Positions 1 through 58,636 of a stretch of 58,636 bases of DNA are shown here, piece after piece. Both the position numbers and the translations under genes were made by a program. The notes beneath the pieces were generated by a model. The model was given only the letters and a program-made list of their open reading frames with translations, was not told the origin of the DNA and did not search any database. Within the stretch, counting starts at the first letter, position 1, and every line of letters starts with the position of its first letter. The DNA comes from Betaproteobacteria bacterium. GTDB taxonomy: Bacteria; Pseudomonadota; Gammaproteobacteria; Burkholderiales; SG8-41. The stretch is from the NCBI GenBank assembly GCA_016868015.1, contig VGIF01000002.1, forward strand, positions 1-58,636. Reading direction: 5' to 3'.

Positions 1-118
1 CAACACCGCAGGAGGTCAGGCAGAGATTGAGTTTGCAATGAAATACAGCTAGACTGAAAACTCTCACTGACATTGGATCAACATTTGACGCGGGTCAACC
101 GAGCAATGGGGGCAGCCG

Positions 119-907
119 GTGATCGTGGATAACCGCGGCGGCGGCTCCGGCGTGCTCGGCGTGGAGCTCGCCGCGCGCGCCGCGCCCGACGGCCACACTT
201 TGCTGTTCGGCGACGTGGGCACGCTGAGCATCAACCCTTACCTCTTTAGCAGGCTTTCCTACGATCCGCAGCGCGACTTTCACGCCATCACCAAAGTCGC
301 GGACAATCCGCTGACCTGTGTCGCCCACCCCAGCTTGCGCGTATCGACCCTGCAAGAACTGATCACTACCGCCAAAAACAAGAGCACGGACATCCGCTAC
401 GGCTCGGCGGGCAACGGCAGCATGACCCATCTTGCGGTAGCGTTGCTCGCGCAGCGCGCCGGCATCAACGCAACCCATGTGCCGTTCAAAGGCGGCGGGC
501 TCGCGTTAACCGCGCTGCTCGCGAACGAAGTCAATCTGCTGTGCATGACCACCGCCAGCGTGCGCCCGCACGTGCAGGCCGGGCGCATGGTCGCGCTAGC
601 GATGTCCACCGCGCGCCGCTCGCCCGCCATGCCCGATCTGCCGACGGTGGCCGAGCAGGGGTTGCCCGGTTATGAATCGACGCAGTGGGTCGGGCTACTG
701 GTGCCGCGCGGCACGCCGGCGCCGATCACCGGCAAGCTACACGGCGAGTTCGTGCGCATCCTCAACGCGCCCGACGTACGCGAGCGCCTGGCCAGTGCCG
801 GTGCGCAACCGGTGGGTAACACGCCCGCCGAATTCAGCGCGCAGATTCGCCGCGACGCCGATCATTACGGCAAGCTCGCCGCGAGCCTCGGCTTGAAGCT
901 CGACTAA
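119..907 (+). CDS. Bug/TctC-family periplasmic solute-binding protein, 5'-truncated copy (possible pseudogene)
   Basis: The translation carries family hallmarks (QPVIVDNRGGGSG, HVPFKGGG, PDLPTVAEQGLPGYES, NTPAEF). Similarity begins at about nt 92, directly after an in-frame TGA (86-88), with further stops at 68-70 and 50-52. About 55 N-terminal residues, including the signal peptide, are therefore absent. Confidence 0.6.
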   Translation: MIVDNRGGGSGVLGVELAARAAPDGHTLLFGDVGTLSINPYLFSRLSYDPQRDFHAITKVADNPLTCVAHPSLRVSTLQELITTAKNKSTDIRYGSAGNGSMTHLAVALLAQRAGINATHVPFKGGGLALTALLANEVNLLCMTTASVRPHVQAGRMVALAMSTARRSPAMPDLPTVAEQGLPGYESTQWVGLLVPRGTPAPITGKLHGEFVRILNAPDVRERLASAGAQPVGNTPAEFSAQIRRDADHYGKLAASLGLKLD

Positions 908-923
908 AAGCGATCCGCGCGGC

Positions 924-1892
924 TTACCTCGGCACCAGCTTGATATCGCGCACCACCTTGCCGTATTTGTCAAACTCGCTTTGCATCAGCTTGGCGAAAT
1001 ACTCCGGCGACTCGGTCCACACGTCAAGGCCGAGTTGTTCGAGTTTGGCGCGCACATCGGGTCGCTTCATCGCAGCGTTGGCTTCGCGGTTTAACAGCGC
1101 AATGATGTCCTTGGGCACTTTCGCCGGCGCGACAAAGCCGAACCAGCCGCCGGATTCAAACCCCGGCACGGTCTCCGCGATCGTCGGCAGATCCGGATAA
1201 TTCGGCGCGCGTGTCGCCTTGGCAATGCCCAGCAGGCGCACACGACCCGATTGCACGAACGGGTAGACGCCAGTAAACGAACTAAACGCCGCATTGACCC
1301 GCCCCGCCATTACGTCCTGCGTCATCGGTGCGCCGCTCTTGAACGGTACATGGATGTATTCGAAGCCTACCGCGGCGCGAAACAACTCCGCAGCCATGTG
1401 TAAAAACGCGCCTTCGCCATTGCTGCCGAACGACACTTTACCGGGATTGGCTTTCAAAAACTTGATGAACTCCGCAGTGGTTTTGTACGGCGTGCCCGGA
1501 TAGACAAACAATGCAAGGTAATTGGTGGCGATTAGCGAGATCGGCGCGAAATCCTTCAGCGCATCGTAGGGGATGTTTTTCATGGTATGCGGCAGCACCG
1601 ACATATTGCCGCCCTGCCCGCAAGCGATGGTGTGGCCATCGGGTGCCGCGTTGGCGGTCAAGTGCAGGCCGATGCTTCCACTCGCGCCCGGCCGGTTATC
1701 GGCGACGAATTGCTGGCCCAGACGCTCGCCCATGTGGTGCCCGATCAGCCGCGCGAACGTATCGCAGGCATCGCCCGGCGCCTGCGGCACGATGACTCGC
1801 ACCGGGCGCAGCGGATATTTTTGCGCCAGCGCACTGCCGGCCACACATGCGCCGGCGATCAGCGCCAACGCAACACGGTTAATCAACTTCAT
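924..1892 (-). CDS. Bug/TctC-family (tripartite tricarboxylate transporter) periplasmic solute-binding protein
   Basis: 322-aa ORF with signal peptide MKLINRVALALIAGACVAGSALA and motifs [19 protein letters not shown] and PDLPTIAE. An SD sequence (GGAGGAG) lies upstream of the ATG. Confidence 0.9.
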   Translation of the reverse strand: MKLINRVALALIAGACVAGSALAQKYPLRPVRVIVPQAPGDACDTFARLIGHHMGERLGQQFVADNRPGASGSIGLHLTANAAPDGHTIACGQGGNMSVLPHTMKNIPYDALKDFAPISLIATNYLALFVYPGTPYKTTAEFIKFLKANPGKVSFGSNGEGAFLHMAAELFRAAVGFEYIHVPFKSGAPMTQDVMAGRVNAAFSSFTGVYPFVQSGRVRLLGIAKATRAPNYPDLPTIAETVPGFESGGWFGFVAPAKVPKDIIALLNREANAAMKRPDVRAKLEQLGLDVWTESPEYFAKLMQSEFDKYGKVVRDIKLVPR

Positions 1893-1903
1893 AAGACTCC
1901 TCC

Positions 1904-1927
1904 AGTTTTATAAAATCAAACACAAGG
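1904..1927 (-). repeat. AT-rich element, weak/partial copy L
   Basis: The reverse strand reads CCTTGTGTTTGATTTTATAAAACT, matching the GT.TTTGATTTTAT core. It lies 12 nt upstream of the Bug gene ATG at 1892. Confidence 0.4.
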
Positions 1928-2160
1928 CTTTGCTGCCTTGGGCCTGCCCACTCATTCAATACCCGCCTGCCCGAAATTTGCCGCCACGCCGCTTTTCAAC
2001 GGCGCCATGTTCACGCGCCGCGGATCGCTGCCGCATGACGCCGCCCGCGGCGCGCGCAGTATATCGCTACCCCGCGCGCGCCGCGGGTGGCGTGTCGCTC
2101 AGGTTGCACGACGGCGCGCCGGTGCAAGCATCAGCGCCATCGGCCCTTTTATGAATAAAT

Positions 2161-2192
2161 CGTAAGTTATTGATTTTATTAATTATTTTATT
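2161..2192 (+). repeat. AT-rich element copy F
   Basis: Reads CGTAAGTTATTGATTTTATTAATTATTTTATT. It overlaps the stop codon of the Bug gene 2188-3153. Confidence 0.75.
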
Positions 2193-3153
2193 CGGCACGC
2201 ACGCCAGTGACTTTGACCACCCGCGCCCACTTGGTCAACTCGCTGCGTAAATGCGCGGCGAGTTGTTCGGGCGTGGTGCCGATCGCTTCGATGCCTTGCG
2301 CGTGCAACCGCTCCTGCATATCGGGCGCGCGCAACGCGCGCAAAAACTCGGCGTTTAATTTCGCGATGATTTCTTTGCGCACGCCGGCGGGCGTGAGGAT
2401 CGCGTACCAAGTCGAGGCTTCGAAACCCGGCAACGCGGCTTCGCTCATCGTCGGCACTTCGGGTAGCGTGGGCGAACGTTTGGCACCGGCGGCGGCCAAC
2501 GCGCGCATGCGCCCCGCCTTGATGTGCGGCAGCGCGCCGGGCATGGTGGGGAACCACAACGACACTTGCCCGCTCATCAAATCCGCGGCAGTTTGTGCAA
2601 TCGCCTTGTACGGCACGTGCAGCAAGTCGATACCCGCTTGCGCGCGGAACATTTCCATCACCAGGTGGCCGGAGCCGCCGCTGCCGGTGGAGGCATAAAC
2701 GATTTTGCCGGGGTTGGCTTTGGCTTGAGCGATCAACTCTTTCACCGATTTCGCCGCGAAACCGGGATGCGCAACGAGCACGTTCTGCACCGCGGCCAGC
2801 AGTGTTACCGGCGCGAAATCGCGCAGCGGGTCGTAGGCGATTTTTGGGTAGAGCGATGCATTCACCACCAGCGCCGGCGGCGACATATAAATCGTGTAGC
2901 CATCGGCGGCGGCGCGCGCGACGATTTCCGCCGCGAGATTGCCGCTGGCACCCGGGCGATTGTCCACCACTACTTGCTGAACGAGGTTCTCCGTCAATCG
3001 TTGCGCAAACAGGCGCGCCAGCAAATCGATGCTGCCACCGGCGCCGAAGCCGACGATCAAGCGGATGAGTTTATCGGGGTACGCTGCGTGCGCCGTCGAA
3101 ACGACAAGGCAACATGCAATCAAAATTTTCAAACAACGCTTAACGGCGCACAC
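2188..3153 (-). CDS. Bug/TctC-family periplasmic solute-binding protein
   Basis: 321-aa ORF with an N-terminal signal sequence and motifs [19 protein letters not shown] and PEVPTMSEA. The exact start is uncertain (GTG at 3153 or TTG at about 3132). Confidence 0.88.
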   Translation of the reverse strand: MCAVKRCLKILIACCLVVSTAHAAYPDKLIRLIVGFGAGGSIDLLARLFAQRLTENLVQQVVVDNRPGASGNLAAEIVARAAADGYTIYMSPPALVVNASLYPKIAYDPLRDFAPVTLLAAVQNVLVAHPGFAAKSVKELIAQAKANPGKIVYASTGSGGSGHLVMEMFRAQAGIDLLHVPYKAIAQTAADLMSGQVSLWFPTMPGALPHIKAGRMRALAAAGAKRSPTLPEVPTMSEAALPGFEASTWYAILTPAGVRKEIIAKLNAEFLRALRAPDMQERLHAQGIEAIGTTPEQLAAHLRSELTKWARVVKVTGVRAE

Positions 3154-4063
3154 CCGGCGTCTCCACTTTTAACCCCTGCGCGCGCCAGGCGAGAAACAGC
3201 TCCAGGTCGAGCAAATCCTGGGAACCCGCCGGCGGCATTTCCGCGCGCACGCCAAAGAAACACGCACGCAGCCGCCGGTGCAACGAACCCAGCGTTTGCC
3301 ACTCCAGACGATACGCCGGGTACGGATTGCCGTGGCCTTGGCTGATGGTGTCGTTTAACAGCTTCCTGCCGAAATTGCGGTCGTGGCAATGCGTGCAGGC
3401 GAGATTGATTTGCCCCTGGCGCGTGTAAAACAAATCGCGGCCACGCTCGAAGTTGCGTCGATTCTGGGGATCGATGGTCACCGCCATCGGCATGCCGCGC
3501 GAGTGCAGGCCCACGTACACCGTGAGCGAAAGTAACTCATCCGATTCGTAACGCAGCGGCTCGGCTTGCTGATGCCGTGTGCGGCAGATGTTGATGCACC
3601 CTTCGACATTAACGAGCCGCGCGCTGCCGGGGTCGACTTTCGGATACTTCGCGGTGACGCCCTTCATGCTCACGCGCGCATCCTGATGACAGCTCGCGCA
3701 GGATTTTCCGCTTTTGCCTGCCGGTGTCGCCCACAGCTTTTCGCCGCGGGTGGCCCACAGCATCGCCGGACTCGCGAAATCATCTTGTTGCAGCCCGCGC
3801 ACTTCGGCGCCGACGAAATCGATGCCAGACTTGAGCGGGTCGGGGCGAAAGGGTTGGGCGGCGTCGGCGGTGGTTACCGCTAAACAAAAAAGCGTGAACG
3901 AGTAAACGAGTAACCGGATGAACGTCCCCCCGCCCCAACCCTCTGCTCGGCTCCAAGTGTGCCCTTGCCCCGCGCGCGTTGCGCGCAATGCAGGGAGCCC
4001 ATTCGCGTAGATACCTATGCCCAGGGAAGAGGGGAACGCCCGGGGTGCTGCCTCACGCCTCAC
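3140..4063 (-). CDS. soxA: SoxA-type diheme cytochrome c (thiosulfate-oxidation complex subunit); maximal ORF given, true start uncertain
   Basis: Two CxxCH motifs (CASCH, CTHCH) plus a C-terminal RLRACFFG cysteine, with overall SoxA-like sequence. The signal-peptide-like stretch FIRLLVYSFTLFCLAVTTADA lies about 48 codons into the ORF with no in-frame ATG/GTG just before it. The maximal ORF starts on a GTG inside a heptamer array. Confidence 0.8.
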   Translation of the reverse strand: MRREAAPRAFPSSLGIGIYANGLPALRATRAGQGHTWSRAEGWGGGTFIRLLVYSFTLFCLAVTTADAAQPFRPDPLKSGIDFVGAEVRGLQQDDFASPAMLWATRGEKLWATPAGKSGKSCASCHQDARVSMKGVTAKYPKVDPGSARLVNVEGCINICRTRHQQAEPLRYESDELLSLTVYVGLHSRGMPMAVTIDPQNRRNFERGRDLFYTRQGQINLACTHCHDRNFGRKLLNDTISQGHGNPYPAYRLEWQTLGSLHRRLRACFFGVRAEMPPAGSQDLLDLELFLAWRAQGLKVETPGVRR

Positions 4064-4078
4064 GCCTCACCCCTCACG
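4051..4078. repeat. Heptamer tandem array CCTCACG x4 (reverse strand CGTGAGG)
   Basis: Reads cctcacg cctcacg cctcacc cctcacg, between the soxZ stop and the soxA 5' region. Confidence 0.85.
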
Positions 4079-4394
4079 TCACTACAATCGCCGCGCTCGC
4101 CGACCCCTTCGCCCCCGCATCATCCACCCAGTCGAGTTCGACCTTGCCGCTATCCTGCGCGACAAAATAAAACTGCAGGTAAGGGTTGGCCGCGATGCCC
4201 GAACCCATTTCCGCGCGGAACACCTCGGCGCCGTTGTAGCGGCACACCAGATTGCTGATGGTGTTTTTGGGAATCACGCGGCCGTTGTTGTCCATGCGAA
4301 AGCCGGTTTCCATCGGGTGCTGTATCGCGATGCGCACTTCGACGAATTCGCCGCGTTTGGCTTGCGCGGGCACCAGTAGGCGGGCGACGGTCAT
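4074..4394 (-). CDS. soxZ: SoxZ thiosulfate-oxidation carrier complex subunit
   Basis: 106-aa ORF with SoxZ-like sequence (AKRGEFVEVRIAIQHPMETGFRMD...NPYLQFYF). It lies directly downstream of the soxY-like gene. Confidence 0.85.
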   Translation of the reverse strand: MTVARLLVPAQAKRGEFVEVRIAIQHPMETGFRMDNNGRVIPKNTISNLVCRYNGAEVFRAEMGSGIAANPYLQFYFVAQDSGKVELDWVDDAGAKGSASAAIVVT

Positions 4395-4404
4395 CGGCCG
4401 TGCC

Positions 4405-4893
4405 TCACGTCGCGTCCAAACACGCGGTCTCGGTGACGATCACGTCCGCCGCCGCCGCCCACAACGAGCCGTCCGACATTTGCGCCACCGCCACCACGTA
4501 TTGCGCGCCCGATAAGCGAATGCGCGTGGTCAGCGCCGCGCGGCCGGTGCCCGGCCCCATGCCGATTTTGGCGATGATCGGGCGCGGGTTTTTTTCGGAG
4601 AACAAATACAGCGTGCGCACGTGATTATCCGGCGTCATAGGGCTTTCAACGCTGACCGTCAACGGCACCAGGTGGCCGTTCTCCGCGAGGTGCGGAATCT
4701 CCAACTTAACCTTGCCTTCATTCACCGGCTTGCCGGCGGCGATGTCCTTTAACACCGGCACCAGTTGCATCAGCGGCAGGCGCTGCGTGGAAGGCATTTG
4801 CGCCAGCGCTGGCGCCGCAGCGGGTAACAGCACACCACCCGCGAGGCTTTTTAACACGCGGCGGCGGGCGATATTTTTACAGCCGGGTTTCAT
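4405..4893 (-). CDS. soxY: SoxY-related sulfur-carrier protein with non-canonical C-terminal arm (TETACLDAT instead of GGCGG)
   Basis: The internal ATG at 4893 gives a Tat-type signal (RRRVLKSLAGG) and overlaps the soxX stop (ATGA). The body is SoxY-like, and a single Cys sits 5 residues from the C-terminus. Confidence 0.75.
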   Translation of the reverse strand: MKPGCKNIARRRVLKSLAGGVLLPAAAPALAQMPSTQRLPLMQLVPVLKDIAAGKPVNEGKVKLEIPHLAENGHLVPLTVSVESPMTPDNHVRTLYLFSEKNPRPIIAKIGMGPGTGRAALTTRIRLSGAQYVVAVAQMSDGSLWAAAADVIVTETACLDAT

Positions 4894-5327
4894 TGCAATG
4901 TGAGCAAATAGGCTATCACATCTTCGATCTGCTCCGCGCTCAGTATCGGCTTGCCGCGCAGGTTTTCCGCCACGCGATTTAAACCGCCGACGCGGTAATA
5001 GGCGGGCATGATGGTGTCTTTGTCGAAATAAAACGGATCGACGATGCGCGCGCGCAGTTGCGCCGCGTTTAATCGCCGCCCCACGCCGGACAACGGCGGC
5101 GCGAGGTTGCCGAAAAAGCGCTCGCCGGTTTCCGGCGCGGCGTGGCACAAAATGCAATTGCTGTCGCGGCTTATCAGGATTTTGCGGCCGCGTTCGGCGT
5201 CAGGCGCGGCGGAGGTGAGCGGCGCGGCGATCTCACCGTCACGCAACGTGTAACGCAACTCGCCGCCGCCGGCGGCGCACCCCGCCAACACGGCAGCGGC
5301 GGCGGCGATGCACACGCGCTGCATCAT
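4890..5327 (-). CDS. soxX: SoxX-type monoheme cytochrome c (lipoprotein signal)
   Basis: 145-aa ORF with an LAGC lipobox, one CxxCH (CILCH), and the SoxX-like motif TIMPAYYR. Confidence 0.75.
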   Translation of the reverse strand: MMQRVCIAAAAAVLAGCAAGGGELRYTLRDGEIAAPLTSAAPDAERGRKILISRDSNCILCHAAPETGERFFGNLAPPLSGVGRRLNAAQLRARIVDPFYFDKDTIMPAYYRVGGLNRVAENLRGKPILSAEQIEDVIAYLLTLQ

Positions 5328-5330
5328 AAT

Positions 5331-5885
5331 CTAAGCGCGCCCTGGAATCCGCCACAAATAAATCGTCGAGCCGCCCACGTTTTGCGTTTTTTCCGGCGTC
5401 CAATCGCCCATGTCAAAGGCGTGCGACACGATGCGCGTGCCGGGCTTTAACTCCTTTTGCAGCTTGGGGCGCAGCTTGATGTTCAAGCGCGTCAACAAAT
5501 ACAGCGTCACCACGGTGGCTTCGCTGATATCGGCCTCGAACAAATCGCCTTCGATGAAGCGCACTTTGTTATCAGCGCCGGTACGCTTGGCCAGCTCGCG
5601 CGCTTCCTGGATGCGCTGCGGATCGATATCGATGCCCACGCCGCGCGCGCCGAATTGCTGCGCGGCGGTGACCACAAAGCGCCCGTCGCCGCAGCCCAGG
5701 TCGTAGACGATGTCCTTGCTGGTCACTTCGGCAAGCTTTAGCATCGCGTTCACGGTTTCGAACGCGGTCGGCACAAAAATTACGTCCGGCGTGCGCTGGG
5801 CAAAAGCATTGAGCGCGCTAAATGACAGCGGCGGCAGCGCGAGCCCGGCGCCCGCCACGGTTTGCAAAAATTTTCGGCGTTGCAT
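5331..5885 (-). CDS. class I SAM-dependent methyltransferase fold protein with Tat-type signal peptide
   Basis: The start at 5885 has the SD GGAGAG. The N-terminus is MQRRKFLQTVAGAGLALPP...AFA, and the SAM motif I DLGCGDGR is present. Only 3 nt separate it from soxX. Confidence 0.75.
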   Translation of the reverse strand: MQRRKFLQTVAGAGLALPPLSFSALNAFAQRTPDVIFVPTAFETVNAMLKLAEVTSKDIVYDLGCGDGRFVVTAAQQFGARGVGIDIDPQRIQEARELAKRTGADNKVRFIEGDLFEADISEATVVTLYLLTRLNIKLRPKLQKELKPGTRIVSHAFDMGDWTPEKTQNVGGSTIYLWRIPGRA

Positions 5886-5931
5886 GATTCTCTCCAGAGT
5901 CAGTTTCCGCGATATTATGCCAAACGGCGCC

Positions 5932-5966
5932 AAAATAAAAAAGTTAATTAAATCAGATACTTACGT
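5932..5966 (-). repeat. AT-rich element copy E
   Basis: The reverse strand reads ACGTAAGTATCTGATTTAATTAACTTTTTTATTTT, in the divergent intergenic region between 5885 and 6186. Confidence 0.75.
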
Positions 5967-6185
5967 TAAATCAACATCATCGGGACGAGGTGGGGCGAAG
6001 CCACTGCGGCGGCGCATCAGGTGAACATCGCGCAAGACGAATGTGAACATGCATGAAACACACAAAACACAGAGGGCGCCAGGGAAAACCCGAAATCGCG
6101 GCTATTGGTTTTGACGCTGCCGCGAGTAACGCGGCGCTACCGGTTTGACGGCTGTGTGACCTTCGAGGCTAAAAGGAAGTTCAAC

Positions 6186-7064
6186 GTGATTCAACTCTGG
6201 TCCATACTCGGTAATTCGCAAAAGCTCGACGGCGGCGCGATGTTCGGCAACGCGCCGCGCGCGCTGTGGTCGCGCTGGGTCGCGCCGGACGAAGATAACC
6301 GCGTGCCGCTGGCGTGCCGTGCGTTGCTTGCCACCGGCATCAACGGCAAACGCGTGTTGTTCGAAACCGGCATCGGCGCGTTTTTCGAGCCCAAGTTGAA
6401 GGAACGCTACGGCGTGGTGGAAGACGAACACGTGCTGCTCGCATCATTGGCGGAAGCGGGCTTCACGCACGAAGACATCGATGCAGTGGTGCTGTCGCAC
6501 CTGCACTTCGATCACGCGGGCGGTTTGCTTGCGCCATGGCAGGCGGGCGTGGCGCCAACATTGTTGTTCCCCAACACAAAGTTTATCGTCGGCCGTGAAT
6601 GCTGGGAACGCGCGTTAAAGCCGCACCCGCGCGACCGCGCATCGTTCATCCCCGAATTGCCGCGGCTGCTGCAAGCCAGCGGCCGGCTGGAAATTATCGA
6701 CGGCGATACCTCGCCCACGCTCGGTACGCTGGTGCGCTTTGAATATAGCCACGGCCACACACCGGGTTTGCTGCTCGCCACCATCGGCGCGCAAAACAAT
6801 CGGGGTGGCATCGTGTTCTGCGCCGATCTTATCCCCGGCCGCCCATGGGTCAACGTGCCCATCACCATGGGCTACGACCGCTACCCCGAATTGCTGATCG
6901 ACGAAAAAACACGTTTTCTCGAAGACAAACTCGCGCGCGGCGTGCGGCTTTTTTTCACGCATGACGCCGAATGCGCGATGGCGTCGGTGACGCGCGCGGG
7001 CAATCAGCGATTTGGCGTGGCCGACGAGGTGGCGCAAATCGCGGGCCTCGCGCTCGCCGCCTGA
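6186..7064 (+). CDS. MBL-fold metallo-hydrolase
   Basis: Carries the HLHFDHAGG motif. The GTG at 6186 is preceded by AAGGAAG; the ORF-track start at 6105 lacks an SD. Confidence 0.8.
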
Positions 7065-7065
7065 G

Positions 7066-7782
7066 TCACGGCGTTTGCACGCCGCGCGAGCGCGCGTGAA
7101 TCACCGCCGTGCGGTGGTTCAGATAGACGGTATTGGCGCCCGGACCGTAACGCCGCGGGCTTGGCGTCATCGCCGCCAGGCGCGCCGCTTGATGGGGCGA
7201 CAACCCGGCCGCCGTGGTGCCATAGTGGTAACGCGCCGCGGCTTCGGCGCCGAATACGCCATCGCCCCACTCGATTACGTTCAGATAAATTTCCAGAATA
7301 CGCTGCTTGGACATCATCGCCTCCAGCATCACCGTGATCAGCGCCTCCTGCGCCTTGCGCCAATAGGTGCGCTTGCCGGGCAAAAAAAGATTTTTCGCCA
7401 ATTGCTGGGAAATGGTCGAGCCGCCGGCGACGACGGCGCCCTCGCGGCGGTTGCGCTCCCAGGCCTTTTGCATGCCATCCCAATCGAAGCCGCGATGTTC
7501 AAGAAATCGGGCATCCTCGGCCGCGATCATCGCGCGCTTTAAATGCGGCGAAATGCGCTCGTAGTCGACCCATTGATGCCGCAGTTGCACATGGGGCGCT
7601 TTGGGTAGCTTGAGATTTTTCTCGCGCATCACCTCGAGCCGCGCACGCATGAAAGCCGTGGACGAGGGATTAAACTTCACCCAATACGCCACGTGGCCGG
7701 CGAACCACAGTTGGAGCAGGATGAGTAGCGTGAGCGCTAACAGCATTAATCGGAAACACCAGCGAAAAACGGCGCGTAACAT
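7066..7782 (-). CDS. mtgA: monofunctional biosynthetic peptidoglycan transglycosylase
   Basis: GT51 motifs AAEDARFLEHRGFD and GGSTISQQLAKNLFL with a single N-terminal TM segment. The start was taken at the internal ATG (MLRAVFRW...). Confidence 0.9.
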   Translation of the reverse strand: MLRAVFRWCFRLMLLALTLLILLQLWFAGHVAYWVKFNPSSTAFMRARLEVMREKNLKLPKAPHVQLRHQWVDYERISPHLKRAMIAAEDARFLEHRGFDWDGMQKAWERNRREGAVVAGGSTISQQLAKNLFLPGKRTYWRKAQEALITVMLEAMMSKQRILEIYLNVIEWGDGVFGAEAAARYHYGTTAAGLSPHQAARLAAMTPSPRRYGPGANTVYLNHRTAVIHARSRGVQTP

Positions 7783-7805
7783 GCTGCTTGGGAGGGGGGT
7801 AGAGA

Positions 7806-7826
7806 GTGAAGGGTGAAGGGTGAAGG
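7806..7826. repeat. Heptamer tandem array GTGAAGG x3
   Basis: Reads gtgaagg gtgaagg gtgaagg, 24-44 nt upstream of the mtgA start (minus strand). Confidence 0.85.
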
Positions 7827-7880
7827 GTAATCGCCGGTAAACAGGGGAATGCAACGCAAGCGGGTGTTACGCCGCGCAAT

Positions 7881-8702
7881 TCACGCCTTGGCGCGCAACA
7901 TCGCAATCACCGGCGCCGTTCCCGGACGCACGCCGCGCCACACAAAAAACGATTCCGCCGCCTGCTCGACCAGCATGCCCAGCCCGTCGGCCACGGTGGC
8001 GCCGTGCGTTTGGGCAAATTGCAGGAAGGGCGTGTCCTTGCCGTACACCATGTCGTAGGCCAGCGCGCCCGGCGCGAACAGGGGCGGCGGCAGCGGCGGC
8101 ATGTCGTCATTTAATCCCGCCGAGGTGGCGTTGATCACCACGCTGAACTGGCGGCCGCGCAACTCGGCAAAGCCGCTGACCGCGAGGTTGCAAGCGCCCG
8201 CTTGCGCGGCAAAACGCGCGGCCAGCGCTTGGGCTTTGCCCAGTGTGCGATTGGCGATGATCAGTTGCGCGGGCGCCTCGGCAAGCAACGGCCCCAGCAC
8301 GCCGAACGATGCGCCGCCCGCGCCCAACAGCAGCACGCTGGCACCCCGCAATCCCACGCGCAAATTGCGCGTGATGTCGCGCGTCAGCCCCACGCCGTCG
8401 GTGTTGTCTCCCACGATTTCGCCGTTGTTAAAACTCAAGGTGTTGACCGCACCCGCGACCTCAGCGCGCGCGCTGCGTTGGGTGCAAAGCGCGTACGCCT
8501 CGTGTTTAAACGGCACGGTGACGTTTAGGCCGCGGCCGCCGCCATCGCGAAACGCGCGCACGGTCGCGGCAAATTTGCCCAGCTCACACGGCAAGCGCGT
8601 GTAAACCATGGCCTGCCCGGTCTCGCGCGCGAACGCGGCGTGGATTTGCGGCGACTTGCTGTGGGCAACCGGGTTGCCGATGACGGCGTAAGCGTCGGTC
8701 AT
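7881..8702 (-). CDS. aroE: shikimate dehydrogenase
   Basis: 273-aa ORF with YAVIGNPVAHSKSPQIH, NVTVPFK and an LLLGAGGAS Rossmann motif. Confidence 0.92.
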   Translation of the reverse strand: MTDAYAVIGNPVAHSKSPQIHAAFARETGQAMVYTRLPCELGKFAATVRAFRDGGGRGLNVTVPFKHEAYALCTQRSARAEVAGAVNTLSFNNGEIVGDNTDGVGLTRDITRNLRVGLRGASVLLLGAGGASFGVLGPLLAEAPAQLIIANRTLGKAQALAARFAAQAGACNLAVSGFAELRGRQFSVVINATSAGLNDDMPPLPPPLFAPGALAYDMVYGKDTPFLQFAQTHGATVADGLGMLVEQAAESFFVWRGVRPGTAPVIAMLRAKA

Positions 8703-8728
8703 GCGTGAATTGTAGTGCCGGAGAACCG

Positions 8729-9760
8729 CTAATCGGTTTCGAGCTTGTCGGTGCTGGTAAAGCGCCAGGTGCGGCTGATGTCGATGACATCGACGTCCTT
8801 GGCGATATCCGGCGGGAACGCCGCGTACGGCGCGCCCAGACGCACGATGTGTCGCGCCGCGTCATCGAGGACTTTGCTGCCCGAGGAGCGGCGCAGCTCG
8901 ATGTTTTCCACCGTGCCGTTGGCGCGTATCGACACCGTCATCAGCAGGCTGCCGTAGATTTTTTGATCGCGCGCGGCCTGCGGGTAGTGCAACTCGCCCA
9001 GACGCTCCACCTTGATGCGCCAATCCTCGACATAACGCGCAAAGCGGTATTCCACGGCGGAGGCGCCAATGGAATGGCGCCGCGGCCGCTTTTGATAGCT
9101 ATCCCACATTTTCGCGATTTCCGCTTCCATGCGCTGAATGTTCAGACTGCGCTGGATGTCGGCTTCGCTGATCTTGGGCGTGATGTTGGGTTGCGGCTCC
9201 GCTTGCGGCGTGGGCTGCGGCGGCGCGGCGGCGGTTTCGAATCTGGATTGCTGCCGCGTCATCACCTGGCGCTGCACCTCGCGTTCCAATTGCGCCACGC
9301 GCTGTTGCGCCTGCGCAAGATCGTTGGCGAGCGGATCATTGCGCAGCGCGGGCAGCGGGCTCTTGGCGCGGCGCTCGGCATCGGTGTTGCCGCCGCCATC
9401 GAGATTGTGCTGCGCCAGCGCCTGCGCCTTGGCAGGCTTGGCCTTGCTCTTGGCGTTGACCAGAATCACTTCCAGCGGCTTGTCGTTGCGCGCGCTCGCG
9501 GGCTGCGGCGCTTTGAACGTGACCAGGCTGATCACCAGCAAGTGAACCAAAATCGAGCCGGTCAGCGCAATTTGGAAACGCCGGTCGAATGGCCCGCGCG
9601 TGACGCGCTGATCGAGCCGCGTCACCACGCGCTCGAAACGCGCTTCCAAGCGTCCGAGGCGGGCATCCAACTCGCTTAACAACGACTGGCGCGCAATTTG
9701 ATGCCCGCGCTTGGCGCGGCGCGTAAACGCTACCACTGGGGCTTTGGGTTTAGCACTCAT
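8729..9760 (-). CDS. TonB C-terminal-domain protein (energy-transducer family)
   Basis: Has an N-terminal membrane anchor, a Pro/Gln-rich linker (APPQPTPQAEPQP), and a TonB-like C-terminal domain (YPQAARDQKIYGSLLMTVSIRANGTV). Confidence 0.7.
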   Translation of the reverse strand: MSAKPKAPVVAFTRRAKRGHQIARQSLLSELDARLGRLEARFERVVTRLDQRVTRGPFDRRFQIALTGSILVHLLVISLVTFKAPQPASARNDKPLEVILVNAKSKAKPAKAQALAQHNLDGGGNTDAERRAKSPLPALRNDPLANDLAQAQQRVAQLEREVQRQVMTRQQSRFETAAAPPQPTPQAEPQPNITPKISEADIQRSLNIQRMEAEIAKMWDSYQKRPRRHSIGASAVEYRFARYVEDWRIKVERLGELHYPQAARDQKIYGSLLMTVSIRANGTVENIELRRSSGSKVLDDAARHIVRLGAPYAAFPPDIAKDVDVIDISRTWRFTSTDKLETD

Positions 9761-9884
9761 GGGAGCCGCTATTGTGTCGCCAACCCGCCTGAGATGGCAA
9801 GAAAAACTTTTTGTTTACCGATAGTTACAGAGAACTTTTCAAGTAATTGCGCAAACGCCACGGCAGGTCAGTGAGTACTTCCTT

Positions 9885-11738
9885 TCAGGCGATGCCACCA
9901 TCGACTTTGCGCCTGAATTCACAATGCAGGGACAAATCCAGCAAGTCGATCGCCGACACCTCCAATTCCACCGTGGTATCGGGTGCCAGCTCCGGCAGCG
10001 AGGCCACGCGCTGCACCAGCGGCAGTTCGTCAAAGCGCACCAGGTTCTCGCGCAGCACCGTCGCCTGCGCCAGCGTGCGCGACTCCTGGGTCAGCCAGCG
10101 CAGGCACCAGTAGCGTTCCATGTTGCGTTGAAACTCGGCATAGGCGTCGTACGCCAGCTCAAAATCGCGCATCGCCGCAAGCAGCATGGCGTCACGCGGC
10201 TGATACGGCGCCGTCTCGTTGCGCACGGCGGCAATCAACTGACGCTGGTTAATCAAATCGACATAACGCCGCAACGGTGAGCTGGCCCATAGATATTGCG
10301 CCACGTTAAGCCCTTCGTGCGGCGCGGGCGCGGTGCTCATGCGCACCTTGCCCGCGCTTTGCACGCGGTAGATCGCGGCGATTTTTTTATCCGCCAGTTC
10401 GCGGCCCCAGGTGCTGTTGACATAAATCATCAGCTCCGACACCACGATGTCGATGGCCGAGCCGCGCAGGCGCGGCGTGATGGTGACGCGGTCGTTGGCC
10501 ACGTGAAAGTTGTATTCGGCGCGCTGTTGTGGCGGCGGGTTGCCGCCCAGACGCGTTTTCATGCGCGCCTTCGCGAAATCCCACAACGCCATGAGTTCCC
10601 GGCTTTGCGGGTGATCGATCGCGCCTCTGGCGATCGCGGCTTCGTGAAACACCGGTTCCAGCGTATCGTGGCGCAAATTACCGGCCACCCGCACGCGCTC
10701 CACCCGGGTTTCGGTGGCGGCGATTTCACCCGATGCATTGACCTCGACGTAAAGCGACAACGCCGGGCACTCGCGCCCTTGGGCAAGCGTGTAGGTGTCG
10801 ATCAGCGCCGGCGGCAGCATGGTGATTTTGCCGGCGGGGTGATAGACGGTGGAAAGCCGCTCGCGCGCCAGTGCTTCCGCCGGTGTGTCAAGCGTGATAC
10901 CCAGCGCGGGCGCGGCAATGTGTATGCCGATACGCACGCCGCCCGCCGCGCGCGTGCTCACCGAAAACGCATCGTCGATTTCGGTGGTGGACGCGTCGTC
11001 GATGCTGTACGCCGCCACGTCGGCAAGCGCCAGTTCATGGGTATCCGCGGGTGGCGGTATACCGGCATGCGCCTCGCCGCGCGGAAGATACTCGAACAAA
11101 AACCGGTCGAGATGAAAATCGTGCGTCGAAGTAATCGCGCCGCAACGCTCGAGCAAACGCACCGGCGAATAGCGTAGCGTCTCGCAGGCTTCTTCCAGCG
11201 CCTTATATTCGATGCTGTTTTTATCGGGCTTGTAGAGCAGGGTTTTGACGAGCGGTGTGAATTCGGGCGGCAACTTCCCCTCGGCGAGCTGCGCCACATA
11301 CCGATCCTTTTGCAACGCTTGCTGCTTTTTTCGCTCGATGCCGGCAAGCGCGGCCTGCAACGCCGCTTGGGGCGCCGCCTTGTAACGGCCTCGGCCCTTT
11401 TTGTAGAAATACATCGGCGCGCCGTGCAGCCTCACCAACACCGCGGCCGACTCCAGCGCGCTGGGGTCGTGGCCGAAATATTCGCGCGCGAGCGCCGTGT
11501 AATCGAATTCCGGCTCGCCGCAACATTCCCACAAAAAATCGACGTCGATGTCCGCCGCCATGCGCTGCGTATCCGCCATGAAATTCGCCGGCGCCGGCTG
11601 ATCGAAGCGCAGCAACACCGCAGAGGCTTTGACCTTGGAGCGCTTACCGTGCGGCGCTTCGACTTGCAGCGACGTGTCGTTGTCGGCGAGGATCACGCCG
11701 ACTTTAAAACCGCCGTCTTCTTCGTAAAAAATGTTCAT
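9885..11738 (-). CDS. RNase II/RNB-family 3'-5' exoribonuclease
   Basis: 617-aa ORF with an RNB-domain motif (DDASTTEIDDAFS) and a family-typical N-terminus (MNIFYEEDGGFKVG). Confidence 0.85.
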   Translation of the reverse strand: MNIFYEEDGGFKVGVILADNDTSLQVEAPHGKRSKVKASAVLLRFDQPAPANFMADTQRMAADIDVDFLWECCGEPEFDYTALAREYFGHDPSALESAAVLVRLHGAPMYFYKKGRGRYKAAPQAALQAALAGIERKKQQALQKDRYVAQLAEGKLPPEFTPLVKTLLYKPDKNSIEYKALEEACETLRYSPVRLLERCGAITSTHDFHLDRFLFEYLPRGEAHAGIPPPADTHELALADVAAYSIDDASTTEIDDAFSVSTRAAGGVRIGIHIAAPALGITLDTPAEALARERLSTVYHPAGKITMLPPALIDTYTLAQGRECPALSLYVEVNASGEIAATETRVERVRVAGNLRHDTLEPVFHEAAIARGAIDHPQSRELMALWDFAKARMKTRLGGNPPPQQRAEYNFHVANDRVTITPRLRGSAIDIVVSELMIYVNSTWGRELADKKIAAIYRVQSAGKVRMSTAPAPHEGLNVAQYLWASSPLRRYVDLINQRQLIAAVRNETAPYQPRDAMLLAAMRDFELAYDAYAEFQRNMERYWCLRWLTQESRTLAQATVLRENLVRFDELPLVQRVASLPELAPDTTVELEVSAIDLLDLSLHCEFRRKVDGGIA

Positions 11739-11749
11739 TTGAACCCATG

Positions 11750-11783
11750 AAAAAAGCGCGGCCCAATCGCTTGGGCCGCGCGC
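11750..11783 (-). terminator. Strong intrinsic-terminator-type hairpin (11-bp perfect stem, GCGA loop, U6) 11 nt upstream of the RNase II-family start codon
   Basis: The minus strand reads GCGCGGCCCAA-GCGA-TTGGGCCGCGC-TTTTTT. Confidence 0.7.
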
Positions 11784-11785
11784 GC

Positions 11786-11791
11786 ATTATA
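11786..11791 (-). promoter_or_regulatory. Candidate -10 box (TATAAT) for the RNase II-family gene
   Basis: A perfect TATAAT on the minus strand (preceded by the duplicate GGGTATAAC) abuts the hairpin. A transcript starting about 7 nt downstream would begin with the hairpin. The -35 region is weak. Confidence 0.4.
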
Positions 11792-11864
11792 CCCGTTATA
11801 CCCGAACGTTGAGCGCCGCCACCGCGCGTCGAAGGCTATCGGGTTTGACGATTATTCACCGGGT

Positions 11865-11897
11865 TGCGCGCTGAAGGTGCGCGCTGAAGGTGCGCGC
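11865..11897. repeat. 13-bp tandem direct repeat (TGCGCGCTGAAGG x2.5)
   Basis: Read directly from the sequence, just downstream of the esterase-like gene stop. Confidence 0.8.
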
Positions 11898-11908
11898 ATC
11901 AGCCGCGC

Positions 11909-12472
11909 TCACGGGTTAATACCGCAAAACGCCAATATCGCATCGAGATAGTCGGCGAAATCGCCAAACCCGTGGTCGCCGCCGGGGATCACCCACTGCC
12001 GCGCGCCGCGGTATTTTTCCACGCCTTGCCGATAGTCGAGCGTTTCGTCGCCGGTACGGGTAACCAGCAAATAATGTTGCGGCGTGATGGTTGCGACGTC
12101 AAACGATTTCAGTTCGTCGATGTGTTGCGGCGTGAGCTCATACTCGGCGCCGGTGTAAATATTTTTCTGCGGGCCGAGATAACCCCGCAACAACTCATAC
12201 GGCCGCACCGCCGGATTCACCAGCACCGTGCGCAGCGCGTACTGCTCGGCAAGCCACGTCGCGTAATAGCCGCCCAAGGAGCTGCCGATCAGCGCGGCGT
12301 TGCGATGCCGTTCCACCAAGCCGCGTAATAACGCCATCGCCTCGCCGGGGCGATGCGGCAGCGCCGGCACCAAACACTCATGTGCGCGCCCCAACGCGCG
12401 CATGCGCTCGCCGACCAAGCGCGCCTTGAACGAATTCGGCGCGCTGTTAAAGCCGTGGATGTAAATCAGCAT
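11909..12472 (-). CDS. YqiA/YcfP-type alpha/beta-fold esterase
   Basis: Carries MLIYIHGFNSAPNSFKA and the nucleophile elbow GSSLGG; about 188 aa. Confidence 0.75.
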   Translation of the reverse strand: MLIYIHGFNSAPNSFKARLVGERMRALGRAHECLVPALPHRPGEAMALLRGLVERHRNAALIGSSLGGYYATWLAEQYALRTVLVNPAVRPYELLRGYLGPQKNIYTGAEYELTPQHIDELKSFDVATITPQHYLLVTRTGDETLDYRQGVEKYRGARQWVIPGGDHGFGDFADYLDAILAFCGINP

Positions 12473-12505
12473 GCTTTGGCGGCGTGAGGCTGCCGTCAAC
12501 GCTGT

Positions 12506-13222
12506 TCAGGCGCGCGCAATCGGTTCCAGGCCGCTCGCGGTGATGGCCTGGTGCGCGGCGGCCGATGCCAGAAATTGAATGACGGCAAGCGCCGCCGCTT
12601 TATCCGTGGTATTCACCCCCACGCCCGCGGTGAACGCCGATACTTTTTGCACCTCCGGCGGCAGCGGCGTGATGTGATCGATGCCCGGCACCGGCAGCAA
12701 TTCGCTCATTTGTTGAAAGCCGATCTCAAGCTCGCCGCGCGCCACCACCGCACCGACGCGCTCGCCGCCGCCGATATGGCGGCACTTGGGCAACACTTGA
12801 TCGGCAATGCCCAGGCGCTGCACCAGTTCGGTGGTGAGGTATTGGCCGCTGACACTCGCCGAATACCCGATCGACTTGGCCGCGAGCAGCGTGCGCTTTA
12901 AGGCGTCGGCGCTGCCGATATCGGGTTTGGGCGCGCCGGCGCGCACCGCCATGCCGATCATCGAGCGCGCGAGTTGCGTGGCGCCTTGCGCCAGCACCCG
13001 TTTGTCGGCGATCAATTGACGCAGCAGATCGTCGGCGACGATCACCAGGTCGGCAACTTCACCGCGCTTTAAACGATTCGGAATCGAGGCATCACCGGTG
13101 CCGACCGAGGTGGTGACCGTGATTACCTTTTTGCCTGTGCGTTGCTCGACTTGCGGCAACAGCGCAAGGTGCGCCGCGGTGAACGCGCCCGAAGTCATGA
13201 CGCGGATTTCGTGGGAAGCCAT
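12506..13222 (-). CDS. ModA-like (type 2 periplasmic-binding fold) substrate-binding protein without obvious signal peptide
   Basis: Sequence pattern of the molybdate/tungstate-binding-like family (SGAF..., GELEIGFQQMSEL). The start was taken at the ATG at 13222 (MASHEIRV). Confidence 0.6.
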   Translation of the reverse strand: MASHEIRVMTSGAFTAAHLALLPQVEQRTGKKVITVTTSVGTGDASIPNRLKRGEVADLVIVADDLLRQLIADKRVLAQGATQLARSMIGMAVRAGAPKPDIGSADALKRTLLAAKSIGYSASVSGQYLTTELVQRLGIADQVLPKCRHIGGGERVGAVVARGELEIGFQQMSELLPVPGIDHITPLPPEVQKVSAFTAGVGVNTTDKAAALAVIQFLASAAAHQAITASGLEPIARA

Positions 13223-13323
13223 GATGAAATTTTTCTGAAAGTGAATATCGATTTTAGCAAGGCGCATGCACGCGGCCAGCCGCAAGCGGCCGCGCCGCCA
13301 CTGCGCACACGCTCACAATTTTA

Positions 13324-13357
13324 CATAAGTATTTGATTTTATTGATATTTTTATTTT
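13324..13357 (+). repeat. AT-rich element copy A
   Basis: Reads CATAAGTATTTGATTTTATTGATATTTTTATTTT, in the divergent intergenic region between 13222 and 13420. Confidence 0.85.
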
Positions 13358-13419
13358 CGCCTAAAGCAGCGCCGCGGGCTGTTACGATTGGGTCACGCAA
13401 ATTCTTCAAGGAGCACGGC

Positions 13420-14343
13420 ATGAAAGCAGCTTACTTCAGCAAACACGGCGGCCCGGAGGTGATGGAATACGGCGAGCGCCCCGACCCGGTCGCCGGCCCC
13501 GGCCAGGTGGTGGTGGACATCCACGCGGCGAGCGTCAACGGCGCGGATTGGAAAGTTCGCGCGGGCACTTACGCCCCTATCGCTGATTTGCCGTACATCC
13601 CGGGGCGGGATTTTTCCGGCGTGGTCGCGGTGCTGGGCGCGGGCGTCTCCGATTTCAAAGTGGGCGATGCGGTATTCGGCGTGTGTGATGTCGGGCAAGA
13701 GCAGGCTTACGCCGAAAAAATCGCGATCAAAGCTTCGATAGTGGCGAAGAAGCCGCCGCAGTTGTCGCACGTTGACGCAGCGGCGCTGGCGCTGATCGGC
13801 CTGACCGCTCTGGTGGCGGTGGAAGACACGATCAAACTCAAAAAAGGCGAGAAAATTCTGGTGCAAGGCGGCGCCGGCGGCGTGGCCAGTTACGCCGTGC
13901 AAGTGGCCAAGCATATCGGCGCGTATGTGGTCAGCACCTGCAGCAAGGCCAACGTCGATTACGTGAAAAAGCTCGGCGCCGATGAGGTGATCGACTACAA
14001 CGCGGTGGATTTCACCCAGGCGGTGTCCGGCTGCGATGCGGTGTTCGACACCGTGGGGGGCGATGTCACCCAGCGCAGCTTCGCGGTGCTAAAGCCCGGC
14101 GGGCGCGCGGCCTTCATCGGCTCCGGCGCCAAGGCGCCGGAGCCGGAACGCAAAGACGTGCAATCACTGCGCCCCAACGTCGGGCGCACCCGTGCACACC
14201 TGGAACGCATCGCCGCGCTTGCGCTCAGCGGCGCGGTGAAAGCGCCGGAAGTGAAATTGTTTTCGCTGGCGCAGGCGGCGGAAGCGCACAAGATCAGCGA
14301 GGGGCGGCATTTTCGAGGGAAGTTAGTGTTTAAGGTACGGTAG
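13420..14343 (+). CDS. zinc-type alcohol dehydrogenase/quinone oxidoreductase (MDR superfamily)
   Basis: The ATG at 13420 has the SD AAGGAG. Motifs include VNGADWKVRAG, GDAVFG and VQGGAGGVASYAVQVAK. Confidence 0.85.
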   Translation: MKAAYFSKHGGPEVMEYGERPDPVAGPGQVVVDIHAASVNGADWKVRAGTYAPIADLPYIPGRDFSGVVAVLGAGVSDFKVGDAVFGVCDVGQEQAYAEKIAIKASIVAKKPPQLSHVDAAALALIGLTALVAVEDTIKLKKGEKILVQGGAGGVASYAVQVAKHIGAYVVSTCSKANVDYVKKLGADEVIDYNAVDFTQAVSGCDAVFDTVGGDVTQRSFAVLKPGGRAAFIGSGAKAPEPERKDVQSLRPNVGRTRAHLERIAALALSGAVKAPEVKLFSLAQAAEAHKISEGRHFRGKLVFKVR

Positions 14344-14359
14344 AACAAATAACCAACCC

Positions 14360-14457
14360 CAACCATCTTGTCGTTCCGGCGCAGGCGGGAACCCATAACA
14401 CCGTAGCACTTGAGACACCCTATGGGTTCCCGCCTGCGCGGGAACGACAGGTTGGTG
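14360..14457. repeat. REP-like composite: two inverted copies of the palindrome GTTCCSGC..GCGGGAAC
   Basis: Reads cttgtcgttccggcgcaggcgggaacccata ... tatgggttcccgcctgcgcgggaacgacagg. It lies in a convergent intergenic region. Confidence 0.85.
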
Positions 14458-14478
14458 TTTCGACCGAAGGTGCCTTCG

Positions 14479-15831
14479 TTATTCCCCCACCAACGCCCGC
14501 GCCAACACGCGCGCTTGCGCAAGCTCATCGAGCTCGCTGACCATGCCGATCAGGCGTTCCATTTGCGGCATCGGCAACGCGCGACTCATGCAATCGCGCA
14601 CCTTAACCAGATGCGCCTGGCGCGTGATCGGGTTGCGCGCGCTGCCGCGATAGGCGTCGCAACGCTCGGTGATCACGCGCCCATCCTTTAACCGCGCGCG
14701 CGCCTGAACCCACGCTTCGAGCGTGGAGGTCGAGATATCGGGGTTGGGCTTTAAGCGAATTTTCTTCAACGCCGCTTGCACCGGCGCGGAAAACCGCACT
14801 GCGTCCGAAAACGAATCGATACCCACCTGATCCTGCGTCAACGCCACTGCCGCGACATACTCGAAGCTGAACTTGCCGTCGAGCCCCGTCGCCGGCGCGG
14901 GCCGCGACAGCCCCGGGCGGCGCGAGGAGACTTCAAGCTCCAGCCACTCCACGTCGTCGGCCCGCAACTGGTTTTTCTCGCGCAACAGCACCACCGATTC
15001 GGTGGCCCATTGCATGGCAATCTGCGCGGGGTAACGCTTGATGTTAAAGCCGCGTTGCTCAAGGTTCCATTGCGTGCCCAAGCCATCGAGTAGCTTGTCC
15101 CATTCGAAAAGCTCGCCGAACAGCGTTTCAACATAACCGCGGCCGGTTTCAAAAATGGCATCGTTGGCGGTCAAGCCGTCGGCCGCGAGCATCGCCGCTT
15201 CAACACCCATGCGGCCCGCGTTGCCCGGATGCGTGCACTTGGTCATGGTGCCGTTGTTGGCGAACAGCGCGCCGGTGCGCGAGGCGCCGATGCCCAACGC
15301 CATGCGCGTTTTGTGCACATCGAGCCCCAGCAAATTGGCGCACGCGGCGGCGCTTGACGGTGGGCCGTAAATCCCCGGCGGATGAAACGGCCGCGACTCG
15401 GCTTTTTGCGCGGCCGAGGCGATGCGCTGCTGCACCTCCCACGCCACCGCAAAAGCCGTCAACAACGCACGCCCCGACGCGCCGGTGACTTCCGACAGCG
15501 CCAGTATTCCCGGCAACAACGTCGAAGTGCCGTGCGTCGACGGTATGCCTTGCGGCTCGTAATCGAGCACATGCATCGACGCGCCATTGGCAAACGCCGC
15601 CAGCGGCGCATTGGTGCGAAATGATGCGCCCACCACCGTGCACTCCGGCCGCCCGCCCAAGCGGTCGACATAACGGCGCACGTGCGCCGGCTCCTCCAGC
15701 GTCGCACCCGCCAGCACATTGGCAAGGCCATCCAGGATGATGGTGCGGCACGCCTCCAGCACAACCTCGGGAATGTTTTCGTAACGGGTGTTGGCGATGA
15801 AGTAGGCGAGTTGTTCGGTAGCGTTTTTCAT
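14479..15831 (-). CDS. MmgE/PrpD-family protein
   Basis: 450-aa ORF with typical family sequence (LDGLANVLAG..., FHPPGIYGP, GNAGRMG). Confidence 0.85.
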   Translation of the reverse strand: MKNATEQLAYFIANTRYENIPEVVLEACRTIILDGLANVLAGATLEEPAHVRRYVDRLGGRPECTVVGASFRTNAPLAAFANGASMHVLDYEPQGIPSTHGTSTLLPGILALSEVTGASGRALLTAFAVAWEVQQRIASAAQKAESRPFHPPGIYGPPSSAAACANLLGLDVHKTRMALGIGASRTGALFANNGTMTKCTHPGNAGRMGVEAAMLAADGLTANDAIFETGRGYVETLFGELFEWDKLLDGLGTQWNLEQRGFNIKRYPAQIAMQWATESVVLLREKNQLRADDVEWLELEVSSRRPGLSRPAPATGLDGKFSFEYVAAVALTQDQVGIDSFSDAVRFSAPVQAALKKIRLKPNPDISTSTLEAWVQARARLKDGRVITERCDAYRGSARNPITRQAHLVKVRDCMSRALPMPQMERLIGMVSELDELAQARVLARALVGE

Positions 15832-16028
15832 GGCGCGCTTCGGCAGAATGACTGGGCAAGATTCTCGGCGGGGCTTTGAGTGTCGCGCCCCCGGTGGCCT
15901 CAGTCAATAACCCGCGCGGCGCGCCGAACAACCCGCGGGCGAGTGAGCAAATACCGCTGGCCGCTATCGACGAACGATCGGAGTCGGGTAAGATGCGCTG
16001 AGCGTATCCTCCGACACCCTGGACAACC

Positions 16029-16859
16029 ATGACATCCGTTTCGGCCAAAAGCCATACCATCGTTCGCGACGACGTTAAGCTGCATCATCTGGATTGGGGT
16101 AACGAGGGCGAGCACCCGATCGTGCTGGTCCATGGCAGCCGGCTGCACGCGCATGTATGGAATCATTTCAGCAGCCGCTTTAAAGACCGCTTTCACATTA
16201 TCGCCATCGATCAGCGCGGGCACGGCGATAGCGGGTGGTGCCGGCATAACCGCTACGACCTGGAGGATTTTTACCAGGATTTGCGGGCGGTGATTCAGGC
16301 GCGCGGCCTTAGCCGTTACACCTTGATCGGCCACTCGCTGGGCGGGCGCGTATCGATGCTCTACGCCTCGCGCCATCAGCAGGAACTGGCGCGCCTGGTG
16401 CTGGTGGACATCACGCCGGGGCGCCCCGCCGCCACCGCGGACGCCGATAGGTCGCGCGTGACGGAAACACCGGCGCCGCGGGAATTTGAATCGCAAGCGC
16501 ACGCAACGGCTTATCTGGGCAAGTTGTTGTCCCGCGCACCGGCGCACTTGATCGAGGAAAGCGTGCGCTACGGCATGCGCCGGCTGGACTCGGGTCGCTA
16601 TACCTGGAAGTACGATCCCGCGGTGCTAAAACGCGCGCCGGCCGCGCTCGATCTGTGGAGCATGGTGCAATCGATATCGACACCGACGCTCTTGCAGTAC
16701 GGCAGCCACAGCAATGTCGTGTCGCCCGAACTCGCGCAACGGCTTTCGCAAACGATGCCGCGCTGCGATGTCGAACGTATCGACAACGCGGGGCACGCGC
16801 TGTTCACCGATCAGCCCGACGCTTTCGCGGCAAGCGTGGAGCGGTTCTTGAAAAGCTAG
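16029..16859 (+). CDS. alpha/beta hydrolase
   Basis: Carries HGSRLHAHVW, the nucleophile elbow GHSLGG, and a C-terminal GH catalytic-His context. Confidence 0.85.
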   Translation: MTSVSAKSHTIVRDDVKLHHLDWGNEGEHPIVLVHGSRLHAHVWNHFSSRFKDRFHIIAIDQRGHGDSGWCRHNRYDLEDFYQDLRAVIQARGLSRYTLIGHSLGGRVSMLYASRHQQELARLVLVDITPGRPAATADADRSRVTETPAPREFESQAHATAYLGKLLSRAPAHLIEESVRYGMRRLDSGRYTWKYDPAVLKRAPAALDLWSMVQSISTPTLLQYGSHSNVVSPELAQRLSQTMPRCDVERIDNAGHALFTDQPDAFAASVERFLKS

Positions 16860-16896
16860 CCGCCTCGGCCGCCGCCCGCGCGAAGATCGGCCTTCA

Positions 16897-18219
16897 ATGT
16901 CCCATCAGCACACGGCTGACGTTGTGATCGTGGGCGCCGGCGCGGCGGGGCTCGCCTGCGCGGCGCAGATCATTCGCCGCAGCGCGCGCCGTGTGCTGGT
17001 GCTCGAAGCGCGCGACTGCATCGGCGGACGCTGCGACACGCGGTTTCATCCCGAGTTGCCCGCGCCGATGGAACTGGGCGCGGAATTCATCCACGGCGCG
17101 TCACGGCCGGTATTGTCGCTGCTCAAAAAGTCCGGCGGTACCGTGGTTCAAGCGAAGCAATCGCGATGGACCGGCGCAGCGGGCAACTTAAGCCCGCGCG
17201 CCGATCTGCTGCCCGAAATCACCCGCGCCATGCGCAAGTTTGCGGCCACGCTAAAGCGCGATATTCCGTTTGAAGAATTCCTGGTGCACACACTGGGCCA
17301 AGCGCTGCCGAGCGCCGCGATCGCTCAGGCGCGTTTGCGGGTGCAAGGTTACGATGCTGCCGACCCGCTGCGGATCAGTGCGCGCGAGGTGGTGACGGAA
17401 TGGACCAGCGGCGGCGGCGCGGACGGCGTCGTCTCGCGCCCCGCTGGCGGGTACCACGCACTGCTGCGGTTTCTCGCGGACCAACTCACCGCGCCGCGCG
17501 CGCGCGTGCAATTGGCAACGCAGGTGAAAACCGTGACCTGGCGCCGCGGCAACGTCGAGATCGGCGGGCTGGTTCACGGCCGGCCTTTTCGTGCGAACGC
17601 GCGTCAAGCGGTGATTACCCTTCCGGTGGGCGTGCTTAAGCAGCCGCAACGCGCGGCGGGCGCGGTTCGCTTCATGCCCGCCCTGGCGCAAAAGCGCGCC
17701 GCGTTAAAACACATAGACGCGGGGGCCGTCGTCAAACTTGTGCTGCGCTTTCGCCACGCATTCTGGGAAACACTCGGTGAAGGGCGCTATCGCGACGCCG
17801 CTTTTCTGCGTTCGCCACATCCCGCGTTTGCGACGTTCTGGACGACGTTTCCACTACGCGCGCCGCTGCTTGTCGCCTGGTGCGGCGGCCCGCCCGCCGC
17901 ACGGCTGTCGACACAGCCTGCCGCGACAATGATCGATCTCGCGCTGCAAAGTCTTGAGTCACTGTTCGGCCATCACGCGGGAATACGAGAACAGTTTCTT
18001 GGCTGCGACTTGCATGATTGGCTCAACGATCCCTACTGCCTGGGCGCTTACAGCAGCCTCGCCGCCGGCGGCCAGGGCGCGCGCGAACAATTGGCAAAGC
18101 CGCTGCGCGAGACCTTGTTCTTTGCCGGCGAAGCCACCGATCTGGCCGGCGAATCCGCGACCGTCGGCGGCGCCTTGCGCAGCGGTGTGCGCGCCGCGCG
18201 CGAAGTCATCGCCAGTTAA
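16897..18219 (+). CDS. FAD-dependent amine oxidase family oxidoreductase
   Basis: Carries the dinucleotide motif VVIVGAGAAGLACA, GGRC, and a C-terminal FFAGEAT motif. Confidence 0.85.
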   Translation: MSHQHTADVVIVGAGAAGLACAAQIIRRSARRVLVLEARDCIGGRCDTRFHPELPAPMELGAEFIHGASRPVLSLLKKSGGTVVQAKQSRWTGAAGNLSPRADLLPEITRAMRKFAATLKRDIPFEEFLVHTLGQALPSAAIAQARLRVQGYDAADPLRISAREVVTEWTSGGGADGVVSRPAGGYHALLRFLADQLTAPRARVQLATQVKTVTWRRGNVEIGGLVHGRPFRANARQAVITLPVGVLKQPQRAAGAVRFMPALAQKRAALKHIDAGAVVKLVLRFRHAFWETLGEGRYRDAAFLRSPHPAFATFWTTFPLRAPLLVAWCGGPPAARLSTQPAATMIDLALQSLESLFGHHAGIREQFLGCDLHDWLNDPYCLGAYSSLAAGGQGAREQLAKPLRETLFFAGEATDLAGESATVGGALRSGVRAAREVIAS

Positions 18220-18439
18220 AATCAACGGTGCGACCCTGAACTGGCGGGGCGTATGCGGCTTGGCTGTCAGCCCAATGCGCCATGACGCGCCTGGAAAGGC
18301 TCAACACCAACCGGGCTGCGACGAACCGTATTGAAGTCGCGCGCAACGCGGCGGTTGACCGTGCGCACGCCGCGGGATAGATTGTTTTCAGGGGAAAACG
18401 CCGCTTTCGTTTCTTCATTGCCTTGCGAGGTACTTTCAC

Positions 18440-18841
18440 ATGACCACAAGCAACGCCGGCCCAACACCCGGATTTGAGCGCCAGCCGGGCTTTCCATTGT
18501 CGTTTCACCCAACCTCGGAGCGCATACGCGTGGTGTTCGCGGGCACCACCATCGTCGATGCGGCCCACGCCATGATCATGGATGAAGATGGGCATGCGCC
18601 GGTCTACTACTTCGCGCGCGACGAGATTCGCATGGATCTTCTTAACCGCACCACACATTCCAGCCGCTGACCGTACAAGGGGGTCGCCTCCTACTGGTCG
18701 CTCCGTGTGGGCGACGCGAATGCGGACAACGTGGCCTGGAGCTACGAGCAGCCCTTGCAGCCGGTGGCGGGCATCAAGGACTTCATTGCGTTTTACCGCA
18801 ACCGGGTGGAGATCTTGCGCGAGTCAGACCAAGAGCGATAA
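18440..18841 (+). CDS. DUF427-family protein interrupted by one in-frame TGA (18668-18670) at the conserved Cys position (selenocysteine candidate or nonsense pseudogene)
   Basis: The ORF 18440-18670 and the continuing same-frame sequence read ...LLNRTTHSSR-[TGA]-PYKGVASYWSLRVGD...AFYRNRVEI. From memory, DUF427 proteins have C-P-(Y/W)-K-G-x-A-S-Y-(W/Y) at this position. Confidence 0.6.
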
Positions 18842-18853
18842 CGAGAATCCCAC

Positions 18854-19321
18854 ATGGCGGCGATCAAGGCGCTAGGCATCGATCACGTGGTTCTCCGAGT
18901 GACGGATGTGCCGCGCGCGTGCGCCTGGTATGCCGCCGTGCTGGGCTGCAAGATCGAGCGGGTGCTGCCGTCCCTCGGGTTGACCCAACTTCGCGCCGGC
19001 GCAAGCTTGATCGATTTGGTCAACGTAAACGGGGCCGCGGGCAAGGCGGGTGGAGCCGCCGCGGGACGCAAACGCCGCAACATGGATCATTTCTGCGTGC
19101 AAATCGCCGAGTTTTCGGAACCGAAAATTCGCGCGCAATTAAAACGCAAAGGCATCGTGTGTGGCGCCGTGACAAGCCGCTATGGCGCGCAAGGTCACGG
19201 CCCCTCCCTGTATTTGACCGACCCGGACGGCAACACCGTCGAACTCAAAGGCCCACCCGATACCGATCAAACCGAGAAAATACCGGATGCCATCGTGAGA
19301 AAGCGCGCGGCGGCGCGCTAA
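18854..19321 (+). CDS. VOC/glyoxalase-family protein
   Basis: Carries IDHVVLRVTDVPRACAWY, HFCVQI and LYLTDPDGNTVEL. Confidence 0.85.
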   Translation: MAAIKALGIDHVVLRVTDVPRACAWYAAVLGCKIERVLPSLGLTQLRAGASLIDLVNVNGAAGKAGGAAAGRKRRNMDHFCVQIAEFSEPKIRAQLKRKGIVCGAVTSRYGAQGHGPSLYLTDPDGNTVELKGPPDTDQTEKIPDAIVRKRAAAR

Positions 19322-19367
19322 GGGTCGCTCGCGCACCGACAACACACCGACAACACTGGGAGAGCCC

Positions 19368-20180
19368 ATGGTTAAGCCAGGCAGGTTGCAGGGCAAGGTA
19401 GCGCTCATCACCGGCGCGAGCGGCGGCCAAGGCTTGGCCGAGGCGGAACTGTTCGCGGCCGAGGGCGCGGCCGTCATACTCGCCGACGTCATCGACGCGC
19501 CAGGCAAGGCGCTTGCGCGCAAGATCGTCGAACGCGGCGGGCGCGCAGCCTACCTCCATCTCGATGTCACCAAAGCCGCGCACTGGACGCGCGCCGTCAA
19601 ACTCGCGCGGCGTGAATTCGGCGGGCTGCAGGTATTGGTGAACAACGCGGGCATCGTGAGCCGCACGCCGGTGGCCGAAGTGACCGACCGCGAGTGGGCA
19701 CGCGTGATCGCCATCAATCTGACGGGCCCGATGATCGGCACCCGCGCAGTGCTGCCGCTGATGCGTGATTCGGGCGGCGGTTCGATCGTGAACATATCGT
19801 CGACGGCGGCGCTGGTGGGGCATCCCGGTGTTGCCTACGCGGCCAGCAAGTGGGGCCTGCGCGGTGTGACCAAGGCCACCGCGCTGCAGTACCTGCGCTG
19901 GGGCGTGCGGGTGAATTCGGTGCATCCGGCGCAGGTTGTGGAGACTGGCATGGCAGCCAACGCATCGCCGGCCTTTCGCGCGGCCAACCGGCAGGCGATT
20001 CCGATCGCGCGCGCGGCCTGGCCGCTGGAGATCGCGCAATGCGTGCTGTTTCTGGCAAGCGATGAATCGAGCTATGTCACGGGCAGCGAAATCGTCGTCG
20101 ACGGCGGCGCCACGTCGATCGGGTTTCCACACGTGCGCAACGTGCTTGCCGATCAATACCATCGGCGCAAGGGCAAGTAG
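19368..20180 (+). CDS. SDR-family oxidoreductase
   Basis: Carries TGASGGQG, NNAG and YAASKWG. Confidence 0.9.
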   Translation: MVKPGRLQGKVALITGASGGQGLAEAELFAAEGAAVILADVIDAPGKALARKIVERGGRAAYLHLDVTKAAHWTRAVKLARREFGGLQVLVNNAGIVSRTPVAEVTDREWARVIAINLTGPMIGTRAVLPLMRDSGGGSIVNISSTAALVGHPGVAYAASKWGLRGVTKATALQYLRWGVRVNSVHPAQVVETGMAANASPAFRAANRQAIPIARAAWPLEIAQCVLFLASDESSYVTGSEIVVDGGATSIGFPHVRNVLADQYHRRKGK

Positions 20181-20381
20181 CCGTCCGCCTATCGCTCACG
20201 GACACCATCGCACGACCGCTGTTTGACGTTAGGCGCGTACCGATTTTCCGACGTTGTGGATTGCGGTGCCACTACGCGCCGAACGCGAACGCCATGTTCA
20301 TGGATCTCGGCTGCGGGGAAACATCACGCCCATGCCTGCTTTTCCTGAACCTTAAGACTCCTGATGACCCCTTAACACCTT

Positions 20382-20414
20382 AAAAAAATATTCAATTAAA
20401 TCACATGCCTACAT
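20382..20414 (-). repeat. AT-rich element copy I (diverged)
   Basis: The reverse strand reads ATGTAGGCATGTGATTTAATTGAATATTTTTTT, in the 390-nt convergent intergenic region. Confidence 0.6.
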
Positions 20415-20570
20415 AAATACTGCCGAAGCACTCATCTGAAACACCATATCATGCGCGGGGTAAGCATGGGCAGCATCGAGGCGGGTTTATCCTTTGGCCC
20501 ATGCAAGCATCCGGCCGGCGGCGCCATGGCTTGTGCGTGCTTCGCCCTGTCCCGACCCGGCCCGCTTTTC

Positions 20571-21341
20571 TTAGCGATACCCGCCGCCGCCGCTGACGTA
20601 CACCGTATCGGCGGTCATGAACTCGCACGCGTCCGAACACATGAACAACACCAGTTCGCCGATCTCGTCGGCAGTTGCGATGCGCTTCATCGGGATGCTG
20701 TTGAGCGCGCGTTCCGCTTGCGCCTTTGAGGTGCCGGACGCGGCCTGAAAGGCGGTATCAACCGATGCCGGCGAAATCGACAGGCAGCGAATGCCGCGGT
20801 CGGCGAATTCGCGCGCAACGCCCAGGGTCATGGTAACCACGGCGCCCTTGGCGCTGGCGTAGTGAACGGAGGTGCCGGGACCGCCGCGTTTGTGCGCCAT
20901 GCTGGCAATGTTAACGATGGTGCCGCCGCCGTTATCCAGCATGTGGGGCAGCACTTCCTGCATGCCGTAGAAGGTGCCCTTCACATTCAGATCGAAACTC
21001 AAATCCCACAGCGCATCGTCGATTTCCAGAAATGAAGCACGCTTGAGCGCACCGCCCGCCGAGTTGAGCAGGAAGTGGATCCGGCCATAGCGCTCGCGCC
21101 CCGCGCCGATGAATCGGCGCACGGCTTCGCGCTGGGTGACATCGATCGGCACGAAAATGGCATCGCCACCGCGGGCGGCGACCTGCCGCGCGGTTTCTTC
21201 CCCGCCGGGCACGTTGATATCGCCGCACACAACGCGCGCGCCTTCGGCGGCGAAGATCAGCGCCGTGGCACGGCCAATGCCGCTGCCGGCGCCGGTAATG
21301 GCGATAGTCTTGCCCTAGAAGTAGTTTGCAGTCCTGGCCAT
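20571..21341 (-). pseudogene. SDR-family oxidoreductase with in-frame TAG at codon 9 (21315-21317)
   Basis: The minus strand reads AAGGAcatcATG GCC AGG ACT GCA AAC TAC TTC TAG GGC AAG ACT ATC GCC ATT ACC GGC GCC GGC AGC GGC ATT GGC. This translates to MARTANYF*GKTIAITGAGSGIG, followed by an otherwise intact SDR. The longest stop-free ORF (from the GTG at 21230) lacks the Rossmann glycine motif. Confidence 0.75.
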
Positions 21342-21374
21342 GATGTCCTTGACGAGTGTTGTTGCGCGCTGGCG

Positions 21375-22373
21375 TCAGTTAAGTGAAAGACCAATGGCCT
21401 TGACGACCTTGATCCATTTATCCAGATCGGCGCGGATCACCGCGCGAAATTCCTCCGGGGTCGAGCCGACCAATTGCCAGCCCTCGGCTTCGAACCGCTG
21501 GGTCATATCCGGCGCTTTGATGGCCGCGGCCGCGCCCGCGCTGATTCTTTTGACCAAAGCCGGCGGCGCCTTGGACGCGATCACCATGCCATAGTATTGA
21601 TTGAGCTCGTAACAGGGCAAGCCCAGTTCTGCCACCGTGGGCAGTTCGGGCACGGCGCACATGCGCTCGCGCGAGGTGACGGCCACCGGCCGCACACGAG
21701 CGGCGGGCAAATGCGGGCGGGCGCTCGCCAGCGTGACGAAGCCGATTTGCACTTCGCCGGCGATGGTGGCAACCAGCGCCGGTGCGCCGCCCTTGTAGGG
21801 AACGTGGTTCAGTTTCACACCGGCCATCTGGCTCACGACTTCCCACCCCAGGTGCTGCAAGCTGCCGGTACCCGGCGTACCGTAATTTAGCTTGCCGGGG
21901 TGCGCGCGGGCGTACGCCAGCAGTTCCTTGAACGTCGTGAACGGCACCGCGGGGTTGGTGTACACCAGATAGGAAAGTGCAGTAGCCTGACTGACGGCCG
22001 CGACATCCTGAGTCACATCGTACGGCCGCTTCGCCGAGGGCACGGAATTGATGACATGATCCGCCGACATCATCAACAGCGTATAGCCGTCGGGCGCCGC
22101 CTTGATCGCAATGTCAAAGGCAATCACGCCCGATGCGCCAGGGCGGTTGTCGACGATGATTTGCTGCCCCCAGGCCTGCGTGAGCTTTTGCGCGATGGCG
22201 CGGGTGGTGGTATCCAGTGCGCCGCCGGGCGCAACCGGCACGATCAGGCGTATGGGCCGGCTTGGAAATTCGGTGCTTGCCTGCGCCTTAACGGCGAGCG
22301 CGGCCCCGCCAAGAATCAAACCCAACAGTAAGCTTGCGGATCTTGACATTGCTCCTCCCGGCGTTGCCTGCAC
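21375..22373 (-). CDS. Bug/TctC-family periplasmic solute-binding protein
   Basis: Has a signal peptide plus [19 protein letters not shown] and [12 protein letters not shown]. Confidence 0.9.
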
Positions 22374-22401
22374 TGAACAGCCGGGATATTAACATCCGCA
22401 T

Positions 22402-23475
22402 TCACCCCAAATCCGCAATGCGCGGCGCCACCGCCTCGGCGAGCAGCCGCAGGCTCTCGTGATCCCAGGCGGGGTCGTCTGAATCCGCCGTCACGCTGAG
22501 CAAAGTGCCGAAGCCACCGACCGATTCATACAGCGCGCGGATCTTGTCGGCACATTCTTGCGGGTCGCCCACGATCCACAGGTTTTCCATCAGGTAGTCG
22601 ACATCAATTTTCTCGTCAGCCATCGCCGGATCGCGCTTCATGATTTGCATCTGGAAGGTGCCGGCGCGGCTGGGGCGTTGGTGCACCGTGTAGTTGCGCC
22701 CCAGCACGGCGCGCGCGCGTTCACGGGCGATGGCGGGGGTTGGCCCGACAAAAATGTCGCGCGCGATTTTCCAGTCGCGGCGATTCGGCGTGCGCGCGGC
22801 ACTGCGCGCGCCCTCGAGCACGGCCTCCCAATGCCCCGGCAAAAATGCGCTCGACAACAACGAACTCGACATCCACGACCAGCCGCGCTCGCCGGCGACT
22901 TTGAGCGACCCCGATTGCGGGCCGGTGGCCGCAACCGCGACCGGCGGATGCGGCAACTGCAGCGGCTTCATGTGCAAACCACGCTCGGTCACCGGGTTAA
23001 ATGGCGGCGCCTTGACGTTGAAGAATTTGCCCTGGTGCGCATACGCGCTGTCCCCTTGCCACAACCCGAGCACCACCTCGAGCGCCTCGACCGCGCGCTC
23101 GCGCGCCTCGGCCGGGTCAAGCCCCATTAACGCCATGTCGGTGGGAATGCCGCCCAAGCCGATCCCCCAATTAAAACGCCCGCGCGCCAGGTGATCGAGC
23201 ATCGCCAGCCGATGCGCGAGATACACCGGTTCGTGCATGGCAAGCAGGGTCACGCCGGTGCCAAAACGGATCTGTTTGGTCAACGCCAGCGCTTTCGCAA
23301 TCAATAGATCGGGCGAGGGCGCGTTTTCCCATTTCTCGGTGAAATGTTCGCCGAGCCATGCTTCAGCGAAGCCCAACTGGTCGGCCAACACCAGCTGATC
23401 AATATCGCGGTCGTAGCAATCGGCTATCGCGCGATACGATGGATGCAAGGGCATCATGAATAAGCCAAGGCGCAT
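22402..23475 (-). CDS. LLM-class (luciferase-like) flavin-dependent monooxygenase
   Basis: Typical N-terminus MRLGLFMMP...LGFAEAWLGEHF and overall LLM pattern. Confidence 0.85.
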   Translation of the reverse strand: MRLGLFMMPLHPSYRAIADCYDRDIDQLVLADQLGFAEAWLGEHFTEKWENAPSPDLLIAKALALTKQIRFGTGVTLLAMHEPVYLAHRLAMLDHLARGRFNWGIGLGGIPTDMALMGLDPAEARERAVEALEVVLGLWQGDSAYAHQGKFFNVKAPPFNPVTERGLHMKPLQLPHPPVAVAATGPQSGSLKVAGERGWSWMSSSLLSSAFLPGHWEAVLEGARSAARTPNRRDWKIARDIFVGPTPAIARERARAVLGRNYTVHQRPSRAGTFQMQIMKRDPAMADEKIDVDYLMENLWIVGDPQECADKIRALYESVGGFGTLLSVTADSDDPAWDHESLRLLAEAVAPRIADLG

Positions 23476-23623
23476 CGGTGAAAATCCTCAAAAAAAGTTC
23501 CGCGCTCGGCAGCTTCGGCAACGGCAAGCGCTGTTGCGCCGAACATTCGATCTAAAAAAACGCTATCCCCGCGACCGCTGCGCGCCCCCGGCATCCATTA
23601 ACCGCGCCAACCGCGTAAGCCCG

Positions 23624-25102
23624 TTATGCCCACGGCGTTTGCGCCACCGCGTGACGCGCGCAAATGCGCCCAAACGCAAAGGCCTCGCCAATGTTGCCCG
23701 TGCCCTGATACAGATAAGCATAAATCGAGCCCAGTTCCCCGGCGCTGTAGAGCCTTGGAATGGGCAAGCCATCGGGACGCACGATTTGCCCGCGTTCATT
23801 GCGGCGCGGCCCCCCCAGGGTGTTGAGCATGGCGGGCGACAACGGTACGGCGTAGTACGGCCCTTGCGTGATCGGGATGAGCATTTTGTTGCGGCCAAAA
23901 TCCGGGTCATTGCCGGCTTCGCAATTGTGGTTCCAGCGCTTAACGCTGTCTTGCAATGCCTGGGCATCAACGCCGATTAACCCGGCCAACCCGGCAAGGG
24001 TGTCGGCGCACTTGATCCAGCCGCGCGAAAGTTCCGCGCTGTTGTCGGCGCTCCAATCGTAGCGCTCGATGATGCGGCCCCAGCCGCTCACCGGTTTTTT
24101 GTCGTAAAGCGGGCCGACGCCAAAGAGCGCGTGATCAAACACCATGTGCATGGGACAGGGCGTGGGCATCGGGCCCCACACGCCGTTGCGCGGAATTTTG
24201 CCGTGGCGCGTGTGGTATTTCTCATCGGTAAAACGCCTGCCGTCGGGACCGACGACGATCATGCCGCCGTTTTGCACGTGGCTATAGTGCAGCGCCTGCA
24301 TCGAAAAGGGAGCCTTGTATTCGGGCACTTTCAACGCCATCGACGGGCCGGCGTAGTTATTCATGTGCCACAAATCAGCACCCACCGCGAGCGCCATGGT
24401 GATGCCGTCACCTTCGTTATACGGCGAACCCGTGCCGTGACAATAGGGTAGGCCCGGCAGGTAGTTGCGGATCATCTCCTGGTTGTATTCAAAGCCGCCG
24501 CAGGTGAGGATCACCGCTTTGCGCGCCTTCACGTAAAGCGCTTGACCGTTGTGTTCGGCGCGCACGCCGAGAATGTCGCGGGTAATGCCGTTTTGAATCA
24601 GTTCGCGCCCCGGCGTTTGATAAAGGATTTCAATCGGGCGTTTTTTAACCGCGGCCTCATAAAACTTCCAGGTATTAGAGTAGCCCAGAATATCGCCGTC
24701 GTGAAATTTGTGCGCACAGTCGGCGCCCGGCAGTTCGGGAAACTCGATGCCTTCGGGCTGGTGCTGGTGTTCCTGCGGATCGCCGCCGATGGAGAGCGCC
24801 CATTCGTTATTCTTGGCGATTTCTTCCGCCCAAGCGCGTGCCATCGGTTGCGGCACCTGGAACGGGCCGCATAGCGCGTTCAGATAGGTGACGGCTTTAT
24901 CGACATCGTAAACCTGCAAATAGCCCTGGCCGGCGATGCGCGTATTGCCGCCCGCCTCGCCTTCGGGCGCTTTTTCCAACATCAGCACCTTCGCGCCCAA
25001 GCCCTGCGCGGTGATCGCCGCGGCAGCGCCCGCGCCGCCGAAGCCGACAATGACCACATCCGCTTCCTTATGCCATTGCTGGGGTAGCCAGGGTTCTTGC
25101 AT
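23624..25102 (-). CDS. FAD-binding dehydrogenase (3-ketosteroid dehydrogenase / fumarate-reductase flavoprotein-like)
   Basis: Carries VVIVGFGGAGAAAAITA and a C-terminal RLYSAGELG motif. The start was taken at the ATG at 25102. Confidence 0.8.
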   Translation of the reverse strand: MQEPWLPQQWHKEADVVIVGFGGAGAAAAITAQGLGAKVLMLEKAPEGEAGGNTRIAGQGYLQVYDVDKAVTYLNALCGPFQVPQPMARAWAEEIAKNNEWALSIGGDPQEHQHQPEGIEFPELPGADCAHKFHDGDILGYSNTWKFYEAAVKKRPIEILYQTPGRELIQNGITRDILGVRAEHNGQALYVKARKAVILTCGGFEYNQEMIRNYLPGLPYCHGTGSPYNEGDGITMALAVGADLWHMNNYAGPSMALKVPEYKAPFSMQALHYSHVQNGGMIVVGPDGRRFTDEKYHTRHGKIPRNGVWGPMPTPCPMHMVFDHALFGVGPLYDKKPVSGWGRIIERYDWSADNSAELSRGWIKCADTLAGLAGLIGVDAQALQDSVKRWNHNCEAGNDPDFGRNKMLIPITQGPYYAVPLSPAMLNTLGGPRRNERGQIVRPDGLPIPRLYSAGELGSIYAYLYQGTGNIGEAFAFGRICARHAVAQTPWA

Positions 25103-25309
25103 GTTCGATACTCCCCTTAATCGATGCCAGTCAGGCATCGTGCGGTAACGCCACCGGGAGTGTCAAGCCAGCACGATTCGCGGACCGCATCGTAAAACCG
25201 AACGCGTGACGCGACACCGCGTCGAGGATGCCTACACTTTAGCCTCGCGAGGTTGTATGGTTAAGGGCATGTTGTCCAGTTCCGTGCGCCTGCGTGCCAT
25301 CGTAATTGC

Positions 25310-25966
25310 ATGCGGTTTCGTGCCGACCCCAAGCAGCCGCATATGCCCGTGGACTTCAGCGGGATTTTGAGGAACAGGGCGGCGATCGAAGCGGCGCGCG
25401 GCGAACGCACATTTCTCACCGGGGCGGACGCGGACGTGCATGCGATCAACGGTGATACCGGGAATGCACCTGCCGATCCCATTGAGGGATACAAACGGCG
25501 GGTGACTTGTCACCCCGCCATCACCGGCTCGAGTTGCTGGGATGGCGCGCTCGGGCATTTGGTCAATGCGGTGAATTGGGCGGGCAGCGGCCGCGGGCTG
25601 GGCATCGTGTCGCTTGTTGCAGCCGAGGTTCCGGGGTCGAACTAGTGGCTTCATCCGCGTTCGTTTTTGCGCAAGGAACTGGAGGCGCATATCGCCATTT
25701 GGAACAAGGCCGCGCTGCGGGAAAATGACCCGGTGATTGCGCCTGCCGCTCAGACCTTTGCTCTAAACGCCGGTCTCACCTCCAAGGGGTTGGGGGGCTG
25801 GCGTTATTCGTTTCACGCGGGGTTCGCGCACACGTTGCCCGGCTACACGCCCATAGTGAACTCGACGCGGCATGCGGGATTCGCAGTGGCGGTGGCAACG
25901 GCGAAGTTCGCCGGCGCCGCCGCGGCGGGGCCGCCCACGGCAGAGGCCAAAGGCGGCGCGCGATGA
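25310..25966 (+). pseudogene. Candidate unknown-function reading frame interrupted by one in-frame TAG (25643-25645)
   Basis: ORFs 25310-25645 and 25667-25966 are in the same frame. By hand count, third-position GC is about 75-80% and first positions are G-rich, as in real genes here. I recognise no family motif. Confidence 0.3.
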
Positions 25967-26063
25967 TCGTGGATGAACCAACACGCGGCGCGATGAGGCC
26001 GAGCCAGGAACCACTTCGCCAGACTACCGGGCCCGGCGCCTACACCGCACCGACGCAGCGCGG

Positions 26064-27044
26064 TCACGGCTTGGCGAACGCCCCTATCTCCTGAAAAAAA
26101 GCCCGGTAATGCTCGACACGCTGCGCGAGCAATTTGGCGTACTCGGGGCTCGCGAGATAGCGGTCTTCATAAAAGTGCCTTCTCGCGTGTTCCTGCCATG
26201 CACTCGATTTGTGCGCGCGTTCCAGCACTTTTTCCATCATCGCCGCGATTTCTTTCGGCACCCCGACGGTATAGACAAATCCGCGTAGCGTGCCCGCGTC
26301 GAACTTGTAGCCGACCTCGGCCACCGTCGGCAGATCCGGCAGTTGCGACATGCGCCTTAACGAAGTCACGGCTAGCGCGCGCAGTTTTTTGGCTTCGAGC
26401 AGCGGCAAACCCTCGCTCAGATTCTCGGTGGTGAAATGGGTATGGCCGCCCGCCACCGACAACACTGCTTCGCCGCCGCCTTTAAAGGTGACGAATTTGA
26501 ACTTCGCGCCGGGCGCGAACTTCTCCAGCATGTGTATGACCTCGCGGCCCGAGCCCAACGGATTGGTGATCGCGCCAACGATGGTGTCAGGCGCCTTGCG
26601 CGCGGCCTCGACCAGATCGCGTAAGGTTTTGTAGGGTGAATCGACGCCGACCATAATCGCCTGCGGATCGACGGCAAACAACGCTAGCGGCGTGTAATTC
26701 TCAAGCCCGATATTGACGTCGGCGCGCGCCGCCATGATGGCCACCGTGCCGGTCGCGGCCATCATGGTGTAAGGGTCGCCGCGCCTGGTTTGAAAGTAGT
26801 TGTAGGCGATCAAGCTGCCGCCGCCGGTGCGGTTTTGCACCACCATGGGTTGTGGCAAGAGCTTTTCGCGCCGCACGATGTCGGCAAGCATGCGTGCGTA
26901 GATATCGGTGCCGCTGCCGGCCGAGGTCGGTGAAATCAGCTCGATCGGTTTACCGGGAAACGCCTGGCCGAGGGCCGTGCCACCACTTGCCGCGGCGAGC
27001 ACACCACTGAGTAGTACCGCCAGTGCGTTCAAGAATTTCGCCAT
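26064..27044 (-). CDS. Bug/TctC-family periplasmic solute-binding protein
   Basis: Has a signal peptide plus VQNRTGGGS, FKGGGEA and PDLPTVAEVGY. Confidence 0.88.
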   Translation of the reverse strand: MAKFLNALAVLLSGVLAAASGGTALGQAFPGKPIELISPTSAGSGTDIYARMLADIVRREKLLPQPMVVQNRTGGGSLIAYNYFQTRRGDPYTMMAATGTVAIMAARADVNIGLENYTPLALFAVDPQAIMVGVDSPYKTLRDLVEAARKAPDTIVGAITNPLGSGREVIHMLEKFAPGAKFKFVTFKGGGEAVLSVAGGHTHFTTENLSEGLPLLEAKKLRALAVTSLRRMSQLPDLPTVAEVGYKFDAGTLRGFVYTVGVPKEIAAMMEKVLERAHKSSAWQEHARRHFYEDRYLASPEYAKLLAQRVEHYRAFFQEIGAFAKP

Positions 27045-27197
27045 GCTTATTCTCCTTGGTTAAATATCAGACTTGCCGCCCATACCATCTTCGCGCCGCC
27101 GCCGCGACGGCAGCGCCCGCACTGCTTTGCCTGGCGATAATACCGGATGTCATGCGTGAATCGCAACGACCCGTTTCGATTTCTCGACACCGAAATT

Positions 27198-28985
27198 TTA
27201 TTGATCGGCGCTCCTGGGCAACAACCCTTCCTCGATCGCCTTGATCTGCATCGCCACATAACGCGAATAGGTGCGGCAATTGGCAAAGCTGCCGCCGATG
27301 AACCACAAGCCTTCTTGCGGCGTGCGCCGCCACATATTGTTCATTTCACCGTCCGGGCGCAGGCCCCACACCGGGCCGACTTTTTTGGCAACGGCCTCGC
27401 CCAGTATGTTGCCGATCACTTCGCCCTGCATCACAAAGCCCGTGCCCAGCACGATGAGATCCGCGGGCTTGACCGTGCCGTCTATTAACGAGGCGCCGTT
27501 CGCGGTAAAGCTTTCGATGCGATCCCACTGCATCAGTCCGATCTTGCCGTCGATGACGAGTTGCGCACAACCGCCATCGAGAAAATATCCGCCGTAGCGC
27601 CTGCGAATCAGCATTTGATGGCCGGCGTTGTCGTCCCCCATGCTCCACTTGAAGCCGCGCGCCGTGAGGCCCTCGATCATTTTTTTATCCGCTTCGACCA
27701 TGCGCGCGGTGATCAACTGCAGGTTCTTGCGCAGCACCGGAAAGGTGTTGGTGGCGGCGAACAGATCACCGTCCTCCAGCGGCACGCCTTCGTAAACGCC
27801 GTAAATCATTTTGGCGCTGGGGTTGATGCTCACCACGGTGGTGGCGCCGCGTTGGATCAGCGTGACATCCGCGCCGTACGAATAAAGATCGTGCGCCACG
27901 TCGTGCGCGCTGGTGCCGGTGCCGAGGATCAGCGCCTTTTTGCCGCGCCACTTCGCGCCGTCGGAAAACGCCGCGGTGTGCAGCACTTCGCCCTTGAAAT
28001 CCTTAAGCCCCGGCAGATCGGGTTTGTTGGGCTTGCCCACCAGCCCGTTGGCGAACACCAGGTGTTTGGGATGCAGCGTGCGTTCACTGCCGTCAAGTTT
28101 GCGCACAAGCGCATTCCAGCACCCGGCGGCGGCATCGTAATCGGCCTTCACCAATTCGGTGCCGGTCCAAAAATTGATTTCCATCGCCACCGCGTAGGCC
28201 TCGAACCAATCGGCGAGCATGTCCTTGGGCAGATAGGTCGGCCAACTCACCGGAAACGGCATGTAAGGCAAATGGTTGAATTCGGTGTTGTTGTGCAACG
28301 CAAGCGAGTGATACCGCGTGCGCCAGCAATCGCCCACGCGCGGCAGCTTGTCCACCACCAGGCAATCGACGCCGATCAGCCCCAGCGTCGCGGCAAACGA
28401 CAGCCCCGCCTGGCCGCCGCCGGCGATCAGCACCGTGGGCTCGCGCCCGGCGTAGGCTTGCGCGGCCGCGCGCTGATCCTTCCAATTGGCGCCGCCAAAA
28501 TTGCGCGAATACGCTTCGCCGGTAACGCGGCGTTTGCCGATTTTTTCCTCAAAGCCTTTGAGTTCGTGCAGGCTGGTCATCAACTGAAACGCTTGCGCCG
28601 GCGCGCTCGCCAACAGCCGCAGCACGCCAAAGCCGCGCCCCACTTCGCTTTCGAACTGAACTATCGCCTCGATCACATCGGTGCCCGCGCGGGTAACGCG
28701 CCGCGGCGGCGTGCGCTCGCGCGCGATGGCAAAATCGCGCACCCTGGCGCCGCGCTGGTGCCTGACCATCAACGCGGCGATTTCGTTCGCGCCCTGGCAC
28801 GGCGTGATCGTCCACGTGAACGCCAGCAGATCGCGCCAGTGGCCGTCGGCGGCGAACAGCGCAGCGATCGACGCTTCGCTTTCGGCGTCGAGCGCGTCAT
28901 TGAATTGTTCGAGCCAGTGTTCTACAAGCGTGTGGTTGGCAAGGCCTGCGGCGTTTTGCGAGACCCGTTCGTTGGCGACGTTCAT
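27198..28985 (-). CDS. flavin-containing (Baeyer-Villiger-type) monooxygenase with N-terminal extension
   Basis: Carries the FAD motif IAGGGQAGLS and the NADPH motif ILGTGTSAHD; 595 aa; SD GAGG. Confidence 0.8.
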   Translation of the reverse strand: MNVANERVSQNAAGLANHTLVEHWLEQFNDALDAESEASIAALFAADGHWRDLLAFTWTITPCQGANEIAALMVRHQRGARVRDFAIARERTPPRRVTRAGTDVIEAIVQFESEVGRGFGVLRLLASAPAQAFQLMTSLHELKGFEEKIGKRRVTGEAYSRNFGGANWKDQRAAAQAYAGREPTVLIAGGGQAGLSFAATLGLIGVDCLVVDKLPRVGDCWRTRYHSLALHNNTEFNHLPYMPFPVSWPTYLPKDMLADWFEAYAVAMEINFWTGTELVKADYDAAAGCWNALVRKLDGSERTLHPKHLVFANGLVGKPNKPDLPGLKDFKGEVLHTAAFSDGAKWRGKKALILGTGTSAHDVAHDLYSYGADVTLIQRGATTVVSINPSAKMIYGVYEGVPLEDGDLFAATNTFPVLRKNLQLITARMVEADKKMIEGLTARGFKWSMGDDNAGHQMLIRRRYGGYFLDGGCAQLVIDGKIGLMQWDRIESFTANGASLIDGTVKPADLIVLGTGFVMQGEVIGNILGEAVAKKVGPVWGLRPDGEMNNMWRRTPQEGLWFIGGSFANCRTYSRYVAMQIKAIEEGLLPRSADQ

Positions 28986-29034
28986 TCAAAAGACCTCGTT
29001 TATTGATCGCGGCGCGGCGGTTGCGCCCGCCGAT

Positions 29035-29469
29035 TTATTTCCGCGACGGCAACGCAATCACCGCATACCCCGGCGTGGTGCTCTTGCCGTCTTGATTGAG
29101 CACATTGATGTCGAGTCGCACCAGGTTCTCGCCATTCTCGGTTTTTTTCTCGGTGATTTTGCCGGTGCACGTCAACGTGTCGTGCTTTTGGTTGATGGCG
29201 CGGTATTGCACGTTCATTTCCTTCATCTCGGCTTCATCGCCCGCCCACTCGCGCAGCATGTTGTGCAAATACGCCCAGCGCAGATTGCCCATGCCGAACG
29301 CGCCTTGCGCGTTGCCGGCGTTTTTGCCCGATTCATCATCCATGTGGATGTACACAAACTCATCGTTGACGGCGGCGTAGCGGTTCCAGTGCATGAAGTC
29401 GGTTTGCTTGACCCACTTGGGGATTTCGTCGCCGACCTTGACGTCTTCAAAATATACTTTGCTGGCCAT
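29035..29469 (-). CDS. MaoC-like (hotdog-fold) dehydratase subunit
   Basis: 144-aa ORF with YAAVNDEFVYIHMD and GMGNL, typical of MaoC dehydratases. Confidence 0.75.
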   Translation of the reverse strand: MASKVYFEDVKVGDEIPKWVKQTDFMHWNRYAAVNDEFVYIHMDDESGKNAGNAQGAFGMGNLRWAYLHNMLREWAGDEAEMKEMNVQYRAINQKHDTLTCTGKITEKKTENGENLVRLDINVLNQDGKSTTPGYAVIALPSRK

Positions 29470-29478
29470 GACGATCTC

Positions 29479-29979
29479 CTAGTAGACGATGGAAATGGAA
29501 ATGCGGCTGCGCACGAACTCGCCCTTTTGATTGGTCCAGCGCATTTCGGTGTATTTGTAAAGCGTGAGGCCGAGCTTGCCGGTGTTCTCCTCCATCTTCA
29601 CCAGCGCGGTCTTGGAGGTGATCACATCGCCGGGACGGATCGGCACGCCATAGGTTTCTTTTTGTCCGCCGTTCATGGTGCGCTCGCCCACGCCGCGCTT
29701 GGCCGGCCGCGCCGCGCGGTCGGCGGGGCGCACCGCCGGCCACGCAAACGGGTTGAACTCACGCGGCGCGATGATGCCGCCGTGCTTGGTGGTCTTGGCG
29801 TAGGCCTCGTCCCAAAAAATTTTCGGCGGCACTTCGGGCCAATACACCGCGATCGCCCATTTGCGGATGTCGGAGCAATCGACCGGATGCGAGACCTCCG
29901 GCGCACTCCATACGTTTAGGCTGTCTTTGAGGGCTGGGGTGATATAGGTTGTGGCGGCGGTGGCGGCGTCCGTACTCAT
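29479..29979 (-). CDS. MaoC N-terminal-like / FAS1-type hotdog dehydratase subunit
   Basis: 166-aa ORF carrying IRKWAIAVYWPE...APREFNPFAW. It is adjacent to the MaoC-like gene with a 9-nt gap. Confidence 0.65.
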   Translation of the reverse strand: MSTDAATAATTYITPALKDSLNVWSAPEVSHPVDCSDIRKWAIAVYWPEVPPKIFWDEAYAKTTKHGGIIAPREFNPFAWPAVRPADRAARPAKRGVGERTMNGGQKETYGVPIRPGDVITSKTALVKMEENTGKLGLTLYKYTEMRWTNQKGEFVRSRISISIVY

Positions 29980-30006
29980 GAGGTCTCCAGTGATAAAGCG
30001 AATCGA

Positions 30007-30888
30007 TTAATAACCCACAAACTTCGGCGAGCGTTTTTCCAAAAACGCCGCAACACCTTCCTTGTGATCCTGCGTCTTGCGCGCGAGCTCCTGCGCGCGG
30101 CTGGCGAGCGCCAGATGCGCGGCCAAATCCTGCTGTGTCGCTTGGTGCACCAGTTGCTTGATCAAGCCCATCGAGTAGATCGGGCCTTTCGCCAAGCGCG
30201 TGGCGATTTCAATCGCGCGGTCGAGCAGTTTGTCGTCGTCGGTCAACTCGTTCACCAGCCCCAGGCGCAGCGCTTGCTCGCCATCGACCGCATCGCCGGT
30301 GTATTGCATCCACAGCGTATTGGCCATGCCGATCAGCTTGGGCAATTGCCAGGTGCTGCCATCCGCCGGCACCAGGCCGTTGCGGATAAACGCTTCGGAG
30401 AAACGTGCGGCACGCCCGGCGACGCGCAAATCACACGCCAGCGCGATGCCGCAACCCAGGCCGTACGCCGCGCCATTCACCGCCGCGATCGAGGGTTTTT
30501 GCAGGTTGTGCAGCACGCGCACGATTTCCGGCCCCATGCGCTGGCCGCCGCGCTCGCGCGCGCCATAGACCGGGTCGAGCGCTTCCCACGGGCCGGGGCG
30601 CGGCTCGCTTTGCGAGGCTTTATTTTTCTCGGCTTCCTGGATGCGTTGGCGAAAACCGCGCACATTCGCACCCGAGCAAAATGCGCTGCCGGCGCCGGTG
30701 AGCACCAGGCAGCGCAAGTCCGGGTTCACGCCGAAATCGGTGACGGTTTGCACCAAGTCGTCCGACAACGCCGGGCCTAGCGCGTTGCGGGTGGCGGGGT
30801 CGTTCAACGTCAAAATCAACACGCCGTCGGCGGTGGCGCGCTTTAACAGCACGTCGCCGTCCGACGGCGCCTTATCGGTGGTGGCCAT
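30007..30888 (-). CDS. enoyl-CoA hydratase/isomerase (crotonase) family protein
   Basis: Carries LTLNDPATRNAL, LTGAGSAFCSGAN and AAVNGAAYGLGCGIALACD. The ATG at 30888 has the SD AGAGGA. Confidence 0.88.
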   Translation of the reverse strand: MATTDKAPSDGDVLLKRATADGVLILTLNDPATRNALGPALSDDLVQTVTDFGVNPDLRCLVLTGAGSAFCSGANVRGFRQRIQEAEKNKASQSEPRPGPWEALDPVYGARERGGQRMGPEIVRVLHNLQKPSIAAVNGAAYGLGCGIALACDLRVAGRAARFSEAFIRNGLVPADGSTWQLPKLIGMANTLWMQYTGDAVDGEQALRLGLVNELTDDDKLLDRAIEIATRLAKGPIYSMGLIKQLVHQATQQDLAAHLALASRAQELARKTQDHKEGVAAFLEKRSPKFVGY

Positions 30889-31083
30889 TACAAATCCTCT
30901 GTGTGGTTTGAATCGTAGGCGTGTTTTCGAGTCTAGCACCGCGCGCAATACGGCTGTCCGCATTGCTCATCATTTGGCCCGCCGTTCGCATCTTGTGCTG
31001 TAGGCGCGTAAGATAGTTGCTGTTGACGACCTCCAGCCAGATCTGCGGCCGACCCATGAGGCGCTAGTAGCGAGACTGCCCCC

Positions 31084-31116
31084 AAAAAAATATTTTATAA
31101 AATCAAATACTTACGT
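31084..31116 (-). repeat. AT-rich element copy D
   Basis: The reverse strand reads ACGTAAGTATTTGATTTTATAAAATATTTTTTT. It ends 19 nt upstream of the ACAD ATG at 31136. Confidence 0.85.
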
Positions 31117-31135
31117 TTTACCCAGGAGTAAGCTT

Positions 31136-32365
31136 ATGAATTTCGCGATTGAAGACTCCGCCGAGCAAGGCACGTTTCGCAAGGAGGCGCGTGCGTTTAT
31201 CGAAGAAATCGTGCCGTCCACGCTTGAACACATGGCGGACCCGGTCGATATGTCGTACGAGCAATATCAAATTCGCCGCGACATCGGGCGTGCGTTGGGC
31301 GAGCGCGGTTGGTTATATCCGTCGATGCCCAAGGAGTACGGCGGCGGTGATCTCTCCGCCGAGAACGTCGCGATTCTGCACGATGAAATGACGCGCATCG
31401 GTTTGGCGCTGCCGCCTTACTACGATGCCGGCGGCCGCATGGGCGCGCCGACGATTTTGGTGTGGGGCACCGACGAACACAAAAAACGTTTTCTGCCGCC
31501 GATTTGCAAGGGCCTGGTGCGCACCTGGCAGTTGTTGTCCGAGCCGGGCGCGGGCTCCGATCTCGCGGGCATCAAAACCACCGCGATACGAGACGGCAAT
31601 CACTACGTCGTCAACGGTCAAAAAATGTATGTCGGCAGCTCGCACGGCGCCGATCAATCGTGGACGATTGTCGTCACCGACCCCAAAGGCGAGCGCCACA
31701 AAAATTTATCGTGGCTGATGATCCCGATGGATTTGCCCGGCATCACGGTGACGCCGATGGATTTGCTCGCCACCGGCGGCGAAGGCGGCAGTGGCTGCGG
31801 CGTGAAAAACGCGGTGTTCTTCGACAACGTGCGCGTGCCGGCGGACAACCTCGTCGGCGGCGAAAACAACGGCTGGAAGGTCGCCACCACGCACTTGGAA
31901 GTCGAACACGGCGGCATGGGCCGCTTGGCCGACCGCCGCGCGATCACCGATTTCATCAACGTGTGCAAAGAAAAGCACGATGGCTGGGCCATCGCCGACG
32001 ACCCCGACGCGCGCGAGGAAATCGTCAATCTCTACATCGAATCCGAAATCACTAAGCTCTTCGCGCTGCGCAATCACTGGCTGTCGCACACCAATCAGCC
32101 ACGTTCGTACGAAGGCTCGCAATACAGCTTGCGGCGCAAGCTGTCGGGTCTCGATATCGGCGAAAAAATGGTGCGTATCGCGGGGCCGCTGGTGCTCACC
32201 AAAGACAAGCGCTGGGCACCGGTGAATGGCGCGATCGAATATTTCCAACGCGATTCGATCACCGCGCTGCATCCGGGCGCGACCACCGATATTCAGCGCG
32301 TGATCATGGCGCGGCGGCTAGGCATCGGCGGGCGCGAGAAGGAAAAAGCGGCGAATCTGCGCTAG
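31136..32365 (+). CDS. acyl-CoA dehydrogenase family protein (canonical YEGT catalytic-Glu position reads HPGA)
   Basis: ACAD-like sequence (WQLLSEPGAGSDLAG, VVNGQKMYV). The C-terminal motif reads ALHPGATTDIQRVIMARRL. SD AGGAG. Confidence 0.85.
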   Translation: MNFAIEDSAEQGTFRKEARAFIEEIVPSTLEHMADPVDMSYEQYQIRRDIGRALGERGWLYPSMPKEYGGGDLSAENVAILHDEMTRIGLALPPYYDAGGRMGAPTILVWGTDEHKKRFLPPICKGLVRTWQLLSEPGAGSDLAGIKTTAIRDGNHYVVNGQKMYVGSSHGADQSWTIVVTDPKGERHKNLSWLMIPMDLPGITVTPMDLLATGGEGGSGCGVKNAVFFDNVRVPADNLVGGENNGWKVATTHLEVEHGGMGRLADRRAITDFINVCKEKHDGWAIADDPDAREEIVNLYIESEITKLFALRNHWLSHTNQPRSYEGSQYSLRRKLSGLDIGEKMVRIAGPLVLTKDKRWAPVNGAIEYFQRDSITALHPGATTDIQRVIMARRLGIGGREKEKAANLR

Positions 32366-32377
32366 CGAACATAAACC

Positions 32378-32479
32378 TTCACCGCAGAGGCGATAAGACG
32401 CAGAGAACCCCACGCAGAGAACGTCAAACCAAAGGCTTTTCTCTACGCAACCTCTGCGTCTTTGCGCCTCTGCGGTGAG
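32378..32479. repeat. Long imperfect hairpin built from CGCAGAG-type units
   Basis: The left arm is ttcaccgcagaggcgataagacgcagagaaccccacgcagagaa and the right arm is ttctctacgcaacctctgcgtctttgcgcctctgcggtgag. It lies between the two ACAD genes. Confidence 0.85.
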
Positions 32480-32510
32480 ATTTGAAACTAATTCTTGGCA
32501 GGGACCGATC

Positions 32511-33629
32511 ATGGACCTCTCACTCAACGACACCCAACAACTGATTCAAGATTCAGCCAAAGATTTCGTGCGGGGCGCATGTGGCCGCGATGTGCTGTTA
32601 AAACTCGACCGCGATCCCGCGCTGGTCATGAGCACGCTGTGGAAGCCGATGTCGGAACTGGGCTGGACCGGCATGGCGATCCCCGAACAATACGGCGGCA
32701 CCGGTAATAGCTTGACCGACGTGGCCGTGCTGTTCGAGGAACTCGGCTGCGGCCCGGTGCCGGGGCCGCTATTTTCTTCCGCCGTGCTGTGCGCGCGCAT
32801 CGTTCTCGAGGCCGCCAGCGACGCGCAGAAAAAAGCCTGGCTGCCGAAAATCGCCGGCGGCGAGCGGGTGTTTGCGCTGGCGCTGACCGAGCAACACTAC
32901 AACTGGTCGGGCAACGGCATTCGTTCTTATGCCAAGCGCGATGGCAGCGGCTATACGCTGTCCGGCACAAAAGTGTTCGTGCACGATGCGCTTTACGCCA
33001 CCGACTTATTGGTCGCGGCGCGCGTCGATGGCGCGGCGCAAATCAGTTTGGTACGCGTCGATGCCAAGGCCGCGGGCGTGGCGGTGCGCGCGCTCGATGG
33101 TTTCATCAACGGCCTGAGCGAAGTGGTGTTGAATAACGTCAAAGTCGCCGCGGACGATGTGATCGCCAACGCCTGGGGCCCTGCCGAGCGCGCGATGCTG
33201 GCGGTGACGCCGGTGCTGTGCGCCTACAAAGTCGGTTCGTGTAAAGCCGTGTTCGATATGTCTCTCACCTACGCACGCGACCGCACCCAATTCGGCCAGA
33301 TCATCGGCCGCTTTGCGCGCGTGCAGGACCATCTGATTCACTTGGTGAATTACCTCGACTCGGCGCGCTGGACCACCTACGAAGCGCTGTGGAAACTCGA
33401 CAGCGGCATGGACGCCGCCTCAAGCTGCCACGTCGCCAAATCGGTGACTTCGGAGAGCTATATGCGCGCCTGCGACTACGCGCACGAAGTGCACGCGGGC
33501 ATCGGCGTGTCACGCGAATACGGGCTGACGCTGCACACCAAGATGTCGCGCTCGTTGTACCACTGCCTTGGCGCGCCGAAATTGCATCGCAAGAAGTTGG
33601 AGAGTGTGTTGGGGTTGGTGGCGGGGTAA
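32511..33629 (+). CDS. acyl-CoA dehydrogenase family protein (second subunit of an adjacent pair)
   Basis: ACAD-like sequence (LSGTKVFVHDA, RDRTQFGQIIGRF, HAGIGVSREYGL). The start was taken at the ATG at 32511. Confidence 0.8.
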   Translation: MDLSLNDTQQLIQDSAKDFVRGACGRDVLLKLDRDPALVMSTLWKPMSELGWTGMAIPEQYGGTGNSLTDVAVLFEELGCGPVPGPLFSSAVLCARIVLEAASDAQKKAWLPKIAGGERVFALALTEQHYNWSGNGIRSYAKRDGSGYTLSGTKVFVHDALYATDLLVAARVDGAAQISLVRVDAKAAGVAVRALDGFINGLSEVVLNNVKVAADDVIANAWGPAERAMLAVTPVLCAYKVGSCKAVFDMSLTYARDRTQFGQIIGRFARVQDHLIHLVNYLDSARWTTYEALWKLDSGMDAASSCHVAKSVTSESYMRACDYAHEVHAGIGVSREYGLTLHTKMSRSLYHCLGAPKLHRKKLESVLGLVAG

Positions 33630-33675
33630 CTTCGCGGGCGGCAGCGAAAGCAAGACGCCGCGGCATCACCTATTT

Positions 33676-33787
33676 CGTCATTCTGGCGAAGGCCAGAATC
33701 CAGGTCGTAAACCTTCAGTGCGTTGCACTGCAAATTTGCGCTTCGCGTAAGTTACAACCTGGGTTCCGGCTTTCGCTGGAACGACGG
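33676..33787. repeat. REP-like composite of the same class (ATTCTGGCGAAGGCCAGAAT / GTTCCGGCTTTCGCTGGAAC)
   Basis: Reads cgtcattctggcgaaggccagaatccagg ... cctgggttccggctttcgctggaacgacgg. It lies in a convergent intergenic region. Confidence 0.85.
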
Positions 33788-33805
33788 TAACAATAAGGCC
33801 GCCGT

Positions 33806-34588
33806 TTACGTCCCCGTAAACACCGGCTCGCGCCGATCAAACCCCGCCTTCACCCCTTCCCTGAAGTCGTTGGTCTCGCGCAGCATCATTTGCATCATCG
33901 CTTCGCGCTCGGTCGCCGCGCGAAAACCGTTGAACAATTCGGTGTTGATCGTCTCGCGCGCGGCTTGCACGGCGAGCGGGCCGGATTTGGCGAGTTCCAG
34001 CGCCATCGCTTTCGCTTCATCGCGCACCTGATCTTGCATCACCAAGCGGTCGGCCAAACCAATTTTCACCGCTTCTTCGCCCGGCAAACGTTTGCCGGTC
34101 AGCATCAGCCACTTCGCGGTTTGATGGCCGACCAGCCGCGGCAGCGTATACGTCAAACCAAAGCCGGGGTGATAACCCAGCGCGCAAAAGTTAGCCGCCA
34201 GGCGCGCTTCCTTGCAGGTGACGCGAAAATCCGCCACCAGCGCCAAGCCCAGCCCCGCGCCAATGGCGCTGCCGTGCACCGCGGCGACGATGGGCTTTTT
34301 GGTTTGCACCAAACGCTGCGCTTCGTGATACAGGTGCTTGGGTTGCGTGGGCGCTTTTTTGCCCGCCTCCTCGTCGGCCACGCGTTTGCCGAGATTGGCG
34401 CCGGCGCTGAAATGTTTGCCGGCGGCGGCGAGCACGATCGCACGCACCATGACGTTTTTGTCGAGCGCCTCCATCGCGTTGGCGAGATGGCCGATCAATT
34501 CGACGTCGATAAAGTTGTTCGGCGGCCGCCGCAATTCCACGATTGCCACGTGACCGTCGATGCTGACGCCGATTTCTTCGCTGCTCAT
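33806..34588 (-). CDS. enoyl-CoA hydratase/isomerase (crotonase) family protein
   Basis: Carries VELRRPPNNF, AAAGKHFSAGAN and AAVHGSAIGAGLGLALVADF. The ATG at 34588 has the SD GGAGA. Confidence 0.88.
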   Translation of the reverse strand: MSSEEIGVSIDGHVAIVELRRPPNNFIDVELIGHLANAMEALDKNVMVRAIVLAAAGKHFSAGANLGKRVADEEAGKKAPTQPKHLYHEAQRLVQTKKPIVAAVHGSAIGAGLGLALVADFRVTCKEARLAANFCALGYHPGFGLTYTLPRLVGHQTAKWLMLTGKRLPGEEAVKIGLADRLVMQDQVRDEAKAMALELAKSGPLAVQAARETINTELFNGFRAATEREAMMQMMLRETNDFREGVKAGFDRREPVFTGT

Positions 34589-34714
34589 GTTGTTCTCCGA
34601 TTGAAGTGGGCTTGATCCGGTGCTATTGTAAAGTTTGCGGCACCGACGCGCAGCCATGCATTCGACAAACATCGGCGCCTGGTAGGGCCGCTTCTTGCGT
34701 GAGGAGGAATCGAT

Positions 34715-35164
34715 ATGAGCTTAAACCGCGTTACGGGGCGTTTATCCGTCATGACCGCGTTGGTGCTGCTGGCCCCGGCCGCGCATTCACTCGACGAACG
34801 CGGCGCCAAAGCAGTGATCGCCAAATTCATGGGTTCGCAGAAGATCGAGGGCATGGATTTATCGGCAAGGGAACACGTGATTGCCGACCTTAACGGCGAT
34901 GGCAGGCCCGACATCGTGCTGCTGTGGGATGCCCTGGGGCCGACATTCGGTTACTCCAAAATGTCGATTTTTCTCGATCAGGGCAAGAACTATCGTACGT
35001 TGACTACCGACCTCGGCGGACAGGTTGAAAAACTCACTGTCAAAGGTTCGACCATAGTGGTGGACAGTTTGATGCCGGGCCCTAACGACCCTCGCTGTTG
35101 CCCAACGATAAAAACCCAAACGCGCTTTCAGTGGACAAGCGACAAACTCATCCGGCTAAAGTGA
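34715..35164 (+). CDS. secreted hypothetical protein (FG-GAP/VCBS-like DLNGDGRPDIVLL motif)
   Basis: SD GAGGAGG and a signal peptide ...LLAPAAHS. I recognise no family beyond the short motif. Confidence 0.6.
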   Translation: MSLNRVTGRLSVMTALVLLAPAAHSLDERGAKAVIAKFMGSQKIEGMDLSAREHVIADLNGDGRPDIVLLWDALGPTFGYSKMSIFLDQGKNYRTLTTDLGGQVEKLTVKGSTIVVDSLMPGPNDPRCCPTIKTQTRFQWTSDKLIRLK

Positions 35165-35187
35165 GTCTTCATCAGAAGTTTCAATAA

Positions 35188-35213
35188 ATAGCTGATTTTA
35201 TTGAACATTTTTT
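35188..35213 (+). repeat. AT-rich element copy J (5' part diverged)
   Basis: Reads ATAGCTGATTTTATTGAACATTTTTT. It overlaps the amidase stop codon at 35198. Confidence 0.55.
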
Positions 35214-36370
35214 GCAATACTTAAAAGCATTTCGTCGTTGCCGCGCGCCGCAACGATCGACAAACCGAGCGGACAACCGTTCAACGTCGCCAACGGCAGA
35301 TTCACTTGCGGCAAACGGCCGATACCGGAAATGCACAACATGCCCATCGCGCGCTCGCGAAACGCGGTGGTTTGGTCGTGCGGGCAGTTCACCAGCGGCG
35401 CGATATCGGGCACCGTGGGCAATACGAGTACGGCGTTGTTGGCGAGCAGTTTATCGAGGCGAGCGGCGAGTTCCTCACGTTGCGGTATCGCTTGCGCGAC
35501 TTCCGCGGCGGTAACCTTCTGCACCGCTTCGAAACGTTTGCCGATGGCGATGCCGAAATTCGGTTTCTCGCGCGTCACCCATTCGCGATGCGTGTCCCAA
35601 ATTTCGGCGAACTGCAAAATGCGAAACACCTCGAACCAGTTGTTGAGCCCCTCGGCGCTCACCGTAACCGGCTCGGCCTTGCCCAACACTTTTTCCACGC
35701 GCGCAATCGCGGGGCGCAAAGCTTGTTGGGCTTCGGGCGTTGCCAGCGCGTATGCATCCTCGGCGAGCAGCACGCGCCCGGGTGCTGCGGCTTTGCCGCC
35801 CAGCAACACCTCACCCACGCGCGCAAGCAAGGCCGCATCGCGCGCAAACCAACCGCAGGTATCGAAGCCAGGTGCTAACGGACACACGTGCTCCAGCGAA
35901 ATACGTCCATGGGTGGGCCGTATGCCGTAAATGCCGCAAAAACTCGCCGGGCCGCGCACCGAACCGCCGGTGTCGCTGCCGATTGCAAAGTCACACAGCT
36001 TGCCCGCCACCGCCGCCGCCGAACCGCTTGACGAGCCGCCCGGCACCCGCCCCGGCGCCGCGACATTTTTCGGCGTGCCGTAGTGCGCGTTTTCACCGGT
36101 CAGGCTAAACGCCATTTCCTCGGTGTGCGTTTTGCCGATGAGATGCGCGCCGGCGTCGAGCAATTTTTGGGTCACCGGCGCATGCACTTTGGCCGCCTCG
36201 TGCGTGCGCAACCAATCGGGGCAGCCGAAACCGGTTTTATGGCCGGCGACATCAAAAATATCCTTCAAGCCGAACGTCAGCCCGGCGAGCGCGCCGCTCG
36301 CCGCGCCTTTAAGTTCGACATGGGTGTGGCGGCAGAAGGCGCCGAGTTGGTCTTGATCGAGGATGCTCAT
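35198..36370 (-). CDS. amidase-signature family amidase
   Basis: Carries the GGSSSGSAAAVA signature within a 390-aa ORF. Confidence 0.88.
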   Translation of the reverse strand: MSILDQDQLGAFCRHTHVELKGAASGALAGLTFGLKDIFDVAGHKTGFGCPDWLRTHEAAKVHAPVTQKLLDAGAHLIGKTHTEEMAFSLTGENAHYGTPKNVAAPGRVPGGSSSGSAAAVAGKLCDFAIGSDTGGSVRGPASFCGIYGIRPTHGRISLEHVCPLAPGFDTCGWFARDAALLARVGEVLLGGKAAAPGRVLLAEDAYALATPEAQQALRPAIARVEKVLGKAEPVTVSAEGLNNWFEVFRILQFAEIWDTHREWVTREKPNFGIAIGKRFEAVQKVTAAEVAQAIPQREELAARLDKLLANNAVLVLPTVPDIAPLVNCPHDQTTAFRERAMGMLCISGIGRLPQVNLPLATLNGCPLGLSIVAARGNDEMLLSIAKNVQ

Positions 36371-36400
36371 GGCAATGTATTTTCTAAAAGTTGATTACGG

Positions 36401-37939
36401 TCAATTCGCCGACACCGTGCGCTGCGCCGCCCATTGACGCAGCGCATCGATTTTTTCCGCCATCACCACCGACAGCGGCCGCGTGCGCACAATCTCGGTC
36501 AGCACATGCATGGTGTTGAGCGGTGTATTTTGTGCGTGCGCTTCGTAGAGGCCCGAGACGATGGCTTGTTCGATTTCCGCGCCGGAAAAACCGTCCGACG
36601 CATTCGCGAGTTTAGCAAGGTCGAACTTTGCCGCATTAAGGTTGCGCCGCATGAGATGCAGCTTAAAAATCTCCGCGCGCGTCTCGGCATCGGGCAGATC
36701 GACAAAAAAGATTTCGTCGAAGCGCCCTTTGCGGATCAATTCCGGCGGCAAATGCTCGATGTCATTCGCCGTGGCAACCATGAAAACTTTGCTTTTACGC
36801 TCGGCCATCCAGGTGAGCAGCGTGCCCAACACGCGCCGCGATTCGCCGCCATCACTCGCACCGCCCGCGGCCACGCCTTTTTCGATTTCATCCATCCACA
36901 ACACGCACGGCGCCATGGTGTCGGCAAACTTCAATGCCTCGCGCAGCTTGCGTTCGGTTTCGCCGAGCCATTTGTCGTAGAGGGAACCAAAATCCAGGCG
37001 CAGCAACGGCAGTTGCCAGGTGCCCGCCACCGCCTTGGCCGCGAGACTTTTGCCGCCGCCTTGCACGCCGAGCAGCAACACGCCCTTAGGCGGGTCGAGC
37101 CCCAACGCTTGCGCGTCGCCGATGAACGCCGCGCGGCGTTGTGTGAGCCATCGTTTTAGTTTGGCGAGCCCTGCAACGTCGCTCATGCGCGCGGCGCCCA
37201 ATTCGACTTGCACCACGCTGCCGTCCGAACCGAGACTGGCTTGCTTGGCCTTTAATACGCGCGGCACGTCTTCGGGCGTGATGCACCCGTCGTCGGTGAG
37301 ACATTGGCGCACCAAGCGGCGCGCGTCTTCCAAGCACAAGCCGACGAGATGCTGGCTAATCACGGCCACTGCGTCCGTGTCGTCGTTGGGCCCGGCGGAG
37401 CCGAAACGAATGGCGTTTTTCGATTCGCTCTCGATCAACTCGCGCATGGCGCGCAGGTCCGGCATTTTGAGTTCGAAACGCGCGGTCAAGCGCTGCAAAT
37501 CGGCGGGCAGCGTGACGCTGGGGCCCAGCAGCACCAGCGTGCGCGGGTTGCGGTCGTAGTCCTGCGCGATGCTTTTCAACAAGCGCTGATGCACCGGGTC
37601 TTCGAGATAGGGATGCACGTCGACCAACACGTAAATGCCCTTGAAGCTGGTGGCGTGGATGTGTTTTAGCGCGCCGCCGATGTTGAGCGTATCGGCGATC
37701 GGGCCCTTGCCGTACGGCTCTTTTTGCGTGCTGCTAACACTGTAATGGCCGGGCGCGGCGGCGAACGGATTGTCGCGGCGCTGCATGCCGTCCGCGGCGC
37801 ACCACACAAACAGGCCGTGTTGTTCCAGACGCGCCACGCGTTCCAGCAACGCCAGCGCACGCAATTCTTCGTGCGTTTCGATCGCCACGATCGGAAATCG
37901 CGAGCGAATGATCAGCGTGAGATCGCGTTCGTCGTTCAT
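36401..37939 (-). CDS. AAA+ ATPase, Ycf46-like single-AAA-domain protein
   Basis: Carries Walker A GVQGGGKS, Walker B VLWMDEIEK, and GRFDEIFFVDLP. A ~270-aa N-terminal domain resembles Ycf46-type proteins. Its ATG overlaps the mpl stop (ATGA). Confidence 0.75.
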   Translation of the reverse strand: MNDERDLTLIIRSRFPIVAIETHEELRALALLERVARLEQHGLFVWCAADGMQRRDNPFAAAPGHYSVSSTQKEPYGKGPIADTLNIGGALKHIHATSFKGIYVLVDVHPYLEDPVHQRLLKSIAQDYDRNPRTLVLLGPSVTLPADLQRLTARFELKMPDLRAMRELIESESKNAIRFGSAGPNDDTDAVAVISQHLVGLCLEDARRLVRQCLTDDGCITPEDVPRVLKAKQASLGSDGSVVQVELGAARMSDVAGLAKLKRWLTQRRAAFIGDAQALGLDPPKGVLLLGVQGGGKSLAAKAVAGTWQLPLLRLDFGSLYDKWLGETERKLREALKFADTMAPCVLWMDEIEKGVAAGGASDGGESRRVLGTLLTWMAERKSKVFMVATANDIEHLPPELIRKGRFDEIFFVDLPDAETRAEIFKLHLMRRNLNAAKFDLAKLANASDGFSGAEIEQAIVSGLYEAHAQNTPLNTMHVLTEIVRTRPLSVVMAEKIDALRQWAAQRTVSAN

Positions 37940-39291
37940 GCGCGTGCGTGAACGGCGAGCCGCGCCAGCAGTTTGCCGTGAATGCCGCCGAAGCCGCCGT
38001 TACTCATGATAAGGATATGATCGCCCGCGCGCGCTTCCATGGCGATGGCATCGACGAGTTGCGCGAGGTCGTCGCGCGTGCTGGCCTTGGCGCCGAGCGG
38101 CGCAAGAGCTTCGGCGGGGTTCCAACCCAGCCCGCCGCTGTAGCAAAACACGCGGTCGGCGTCGGCCAAGCTGCCCGGCAGCGCATTTTTCATCACGCCG
38201 AGTTTCATGGTGTTCGAGCGCGGCTCCAGCACGGCGATCAAGCGCGCCTGGCCGATCTTGGCGCGCAGGCCCGCGAGCGTGGTGGCGATCGCCGTCGGGT
38301 GGTGCGCAAAATCGTCGTAGACCGTGACGCCGTTCGCCGCGCCTTTCACTTCCATGCGGCGCTTGACGTTTTTGAAGGTGGCGAGCGCCTCGATCGCCAC
38401 CTTCGCCGGCACGCCGGCGTGGCGCGCGGCGGCGACGGCGGCGAGCGCGTTGGCAATGTTGTGCTCGCCCAGCAAATCCCAGCGCACGCGCCCTTGTGGT
38501 TGGCCGTCGAACAGCACCTCAAAGCCATTGGCGTAACGCTCGCCCGCTTGCCAGCAATGGGTCACACCATAACGCTCGACCGGTGTCCAGCAGCCGCGAT
38601 CTAACACGCGTTCGAGATTTTCATCGCCGCCGTTACTGACGATCAGCCCATTGGTCGGCAGCATGCGCACCAGGTGATGGAACTGCGTTTCGATTGCCGC
38701 CAGATCGGCAAAGATGTCGGCGTGATCGAATTCGAGGTTGTTAAGCACCGCCGTGCGCGGACGGTAATGCACAAACTTGGAACGCTTGTCGAAGAACGCG
38801 GTGTCGTATTCGTCGGCCTCGATCACAAAAAACGGCGTGTCGGTGAGCCGCGCGGAAACGCCGAAATTTTCCGGCACGCCGCCGACGAGAAAGCCGGGGT
38901 TGAGCCCGCCGTGTTCGAGCATCCAGGCGAGCATCGAGGTGGTCGTGGTTTTGCCGTGCGTGCCCGCCACCGCCATCACCCACTTGCCGCGCAGCACGTT
39001 CTCGGCGAGCCACTGCGGGCCGGAAATATAGGGCAAGCCGCGATTGAGTAGCTCCTCCATCAGCGCGTTGCCGCGCGTAATCACGTTGCCGATGACAAAC
39101 AAATCGGGCGCGAGTTTGGCTTGCGCCGCCGCGAAACCCTCGATGAGTTCGATGCCCTGCGCTTGCAACTGCGCGCTCATCGGCGGATACACATTGGCAT
39201 CGCAGCCGGTGACTTTGTGCCCAGCGGCGCGCGCAATCAGCGCAATGCCGCCCATGAAGGTGCCGCAGATGCCTAGGATGTGGATGTGCAT
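37936..39291 (-). CDS. mpl: UDP-N-acetylmuramate:L-alanyl-gamma-D-glutamyl-meso-diaminopimelate ligase
   Basis: Carries MHIHILGICGTFMGGIA... and GTHGKTTTTSM, with Mur-ligase architecture; 451 aa. Confidence 0.9.
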   Translation of the reverse strand: MHIHILGICGTFMGGIALIARAAGHKVTGCDANVYPPMSAQLQAQGIELIEGFAAAQAKLAPDLFVIGNVITRGNALMEELLNRGLPYISGPQWLAENVLRGKWVMAVAGTHGKTTTTSMLAWMLEHGGLNPGFLVGGVPENFGVSARLTDTPFFVIEADEYDTAFFDKRSKFVHYRPRTAVLNNLEFDHADIFADLAAIETQFHHLVRMLPTNGLIVSNGGDENLERVLDRGCWTPVERYGVTHCWQAGERYANGFEVLFDGQPQGRVRWDLLGEHNIANALAAVAAARHAGVPAKVAIEALATFKNVKRRMEVKGAANGVTVYDDFAHHPTAIATTLAGLRAKIGQARLIAVLEPRSNTMKLGVMKNALPGSLADADRVFCYSGGLGWNPAEALAPLGAKASTRDDLAQLVDAIAMEARAGDHILIMSNGGFGGIHGKLLARLAVHARA

Positions 39292-39353
39292 GGGGCGCTA
39301 GGGTAGCGCGGTTGGCGCGGCAGGTGAAGCGTGCCGGTGGAAAACCGCGAGAA

Positions 39354-39452
39354 GTTAACAGTAAGCGGTGAACAGTGAACAGAAACAACAGCCCCGCGCT
39401 TCGCTGATTACTGATTACTGTTTACCGTTCACCGTTCACTATTCACTGCCTT
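39354..39452. repeat. Inverted pair of heptamer arrays (GTGAACA-type x5 / CYGTTCA-type x6-7) around a 12-15 nt spacer
   Basis: The left array reads gttaaca gtaagcg gtgaaca gtgaaca gaaacaa. The right array reads ctgatta ctgatta ctgttta ccgttca ccgttca ctattca. It lies between the mpl start and the DMT gene stop. Confidence 0.8.
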
Positions 39453-39456
39453 CAAC

Positions 39457-39813
39457 TCACGCTTTAAAGATGAAGTAAACCGCCCCCAGCAAACAAAGCG
39501 CCGCATACAAATAATTCAGCTTCACCGCCTGCCCCATGTAAAACACCGCGAACGGCACAAACACGGCAAGCGTGATCACTTCCTGAACGATTTTGAGTTG
39601 CGCGAGATTCATCGCGGTGTAACCGATGCGATTCGCCGGCACCTGCAGCAGGTATTCGAACAGCGCGATGCCCCAGCTCACCAGCGCGGCAATCCACCAC
39701 GGCTTGCTGTTGAGATGCTTCAAGTGGCCATACCAAGCGAAAGTCATGAACACGTTTGAGGCGGTCAACATGATTACGCTGATACCAATCGGGTGTTGCG
39801 TGATAAAATTCAT
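39457..39813 (-). CDS. DMT-superfamily small membrane protein (DUF486-like)
   Basis: 118-aa ORF with four hydrophobic segments and FMTFAWYGHLK. Confidence 0.7.
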   Translation of the reverse strand: MNFITQHPIGISVIMLTASNVFMTFAWYGHLKHLNSKPWWIAALVSWGIALFEYLLQVPANRIGYTAMNLAQLKIVQEVITLAVFVPFAVFYMGQAVKLNYLYAALCLLGAVYFIFKA

Positions 39814-39840
39814 AAGTGTTTGTTTTTATTGAATATTTTT
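39811..39840 (+). repeat. AT-rich element copy K
   Basis: Reads CATAAGTGTTTGTTTTTATTGAATATTTTT. Its CAT is the start codon of the DMT gene (39813, minus strand). Confidence 0.65.
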
Positions 39841-39928
39841 GAGCGGCATGCTGCGCCCCCTGGCCTTGCCGCGGGGAGCGTTGAGCGCAAAGTGTACTGT
39901 AGCGCCGCGCCGCGATTAGCGGCGTGCG

Positions 39929-41188
39929 TCATTCAAACGCCAGTGTGCGGCGGATGTCGTCGTAGCGTTTGAACAAATCCTCGGTGCTGGCGCCGCCGAG
40001 ATTCAACACCGCGTAGCGGTGGCTGCCGAGCCATTTCATTTCGCGCGCGAGGCTCGCGCCTTTTTTCAGATACAGCATCAAGCGCGCATCGGGATAACGC
40101 TCGCGCACCGATTCGATTTGCGCGCGCCCCGGCACACGCTCCACCGCACGGCCGTCGAAGCGGCGGAACACAAAACTCGCCGCCGCGCCGAAGGCGCCCT
40201 TACCAAATTCGACTTGCGGGTGCTCACCCAGCGCCAAATCGAACAGCACCTGATACGGGTCGTAACCATCCACGCGCCGGTACAAATTCATGATCTGCGA
40301 GGCCATGCGCGGATTGATTTCGACGATTAGAATGCGCCCGGTGTCCGGGTCGTAAATCAGCTCGATGTTGAAAAAGCCATACGCATAATCGAGGCCTGCC
40401 AACAATTTTTCGGTAAGCGCTTTCATGCGCGCCAAGACTTCCGGCGGCAAGCGCGACGGATATTCGAAGCGCATGAAGGCTTGTGTGCCGGGGTACATCA
40501 CCTCGTCCACGATGCCAAGCAGCGTCATCTTGCCGTTGTGCACGAAGCCGTCGAGATTGACCTGCTGGCCGCGGATGATTTCCTCGGCGATCAAATGATG
40601 CGCATCGATGGAAAACGGCGTGTACTCGCCCATCAAATCGTTAAACGGCGTCACCAGCTTGTGCAGAATCAGCGTTTCCAGCGCGTTGAATTTCAGATGC
40701 TGCTGCAACTCGCGAAAACTATCGATGCACCGCGCCAGCACCGAGAACGTCGCTTTCACCGGTTTCACATAAAACGGAAACGGCATCCCCACGTCGGCGG
40801 CCGATTGCAACTGATACGGAAACACCGCGAAATTCGGCGTGGCTTCGGGCGCCAGTTTGCGCTGCATACTACGCGCGTAATACTTGTGCTGCGCGGCGAT
40901 GATCACGGCCGGGTCGGTGCCCGGCAAGCCCAGGCGTTTCGCCACCACCGCCGCGATCAGCGCGCCGAAGTGCTCGTTGTTGCTCACCACCGCATCGATG
41001 CGGCCGCGGTATTTGGCGACCAGTTTATCGATGTAGCGCCGCACGTTGAACGTTAGCAGCCGCGCGTTTTCGGGGAAGGTGAAAAGATCGAAACCTTCGT
41101 AGAAAAACTGATAGCGGTTGGTGTAGCGCGGGTGCGCCAGCTCGTCGCGGTCCCAATCCTTGGGGAACAAAATCAAAATACGTTTCAT
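39929..41188 (-). CDS. ATP-grasp domain protein
   Basis: The internal ATG (MKRILILFPKDW) is taken as the start. The ATP-grasp core ends with IVEINPRM. Confidence 0.7.
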   Translation of the reverse strand: MKRILILFPKDWDRDELAHPRYTNRYQFFYEGFDLFTFPENARLLTFNVRRYIDKLVAKYRGRIDAVVSNNEHFGALIAAVVAKRLGLPGTDPAVIIAAQHKYYARSMQRKLAPEATPNFAVFPYQLQSAADVGMPFPFYVKPVKATFSVLARCIDSFRELQQHLKFNALETLILHKLVTPFNDLMGEYTPFSIDAHHLIAEEIIRGQQVNLDGFVHNGKMTLLGIVDEVMYPGTQAFMRFEYPSRLPPEVLARMKALTEKLLAGLDYAYGFFNIELIYDPDTGRILIVEINPRMASQIMNLYRRVDGYDPYQVLFDLALGEHPQVEFGKGAFGAAASFVFRRFDGRAVERVPGRAQIESVRERYPDARLMLYLKKGASLAREMKWLGSHRYAVLNLGGASTEDLFKRYDDIRRTLAFE

Positions 41189-41347
41189 AAAAGCGTCCTG
41201 TCCAAGCAGTAGGCTTGCCGAGCGGTTACCCCATATACGTTTTAACCGCGCGCCCGGATGCAGGGTTAACATTTTAGCCGGTAGCGGTATTCCCCGTACG
41301 GCTAACGCCATGCATAATGCACTGAAAACCCGGCAGGAATAGCGCTC

Positions 41348-43276
41348 ATGCATCACTTGTTCGACGACGACGACGGCGTATCCAACCCGTCCACCACCCC
41401 CACGCTGCAAAACGTGATCGAGGCGCGCTTAAGCCGCCGCGCCGCGTTAAAAGGCATCGCGGCCGTTGGCGCTTATGGCTTATTCGGCTGCGTGGCGCCG
41501 GGCACTTCGACAAATGCCCGAGCGAGCGGACTTACGTTCACCGAATCGGGCCGCTTTCTCGATGAAACCCACCATGTCGCGCCAGGTTACCGCGTGCAAA
41601 CCGTCATCCGCTGGGGCGACCCGATCCACGCCGGCGGCCCGGCGTTTCGCCCCGGCCGGCAAACCGCCGACGAACAAGAACGCCAGTTCGGCATGGACAA
41701 CGATTTCATCGCCTTCATGCCGCTGCCGCGCGGCTCGACTAGCTCGACGCGCGGGCTTTTGTGCGTGAACCACGAGCGCAACACACCCTATTTGTCGTGG
41801 CCGGGCATGACGCCGCAAACCTTCAACAAGCTGATCACGCGCGAACAAAGTTCCGTGGAAATGGCTTCGCAAGGCCACTCCATTGTCGAAATCGCGCGCA
41901 GCGGCAATGAATGGCGCTTGGTACCGGAGAGCATTTATAACCGCCGCATCACCGCGAGAAGCGCCGAGATACGCGTGTCCGGACCGGCCGCGGGCCATCC
42001 ACGCATGCGCACCAGCGCCGACCCAGCAGGCACACGCGTGATCGGGACGATGAACAATTGCGCCGGCGGCACCACGCCCTGGGGCACCGTGCTCACCGCC
42101 GAGGAAAATCTGCAAAATTATTTCACCGGCGACGTGAGCAAAGGCGCGGAAGCGGCCAATTGGAAGCGCTACGGCATCAACGGCCGCGGGCGTTATGTGT
42201 GGGGACGCCACTTCGACCGCTTTAATCTCGACCGCGAACCTCACGAACCCAATCGCTTCGGCTGGGTGGTGGAGATCGATCCGTACGATCCGAAATCCAC
42301 ACCTGTAAAACGCACCGCGCTCGGTCGCTGCAAACACGAGTGCGCCACCAGCGCGGTGATCCACGATGGGCGCGTGGCGATTTACTCGGGTGATGACGAG
42401 CGCATGGAGTACGTCTACAAGTTTGTCACGCGCGATCGTTACGACGCGAAAAACCCCGCCGCCAATCGCGATTTGCTCGACCACGGCACGTTGTACGTCG
42501 CGCGCTTCGAAGCCGACGGCAAAATGCGCTGGCTGCCGATCGTGCACGGGCAAGGGCCGCTCACGCCGGCGAATGGTTTCGCCACGCCGGGCGATGTGAT
42601 GATCGACGTGCGCCGCGCGGCTGATTTACTCGGTGCCACGCGCATGGATCGCCCGGAAGATGTCGAGGCCCATCCCGAAACCGGCCACGTTTACGTCGTG
42701 CTCACCTTCAACGAACGGCGCAAACCCGATCAAGTGCACGCCGCCAACCCACGCGGGCCCAACAAGTACGGGCACATCATCGAAATCGTGCCGCCGATGG
42801 TCAACGGCAAGCCCGATCACGGCGCCACCGACTGTGCGTGGGAGTTTTTTCTGGTGGGCGGCGACCCGAAGAACCCCGAACACGCCGCGCGTTACCACGG
42901 CGAGGTGTCGCCCAACGGCTGGGTGGCCGCGCCGGATAACGTGGCGTTCGATCCCAAGGGCCGCCTGTGGATCTCCACCGACGGGCAAGACGATTGGGCG
43001 GGCTTTGCCGATAGCGTTTACGCCGCCGAGACCAGCGGCCCGCGTCGCGGCATCACGCGCAACTTTTTTTCAGCGCCACGCGGTGCGGAAATCTGCGGCC
43101 CGGCGTTCACACCCGATGGCAAAACCTTGTTTCTCGCCATACAACATCCCGCCGACGAAAAGGGCTCGACCTTCGATAATCCCTCGACGCGCTGGCCCGA
43201 TTTCAAACCCGATCTGCCGCCGCGGCCGGCGGTGGTGGCGATTACCAAGGATGATGGCGAGGAGATTGGGTCTTAG
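41348..43276 (+). CDS. phoX: PhoX-family (DUF839) alkaline phosphatase with Tat signal
   Basis: Carries the Tat signal SRRAALKG and PhoX-like blocks (NCAGGTTPWGTVLTAEEN, RPEDVE, DNVAFD, ISTDG). Confidence 0.85.
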   Translation: MHHLFDDDDGVSNPSTTPTLQNVIEARLSRRAALKGIAAVGAYGLFGCVAPGTSTNARASGLTFTESGRFLDETHHVAPGYRVQTVIRWGDPIHAGGPAFRPGRQTADEQERQFGMDNDFIAFMPLPRGSTSSTRGLLCVNHERNTPYLSWPGMTPQTFNKLITREQSSVEMASQGHSIVEIARSGNEWRLVPESIYNRRITARSAEIRVSGPAAGHPRMRTSADPAGTRVIGTMNNCAGGTTPWGTVLTAEENLQNYFTGDVSKGAEAANWKRYGINGRGRYVWGRHFDRFNLDREPHEPNRFGWVVEIDPYDPKSTPVKRTALGRCKHECATSAVIHDGRVAIYSGDDERMEYVYKFVTRDRYDAKNPAANRDLLDHGTLYVARFEADGKMRWLPIVHGQGPLTPANGFATPGDVMIDVRRAADLLGATRMDRPEDVEAHPETGHVYVVLTFNERRKPDQVHAANPRGPNKYGHIIEIVPPMVNGKPDHGATDCAWEFFLVGGDPKNPEHAARYHGEVSPNGWVAAPDNVAFDPKGRLWISTDGQDDWAGFADSVYAAETSGPRRGITRNFFSAPRGAEICGPAFTPDGKTLFLAIQHPADEKGSTFDNPSTRWPDFKPDLPPRPAVVAITKDDGEEIGS

Positions 43277-43308
43277 CTGCGCGCCCACCCTTCAGCGAAG
43301 TGATGGGC

Positions 43309-44124
43309 TCACTTCGTCACCACAATCTCCCCTTTCATCCCCGGATGCAGGCCGCAGATGTAACCGTAGGTGCCCGCGTGTTCGAATTGCAGCGCCGTAC
43401 TTTGGCCCTTTAAAATCACTGGCGTGCGCTGCACCGTCTCGGCCAACACAGTCACTTGATGCGGCGAATCGTCGATGTTGGTCCAGGTGACCGTTTGGCC
43501 CGCCTTGACCGTGATTTTTTCCGGGCCGAACAAAAATTCGGCGATCGCCACCGTACCGGGCCCTGCCGGCCGCTGGGCCGCGGCCAGCGCGGTGCCGCTT
43601 AAGCTGGCGAGCGAAATCACAAAATCCTGTTTGGCGTGCGGCAGGTGGCAATCGAAACAAGCCTTGATGCCGGCGTTGGCTTTTTCGTTGGGCGTGCCAT
43701 CGGGCCGGTAGGAGGCGTATTGCCAATCGCCGTTACGCCATGCCGCCGGCACCGCGTTGCCCCAGCCTGCGCGTTTTTCCATCACGGTGACGCCGATCGG
43801 CTTGCCTTTGATGAAATTGCCTTTGGCATCGCGCAACGGTTTGCCCTCGGCATCGGTTTGCGCGGCGTTGATCGCCATCACCAGCACCGCACCGTTGGGC
43901 ACGGGCTTGCCTTCGCGCACGGCTTTCACCACCTCGGGCTTGGCGTAGAGCTCGCGGTATTGTTTGGTGTCGTGGCGATTGACTTGCTGATACATCTGCC
44001 ACTGCTGGTAGTCCGCCGGCAGCGCCACATCCTTCGGCCCCACCGTGGCTTGCGCCAACAGCGCGCCCGCCGCCACCGTTCCAACCGCCGCAATACCGAA
44101 TTTGATTTTTGGGCGCAGCCGCAT
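43309..44124 (-). CDS. fusion protein: cytochrome P460-family domain + type-1-copper cupredoxin domain
   Basis: The N-terminal half carries ALPADYQQW...ELYA...ACFDCH (P460-like with CxxCH). The C-terminal ~90 aa carry KAGQTVTWTNIDDSPHQV...YICGLHPGMKGEIVV, giving His/Cys/His/Met copper ligands. Confidence 0.7.
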   Translation of the reverse strand: MRLRPKIKFGIAAVGTVAAGALLAQATVGPKDVALPADYQQWQMYQQVNRHDTKQYRELYAKPEVVKAVREGKPVPNGAVLVMAINAAQTDAEGKPLRDAKGNFIKGKPIGVTVMEKRAGWGNAVPAAWRNGDWQYASYRPDGTPNEKANAGIKACFDCHLPHAKQDFVISLASLSGTALAAAQRPAGPGTVAIAEFLFGPEKITVKAGQTVTWTNIDDSPHQVTVLAETVQRTPVILKGQSTALQFEHAGTYGYICGLHPGMKGEIVVTK

Positions 44125-44230
44125 GATGCCTCCTGATTGAGCAACGAGAAGTGAACGGCGCGAAACCCGCCGTTGTGATCCATACGCAACCCGTCAATCT
44201 TTGGATGCAAAATCAGATCAATGACCCGCC

Positions 44231-44262
44231 AAAACAATAGTCAATTAAATCAACTGCTTACG
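44231..44262 (-). repeat. AT-rich element copy G
   Basis: The reverse strand reads CGTAAGCAGTTGATTTAATTGACTATTGTTTT. It begins 2 nt after the PhyH stop codon. Confidence 0.7.
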
Positions 44263-44264
44263 AT

Positions 44265-45035
44265 TCATTCCGCCAGCGGCACATCGGGCAGCGACGCCGA
44301 CCGGCTGCCGGCGTCCGGCGGGTTTTGCGCCGCGCGGTAGGTGTGCACCAGCGAAAACTTGGTTTCGCTGGTGTGGTTTTGCGACGCGGCGTGGAACAGC
44401 CGGCAGTGAAAAAACAGCACGTCGCCGGCGTTCAGTTCGGCAAGCACTTGCGTGTTGATGAGCGCGCGATTCGCCTCGACATCATCGCGCAAGAACTGTG
44501 CGGCATCGAGCCGGTCCGCCGCGAAATCCATGCGGTGCGTGCCCGGCAACAGCGATAAACAGCCGTTGCCGCGATGCTCCTGCCCCAGCGCCAGCCACAC
44601 CGAAATCAACTCGGGTTTTGCAAACGCCCAATAGCGGATATCGCGATGCCAGCCGGTGACGCTGCTAAACGCGGGGTGTTTGGTCATGATGCAATTGTGA
44701 TGCGCCTGCGAAAACAGCACGTCGTCGCGCAGCAGTTGCCTTAGCCGCGCCGCGATAAACGGCGACGTCGCCCACTCGCGAAACACCGCATCGCGCGCAT
44801 ACGCCTGCAACAAGCGCCGCACCGTGCGCCCGCCGGGCGCTTCGCGCGACGCGGGCGCGCCGGGGTAGTGCGTGTCGGCTTCATATTCCACTGGCAAGCG
44901 CGGCTGCGCGAGATGGGCTTGCGTCACCACACGCATGCGCTGCAACAGCGCGGGCGCCGCCGCACCGCGCACGATGGCGTAACCGTCGCGCTCGAATCGC
45001 GCCACGTCCTCGACCGCGAATAAAGTTTGATTCAT
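44265..45035 (-). CDS. phytanoyl-CoA dioxygenase (PhyH) family Fe(II)/2OG oxygenase
   Basis: Carries FERDGYAIVRG, WHRDIRYW and LFHAASQN. Its ATG overlaps the upstream stop (ATGA). Confidence 0.8.
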   Translation of the reverse strand: MNQTLFAVEDVARFERDGYAIVRGAAAPALLQRMRVVTQAHLAQPRLPVEYEADTHYPGAPASREAPGGRTVRRLLQAYARDAVFREWATSPFIAARLRQLLRDDVLFSQAHHNCIMTKHPAFSSVTGWHRDIRYWAFAKPELISVWLALGQEHRGNGCLSLLPGTHRMDFAADRLDAAQFLRDDVEANRALINTQVLAELNAGDVLFFHCRLFHAASQNHTSETKFSLVHTYRAAQNPPDAGSRSASLPDVPLAE

Positions 45036-45908
45036 GCACGCCGCCGCCCGAAAAACCACACATAAAATAACACGCCACCCGCCGCCACGCTGGCGAGCGA
45101 GTACACCGGATCGAGCCGGTCGGCCATGAACAAGGCCGGCGTATTGAGCACCGAATCCGGATAGCTGGCGATCAGCGCGATGAATACATTAATCGCCGCG
45201 TGCGCCCCGATGGCCAGTTCCAGCCGGCCGTCGCGCAGCGTCACCAGCGCGAAAAAAACCGCCACCAGCACATAATTGAGCACCACCAGCAGACCATGTG
45301 CCGCCTCCGGGTTCCACAAATGCGGCAGCATGAAAATAACGCTGGTCAGGCCCACGATCAGCCAGCGGCTTTGCGTAAAACTGCGCAGCGACTGCATTAA
45401 ATAGCCGCGAAACACCAGCTCCTCGGTGGCGGCTTGCAGTGGCGTCAACAACAATACCACCGGCGCGAACCACAACCAGCGATGCGCCTCGGGGTTGAAT
45501 TGATAGCGATCCGGATACAACACGCATTCGACGCCAAACGCCAAACCCATGATCGCAAAAGCCGCGGCAAAACCCTGCCACGCGCGATGACTATCGAAGC
45601 GCCCGCGCGGCGTCACCAAGGTGAGCAAGGACCGGCGCTGCACCACGATCACCGCGGCGGCAAGCCCCGCGAGCATCACCAGGATGCCGAGATTGGCCAC
45701 CACGAACTCGCGCAAGGAACCGCTCGGCGCATCCGCTTCCAGCAGAAAATAAAGCGGCACGCCCAAGCCGACCCATGCGCCCAGGATCAGCACGCAACCC
45801 AACAGCGTGCGCGCGACGTTATTGCGGCCGCGCTCAATCAGCGTGAGATAGCCCTCCGCGTTGTGCCGCCAAATGCCGGTGTCGCGCTGACCGCCCGCTG
45901 TAACCGGC

Positions 45909-45919
<11 letters not shown>
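45032..45919 (-). CDS. CPBP-family intramembrane glutamic endopeptidase (CAAX protease-like)
   Basis: Multi-TM protein with EELVFRGYL and HLWN...H motifs. The ATG at 45919 overlaps the metH 3' end by 11 nt. Confidence 0.75.
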
Positions 45920-49640
<3,721 letters not shown>

Positions 49641-49667
49641 CACGTTCTCCTTTCATTCGAAAAAAGT

Positions 49668-49752
49668 TCGTGAGCGCCGTTGCGGGGTAGGTCGCCGAGC
49701 CTGGCGGATGGGGCTGTAAAGCCAACATCCGTCGCAACGCTCCTCGGCGGCG
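49668..49752 (-). promoter_or_regulatory. SAH (S-adenosylhomocysteine) riboswitch-like leader of metH
   Basis: The minus strand reads CGCCGCCGAGGAGCGUUGCGACGGAUG...CAUCCGCCAGGCUCGGCGAC...CGCAACGGCGCUCACGA. Proposed pairings are P1 GCCGAG/CUCGGC, P2 CGGAUG/CAUCCG, and a 3' tail CGCAAC-GG-CGCUC complementary to GAGCG-UUGCG (pseudoknot). This matches my recollection of the SAH riboswitch consensus (CGAGGAGCGYUGCRAC...CAGGCUCGG...AACGGCGCUCA). Confidence 0.75.
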
Positions 49753-49754
49753 CG

Positions 49755-49760
49755 ATTATA
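49755..49760 (-). promoter_or_regulatory. Candidate -10 box (TATAAT) of the metH promoter
   Basis: A perfect TATAAT on the minus strand lies immediately 5' of the riboswitch-like sequence. The -35 region is not convincing. Confidence 0.45.
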
Positions 49761-49814
49761 CCGGAAGCGCTTTTGTGCCCGCCCAACCGCGGCCGGGCGG
49801 CGCCGATAAATACT

Positions 49815-49847
49815 ACGTAAGTATTTGATTTAATTGATATTTTTATA
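49815..49847 (+). repeat. AT-rich element copy B
   Basis: Reads ACGTAAGTATTTGATTTAATTGATATTTTTATA. It lies between the VIT stop (49870) and the metH promoter/riboswitch. Confidence 0.85.
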
Positions 49848-49869
49848 CATCCGCCATTGCCAATGGAGC

Positions 49870-50907
49870 TTATGCCAACGTCACCCCCAACAGCTTCCCG
49901 ATAAAAAACGTCGCCGCGCCGGCACCCGCGCCGATCGCCAGCATGCGCACGCCGCTGAACCATGCCCTGCGGCCGGTGAATAGCGACAATGTCGCCCCCA
50001 CGCCGAATAACGCTATCGCGGTCAATGCGATAGCGATAAATAAGCTCGCGTCGCCGCCGGCCACCAAAAACGGCAGTAGCGGCACCGCGGCGCCCGCGGC
50101 GAACGCGCTGAAGGAAAACAGCGCCGCCCCCCAAGGCGAACCGAGATCATCGGGATTCAAGCCCAGTTCCTCGCGCGCGAGCGTACCGAGCGCGCGCGCC
50201 GGGTCCGCGGTCAGCCCTGCCGCGAGGCGCACCGCGTCTTCGCGCGGCAGTCCGCGCGCTTCGTAAATGAGCGCGAGCTCCTCGGCTTCTTCCTCGGGAT
50301 AGTGATCGAGTTCTTCGCGCTCAAGGCCGATCTGGTATTCGAACATTTCGCGCTGCGAGCGCACCGATACATACTCGCCCGCCGCCATCGAAAACGCACC
50401 GGCGATCAAGCCCGCCGCGCCCGACAACAAAATGAGCTGGTTATTCGCCGTCGTACCGGCGATGCCCATGATCAGGCTCGCGTTGGAAATCAACCCGTCG
50501 TTCACACCAAACACCGCCGCGCGCAAGTTGCCGCCGGCGCCCACGCCGCGGTGGCGCTTGCCCATCTCATCGCCCGGCGCCTGCGTGGGATGGCCTTGCG
50601 CGGCGTGGGTGTAGAGCGACATTCCGCGCACTTTCATCGCCGAGAGCACGGGGCGCAGCCGCCGCGCGCCCAGCCGCCGGGTGAGCACCGCCACCACGCG
50701 CGTGCGCAGGTCCGGCACATAGCGCGCGGGCAGCGATTGCCCGGCCTCGCGCGCAAGCTTGGCCCAGATCTCGGCCTGTTTGTCCGCTTCGCCCGCCAAC
50801 TCGTTAAACAGCGCGGCGCGCGGCGTGCCCGCTTCCATCCGCGCCACCACTTGATAAAGATAGGCCGCTTGCTTCTCTTCGCGCCAATTCACCACTTCAT
50901 TCATCAC
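49870..50907 (-). CDS. VIT1/CCC1-family iron/manganese transporter with N-terminal ferritin-like domain
   Basis: The N-terminal helical domain (EKQAAYLYQVVA...EADKQAEIWA) is followed by VIT motifs (VFGVNDGLISN, EYVSVRSQ). The start overlaps the upstream gene's stop. Confidence 0.8.
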   Translation of the reverse strand: MMNEVVNWREEKQAAYLYQVVARMEAGTPRAALFNELAGEADKQAEIWAKLAREAGQSLPARYVPDLRTRVVAVLTRRLGARRLRPVLSAMKVRGMSLYTHAAQGHPTQAPGDEMGKRHRGVGAGGNLRAAVFGVNDGLISNASLIMGIAGTTANNQLILLSGAAGLIAGAFSMAAGEYVSVRSQREMFEYQIGLEREELDHYPEEEAEELALIYEARGLPREDAVRLAAGLTADPARALGTLAREELGLNPDDLGSPWGAALFSFSAFAAGAAVPLLPFLVAGGDASLFIAIALTAIALFGVGATLSLFTGRRAWFSGVRMLAIGAGAGAATFFIGKLLGVTLA

Positions 50908-52139
50908 GCCACCTCAACCTTCGGCAACCGCAAATAAACCAGCCACAACGCAAGCCCCGCCAGCGCGATTAACAAGCTACCCAGCGCCAAAAACGCCGCC
51001 GATGCGGCAAACAGCGGCGCCGCGACCGCCGCCACAAAGGCAATGATCAACGACTGCAAGCAGGCCTGCAAGGAGGCCGCCATACCGCGATTGTGCGGGA
51101 ACAGATCTAGCACCATCAACGCCACCGACGGCATGGCAATCGCCATGCCCAGCCCGTACAGCACTTGATGCAGCACCGACCACGGCACCTGCGGGCTAAA
51201 CCACAGGTAGTAGAGGTTGTTATAGACCTGCGCCGCGAACATGAATGCAAACCCCAACCATACGGTGTTGCGCGGCGTTAACTTACCCGCGAGCCGGCCC
51301 GATAGATACGAGCCCGCCATCATGCCCACCACACCACCGACGAAAAGCCACGCAAAACCAAGTTCGCCAAGCCCCAAGTGGCGATAAATAAACGCCGGGG
51401 CGGCCAACACATAAATAAAAAAACCACCGAAGTTGAGTGCTGCCACACACGACAACAACAAAAACCGCCCGTTAAGCCCAACGTGGCGATAAGCCGTCAC
51501 AAGCGGTGCGGGCAAGAAGCGCTGGCGCGCGTGCGGCGGATGCGTCTCCGGCAAAAAGCGCCAGCACACCAGCAACAGTATTGCGCCCACCGCCGCGAGG
51601 AACCAAAAGATCGAGCGCCAACCGAGCCACATTTGCAGCGCACCGCCGATCAAAGGGGCGACCGCCGGCGCGATGGCGAAGATCATCATCACCCGCGACA
51701 TCATGCGCTGCGCATCGGCGCCCTGGTACGCATCGCGCACCACCGCGCGGCTGATCGCGGTACCCGCGCCCGCCACCAAGCCCTGCAGGGCGCGGCCGAT
51801 CAACAGCGCAGTCATGTTCGGCGCCAGCGCGCAGATGATCGAGGCGATCACATAACCGCAAAGCCCGAGCAAAATCACCGGCTTGCGCCCAAACGCATCC
51901 GACAACGCGCCATGAAACAGCATCATGAACGCAAACGGAATCAAATACGCGGTCAACGTCTGCTGCACGATCACTTGCGCCACGCCCATGTCCGCCCCCA
52001 TCGCCGGAAACGAGGGCAAATACGTGTCGATGGAAAACGGCCCGATGGTGGCGAGCGCGGCCAGCAACACGGGGAACAGCGGGTGATAACGGGATGCGGT
52101 GGACAATGCCTTTTTCCAGGCTGGACATCGAGCAACCAT
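50904..52139 (-). CDS. Bcr/CflA-family MFS efflux transporter
   Basis: 12-TM MFS protein with GPFSIDTYLPSFPAM and LSDAFGRKP. The ATG at 52139 has the SD GAGG. Confidence 0.85.
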   Translation of the reverse strand: MVARCPAWKKALSTASRYHPLFPVLLAALATIGPFSIDTYLPSFPAMGADMGVAQVIVQQTLTAYLIPFAFMMLFHGALSDAFGRKPVILLGLCGYVIASIICALAPNMTALLIGRALQGLVAGAGTAISRAVVRDAYQGADAQRMMSRVMMIFAIAPAVAPLIGGALQMWLGWRSIFWFLAAVGAILLLVCWRFLPETHPPHARQRFLPAPLVTAYRHVGLNGRFLLLSCVAALNFGGFFIYVLAAPAFIYRHLGLGELGFAWLFVGGVVGMMAGSYLSGRLAGKLTPRNTVWLGFAFMFAAQVYNNLYYLWFSPQVPWSVLHQVLYGLGMAIAMPSVALMVLDLFPHNRGMAASLQACLQSLIIAFVAAVAAPLFAASAAFLALGSLLIALAGLALWLVYLRLPKVEVA

Positions 52140-52157
52140 TTTACCTCTGGTGCTGTG

Positions 52158-52190
52158 CCCTTCACCCTTCACGCCTCACGCCCCACGCAC
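52158..52190. repeat. Heptamer tandem array (CCCTTCA x2, CGCCTCA, CGCCCCA, CGCACA; reverse strand GTGAAGG/GTGAGGC type)
   Basis: Read directly from the sequence, 19-51 nt upstream of the bcr-like start (minus strand). Confidence 0.8.
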
Positions 52191-52330
52191 ATCAGATCAT
52201 GCGTCACACGCCGATCAGATCGACAGCGAAGATTGGCTCAAAGTACGTTGCCGCAAGTGTGGCCATGAGTGGATCGCGAGCGGGAAGCCCGTTGTGTTAC
52301 CCGCGGGGAAATCGCTGTAGTGGTCGTGGC

Positions 52331-52387
52331 AGGGTACGCATCGCGCACCGTTGCACGGCGGCGACGTGGTGCGCGGTGCGCACCCTA
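52331..52387. repeat. Hairpin repeat of the GGTGCGCACCCTAC type
   Basis: agggtacgcatcgcgcacc and ggtgcgcggtgcgcaccct form a 19-bp stem with 2 mismatches. It lies downstream of the fahA stop. Confidence 0.75.
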
Positions 52388-52478
52388 CACCTCATTCAGC
52401 CTCTCTCACCAATAGCCATGAACAACCAATGAGTCGTTCCCGCCAAACCACTAAACCACCAAACGACAGCGTTATGCG

Positions 52479-53801
52479 TTATTTCGCCGCCACCATCCGC
52501 GCACAACAATCGCCAAATCCGATCGACGCATACCCCGCGCGCCGGCCGTGCGCTCTGAGATAAATATCATCGCCATCCTGCACCCAGCGGCGAATTTCGC
52601 CGTTGGCGAGCGTGATATCTTTGGTGCCGTCGAACGACAACTCGGCGATGCTGCCGTAGTTTTCCGGCGTCGGGCCGCTGATGGTGCCGGAGCCGAAAAT
52701 GTCGCCGGGTTCCAACGCGCAGCCGCCACAAGTGTGGTGCGCCACCATCTGCGCCACCGTCCAATACAAATGCTTGGTGTTACTCACCGCGATGCGTTGC
52801 GGCGGCGCGCCTTTCGCGCGCATGGCTTCGGTGTGGATCAGCACCTCGATTTCCAGATCGAGTTGGCCTTCGCGCTGATCGGCTTCGTCCCACAAATACG
52901 GCAGCGGCTTGGGGTCACCTTCGGGGCGCGCGGGCTGTGCGATACGGAAAGGCGCCAGCGCTTCGGGCGTGACCATCCACGGTGAAATGGTGGTGCCGAA
53001 ATTCTTGGATAAAAACGGCCCCAGCGGCGCCGACTCCCAGCGCTGGATGTCGCGCGCCGACCAGTCATTCAACATGCAAAAGCCGTAGATGTGATCGAAC
53101 GCCTGGCCGGTCGGGATCGGCTCGCCCCACGCGTTGCCCTGGCCCACCCAGATGCCGAATTCGAGTTCGAAATCCATTTTCAAGCATGGGCCGAACGTGG
53201 GCAGTTGTTCGCCGTCGACCACGCGCTGACCATTCGGGCGGCGCACCGGCACGCCGCTCGGCCGCACCGTGGAAGCACGGCTGTGATACGCCACCGGCAC
53301 GTATTTGTAGTTGGGGCTTAACGGCGGATTCGCGCCGCGGCGCTTGCCGCCGTTTTCGGCGTGGGTGATACCGGCGAAAAAATCGGTATACGCGCCGATT
53401 TTCGCCGGCAGATGCAGCGTGCAGTCCGCGGCCTTGTGCAGCAGCTTCGAAGCCAGCGGTTTGGCGCGCGCCGATTCCGCCGTACCCGCGGCGAGCAACG
53501 CCGAGAGTTGTTTACGCAGCGCCGCACGCGGGCCGGCGCCCAGCGCCATCAATTCGTTGAGTGTTGGGTTGCTCGCCGCGCGCGCTGCTTTGTCGGCATC
53601 GCCGGAAACTAATTTCGCGTCACTCGCTGCTTTGAGATCGAACACTTCATCGCCGATGGCCACACCACCGCGCGGTGTGTCGCCGCGCACGCTAAAAATG
53701 CCTAATGGCAAATTCTGAATCGGAAAATCGCCGTGGCCGTTGGCGCTGGTTACCCAGCTTGTGCGTTTGGCGTCGTTCGTTTCATCGAGCAGGATGGCCA
53801 T
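52479..53801 (-). CDS. fahA: fumarylacetoacetase
   Basis: 440-aa ORF with FPIQNLPLGIF, YTDFFAG and GFCMLNDWSARDIQ. Confidence 0.9.
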   Translation of the reverse strand: MAILLDETNDAKRTSWVTSANGHGDFPIQNLPLGIFSVRGDTPRGGVAIGDEVFDLKAASDAKLVSGDADKAARAASNPTLNELMALGAGPRAALRKQLSALLAAGTAESARAKPLASKLLHKAADCTLHLPAKIGAYTDFFAGITHAENGGKRRGANPPLSPNYKYVPVAYHSRASTVRPSGVPVRRPNGQRVVDGEQLPTFGPCLKMDFELEFGIWVGQGNAWGEPIPTGQAFDHIYGFCMLNDWSARDIQRWESAPLGPFLSKNFGTTISPWMVTPEALAPFRIAQPARPEGDPKPLPYLWDEADQREGQLDLEIEVLIHTEAMRAKGAPPQRIAVSNTKHLYWTVAQMVAHHTCGGCALEPGDIFGSGTISGPTPENYGSIAELSFDGTKDITLANGEIRRWVQDGDDIYLRAHGRRAGYASIGFGDCCARMVAAK

Positions 53802-53812
53802 GGTTACCCCTT

Positions 53813-53845
53813 GCGTAAGTATTTGATTTTATTTAATATTTTAAA
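53813..53845 (+). repeat. AT-rich element copy C
   Basis: Reads GCGTAAGTATTTGATTTTATTTAATATTTTAAA. It lies 12 nt upstream of the fahA ATG (53801, minus strand). Confidence 0.85.
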
Positions 53846-53855
53846 CAGAAATTCT

Positions 53856-53955
53856 AAACCTTTTAGCCACGGATTTCACAGATGAACACGGATTAAACCC
53901 CGTGAAAAGATTCGTTTAATCTGTGTCAATCTGCGAAATCCGTGGCGAAGGTTTT
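53856..53955. repeat. Long nested hairpin of the GCCACGGATTTCACAGAT type
   Basis: The outer arms are ccttttagccacggatttcacagat and atctgcgaaatccgtggcgaaggtt. The inner arms are gaacacggattaaac and gtttaatctgtgtc. It lies immediately downstream of the ccmI stop. Confidence 0.85.
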
Positions 53956-53965
53956 TAAAGAGCCC

Positions 53966-55180
53966 TTACTGCACCTCGGTATCGATCACCACCTCGACAC
54001 CCTGCTGAGTATTGTTCACCACCTTGGACACACCCTGCAAATCGCCAGGCTGCACCGTAGCATCGCCGCTTTTGGAAATGCGCGCGCCGACGATGACTTG
54101 CGGCACGCTCGACAAGCGCGTCGCCGGCGACATCGCCAGGCTGTCGTCCAGCGTAAAGCTCAGCGGCAAATCGCTTACTTTTTTGCGCAGAATCGCCAGC
54201 GGCATGCGTGAACCTTGCGCGGTGCGCGCGAATACAAACACAGTGTCGCCCGGCGCGGCCTTCGCCGCGAGCGCGGGGGCCAGGCTAACTTTGCCACTCA
54301 CACCAGCGGCAGCCGCCGCCGCGGGTTGCGCCGCGCCGCCCTTGCCGGCGCGTTCGCGCGCCTCGGTTATGCCCGCCTGCACACCGCGCGCAACTTCGGC
54401 ATCGGCCGGCAAACCGGCGAGCAGTCTTTCCCAGTGTTTGACCGCGTTGGGGTAATCTTTTTTCTCGAAGGCGATGGTGCCCGCCAGCGCCAGCGATTTC
54501 GGATGATCCGGGTCGATCTTCAACGCGCGCATCACCAGCGCTTCGGGTTCGCCCTCGAACGACTGCCCATGCGCCATCGCCAGTGCGTCGGCGTAGTCGG
54601 CGAGCAAATGCGGGTTGTCGGGCACGCGTTGCACCGCCTTGGCGTAAGCGGCAACCGCGTCATCAAAGCGCCCCATCGCGCCATACGCCTTGCCGAGCAT
54701 CACCCAGCCCTGCGGGTCGTCGGGGTTTTGTTTCATACGCTCGGCGAGCTTGCTCACCATCACCTGCACTTGCGCCACGGTGAGGCCCTTGCTCACATCC
54801 GCCGGCACGGGCGCCGGCGCCAGTGCGTGCGGCGTACCCACCACGTAGTAAATCGCCACCGCCAGCAGCGGCACCGCCAGACCGACGGCGATTGCCGGCG
54901 CGCGCCCGCTCGCGCGCGCCGCGCGGGTGGCGGGGGCATGGGTGACGAGGTCATCGAGCAGCCGCTGTTCCAGCTCCAGCCGCGCGCGCTCGTATTGCTC
55001 ATCGGCAATGGTGCCGGCGCGGCGGTCGGCTTCGAGTTCTTGCAGTTGGTCGCGATACACCGCGACGTTTAGCGGCTGAACGGCCACGCTCTCGCGGCAG
55101 CGGGCTTTTAACAGCGGCGGCAGCACAAATCCTAGCGCGGCCGCGATCAGCACCGCCGCGATAATCCCAAACAGGGTCAT
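53966..55180 (-). CDS. ccmI: c-type cytochrome biogenesis protein CcmI (TPR)
   Basis: The membrane N-terminus MTLFGIIAAVLIAAALGFVLPPL is followed by TPR repeats. The start overlaps the ccmH stop (ATGA). Confidence 0.85.
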   Translation of the reverse strand: MTLFGIIAAVLIAAALGFVLPPLLKARCRESVAVQPLNVAVYRDQLQELEADRRAGTIADEQYERARLELEQRLLDDLVTHAPATRAARASGRAPAIAVGLAVPLLAVAIYYVVGTPHALAPAPVPADVSKGLTVAQVQVMVSKLAERMKQNPDDPQGWVMLGKAYGAMGRFDDAVAAYAKAVQRVPDNPHLLADYADALAMAHGQSFEGEPEALVMRALKIDPDHPKSLALAGTIAFEKKDYPNAVKHWERLLAGLPADAEVARGVQAGITEARERAGKGGAAQPAAAAAAGVSGKVSLAPALAAKAAPGDTVFVFARTAQGSRMPLAILRKKVSDLPLSFTLDDSLAMSPATRLSSVPQVIVGARISKSGDATVQPGDLQGVSKVVNNTQQGVEVVIDTEVQ

Positions 55181-55659
55181 GGCAGTTTCGGCTCGCGGCG
55201 TGTGGCGGGTTCACCCAGCAAAGCCGCGGCGCGCGCGCGTTCCTCCGCGCTCAGCACCGGCGCCGCCAACGTTTGCGCGCGGCGGCGCAACCGCATAAAC
55301 AACGCAATCAGCCCCCCCGCGAACAACAACACGGGGCCGAACCACAGCAGCAACGTCGTCGCCTTGAGCGGCGGGCGGTACAACACAAAGTCGCCGTAGC
55401 GCTCGGTCATGAATGCGATCACTTGCCGGTCACTCGCGCCTTGCTCGATCTGCTCGCGCACCTGATTTTTAAGGTCGAGGGCAAGATCGGCATTGGAATC
55501 GGCAAGCGATTGGTTTTGACACACCAGGCAACGCAGCTCGGCCGATAGTTGCTGCACGCGCCGCTCCAGGGCGGCGTCCTGCGCGGCGTGAACCGCTTGC
55601 GCCGCCCCCCAAGCGTAGAATAAAAATATTAATAAAATCCAATGCTTACGTATTTTCAT
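55177..55659 (-). CDS. ccmH: cytochrome c-type biogenesis protein CcmH
   Basis: Carries LRCLVCQNQSLADSNA (CxxC) and a C-terminal TM segment. The ATG at 55659 gives the signal peptide MKIRKHWILLIFLFYAWGAAQAVHA. Confidence 0.88.
   Translation of the reverse strand: MKIRKHWILLIFLFYAWGAAQAVHAAQDAALERRVQQLSAELRCLVCQNQSLADSNADLALDLKNQVREQIEQGASDRQVIAFMTERYGDFVLYRPPLKATTLLLWFGPVLLFAGGLIALFMRLRRRAQTLAAPVLSAEERARAAALLGEPATRREPKLP
55618..55651 (-). repeat. AT-rich element copy H (inside the ccmG/ccmH overlap, coding)
   Basis: The reverse strand reads ACGTAAGCATTGGATTTTATTAATATTTTTATTC. It supplies the ccmG TAA stop and ccmH codons 3-14. Confidence 0.75.
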
Positions 55660-56176
55660 TGAGTTTGGCGATAAGCGGCAGGATTTTTTCTTTGACATCG
55701 CGCGGCGTCACCACGCCGATGTGTTTGTAGCGAATCACGCCTTGCTTGTCGATCACATAGGTTTCCGGCACGCCGTAAACGCCGTAGTCGATCCCCACGC
55801 GCCCCTTCTCGTCGTACGCCGACAACACATAGGGATCGCCAAAACGCTTAAGCCACGCCACACCGTCGGGCCGCTTGTCTTTGTAATTCAAACCGTAGAT
55901 CGGCACCACGCCGCTTTTGGCAAGATCAACCAGCACCGGATGTTCATCGCGGCACGCCGCGCACCACGACGCCCACACGTTGAGCATCCACACCTTGCCC
56001 AGCAAGTCTTTTTGCGTAAACGTTTTGCCGGCATCGTGCAGCAGCGGCAGTTCGAACTGCGGCGCGGGTTTACCGATCAGCGGTGAGGGCACTTCGCGCG
56101 GGTTCAAGGTCAAGCCCACCCCCAAAAACACCGCCAGCACCAGAAAAATGCCCAAAGGCCACAGCCAGCGCCTCAT
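55646..56176 (-). CDS. ccmG: thiol:disulfide interchange protein DsbE/CcmG
   Basis: 176 aa with a membrane anchor, WASWCAACRDEHP, and GVYGVPETYVID. The ATG overlaps the ccmF stop (ATGA). Confidence 0.9.
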   Translation of the reverse strand: MRRWLWPLGIFLVLAVFLGVGLTLNPREVPSPLIGKPAPQFELPLLHDAGKTFTQKDLLGKVWMLNVWASWCAACRDEHPVLVDLAKSGVVPIYGLNYKDKRPDGVAWLKRFGDPYVLSAYDEKGRVGIDYGVYGVPETYVIDKQGVIRYKHIGVVTPRDVKEKILPLIAKLNENT

Positions 56177-58152
56177 GACGCAACCCCGGCCACCGCCGTT
56201 TGCGCGCGCTCGCGCGCCACGCGCGCGGCGACGCGATAACGCTTGTCGAACACCGCCAGCAAGCCACCCAACGCCATCAACACGCAGCCGGCCCAGATCC
56301 AGCCGACAAACGGTTTGACGTGCACGCGCACGATCCAGGCATTGTCGCCCACCGCTTCGCCCAGCGACACGTATAAGTCGCGGGTGAGCCCGCTGTCGAT
56401 GGCGGCTTCGGTCATCGGGTTTTTTTGCACGTTGTAGACGCGCTTTTCGGGATACAGCGTGCTCACCGGCGCGCCGTTGCGCGTCACACTGATGGTGCCG
56501 CGCTGCGCGGCGAAGTTGGGGCCCTTGACATCGTTCACCGCATCGAAACGAAACGCGTAGCCGCCGAGCGCCACGCTCTCGCCGAAGGCGAGCTTTACAT
56601 CTTTCTCGGCCTCGTAGGTCTTGACCATGGTGACACCGACCACCAACACGCCAATACCCACGTGCGCCAGCAGCATGCCGTAGTAACTCAACGATTGCGC
56701 GCGCAGTTTGGCGCCGAGCGCGCCGGGCGTCTGTTTTAAGCGCGCGCTCAACGTCGCCGCGCTGCTGGCGAAAATCCACACCGCGAGCAGCAAACCCAGG
56801 CTCGCCAACGGCGTCCACTTACCCATCACCAATGGCAACACCAGCGCGCTTACCACCGCCACGCCGAGCGCCCATTTCAGGCGCAGCGCGAGTTCGGGCA
56901 AGGTGGCCTGCTTCCAGCGCGCCACCGGCCCCACGCCCATCAGGAACAACGCCGGCGCCATCAGCGGCAGGAACACCGTTTCGAAATACGGCGGGCCGAC
57001 GGAAATCTTGCCCAGGTTCAGTGCATCCAAAAACAGCGGATACAGCGTGCCCAGCAACACCGAGCCGGTGGCCACCAGCAGCAACACGTTATTGGTGAGC
57101 AACAACGATTCGCGCGACACCACCTCGAAGCGCCCGCCCAGCCCCACGCGCTGCGCGCGCCAGGCGAACAACGCGAGCGAACCGCCGATCACCAGCACCA
57201 GAAAAATCAGAATAAAAATGCCGCGCTTGGGGTCGGTGGCGAACGAGTGCACGCTGGTCAGCACGCCGGAACGCACCAAAAACGCGCCCAACAGCGTCAA
57301 GGCAAACGTGAAAATCGCGAGCAGGATCGTCCAGCTCTTGAACGAGCCGCGCTTTTCGGTGACCGCCAACGAGTGGATTAACGCCGTACCCATCAGCCAC
57401 GGCATGAAAGACGCGTTTTCCACCGGATCCCAAAACCACCAGCCGCCCCAGCCCAGTTCGTAATACGCCCACCAACTGCCCAACGCGATGCCGATGGTGA
57501 GAAACACCCACGCGGTGGTGGTCCATGGCCGCGACCAGCGCGCCCACGTCGCATCCAGCCGGCCCGACAGCAGCGCCGCGATCGCAAACGCAAACGCCAC
57601 CGAAAAACCGACGTAACCCATGTAGAGCATCGGCGGGTGCAACACCATGCCGGGGTCTTGCAGCAGCGGATTCAAATCTCGTCCGTCCATCGCCGCCGGC
57701 AGCAAGCGGTCAAACGGGTTGGAGGTGAACAACATAAAACTCAAAAAGCCGATGCTCACCAGGCCCAACACCCCCAGCACGCGCGCCACGATGTCCTCGG
57801 GCAAATGGCTGCTGAACACGGTGACCGCAAACGTCCAGCCGGCGAGCATCAGCACCCACAACAGCAGCGAGCCTTCGTGCCCGCCCCACACCGCGGCGAT
57901 GCGGTAAGCCAGCGGCAGCGCCGAGTTGGAATTCGACGCCACATACAGCACCGAAAAATCGTTGTGGATGAACGAATAGGTCAGACAGGCATACGCGATC
58001 GCCACGAACACGAACTGGCCTTGCGCGGCGGGGCGCGCGAGCTGCATCCACTGCGCGTTGCCTTTTGCCGCGCCGATCAACGGCAGCGTGCCCAGCGCGA
58101 GGGCGAGAGTGAGCGCGAGGACTAATGCGAATTGGCCGAGTTCGGGGATCAT
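56173..58152 (-). CDS. ccmF: cytochrome c heme lyase subunit CcmF
   Basis: Carries MIPELGQFAL..., the WWFWDPVENASFMPW (WWD) motif, and many TM segments. Confidence 0.93.
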   Translation of the reverse strand: MIPELGQFALVLALTLALALGTLPLIGAAKGNAQWMQLARPAAQGQFVFVAIAYACLTYSFIHNDFSVLYVASNSNSALPLAYRIAAVWGGHEGSLLLWVLMLAGWTFAVTVFSSHLPEDIVARVLGVLGLVSIGFLSFMLFTSNPFDRLLPAAMDGRDLNPLLQDPGMVLHPPMLYMGYVGFSVAFAFAIAALLSGRLDATWARWSRPWTTTAWVFLTIGIALGSWWAYYELGWGGWWFWDPVENASFMPWLMGTALIHSLAVTEKRGSFKSWTILLAIFTFALTLLGAFLVRSGVLTSVHSFATDPKRGIFILIFLVLVIGGSLALFAWRAQRVGLGGRFEVVSRESLLLTNNVLLLVATGSVLLGTLYPLFLDALNLGKISVGPPYFETVFLPLMAPALFLMGVGPVARWKQATLPELALRLKWALGVAVVSALVLPLVMGKWTPLASLGLLLAVWIFASSAATLSARLKQTPGALGAKLRAQSLSYYGMLLAHVGIGVLVVGVTMVKTYEAEKDVKLAFGESVALGGYAFRFDAVNDVKGPNFAAQRGTISVTRNGAPVSTLYPEKRVYNVQKNPMTEAAIDSGLTRDLYVSLGEAVGDNAWIVRVHVKPFVGWIWAGCVLMALGGLLAVFDKRYRVAARVARERAQTAVAGVAS

Positions 58153-58255
58153 GGGTTTTTTGTGGAAGTCAGAACGCCTAACCAATTAAACGCAGCGCCG
58201 GTCACTGCTTGGTCACCTTCGCGGACAGATGAAAAACAAACGGTGTAGTGATCAA

Positions 58256-58636
58256 TCATGGCTTAGGGGTAACCACACTACGCGCCGCCCGCTCTTGCGC
58301 TTCTTTCGCCTTCTTCACCGCGTGCTCGGCCTCAACCGGCATGTAGTTCTCATCATGCTTGGCCAGCACTTCGTTCGCCACAAACGCGCCGTTTTCCAGC
58401 CGCCCCTGTGCCACCACGCCCTTACCTTCCTTGAACAAATCGGGCAGGATGCCTTTGTACATTACAGGGATGCTTTTCGCGGTATCGGTCACCACAAATT
58501 GCACAGTGAGGCCATCGGCCTGGCGTTTGACGCTGCCCATTTCCACCATGCCGCCGACGCGAAACGCGCGATTTTGCGGCGCTTCGTTGGCGGCCACTTG
58601 CGTGGGTGTATAAAAAAACGCAAGATTTTCATTGAG
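58256..58636 (-). CDS. ccmE: cytochrome c maturation heme chaperone CcmE (5' end beyond window)
   Basis: Carries [23 protein letters not shown] and AKHDENYMP (heme-binding His). The frame stays open to the window edge. Confidence 0.88.

Follow-up and report, generated by a model that had tools for sequence, protein, structure and literature searches.

A dispersed AT-rich repeat with the anatomy of an IHF site at gene boundaries of a freshwater Burkholderiales genome

To our knowledge, IHF-binding repeats have been known only inside larger mosaic or transposon-like elements (BIME-1 linkers, Correia), and one IHF dimer wraps approximately 33 bp of DNA into a U-turn. In Escherichia coli and Salmonella, RIB/RIP is the L linker of BIME-1, which binds IHF (Boccard & Prentki 1993, as cited in PMC3333891), and in Neisseria the 155-bp form of the Correia (NEMIS) element carries a functional IHF site (PMC2229807). 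One criterion of a canonical IHF site is a pair of AA/TT steps at the sites of proline intercalation, 9 bp from each other (PMC1874591). The element described here comes from a GC-rich freshwater Burkholderiales genome, in which an AT-rich, asymmetric sequence of about 35 bp (conservation spans some 33 to 38 bp) recurs between genes approximately once per 5 kb, and the repeat unit appears to be the predicted binding site itself.

Searched with an nhmmer model of the element, the window (the whole 58.6-kb stretch of DNA analysed) yielded nine strong copies, with E values from 2e-8 to 2e-6, and two moderate ones with E values of about 0.009, at 20382-20411(-) and 35185-35213(+). The model reproduced the coordinates and strands given in a sequence-only reading of this DNA, except for a weak copy at 1904-1927. 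Over 32 nt, the pairwise identity of the strong copies averaged 78% (range, 62 to 91%). A 32-mer was observed three times in the window and a 15-mer core nine times, compared to 0 and 0.5, respectively, in dinucleotide shuffles. In agreement with this, an independent repeat finder returned the element as the two largest direct-repeat families of the window, D1 (six plus-strand) and D2 (five minus-strand). The element is, as had been proposed, a recurrent, non-palindromic, AT-rich repeat of about 33 bp. The copies are listed below; the strand is that on which ACGTAAG... reads, and flanking genes were assigned from the gene map and Pfam.

Copy 1, 2154..2196 (+), E 3.8e-8: flanked by two TctC/Bug genes of the same direction; perfect IHF core at 2163-2175; its T-rich end runs into the stop codon of gene 2188-3153(-).
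Copy 2, 5931..5971 (-), E 1.2e-7: divergent gap, with a methyltransferase gene (-) on one side and a metallo-beta-lactamase-fold gene (+) on the other; core with one mismatch (AATCAG, still WATCAR).
Copy 3, 13319..13356 (+), E 1.5e-6: CATAAG variant; divergent gap flanked by a solute-binding-protein gene (-) and a zinc-ADH gene (+) with its ATG at 13420; perfect core at 13326-13338.
Copy 4, 20382..20411 (-), E 0.009: family D2, degenerate, two core mismatches; convergent gap between two short-chain dehydrogenase genes.
Copy 5, 31081..31120 (-), E 4.4e-8: divergent gap; perfect core at 31101-31113; stops 20 nt short of the ATG of the acyl-CoA dehydrogenase (ACAD) gene 31136(+).
Copy 6, 35185..35213 (+), E 0.009: family D1, degenerate, lacking the CGTAAG end; 33-bp convergent gap.
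Copy 7, 39805..39845 (+), E 2.4e-6: CATAAG, TTGTTT variant; on the gene strand its end reads CTTATG, from which the DMT_6 gene 39457-39813(-) takes its called ATG.
Copy 8, 44228..44269 (-), E 1.8e-8: PhyH upstream and a cytochrome P460/cupredoxin gene on the other side; perfect core at 44248-44260; CGTAAG comes after the stop codon of PhyH, and the P460 ATG begins 104 nt beyond the T-rich end.
Copy 9, 49810..49848 (+), E 2.2e-8: between VIT1 and metH; perfect core at 49818-49830; upstream of a conserved TATAAT and an SAH riboswitch, about 45 to 85 bp upstream of the expected transcript start.
Copy 10, 53810..53848 (+), E 5.4e-8: perfect core at 53816-53828; ends 12 nt before the fahA ATG (53801, minus strand).
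Copy 11, 55617..55656 (-), E 6.4e-8: within coding sequence; the in-frame product is the CcmH N terminus MKIRKHWILLIFLF, a signal peptide (ATG at 55659-55657); the TAA within CGTAAG (55648-55646) serves as the stop codon of ccmG.
Weak copy of the sequence-only reading, 1906..1923 (-): not significant, E 5.6 (7.7 with a broader model); only TTTGATTTTAT in common with the element.

Fold energies of the copies ranged from 0 to -6.8 kcal/mol, no better than those of shuffles, and the A-rich strand often gave 0 kcal/mol. The copy alignments showed no terminal inverted repeats (TIRs), the longest flank repeats (4 to 6 nt) were the same as at random positions, no palindromic units were seen beside the copies, and there was no transposase among the scanned window genes. 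Membership in REP/BIME, including RIB/RIP, was rejected on the lack of stable hairpins and inverted palindromic pairs, and membership in MITEs on the lack of both TIRs and target-site duplication. The Rfam scan of the window matched only the SAH riboswitch, leaving the element without a family, and with neither an Rfam match nor a predicted structure a structured RNA was likewise rejected; nor was a match to any named repeat found, in keeping with the sequence-only reading, which had recognised none. Separate REP-like palindromes (I6 and I7) also exist in the window, and copy 10 follows the strong palindrome I7.

Read on the strand ATAAAAATATCAATAAAATCAAATACTTACG, the element consists of an A-tract in the 5' half, an AA step within TCAAT, an AATCAA core, a 4-bp spacer and TTA, over approximately 33 bp. 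All six perfect matches to WATCAANNNNTTR in the window fell inside element copies, compared to 0.85 expected from shuffles, and four more of the 11 copies had cores with one mismatch; the earlier count of six and four was exact. The core consensus was AATCAA, i.e., WATCAA. Four bases 3' of the core, TTR took the form TTA, invariant in the nine strong copies (2.0 bits per position). The AA of TCAAT was placed exactly 9 bp before the AA of AATCAA (F-form T19 and T20, 2.0 and 1.5 bits, respectively), and the A-tract AAAA(A) was conserved (F-form T26-T29, 1.5 to 2.0 bits). Thus, with TTGAT-N4-TTGAT giving AA/TT steps 9 bp apart and the T-run corresponding to the A-tract, all four elements of the canonical 34-bp site are present, beyond the IHF-like core originally noticed. 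In the strong copies, the information profile reached its maxima at TTR, WATC, the TT/AA step 9 bp away and the T/A-tract, and its minimum at the 4-bp spacer. Outside the positions read by IHF, the letters also agreed at C1, G2, G6, the spacer GTAT and T16-T20. Given this likeness at positions that IHF is not known to read, common descent or a copying process is needed besides selection for binding.

An exact 19-mer of the element was also found in unrelated, GC-rich genomes. It abuts full or partial tRNA 3' ends in GC-rich genomes of Alpha-, Gamma- and Deltaproteobacteria; on a viral contig, an integrase gene with a tRNA-fragment core lies on one side of it and a primase gene on the other; it forms the centre of a 104-bp inverted-repeat element (MITE) in Thermodesulfobacteriota and Syntrophaceae; and it lies between iterons on a viral contig. 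Attachment-site (attP) arms, MITE centres and iteron origins are classical settings for IHF. Over 24 positions, the element was identical (24/24) to the centre of the deltaproteobacterial 104-bp element.

These data bear on whether the element is the site of another DNA-binding protein (for example Fis, Lrp, a silencer of the H-NS type or a global regulator peculiar to the clade that reads the 10-bp-phased TTGAT repeat), an explanation that we consider unlikely. The AT-rich, helically phased TTGAT-N4-TTGAT would suit it, as would the invariance of C1, G2 and G6 outside the IHF consensus, and the clade restriction described below could reflect a clade-specific protein. However, each of the IHF elements has its counterpart among the conserved positions, TTR with its correct 4-bp spacing included, and the genes flanking the copies are functionally unrelated, as judged by Pfam among the scanned window genes. 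The presence of the 19-mer in other classes (attP arms, MITE centre, iteron origin) also opposes it, since a clade-specific regulator cannot be the reader there.

On the window gene map, all copies were located at gene boundaries. The gene-boundary placement proposed earlier holds for every copy, although not as a strictly noncoding one, since copy 11, the only coding copy, encodes the CcmH signal peptide and supplies the ccmG stop. As for orientation, the suggestion that the CGTAAG end faces a gene start is no rule: in same-direction gaps the orientation to the downstream gene was split 4:2, with two tandem-gap copies opposite, and the distance to the start codon spanned 0 to 270 nt.

That wide range of distances is one of the reasons for which a promoter part (a UP-element-like A/T block or a -10-like TAAAAT driving the adjacent gene) is highly improbable. 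Although TAAAAT stands at a fixed place within the element, a gene starts no more than 270 nt away on the CTTACG side of seven of the nine strong copies, and the metH and P460 copies are upstream of likely promoters, a conserved -35 partner is absent, two copies point at a stop codon and two occupy convergent gaps. Furthermore, the metH promoter and riboswitch are intact in lineage L160, where the VIT1-metH spacer lacks a copy. No copy in the 39- to 58-kb stretch was called as a sigma-70 promoter or an intrinsic terminator, and both identities were rejected for that stretch.

A role at the RNA level, as an unstructured AU-rich leader or intercistronic segment that opens the RBS, recruits ribosomal protein S1 or offers RNase E sites in a GC-rich transcriptome, is very unlikely. 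Folding weaker than that of shuffles would favour it; either orientation gives AU-rich RNA, the copies at fahA and ACAD end 12 to 20 nt before the starts, a position kept in fahA orthologues, and the fahA copy comes after palindrome I7. Against this, many copies are 100 to 270 nt from any start codon or in convergent gaps, and by inspection the CTTACG end keeps no preferred distance to the ATG in the loci of betaproteobacterial MAGs. Such a role would account for AT-richness alone, and leaves conservation of the specific letters WATCAA..TTR unexplained.

The distribution of the element was clade restricted. The full element was absent from 1.08 Mb of related GC-rich Burkholderiales DNA, the extended pattern was about 15-fold rarer in other GC-rich Burkholderiales DNA, and 774 kb of such DNA contained 0.6 perfect cores per 58.6 kb, compared to 6 in the window. 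Thus, the excess over composition-matched relatives that the sequence-only reading had asked for was present at the clade level (774 kb and 1.08 Mb of background), an amplification of approximately 10- to 30-fold over related genomes. Distribution was patchy across Burkholderiales MAGs, the element being dense in a few related ones. One of these, GFS_5817, had 12 perfect cores in 42.5 kb, 9 of them AT-rich and intergenic; at these 9 sites AATCAA, TTA and the upstream A-run were kept, while the spacer was free (GCGC, CTGG, TTAG and others). Lineages also differed in the letters of the element, with TAAG in the window and mostly TAAC in GFS_5817.

Orthologous sites were compared among syntenic lineages with 85 to 88% FahA identity. 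Copies were kept upstream of fahA (copy 10, in four of four related lineages), at the ccmG/ccmH junction (copy 11, in all relatives) and in the PhyH-P460 spacer (copy 8, same place and orientation in L160 and L162); core, position and orientation were retained at all three, while the surrounding intergenic sequence was no longer alignable. By contrast, copies 9 and 5 were lineage specific: the VIT1-metH copy lies inside a segment of about 50 bp missing from the alignable spacer of L160, and relatives had either no copy or a degenerate one at the place of the ACAD-upstream copy. The comparison of orthologous spacers called for by the earlier reading thus gave both outcomes, retention at three sites and gain or loss at two, in genomes too diverged to fix the boundaries of the filled and empty sites.

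Such gain and loss is what would be expected of a selfish, non-autonomous mobile or copy-driven sequence devoid of host function, whose IHF-like core was inherited from a MITE centre or att arm and serves at most its own propagation. The near-identity of the copies at non-IHF positions, the patchiness among MAGs and the occurrence of the same 24-mer in the middle of an element with TIRs from another phylum point the same way. We nevertheless consider this explanation rather unlikely, given the lack of TIRs, a hairpin or target-site duplication beyond chance, the lack of a transposase among the scanned window genes, and the retention of three of the four copies of the syntenic block with preferential conservation of the IHF positions. 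It is, for its part, compatible with IHF binding.

Accumulation as a DNA uptake signal through uptake bias and recombination, as in the USS of Pasteurellaceae and the DUS of Neisseriaceae, is scarcely probable. The high copy number on both strands, the rather even spacing of about 5 kb, the specific core followed by helically phased AT tracts, the lack of transposon hallmarks, the retention at orthologous sites with lineage-typical letters and an inverted pair at one MAG locus (L057) would all be in accordance with it. However, the density is 5-fold below that of known uptake sequences, at least one copy lies within the inserted or deleted segment of about 50 bp and did not originate by point mutation, and other phyla have the identical 19-mer in contexts of att, MITE and origin. 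We also know of no uptake specificity in Burkholderiales.

The explanation that we favour, with slightly better than an even chance on the sequence evidence, is that the copies constitute a dispersed family of full-length, predicted high-affinity IHF sites. Such sites would have multiplied in this Burkholderiales clade, where they occupy approximately 40% of the sizeable intergenic gaps, and bound IHF would impose sharp bends at those gaps; these bends may shape promoter geometry, as in the metH and P460 upstream regions, or act as architectural and topological punctuation between transcription units. We infer both the binding of IHF and the effect of the bend. Neighbouring genes have co-opted some of the copies: those at fahA and ACAD form a 5' leader by the RBS, DMT_6 takes its start codon from a copy, ccmG its stop codon and CcmH its signal peptide. 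Some observations are at odds with the IHF reading. The 24/24 match to the deltaproteobacterial centre exceeds what the loose IHF consensus predicts, and a U-turn 0 to 20 nt from a start, in an operon or in a coding sequence (fahA in L162, ccmH), has no obvious regulatory logic. AT-rich DNA in a GC-rich genome would attract H-NS-like and Fis-like proteins too, and TCAATAAAAT fits 8 of the 10 positions of the H-NS nucleation motif. Lastly, sigma-54 promoters are absent near the copies, no sigma-54 boxes having been found there.

A broader proposal is possible, though doubtful: that stand-alone IHF sites, copied in a non-transposon-like manner to nearly half of the transcription-unit boundaries and selected for tens of millions of years, might form a clade-wide punctuation system whose U-turns set promoter geometry and the borders of supercoil domains, with repeated co-option as leaders, start and stop codons and a signal peptide. 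If IHF binds, the MAG lineages would be a natural system for studying how the site repertoire of a nucleoid protein expands and how dense, regular U-turns affect transcription and the topology of the chromosome when the genome is GC-rich. The missing inverted repeats and duplications pose the question of how an asymmetric 35-bp sequence gets copied, and the consensus can be used directly to probe for IHF sites and as a marker of this uncultured freshwater clade.

Compared with known systems, the element resembles USS and DUS in its core with phased AT tracts, both orientations, lineage dialects and lack of transposon features, but its density is lower and its core is present in unrelated phyla. 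REP and REPIN sequences with RAYT transposases are similarly short (20 to 40 bp), high-copy and intergenic, whereas REPs are GC-rich imperfect palindromes and the window element is AT-rich, asymmetric and unstructured. With the H' site of lambda attP it shares the four elements, alike in order and spacing over about 34 bp, and its 19-mer occurs in attP-like arms by tRNA ends; H', however, is a single site in a recombination locus, while here we have a repeat family with no integrase link in the window. Correia elements are also betaproteobacterial, high-copy and intergenic, and affect neighbouring genes, but they are MITEs of 100 to 155 bp with 26-bp TIRs and a TA duplication, and the present element is of about 35 bp and has neither; the deltaproteobacterial 104-bp element is the closer Correia analogue. 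RIB/RIP elements (PMC3333891) are likewise dispersed intergenic repeats at transcription-unit ends with a consensus IHF site, which there is the linker between inverted REP palindromes and part of REP/BIME; here, in contrast, the IHF-type site stands alone, in an unrelated sequence and at a higher density.

A profile built from the clearest copies of the AT-rich element recovered nine copies in the window at E values of 2e-8 to 2e-6 and two degenerate ones at E ~0.009. In the output of an independent generic repeat finder, the element made up the two largest families of direct repeats, one with six copies on the plus strand and one with five on the minus strand, and the coordinates agreed, so that both the existence of the element and the positions proposed in the sequence-only reading were upheld; one copy described there as weak was insignificant in the profile search (E 5.6). 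A broader HMM, made from all the sites of the clade, gave no additional copies in the window. A 32-mer was observed three times (0 in dinucleotide-preserving shuffles) and the 15-mer core nine times (0.5 in such shuffles), the mean identity among the nine strong copies being 78% over 32 nt. The consensus spans 38 bp (AAATACGTAAGTATTTGATTTTATTGATATTTTTATTT). Because the window is 59 to 65% G+C along its whole length, a 35-bp block of ~85% A+T is conspicuous.

The window belongs to the ordinary chromosomal DNA of a Burkholderiales population that lives in fresh water and is uncultured. Several JGI lake metagenomes and one SRA run contain contigs with 100% identity to it, and identical-protein look-ups for population variants returned only such contigs. 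Its genes are housekeeping or catabolic, including many TctC/Bug receptors, soxAYZ, aroE, the ccm cytochrome c maturation operon, fahA, metH behind an S-adenosylhomocysteine (SAH) riboswitch, and acyl-CoA dehydrogenases; neither a transposase nor an integrase turned up among the genes that were scanned. On a GC3-based gene map, 10 of the ~28 intergenic gaps of at least 40 bp hold a copy. All types of gap (tandem, divergent and convergent) are represented, and copies point either way. Where the two neighboring genes run in the same direction, the CTTACG end points toward the downstream start in four cases, and CGTAAG lies against the upstream stop in two. Distances to start codons run from 0 to ~270 nt. 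Placement is between genes, with no fixed promoter geometry. A sigma-70 promoter and terminator scan of the 39-58 kb stretch made no call on the copies there, and no sigma-54 promoter was found within range of any copy. That the element is part of a promoter is highly improbable, and the same low probability is given to an uptake signal sequence.

Read as ATAAAAATATCAATAAAATCAAATACTTACG, the consensus consists of an A-tract, the core AATCAA, a 4-bp spacer and TTA, and the AA step in its TCAAT precedes the AA of AATCAA by exactly 9 bp. The canonical 34-bp IHF site comprises WATCAA, TTR, a tract of 4 to 6 A in the 5' half and two AA steps nine base pairs apart, which are the proline-intercalation kinks (PMC1874591). 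Across the nine strong copies, information content is highest at the four IHF-element positions and drops in the spacer. Because these four elements match both consensus and profile, the one-turn direct repeat noticed earlier in the sequence corresponds to the pair of kink steps of the canonical layout, and the length of the element is that of the DNA wrapped by one IHF dimer. Perfect matches to WATCAANNNNTTR number six in 58.6 kb, all of them element copies, compared with 0.85 expected from shuffles. The reading with the best support, and the one toward which we lean, is a clade-specific dispersed family of high-affinity IHF sites.

Recognition by another DNA-binding protein is a rather slight chance. 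A resemblance to the Tn7 TnsB site at 13/18 positions was dropped: TGT/ACA termini are missing and the sites do not form arrays. FNR/CRP half-sites were excluded, as the TTGAT repeats are direct, not inverted, and a Fur box was discarded with only 9/19 positions similar and flanking genes unconnected with iron. A role at the RNA level, as an AU-rich leader or through RNase E, is quite improbable. Folding gave no structure for either strand: the energies were no lower than those of shuffles, and for the A-rich strand the value was often 0 kcal/mol. A purely selfish repeat, which would be compatible with IHF binding, is unlikely; a search for target-site duplications or terminal inverted repeats around the copies found nothing beyond chance. 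When plasmid and phage collections were searched by BLAST with the consensus, the matches were AT-rich and at chance level only. Rfam at the gathering threshold detected only the SAH riboswitch in the window and no family for the element, a tRNA scan of the window found none, and a full-text literature search for the element sequence returned only unrelated P22 papers.

Some copies have been taken up by neighboring genes. The copy at the ccmG/ccmH junction is coding: in frame it reads ATG AAA ATA CGT AAG CAT TGG ATT TTA TTA ATA TTT TTA TTC. The peptide, MKIRKHWILLIFLF, is the signal peptide of the ccmH product, for which Pfam gives a full CcmH match, and the TAA within the copy is the stop codon of ccmG; in ccmH orthologues the same AT-rich sequence encodes MQIRNYLFLFIILF and similar peptides. 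Similarly, the CATAAG variant at 39811 provides the called ATG of the DMT_6 gene, and the T-rich end of the copy at 2154-2196 overlaps a stop codon.

Of the four window copies that lie in the conserved block ccm-fahA-(MFS)-VIT1-metH-PhyH-P460, three are orthologous in relatives. Before fahA, the core AAAATCAAATA(C/G)TTA lies 14 to 17 nt before the ATG in four lineages, with a differing upstream neighbor. An orthologous copy is present at the ccmG/ccmH junction, and the copy in the PhyH-P460 spacer keeps its orientation 95 to 125 nt before the ATG; the idea that the latter was lineage specific was abandoned once Pfam naming of the genes showed it to be orthologous in three lineages. Because the surrounding intergenic sequence is no longer alignable, these three cores look selectively retained. 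The VIT1-metH copy, for its part, falls within ~50 bp that have no counterpart in the metagenome-assembled genome (MAG) GFS_5817; the rest of the spacer aligns there and keeps TATAAT and the riboswitch without the element. In the window, the riboswitch is as follows.

49665-49751, minus strand: SAH riboswitch (Rfam RF01057, 63.5 bits) in the metH leader, with TATAAT before it

Three relatives lack the copy upstream of the acyl-CoA dehydrogenase (ACAD) gene, and one has it in degenerate form. With three sites retained and the VIT1-metH and ACAD copies missing or degenerate in relatives, the family appears both to persist and to turn over, with no mechanism of gain visible. In the cycH-fahA spacer of GFS_5817 (locus L160, 9850-9900), a short tandem repeat, GGGGAATGGGGAATGGGGAATGAGGAATAGGGAATGG, immediately precedes the fahA copy.

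Carrier loci were reached through FahA and ACAD homologues of 84 to 88% identity, and the family was present at syntenic loci in the MAGs GCA_043743335.1 (GFS_5817) and GCA_031408035.1 and in JGI contigs. GFS_5817 contains 12 perfect cores in 42.5 kb, 9 of them AT-rich and intergenic. In these nine, AATCAA, TTA and the upstream A-run are constant while the spacer is free to vary, as would be expected if the constraint were IHF-type recognition. Two loci with 83 to 84% ACAD identity (L167 and L168) had no copies, marking the limit of the clade. Since synteny upstream of metH is not conserved, 80 metH-centred metagenome loci (1.08 Mb; Burkholderiales, 65 to 83% MetH identity) served as a negative control and not as orthologous spacers; they contained no copies at E < 1. 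Perfect IHF cores occurred at 0.6 per 58.6 kb in 774 kb of control DNA of at least 55% G+C, ten-fold below the window, and a relaxed pattern (TAA-N4-TTGATTT plus an AT-rich tail) was ~15-fold rarer in control loci than in the clade. A few sites in other Burkholderiales metagenome loci (L085 518-560 and 884-926; L095 ~6265) have the same architecture with a different spacer (CTAAGTCATTGATTTT...), and for this reason low-copy relatives of the family may exist outside the clade. In two more distant relatives (L087 and L088), a conserved CA(C/Y)TAAG-N4-ATGATAAAATTC lies ~60 nt upstream of metH, a putative IHF-like or -10-like site at a comparable place.

The source genome seems to hold several repeat families. 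Two strong local palindromes with 36-nt arms are REP-like or bidirectional-terminator-like and distinct from the AT-rich element.

14362-14456: palindrome in a convergent gap, arms 92% complementary, containing GTTCCCGCCTGCGCGGGAAC
53863-53949: palindrome between cycH and fahA, arms 86% complementary

By eye, GC-rich intergenic palindromes or short repeats were also seen at 32370-32475, 33655-33700 and 39340-39450 (CACCGCAGAGGCG...CGCCTCTGCGGTG, CGTCATTCTGGCGAAGGCCAGAATCC and the hairpin GTGAACAG/CTGTTCAC).

Textbooks place IHF in three settings: site-specific recombination, transposition and iteron origins. A scan for the 19-mer CGTAAGTATTTGATTTWAT across one genome per species returned at least 68 loci, and about half of the matches listed were the same element in Betaproteobacteria and Burkholderiales MAGs. 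Other matches listed come from GC-rich Alpha-, Gamma- and Deltaproteobacteria, where the 19-mer is immediately next to a tRNA sequence, either the CCA end of a tRNA-Lys, -Phe, -Met or -Thr gene or a partial tRNA 3' end. Further matches sit at the center of an element of 104 bp whose terminal inverted repeats are 16 nt long.

L008, L011, L016, L029, L033, L034, L039, L049, L032, L069: 19-mer at tRNA 3' CCA ends or fragments, unrelated Proteobacteria
L007, L017, L038, L048, L050, L054, L056, L058, L068: 104-bp element, Thermodesulfobacteriota and Syntrophaceae MAGs

The tRNA-abutting 19-mers probably belong to integrative elements that target tRNA genes, as their att arms; the one in L011 adjoins a type I restriction-modification island, and an integrase and a primase flank that in L069. 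On a viral contig, the 19-mer has a tyrosine integrase gene with a tRNA-fragment core on one side and a D5/P4-type primase gene on the other, an arrangement that places it in a putative attP arm. On another (L071, ~13485-13509), it lies between arrays of TAGGGCA(T/A)TAA iterons, and the site resembles the replication origin of a phage or plasmid with a putative IHF-type site in its middle. We read the occurrences elsewhere as independent strong IHF sites that come up when 596 Gb are searched, although the estimate is a rough one. The multi-copy 104-bp element has terminal inverted repeats GAGTCTGTAGAAAAAG and CTTTTCCTACAGACTC, is flanked by AAC and has a central 24-mer, CGTAAGTATTTGATTTTATTGATA; the 24/24 identity with the center of this putative MITE is more than can comfortably be ascribed to convergence.

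For the transposition setting, the comparison is with Correia elements, which carry an IHF site (PMC2229807); the 104-bp element has a Correia-like architecture in another phylum. The closest known relatives of the window's element are these Correia elements of Neisseria and the RIB/RIP linkers of enterobacterial BIME-1, and in both of them the IHF site forms part of a larger palindromic or inverted-repeat element. In the window's element, in contrast, the putative IHF site stands alone.

What the first reader, a model, noticed from the sequence alone, without database searches (positions are those of the whole stretch)
18440..18841. DUF427 gene with an in-frame UGA exactly at the conserved Cys: selenocysteine candidate or nonsense pseudogene
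The frame reads ...DEIRMDLLNRTTHSSR-[TGA 18668-18670]-PYKGVASYWSLRVGDANADNVAWSYEQPLQPVAGIKDFIAFYRNRVEILRESDQER*, continuing without a frame change for a total of 133 codons. From memory, DUF427 (PF04248) proteins carry a conserved C-P-(Y/W)-K-G-x-A-S-Y-(W/Y) block, so the UGA replaces that Cys. That is the classic Sec/Cys signature. Downstream, GUCGCC (18683-18688) can pair with GGCGAC (18710-18715), with an inner UAC/GUG pairing and a 10-nt loop UGGUCGCUCC containing GGUC. This is only loosely reminiscent of bacterial SECIS apical loops, and the spacing is about 7 nt longer than in E. coli fdhF. I do not recall DUF427 among described selenoprotein families. The alternative is a simple TGC/TGT to TGA nonsense mutation, which is more plausible given that two neighbouring frames carry in-frame TAG stops.
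Basis: partly seen in the sequence, partly recalled or inferred. Interest (0 to 1): 0.72.

Follow-up and report, generated by a model that had tools for sequence, protein, structure and literature searches.

The report
Selenocysteine-containing DUF427 protein gene
The in-frame TGA is almost certainly a selenocysteine codon, because every one of about 30 independently assembled relatives has it and a conserved RNA hairpin sits just downstream, so DUF427 looks like a selenoprotein family missing from current catalogues and its one always-conserved cysteine is probably the reactive residue.

Summary
The frame 18440-18841 (+) encodes a DUF427 protein (PF04248, E=1e-30). It is interrupted only by TGA at 18668-18670, at the family's conserved Cys (188 Cys, 3 Ser and 26 TGA among 217 homologous gene copies).

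The pseudogene alternative is rejected:
- Every member of one monophyletic clade carries TGA at this codon. The clade comes from separate soil, sediment and long-read assemblies and goes down to 55% protein identity.
- The 52-56 codons after the TGA stay open, end at the same place, and are under purifying selection (pN/pS 0.44, against 0.34 upstream).
- The 21 nt at 18695-18715 are identical in 21 of 23 distinct sequences, synonymous sites included.

This block folds as a 7-bp hairpin with loop CGUGU, 33 nt after the UGA, and meets the published bacterial SECIS consensus.

DUF427 is absent from a May 2026 catalogue of 119 prokaryotic selenoprotein families, and no NCBIfam model matches it.

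Not shown: selA, selB, selC or selD in the same genome, and actual selenium incorporation. Verdict: a real selenoprotein gene, and a new member of a known kind.

The parts
18440..18841 (+). Complete coding sequence of a 133-residue DUF427 selenoprotein (ATG 18440, Sec codon 77, TAA 18839-18841)
   Evidence: PF04248, E=1e-30. The orthologous ORFs keep the same start, length and end in all complete relatives.
18427..18430 (+). Probable Shine-Dalgarno sequence GAGG, 9 nt before the ATG
   Evidence: Read directly. This is an inference and was not tested.
18668..18670 (+). UGA read as selenocysteine, at the position of the family's conserved Cys. It is followed by C, the UGA-C context.
   Evidence: TGA in every clade member, TGC or TGT in 188 other homologs. 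The next codon is CCG in 23 of 23 Sec genes, against 47% CCG in Cys genes.
18695..18715 (+). Block TGGTCGCTCCGTGTGGGCGAC, conserved at the nucleotide level (codons W86-D92)
   Evidence: Identical in 21 of 23 distinct sequences, including six consecutive synonymous sites. Cys homologs that encode the same SLRVGD peptide use other codons.
18697..18715 (+). Most likely SECIS apical hairpin: 5' arm 18697-18703 (GUCGCUC), loop 18704-18708 (CGUGU), 3' arm 18709-18715 (GGGCGAC)
   Evidence: Energy -10.7 kcal/mol. All cells pair in 23 sequences. Pair 18700-18712 occurs as G-C x21, A-U x1 and G-U x1. There are 33 nt between the UGA and the loop, and G then U at loop positions 2-3, which fits the bSECIS model quoted in PMC13188914.
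18680..18691 (+). Possible small spacer hairpin (GGGG/CUCC around a 4-nt loop)
   Evidence: 98.7% of cells pair, but only wobble-type changes are seen. Weak evidence.
18671..18710 (+). Alternative 40-nt SECIS-like fold that starts right after the UGA. It is mutually exclusive with the hairpin above.
   Evidence: RNAalifold consensus. 99.3% of cells pair with no double compensatory change. The loop UCCUACU has no G. This fold does not explain the invariance of 18711-18715.

Best explanation
The gene encodes a genuine selenoprotein.

Mechanism:
- Translation starts at 18440. When the ribosome reaches UGA-77, a hairpin in the mRNA recruits SelB-GTP-Sec-tRNA(Sec). The hairpin is most likely 18697-18715: a 7-bp stem with loop CGUGU, starting 26 nt after the UGA.
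- Selenocysteine is inserted instead of termination. The product is a 133-residue DUF427 protein with Sec in the motif (C/U)-P-(Y/H)-K-G.
- Almost all other family members have Cys at this position, so the residue is probably the catalytic redox or nucleophilic centre of this fold of unknown function.

Shown here:
- the UGA/Cys correspondence;
- conservation of the UGA across one monophyletic clade;
- selection on the downstream codons;
- RNA-level constraint and a hairpin that fits the consensus.

Inferred, not shown: SelB dependence, presence of the Sec machinery, selenium incorporation, and the chemistry of the protein.
For: 1. About 35 protein clusters at 68-86% identity are all called as exactly 76 aa, meaning gene callers stop at the same TGA.
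2. DNA of 26+ loci from different assemblies shows TGA at the same codon. The ORF beyond it is intact for 52-56 codons with conserved sequence.
3. Host GC content ranges from 54% to 71%, so these are different organisms.
4. The Sec genes form one clade in a neighbour-joining tree (19 of 19 unique sequences). The lowest identity within the clade is 55%, and the best identity to any Cys homolog is 58%.
5. pN/pS is 0.34 upstream and 0.44 for codons 93-129, with pS 0.54.
6. Of 41 amino-acid-invariant degenerate codons, 8 never change codon. All 8 lie in codons 78-92, and six are consecutive at 87-92. The hypergeometric probability, from my own arithmetic on those counts, is about 5e-6.
7. The hairpin pairs in every cell, with G-C, G-U and A-U at one pair through synonymous changes. 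The same fixed hairpin averages +0.4 kcal/mol in 177 Cys homologs, and only 6% reach -7.5.
8. TGA ends 19 of 46 ordinary genes in the window, so the genetic code is standard.
Against: - No selA, selB, selD or tRNA-Sec gene is in the 58.6-kb window or in 12 related loci. I could not search the rest of any host genome.
- Support from covariation rests on a single base pair. The shuffle control reaches the observed value in 40 of 500 trials.
- A competing 40-nt fold is equally compatible with the variation seen.
- The 33-nt spacing is near the upper limit of the published 16-37 nt range.
- No Rfam family matches the region.
- There is no experimental evidence of selenium in the protein.
Confidence: 0.88

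Rival explanations
1. The gene is a nonsense pseudogene. A TGC/TGT to TGA mutation killed it and the downstream frame is a decaying remnant.
For: A neighbouring SDR gene (20571-21374, minus strand) has an in-frame TAG eight codons after its ATG, so disrupted genes do occur on this contig.
Against: The same TGA is present in all 26+ clade members, which have diverged to 55% identity. None has a frameshift or a further stop in the 52-56 downstream codons. Downstream pN/pS is 0.44 at pS 0.54. A pseudogene would not keep a 21-nt block invariant at synonymous sites.
Confidence: 0.01
2. The TGA is a sequencing or assembly error at 18670.
For: None specific. This is a single contig and no reads are available.
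Against: The same codon appears in independent assemblies from JGI, ENA, NCBI and Logan, including long-read contigs of 1-8.7 Mb.
Confidence: 0.005
3. UGA is read through without selenocysteine. Either near-cognate tRNA inserts Trp or Cys, or the hosts use a code in which UGA is a sense codon, and the conserved hairpin merely slows termination.
For: The UGA-C context is known to terminate poorly (my own knowledge). The Sec machinery was not found in the DNA available. JGI translated one ortholog with W at this position (P0088).
Against: 19 of 46 window genes end in TGA. P0088's codon is TGA and the W comes only from the gene call. The residue aligns with an almost invariant Cys, which is the classic Sec/Cys pattern. 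The hairpin has the features of a SelB-binding element, G-U in a small apical loop at 16-37 nt.
Confidence: 0.05
4. Termination at UGA-77 is the normal outcome. A 76-residue N-terminal half-domain is the product, the C-terminal part is made separately or not at all, and the hairpin acts as a regulatory or terminator-like element.
For: All gene callers predict a 76-aa protein, and sometimes a separate 41-57-aa C-terminal ORF. The window has a GTG at 18707.
Against: The 12 codons between the UGA and any possible restart (PxKGxASYWSLR) are the most conserved protein segment in the family and carry its signature motif. Their pN/pS is 0.215. The DUF427 fold is one domain that spans both halves (model pLDDT 96.8, TM 0.76-0.87 to 3DJM). 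No T-run follows the hairpin.
Confidence: 0.03

Closest known systems
Bacterial selenoprotein genes with an intragenic SECIS, such as E. coli fdhF
   Same: An in-frame UGA followed by C. Cys-containing homologs. A stem-loop in the coding sequence just downstream, with G-U in a small apical loop.
   Different: The protein family is different (DUF427). The loop begins 33 nt after the UGA, against about 18 in fdhF. The loop is CGUGU rather than GGUC, and no bulged U is evident. SelB binding has not been tested.
Computationally predicted selenoprotein forms of DUF families (DUF3179, DUF1573, DUF166, DUF523, DUF1858) listed in PMC13188914 Table 1
   Same: The type of evidence is the same: a Sec/Cys pair, a conserved UGA flanked by conserved coding sequence, and a SECIS-like hairpin. 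Function is unknown in each case.
   Different: PF04248/DUF427 is not among the 119 families or subfamilies listed. The motif U-P-(Y/H)-K-G has no nearby second Cys, so it is not a CxxU/UxxC redox motif.
DUF427 / PF04248 (crystal structure 3DJM, Rhodobacter sphaeroides; described as a beta-tent fold in PMC4287342)
   Same: Full-length HMM match. The same conserved motifs are present. A Cys homolog models onto 3DJM with TM 0.76-0.87.
   Different: All described members have Cys, rarely Ser, at the motif position. This clade has UGA.
MsrB, whose mammalian form MsrB1/SelR is a selenoprotein (my own knowledge)
   Same: PMC4287342 places MsrB in the same beta-tent fold class as DUF427. Both have Sec and Cys forms of a single key residue.
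   Different: No sequence similarity, and Foldseek found no PDB match other than 3DJM. DUF427 lacks the zinc site. Whether the Sec/Cys positions are equivalent was not testable here. This is a lead only.

Membership tests
Bacterial selenoprotein gene (Sec-UGA plus bSECIS) | In-frame UGA aligned with Cys in homologs | tested here: met
   188 Cys, 3 Ser and 26 TGA at the same aligned codon.
Bacterial selenoprotein gene (Sec-UGA plus bSECIS) | The UGA is conserved among orthologs, with coding conservation on both sides | tested here: met
   All clade members carry TGA. The downstream ORF is preserved. pN/pS is 0.34 upstream and 0.44 downstream.
Bacterial selenoprotein gene (Sec-UGA plus bSECIS) | Stem-loop meeting the bSECIS model: loop 3-9 nt, stem 4-16 bp, G in the first two loop positions, 16-37 nt from the UGA, MFE <= -7.5 kcal/mol | tested here: met
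   7-bp stem, loop CGUGU, 33-nt spacing, -10.7 kcal/mol. This is an in silico result. A competing fold exists.
Bacterial selenoprotein gene (Sec-UGA plus bSECIS) | selA, selB, selC (tRNA-Sec) and selD in the same genome | not testable with these tools
   None in the window or in 12 related loci. The rest of the genomes could not be searched. An attempt through SelA homologs and contig length failed.
Bacterial selenoprotein gene (Sec-UGA plus bSECIS) | Selenium demonstrated in the protein | not testable with these tools
   Needs an experiment.
DUF427 (PF04248) | Pfam HMM score above the gathering threshold across the whole domain | tested here: met
   105.9 bits against a cut-off of 22.1, profile positions 1-92 of 93.
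DUF427 (PF04248) | Fold of the solved member 3DJM | tested here: met
   Sequence hit to 3DJM at E=1.2e-11. An AF2 model of a 47%-identical Cys homolog has pLDDT 96.8 and TM 0.76-0.87 to 3DJM. The window protein itself was not modelled.
Nonsense pseudogene | The disabling stop is private to one lineage, with relaxed constraint downstream | tested here: not met
   The stop is shared by the whole clade, and the downstream codons are under purifying selection.
Genome-wide UGA reassignment (genetic codes 4 or 25) | UGA is not used as a terminator in the genome | tested here: not met
   19 of 46 window genes end in TGA.

The most novel reading that the evidence does not exclude
DUF427 is a previously unrecognised selenoprotein family. 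The Sec form marks the single conserved Cys of this widespread bacterial and fungal domain as a catalytic redox or chalcogen-transfer residue. It arose once and has persisted in uncultured, apparently aerobic Burkholderiales-like bacteria. Its SECIS is unusually distant from the UGA and almost invariant at the nucleotide level, which may represent a distinct class of SelB-binding element.
Probability: 0.45. Interest if true: 0.65.

Novelty: new member of a known kind. Interest (0 to 1): 0.6.

Why it matters
1. It adds a family to the prokaryotic selenoproteome that is absent from the latest catalogue, from NCBIfam, and from every gene call examined. All databases store the gene as a 76-residue fragment.
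2. Sec/Cys pairs are an established pointer to catalytic redox cysteines. This one gives DUF427 its first functional handle: mutate or label the residue of the C-P-(Y/F/H)-K-G motif.
3. The near-invariant 21-nt hairpin is a compact, testable SECIS. The natural variants G-C, G-U and A-U at one pair already suggest the compensatory experiment.
4. The 76-aa DUF427 entries in public databases should be merged with their downstream ORFs and re-annotated.

Tried and rejected
- **Folding the window alone** gave z = -0.98, which is uninformative.
- **Rfam** at gathering threshold and at a permissive E-value found nothing at the site.
- **Looking for Sec machinery:**
  - No tRNA genes in the window or in 12 loci.
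  - Pfam on 45 window proteins found no SelA, SelB, SelD or FdhA.
  - I fetched E. coli selA, then a Burkholderia cenocepacia SelA from a PLSDB record, and searched the protein collection for a hit whose longest contig was the 8.7-Mb contig carrying the gene. Only the 120 best hits, all Burkholderia, were listed, so this led nowhere.
- **A crude scan for a second in-frame-TGA gene** in the window and five long loci found only adjacent genes that share a frame. The filter also missed the window's own DUF427 gene, so a negative result says little.
- **Fold search against the PDB** found only 3DJM. There was no link to MsrB or other beta-tent enzymes, so no mechanistic transfer is possible.
- **Gene neighbourhood:** only two relatives share the downstream glyoxalase/SDR genes. 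Otherwise the context varies, so there is no operon-based functional inference.
- **P0088**, a 130-aa homolog with W at the site, looked like a TGG variant. Its DNA has TGA.
- **Literature hits for 'DUF427'** in the Spurio, Menshen and Salmonella T6SS papers I opened were DUF4276/4277/4279 word-start matches, not DUF427.

Full report
**Observation**

The window has an ORF from ATG 18440 to TAA 18839-18841 on the + strand. It is interrupted only by TGA at 18668-18670. With Cys placed at that codon, the 133-residue product matches Pfam PF04248 (DUF427) at E=1e-30 over essentially the whole profile. It also matches the one solved member, 3DJM, at E=1.2e-11, with the TGA opposite the Cys of 'CPLKGEASYY'.

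**Chance, error or decay?**

A search of 5.8 billion proteins returned about 35 clusters at 68-86% identity that are all exactly 76 residues long. Independent gene callers stop at the same codon in each. Full-length homologs of 118-142 aa are only 41-49% identical.

I fetched DNA for relatives from GTDB species genomes, JGI metagenomes, and ENA, Logan and NCBI assemblies.
- Every member of the close group has TGA at the same codon.
- Each is followed by an open frame of 52-56 codons that ends at the equivalent place and encodes P(Y/H)KGxASYWSLRVGD....
- Among 217 gene copies with a complete domain segment, the codon is TGC 154, TGT 34, TGA 26 and Ser 3.
- The TGA genes form a single clade in a neighbour-joining tree (19 of 19 unique sequences). 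Identity within the clade goes down to 55%. The best identity to any Cys form is 58%.
- Host DNA ranges from 54% to 71% GC, and gene neighbourhoods differ. These are different organisms, not copies of one sequence.
- One apparent exception, P0088 with Trp at the site, is a JGI translation of a TGA codon.

**Selection**

These figures come from 13 unique full-length genes.

| Region | pN/pS | pS |
|---|---|---|
| Codons 2-76 (upstream) | 0.34 | 0.59 |
| Codons 78-92 | 0.215 | 0.16 |
| Codons 93-129 | 0.44 | 0.54 |

The part after the TGA is therefore translated and constrained. This excludes a pseudogene and a sequencing error. It also argues against a product that ends at residue 76, because the most conserved peptide of the family lies directly after the TGA. 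TGA terminates 19 of 46 ordinary genes in the window, so the genome does not use a code in which UGA is a sense codon.

**RNA element**

Synonymous variation collapses just downstream of the TGA. Of 41 codons whose amino acid never changes and is degenerate, eight never change codon. All eight lie in codons 78-92, and six are consecutive at 87-92. My arithmetic on those counts gives a hypergeometric probability of about 5e-6.

The block TGGTCGCTCCGTGTGGGCGAC (18695-18715) is identical in 21 of 23 distinct sequences. Cys-type homologs that encode the same SLRVGD peptide use other codons.

The block folds as a 7-bp hairpin:
- 5' arm GUCGCUC (18697-18703), loop CGUGU (18704-18708), 3' arm GGGCGAC (18709-18715).
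- Energy is -10.7 kcal/mol.
- There are 33 nt between the UGA and the loop.
- G then U occupy loop positions 2-3.

This satisfies each criterion of the published bacterial SECIS model: loop 3-9 nt, stem 4-16 bp, G in the first two loop positions, spacing 16-37 nt, and MFE <= -7.5 (PMC13188914).

The only two lineages that vary in the stem change the same pair, 18700-18712. L180 has G-U, and L164-L166 have A-U. All of these changes are synonymous. This is the expected compensatory path, but it is a single pair, and the shuffle control reaches the observed value in 40 of 500 trials. The invariance is therefore the stronger evidence. Threading the same hairpin onto 177 Cys-type genes gives a mean of +0.4 kcal/mol, and only 6% reach -7.5.

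Two caveats apply:
- RNAalifold prefers a different, mutually exclusive 40-nt fold (18671-18710) that starts right after the UGA, as in fdhF. It pairs in 99.3% of cells, but only through wobble-type changes. Its loop has no G, it was derived from the same alignment, and it leaves the invariance of 18711-18715 unexplained.
One of its pairs is lost in 18 of 23 relatives.

**Mechanism proposed**

This is standard bacterial Sec decoding. SelB-GTP-Sec-tRNA(Sec) is tethered by the hairpin and inserts Sec at UGA-77. The following C is invariant and gives the UGA-C context. That context is a weak terminator and is shared with the E. coli fdh genes (my own knowledge).

The product is a DUF427 protein with Sec in U-P-(Y/H)-K-G. 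There is no second Cys nearby, so this is not a CxxU/UxxC dithiol-type motif. By analogy with other Sec/Cys pairs, I infer that this residue is the catalytic redox or nucleophilic centre.

The fold gives no further help. A high-confidence model of a Cys homolog (pLDDT 96.8) matches only 3DJM in the PDB. The literature says only that DUF427 is a zinc-less beta-tent fold of unknown function (PMC4287342). The gene is not in a conserved operon. In the window it sits between an amine oxidase gene and a glyoxalase-family gene whose ATG is 12 nt after the TAA, and only two relatives share that arrangement.

**What could not be shown**

No selA, selB, selD or tRNA-Sec gene is in the window or in the fetched flanks. 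I had no means to search the rest of the host genomes, and an indirect attempt failed. The host appears to be an uncultured Burkholderiales bacterium. The best named CcmF relatives, at about 75% identity, are Burkholderiales or Betaproteobacteria MAGs, and there are several TctC (Bug) receptor paralogs. No experiment supports selenium incorporation.

**Comparison with what is known**

A May 2026 review lists 119 prokaryotic selenoprotein families and subfamilies with their domain identifiers. PF04248/DUF427 is not among them. It is also absent from the following:
- the GOS tables;
- the deep-Sep supplements;
- NCBIfam, where no model matches at all;
- any paper that mentions both DUF427 and selenocysteine. 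The single hit was a word-start match to DUF4277.

BSepDB itself and subscription-journal papers could not be checked. I therefore classify this as a new member of a known kind: a new selenoprotein family that uses the ordinary mechanism.

**Scores**

| Item | Value |
|---|---|
| Confidence that this is a Sec codon | 0.88 |
| Interest | 0.6 |

The finding is solid, testable and useful for annotation and for DUF427 function. The mechanism itself is conventional.

Noticed in passing
window 49665-49751 (-): An SAH riboswitch (RF01057, 63.5 bits; gathering score 37) lies directly upstream of a 1244-aa B12-dependent methionine synthase gene (MetH, 45909-49643, minus strand).
   Followed up: partly
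window 20571-21374 (-), TAG at about 21316-21318: A short-chain dehydrogenase gene has an in-frame TAG eight codons after its ATG, just before the GKTIAITGAGSGIG Rossmann motif. It could be a real nonsense mutation, a sequencing error or a downstream start.
   Followed up: partly
L004, L008, L012-L016, L019-L023, L025, L027, L028 and others (Cys-type loci): In many distant genomes (Rubrobacter, Binatia, Rhodospirillales and others) two DUF427 genes sit in tandem, with their Cys codons about 372 nt apart. Both have Cys. The Sec clade has a single copy.
   Followed up: no
L174 270-662 (protein P0088); database entries P0059, P0084 and P0091: Public gene calls split this gene into a 76-aa N-terminal protein and separate 41-57-aa C-terminal ORFs. 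In one JGI case the TGA is translated as Trp. This is a systematic mis-annotation of the whole clade.
   Followed up: yes
L161 8110-9846: In the 8.7-Mb contig, the Sec-DUF427 gene is preceded by a homocysteine S-methyltransferase-family gene (PF02574) and a UbiE-type methyltransferase gene. From my own knowledge, PF02574 enzymes include selenocysteine methyltransferases. This may be coincidence.
   Followed up: no
window 119-4063, 21375-22373 and 26064-27044: Five TctC/Bug-family solute receptor paralogs occur within 58 kb, which is typical of Burkholderiales. CcmF's nearest named relatives are only about 75% identical MAGs, so the host lineage is uncultured.
   Followed up: partly
L175-L178 and L169 flanks: In several long-read contigs the Sec-DUF427 gene lies among IS elements and transposases (rve, DDE_Tnp_1, IS110, IS21) and oxygenase genes (TauD, PhyH, luciferase-like). 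This suggests a mobile or accessory catabolic region.
   Followed up: no
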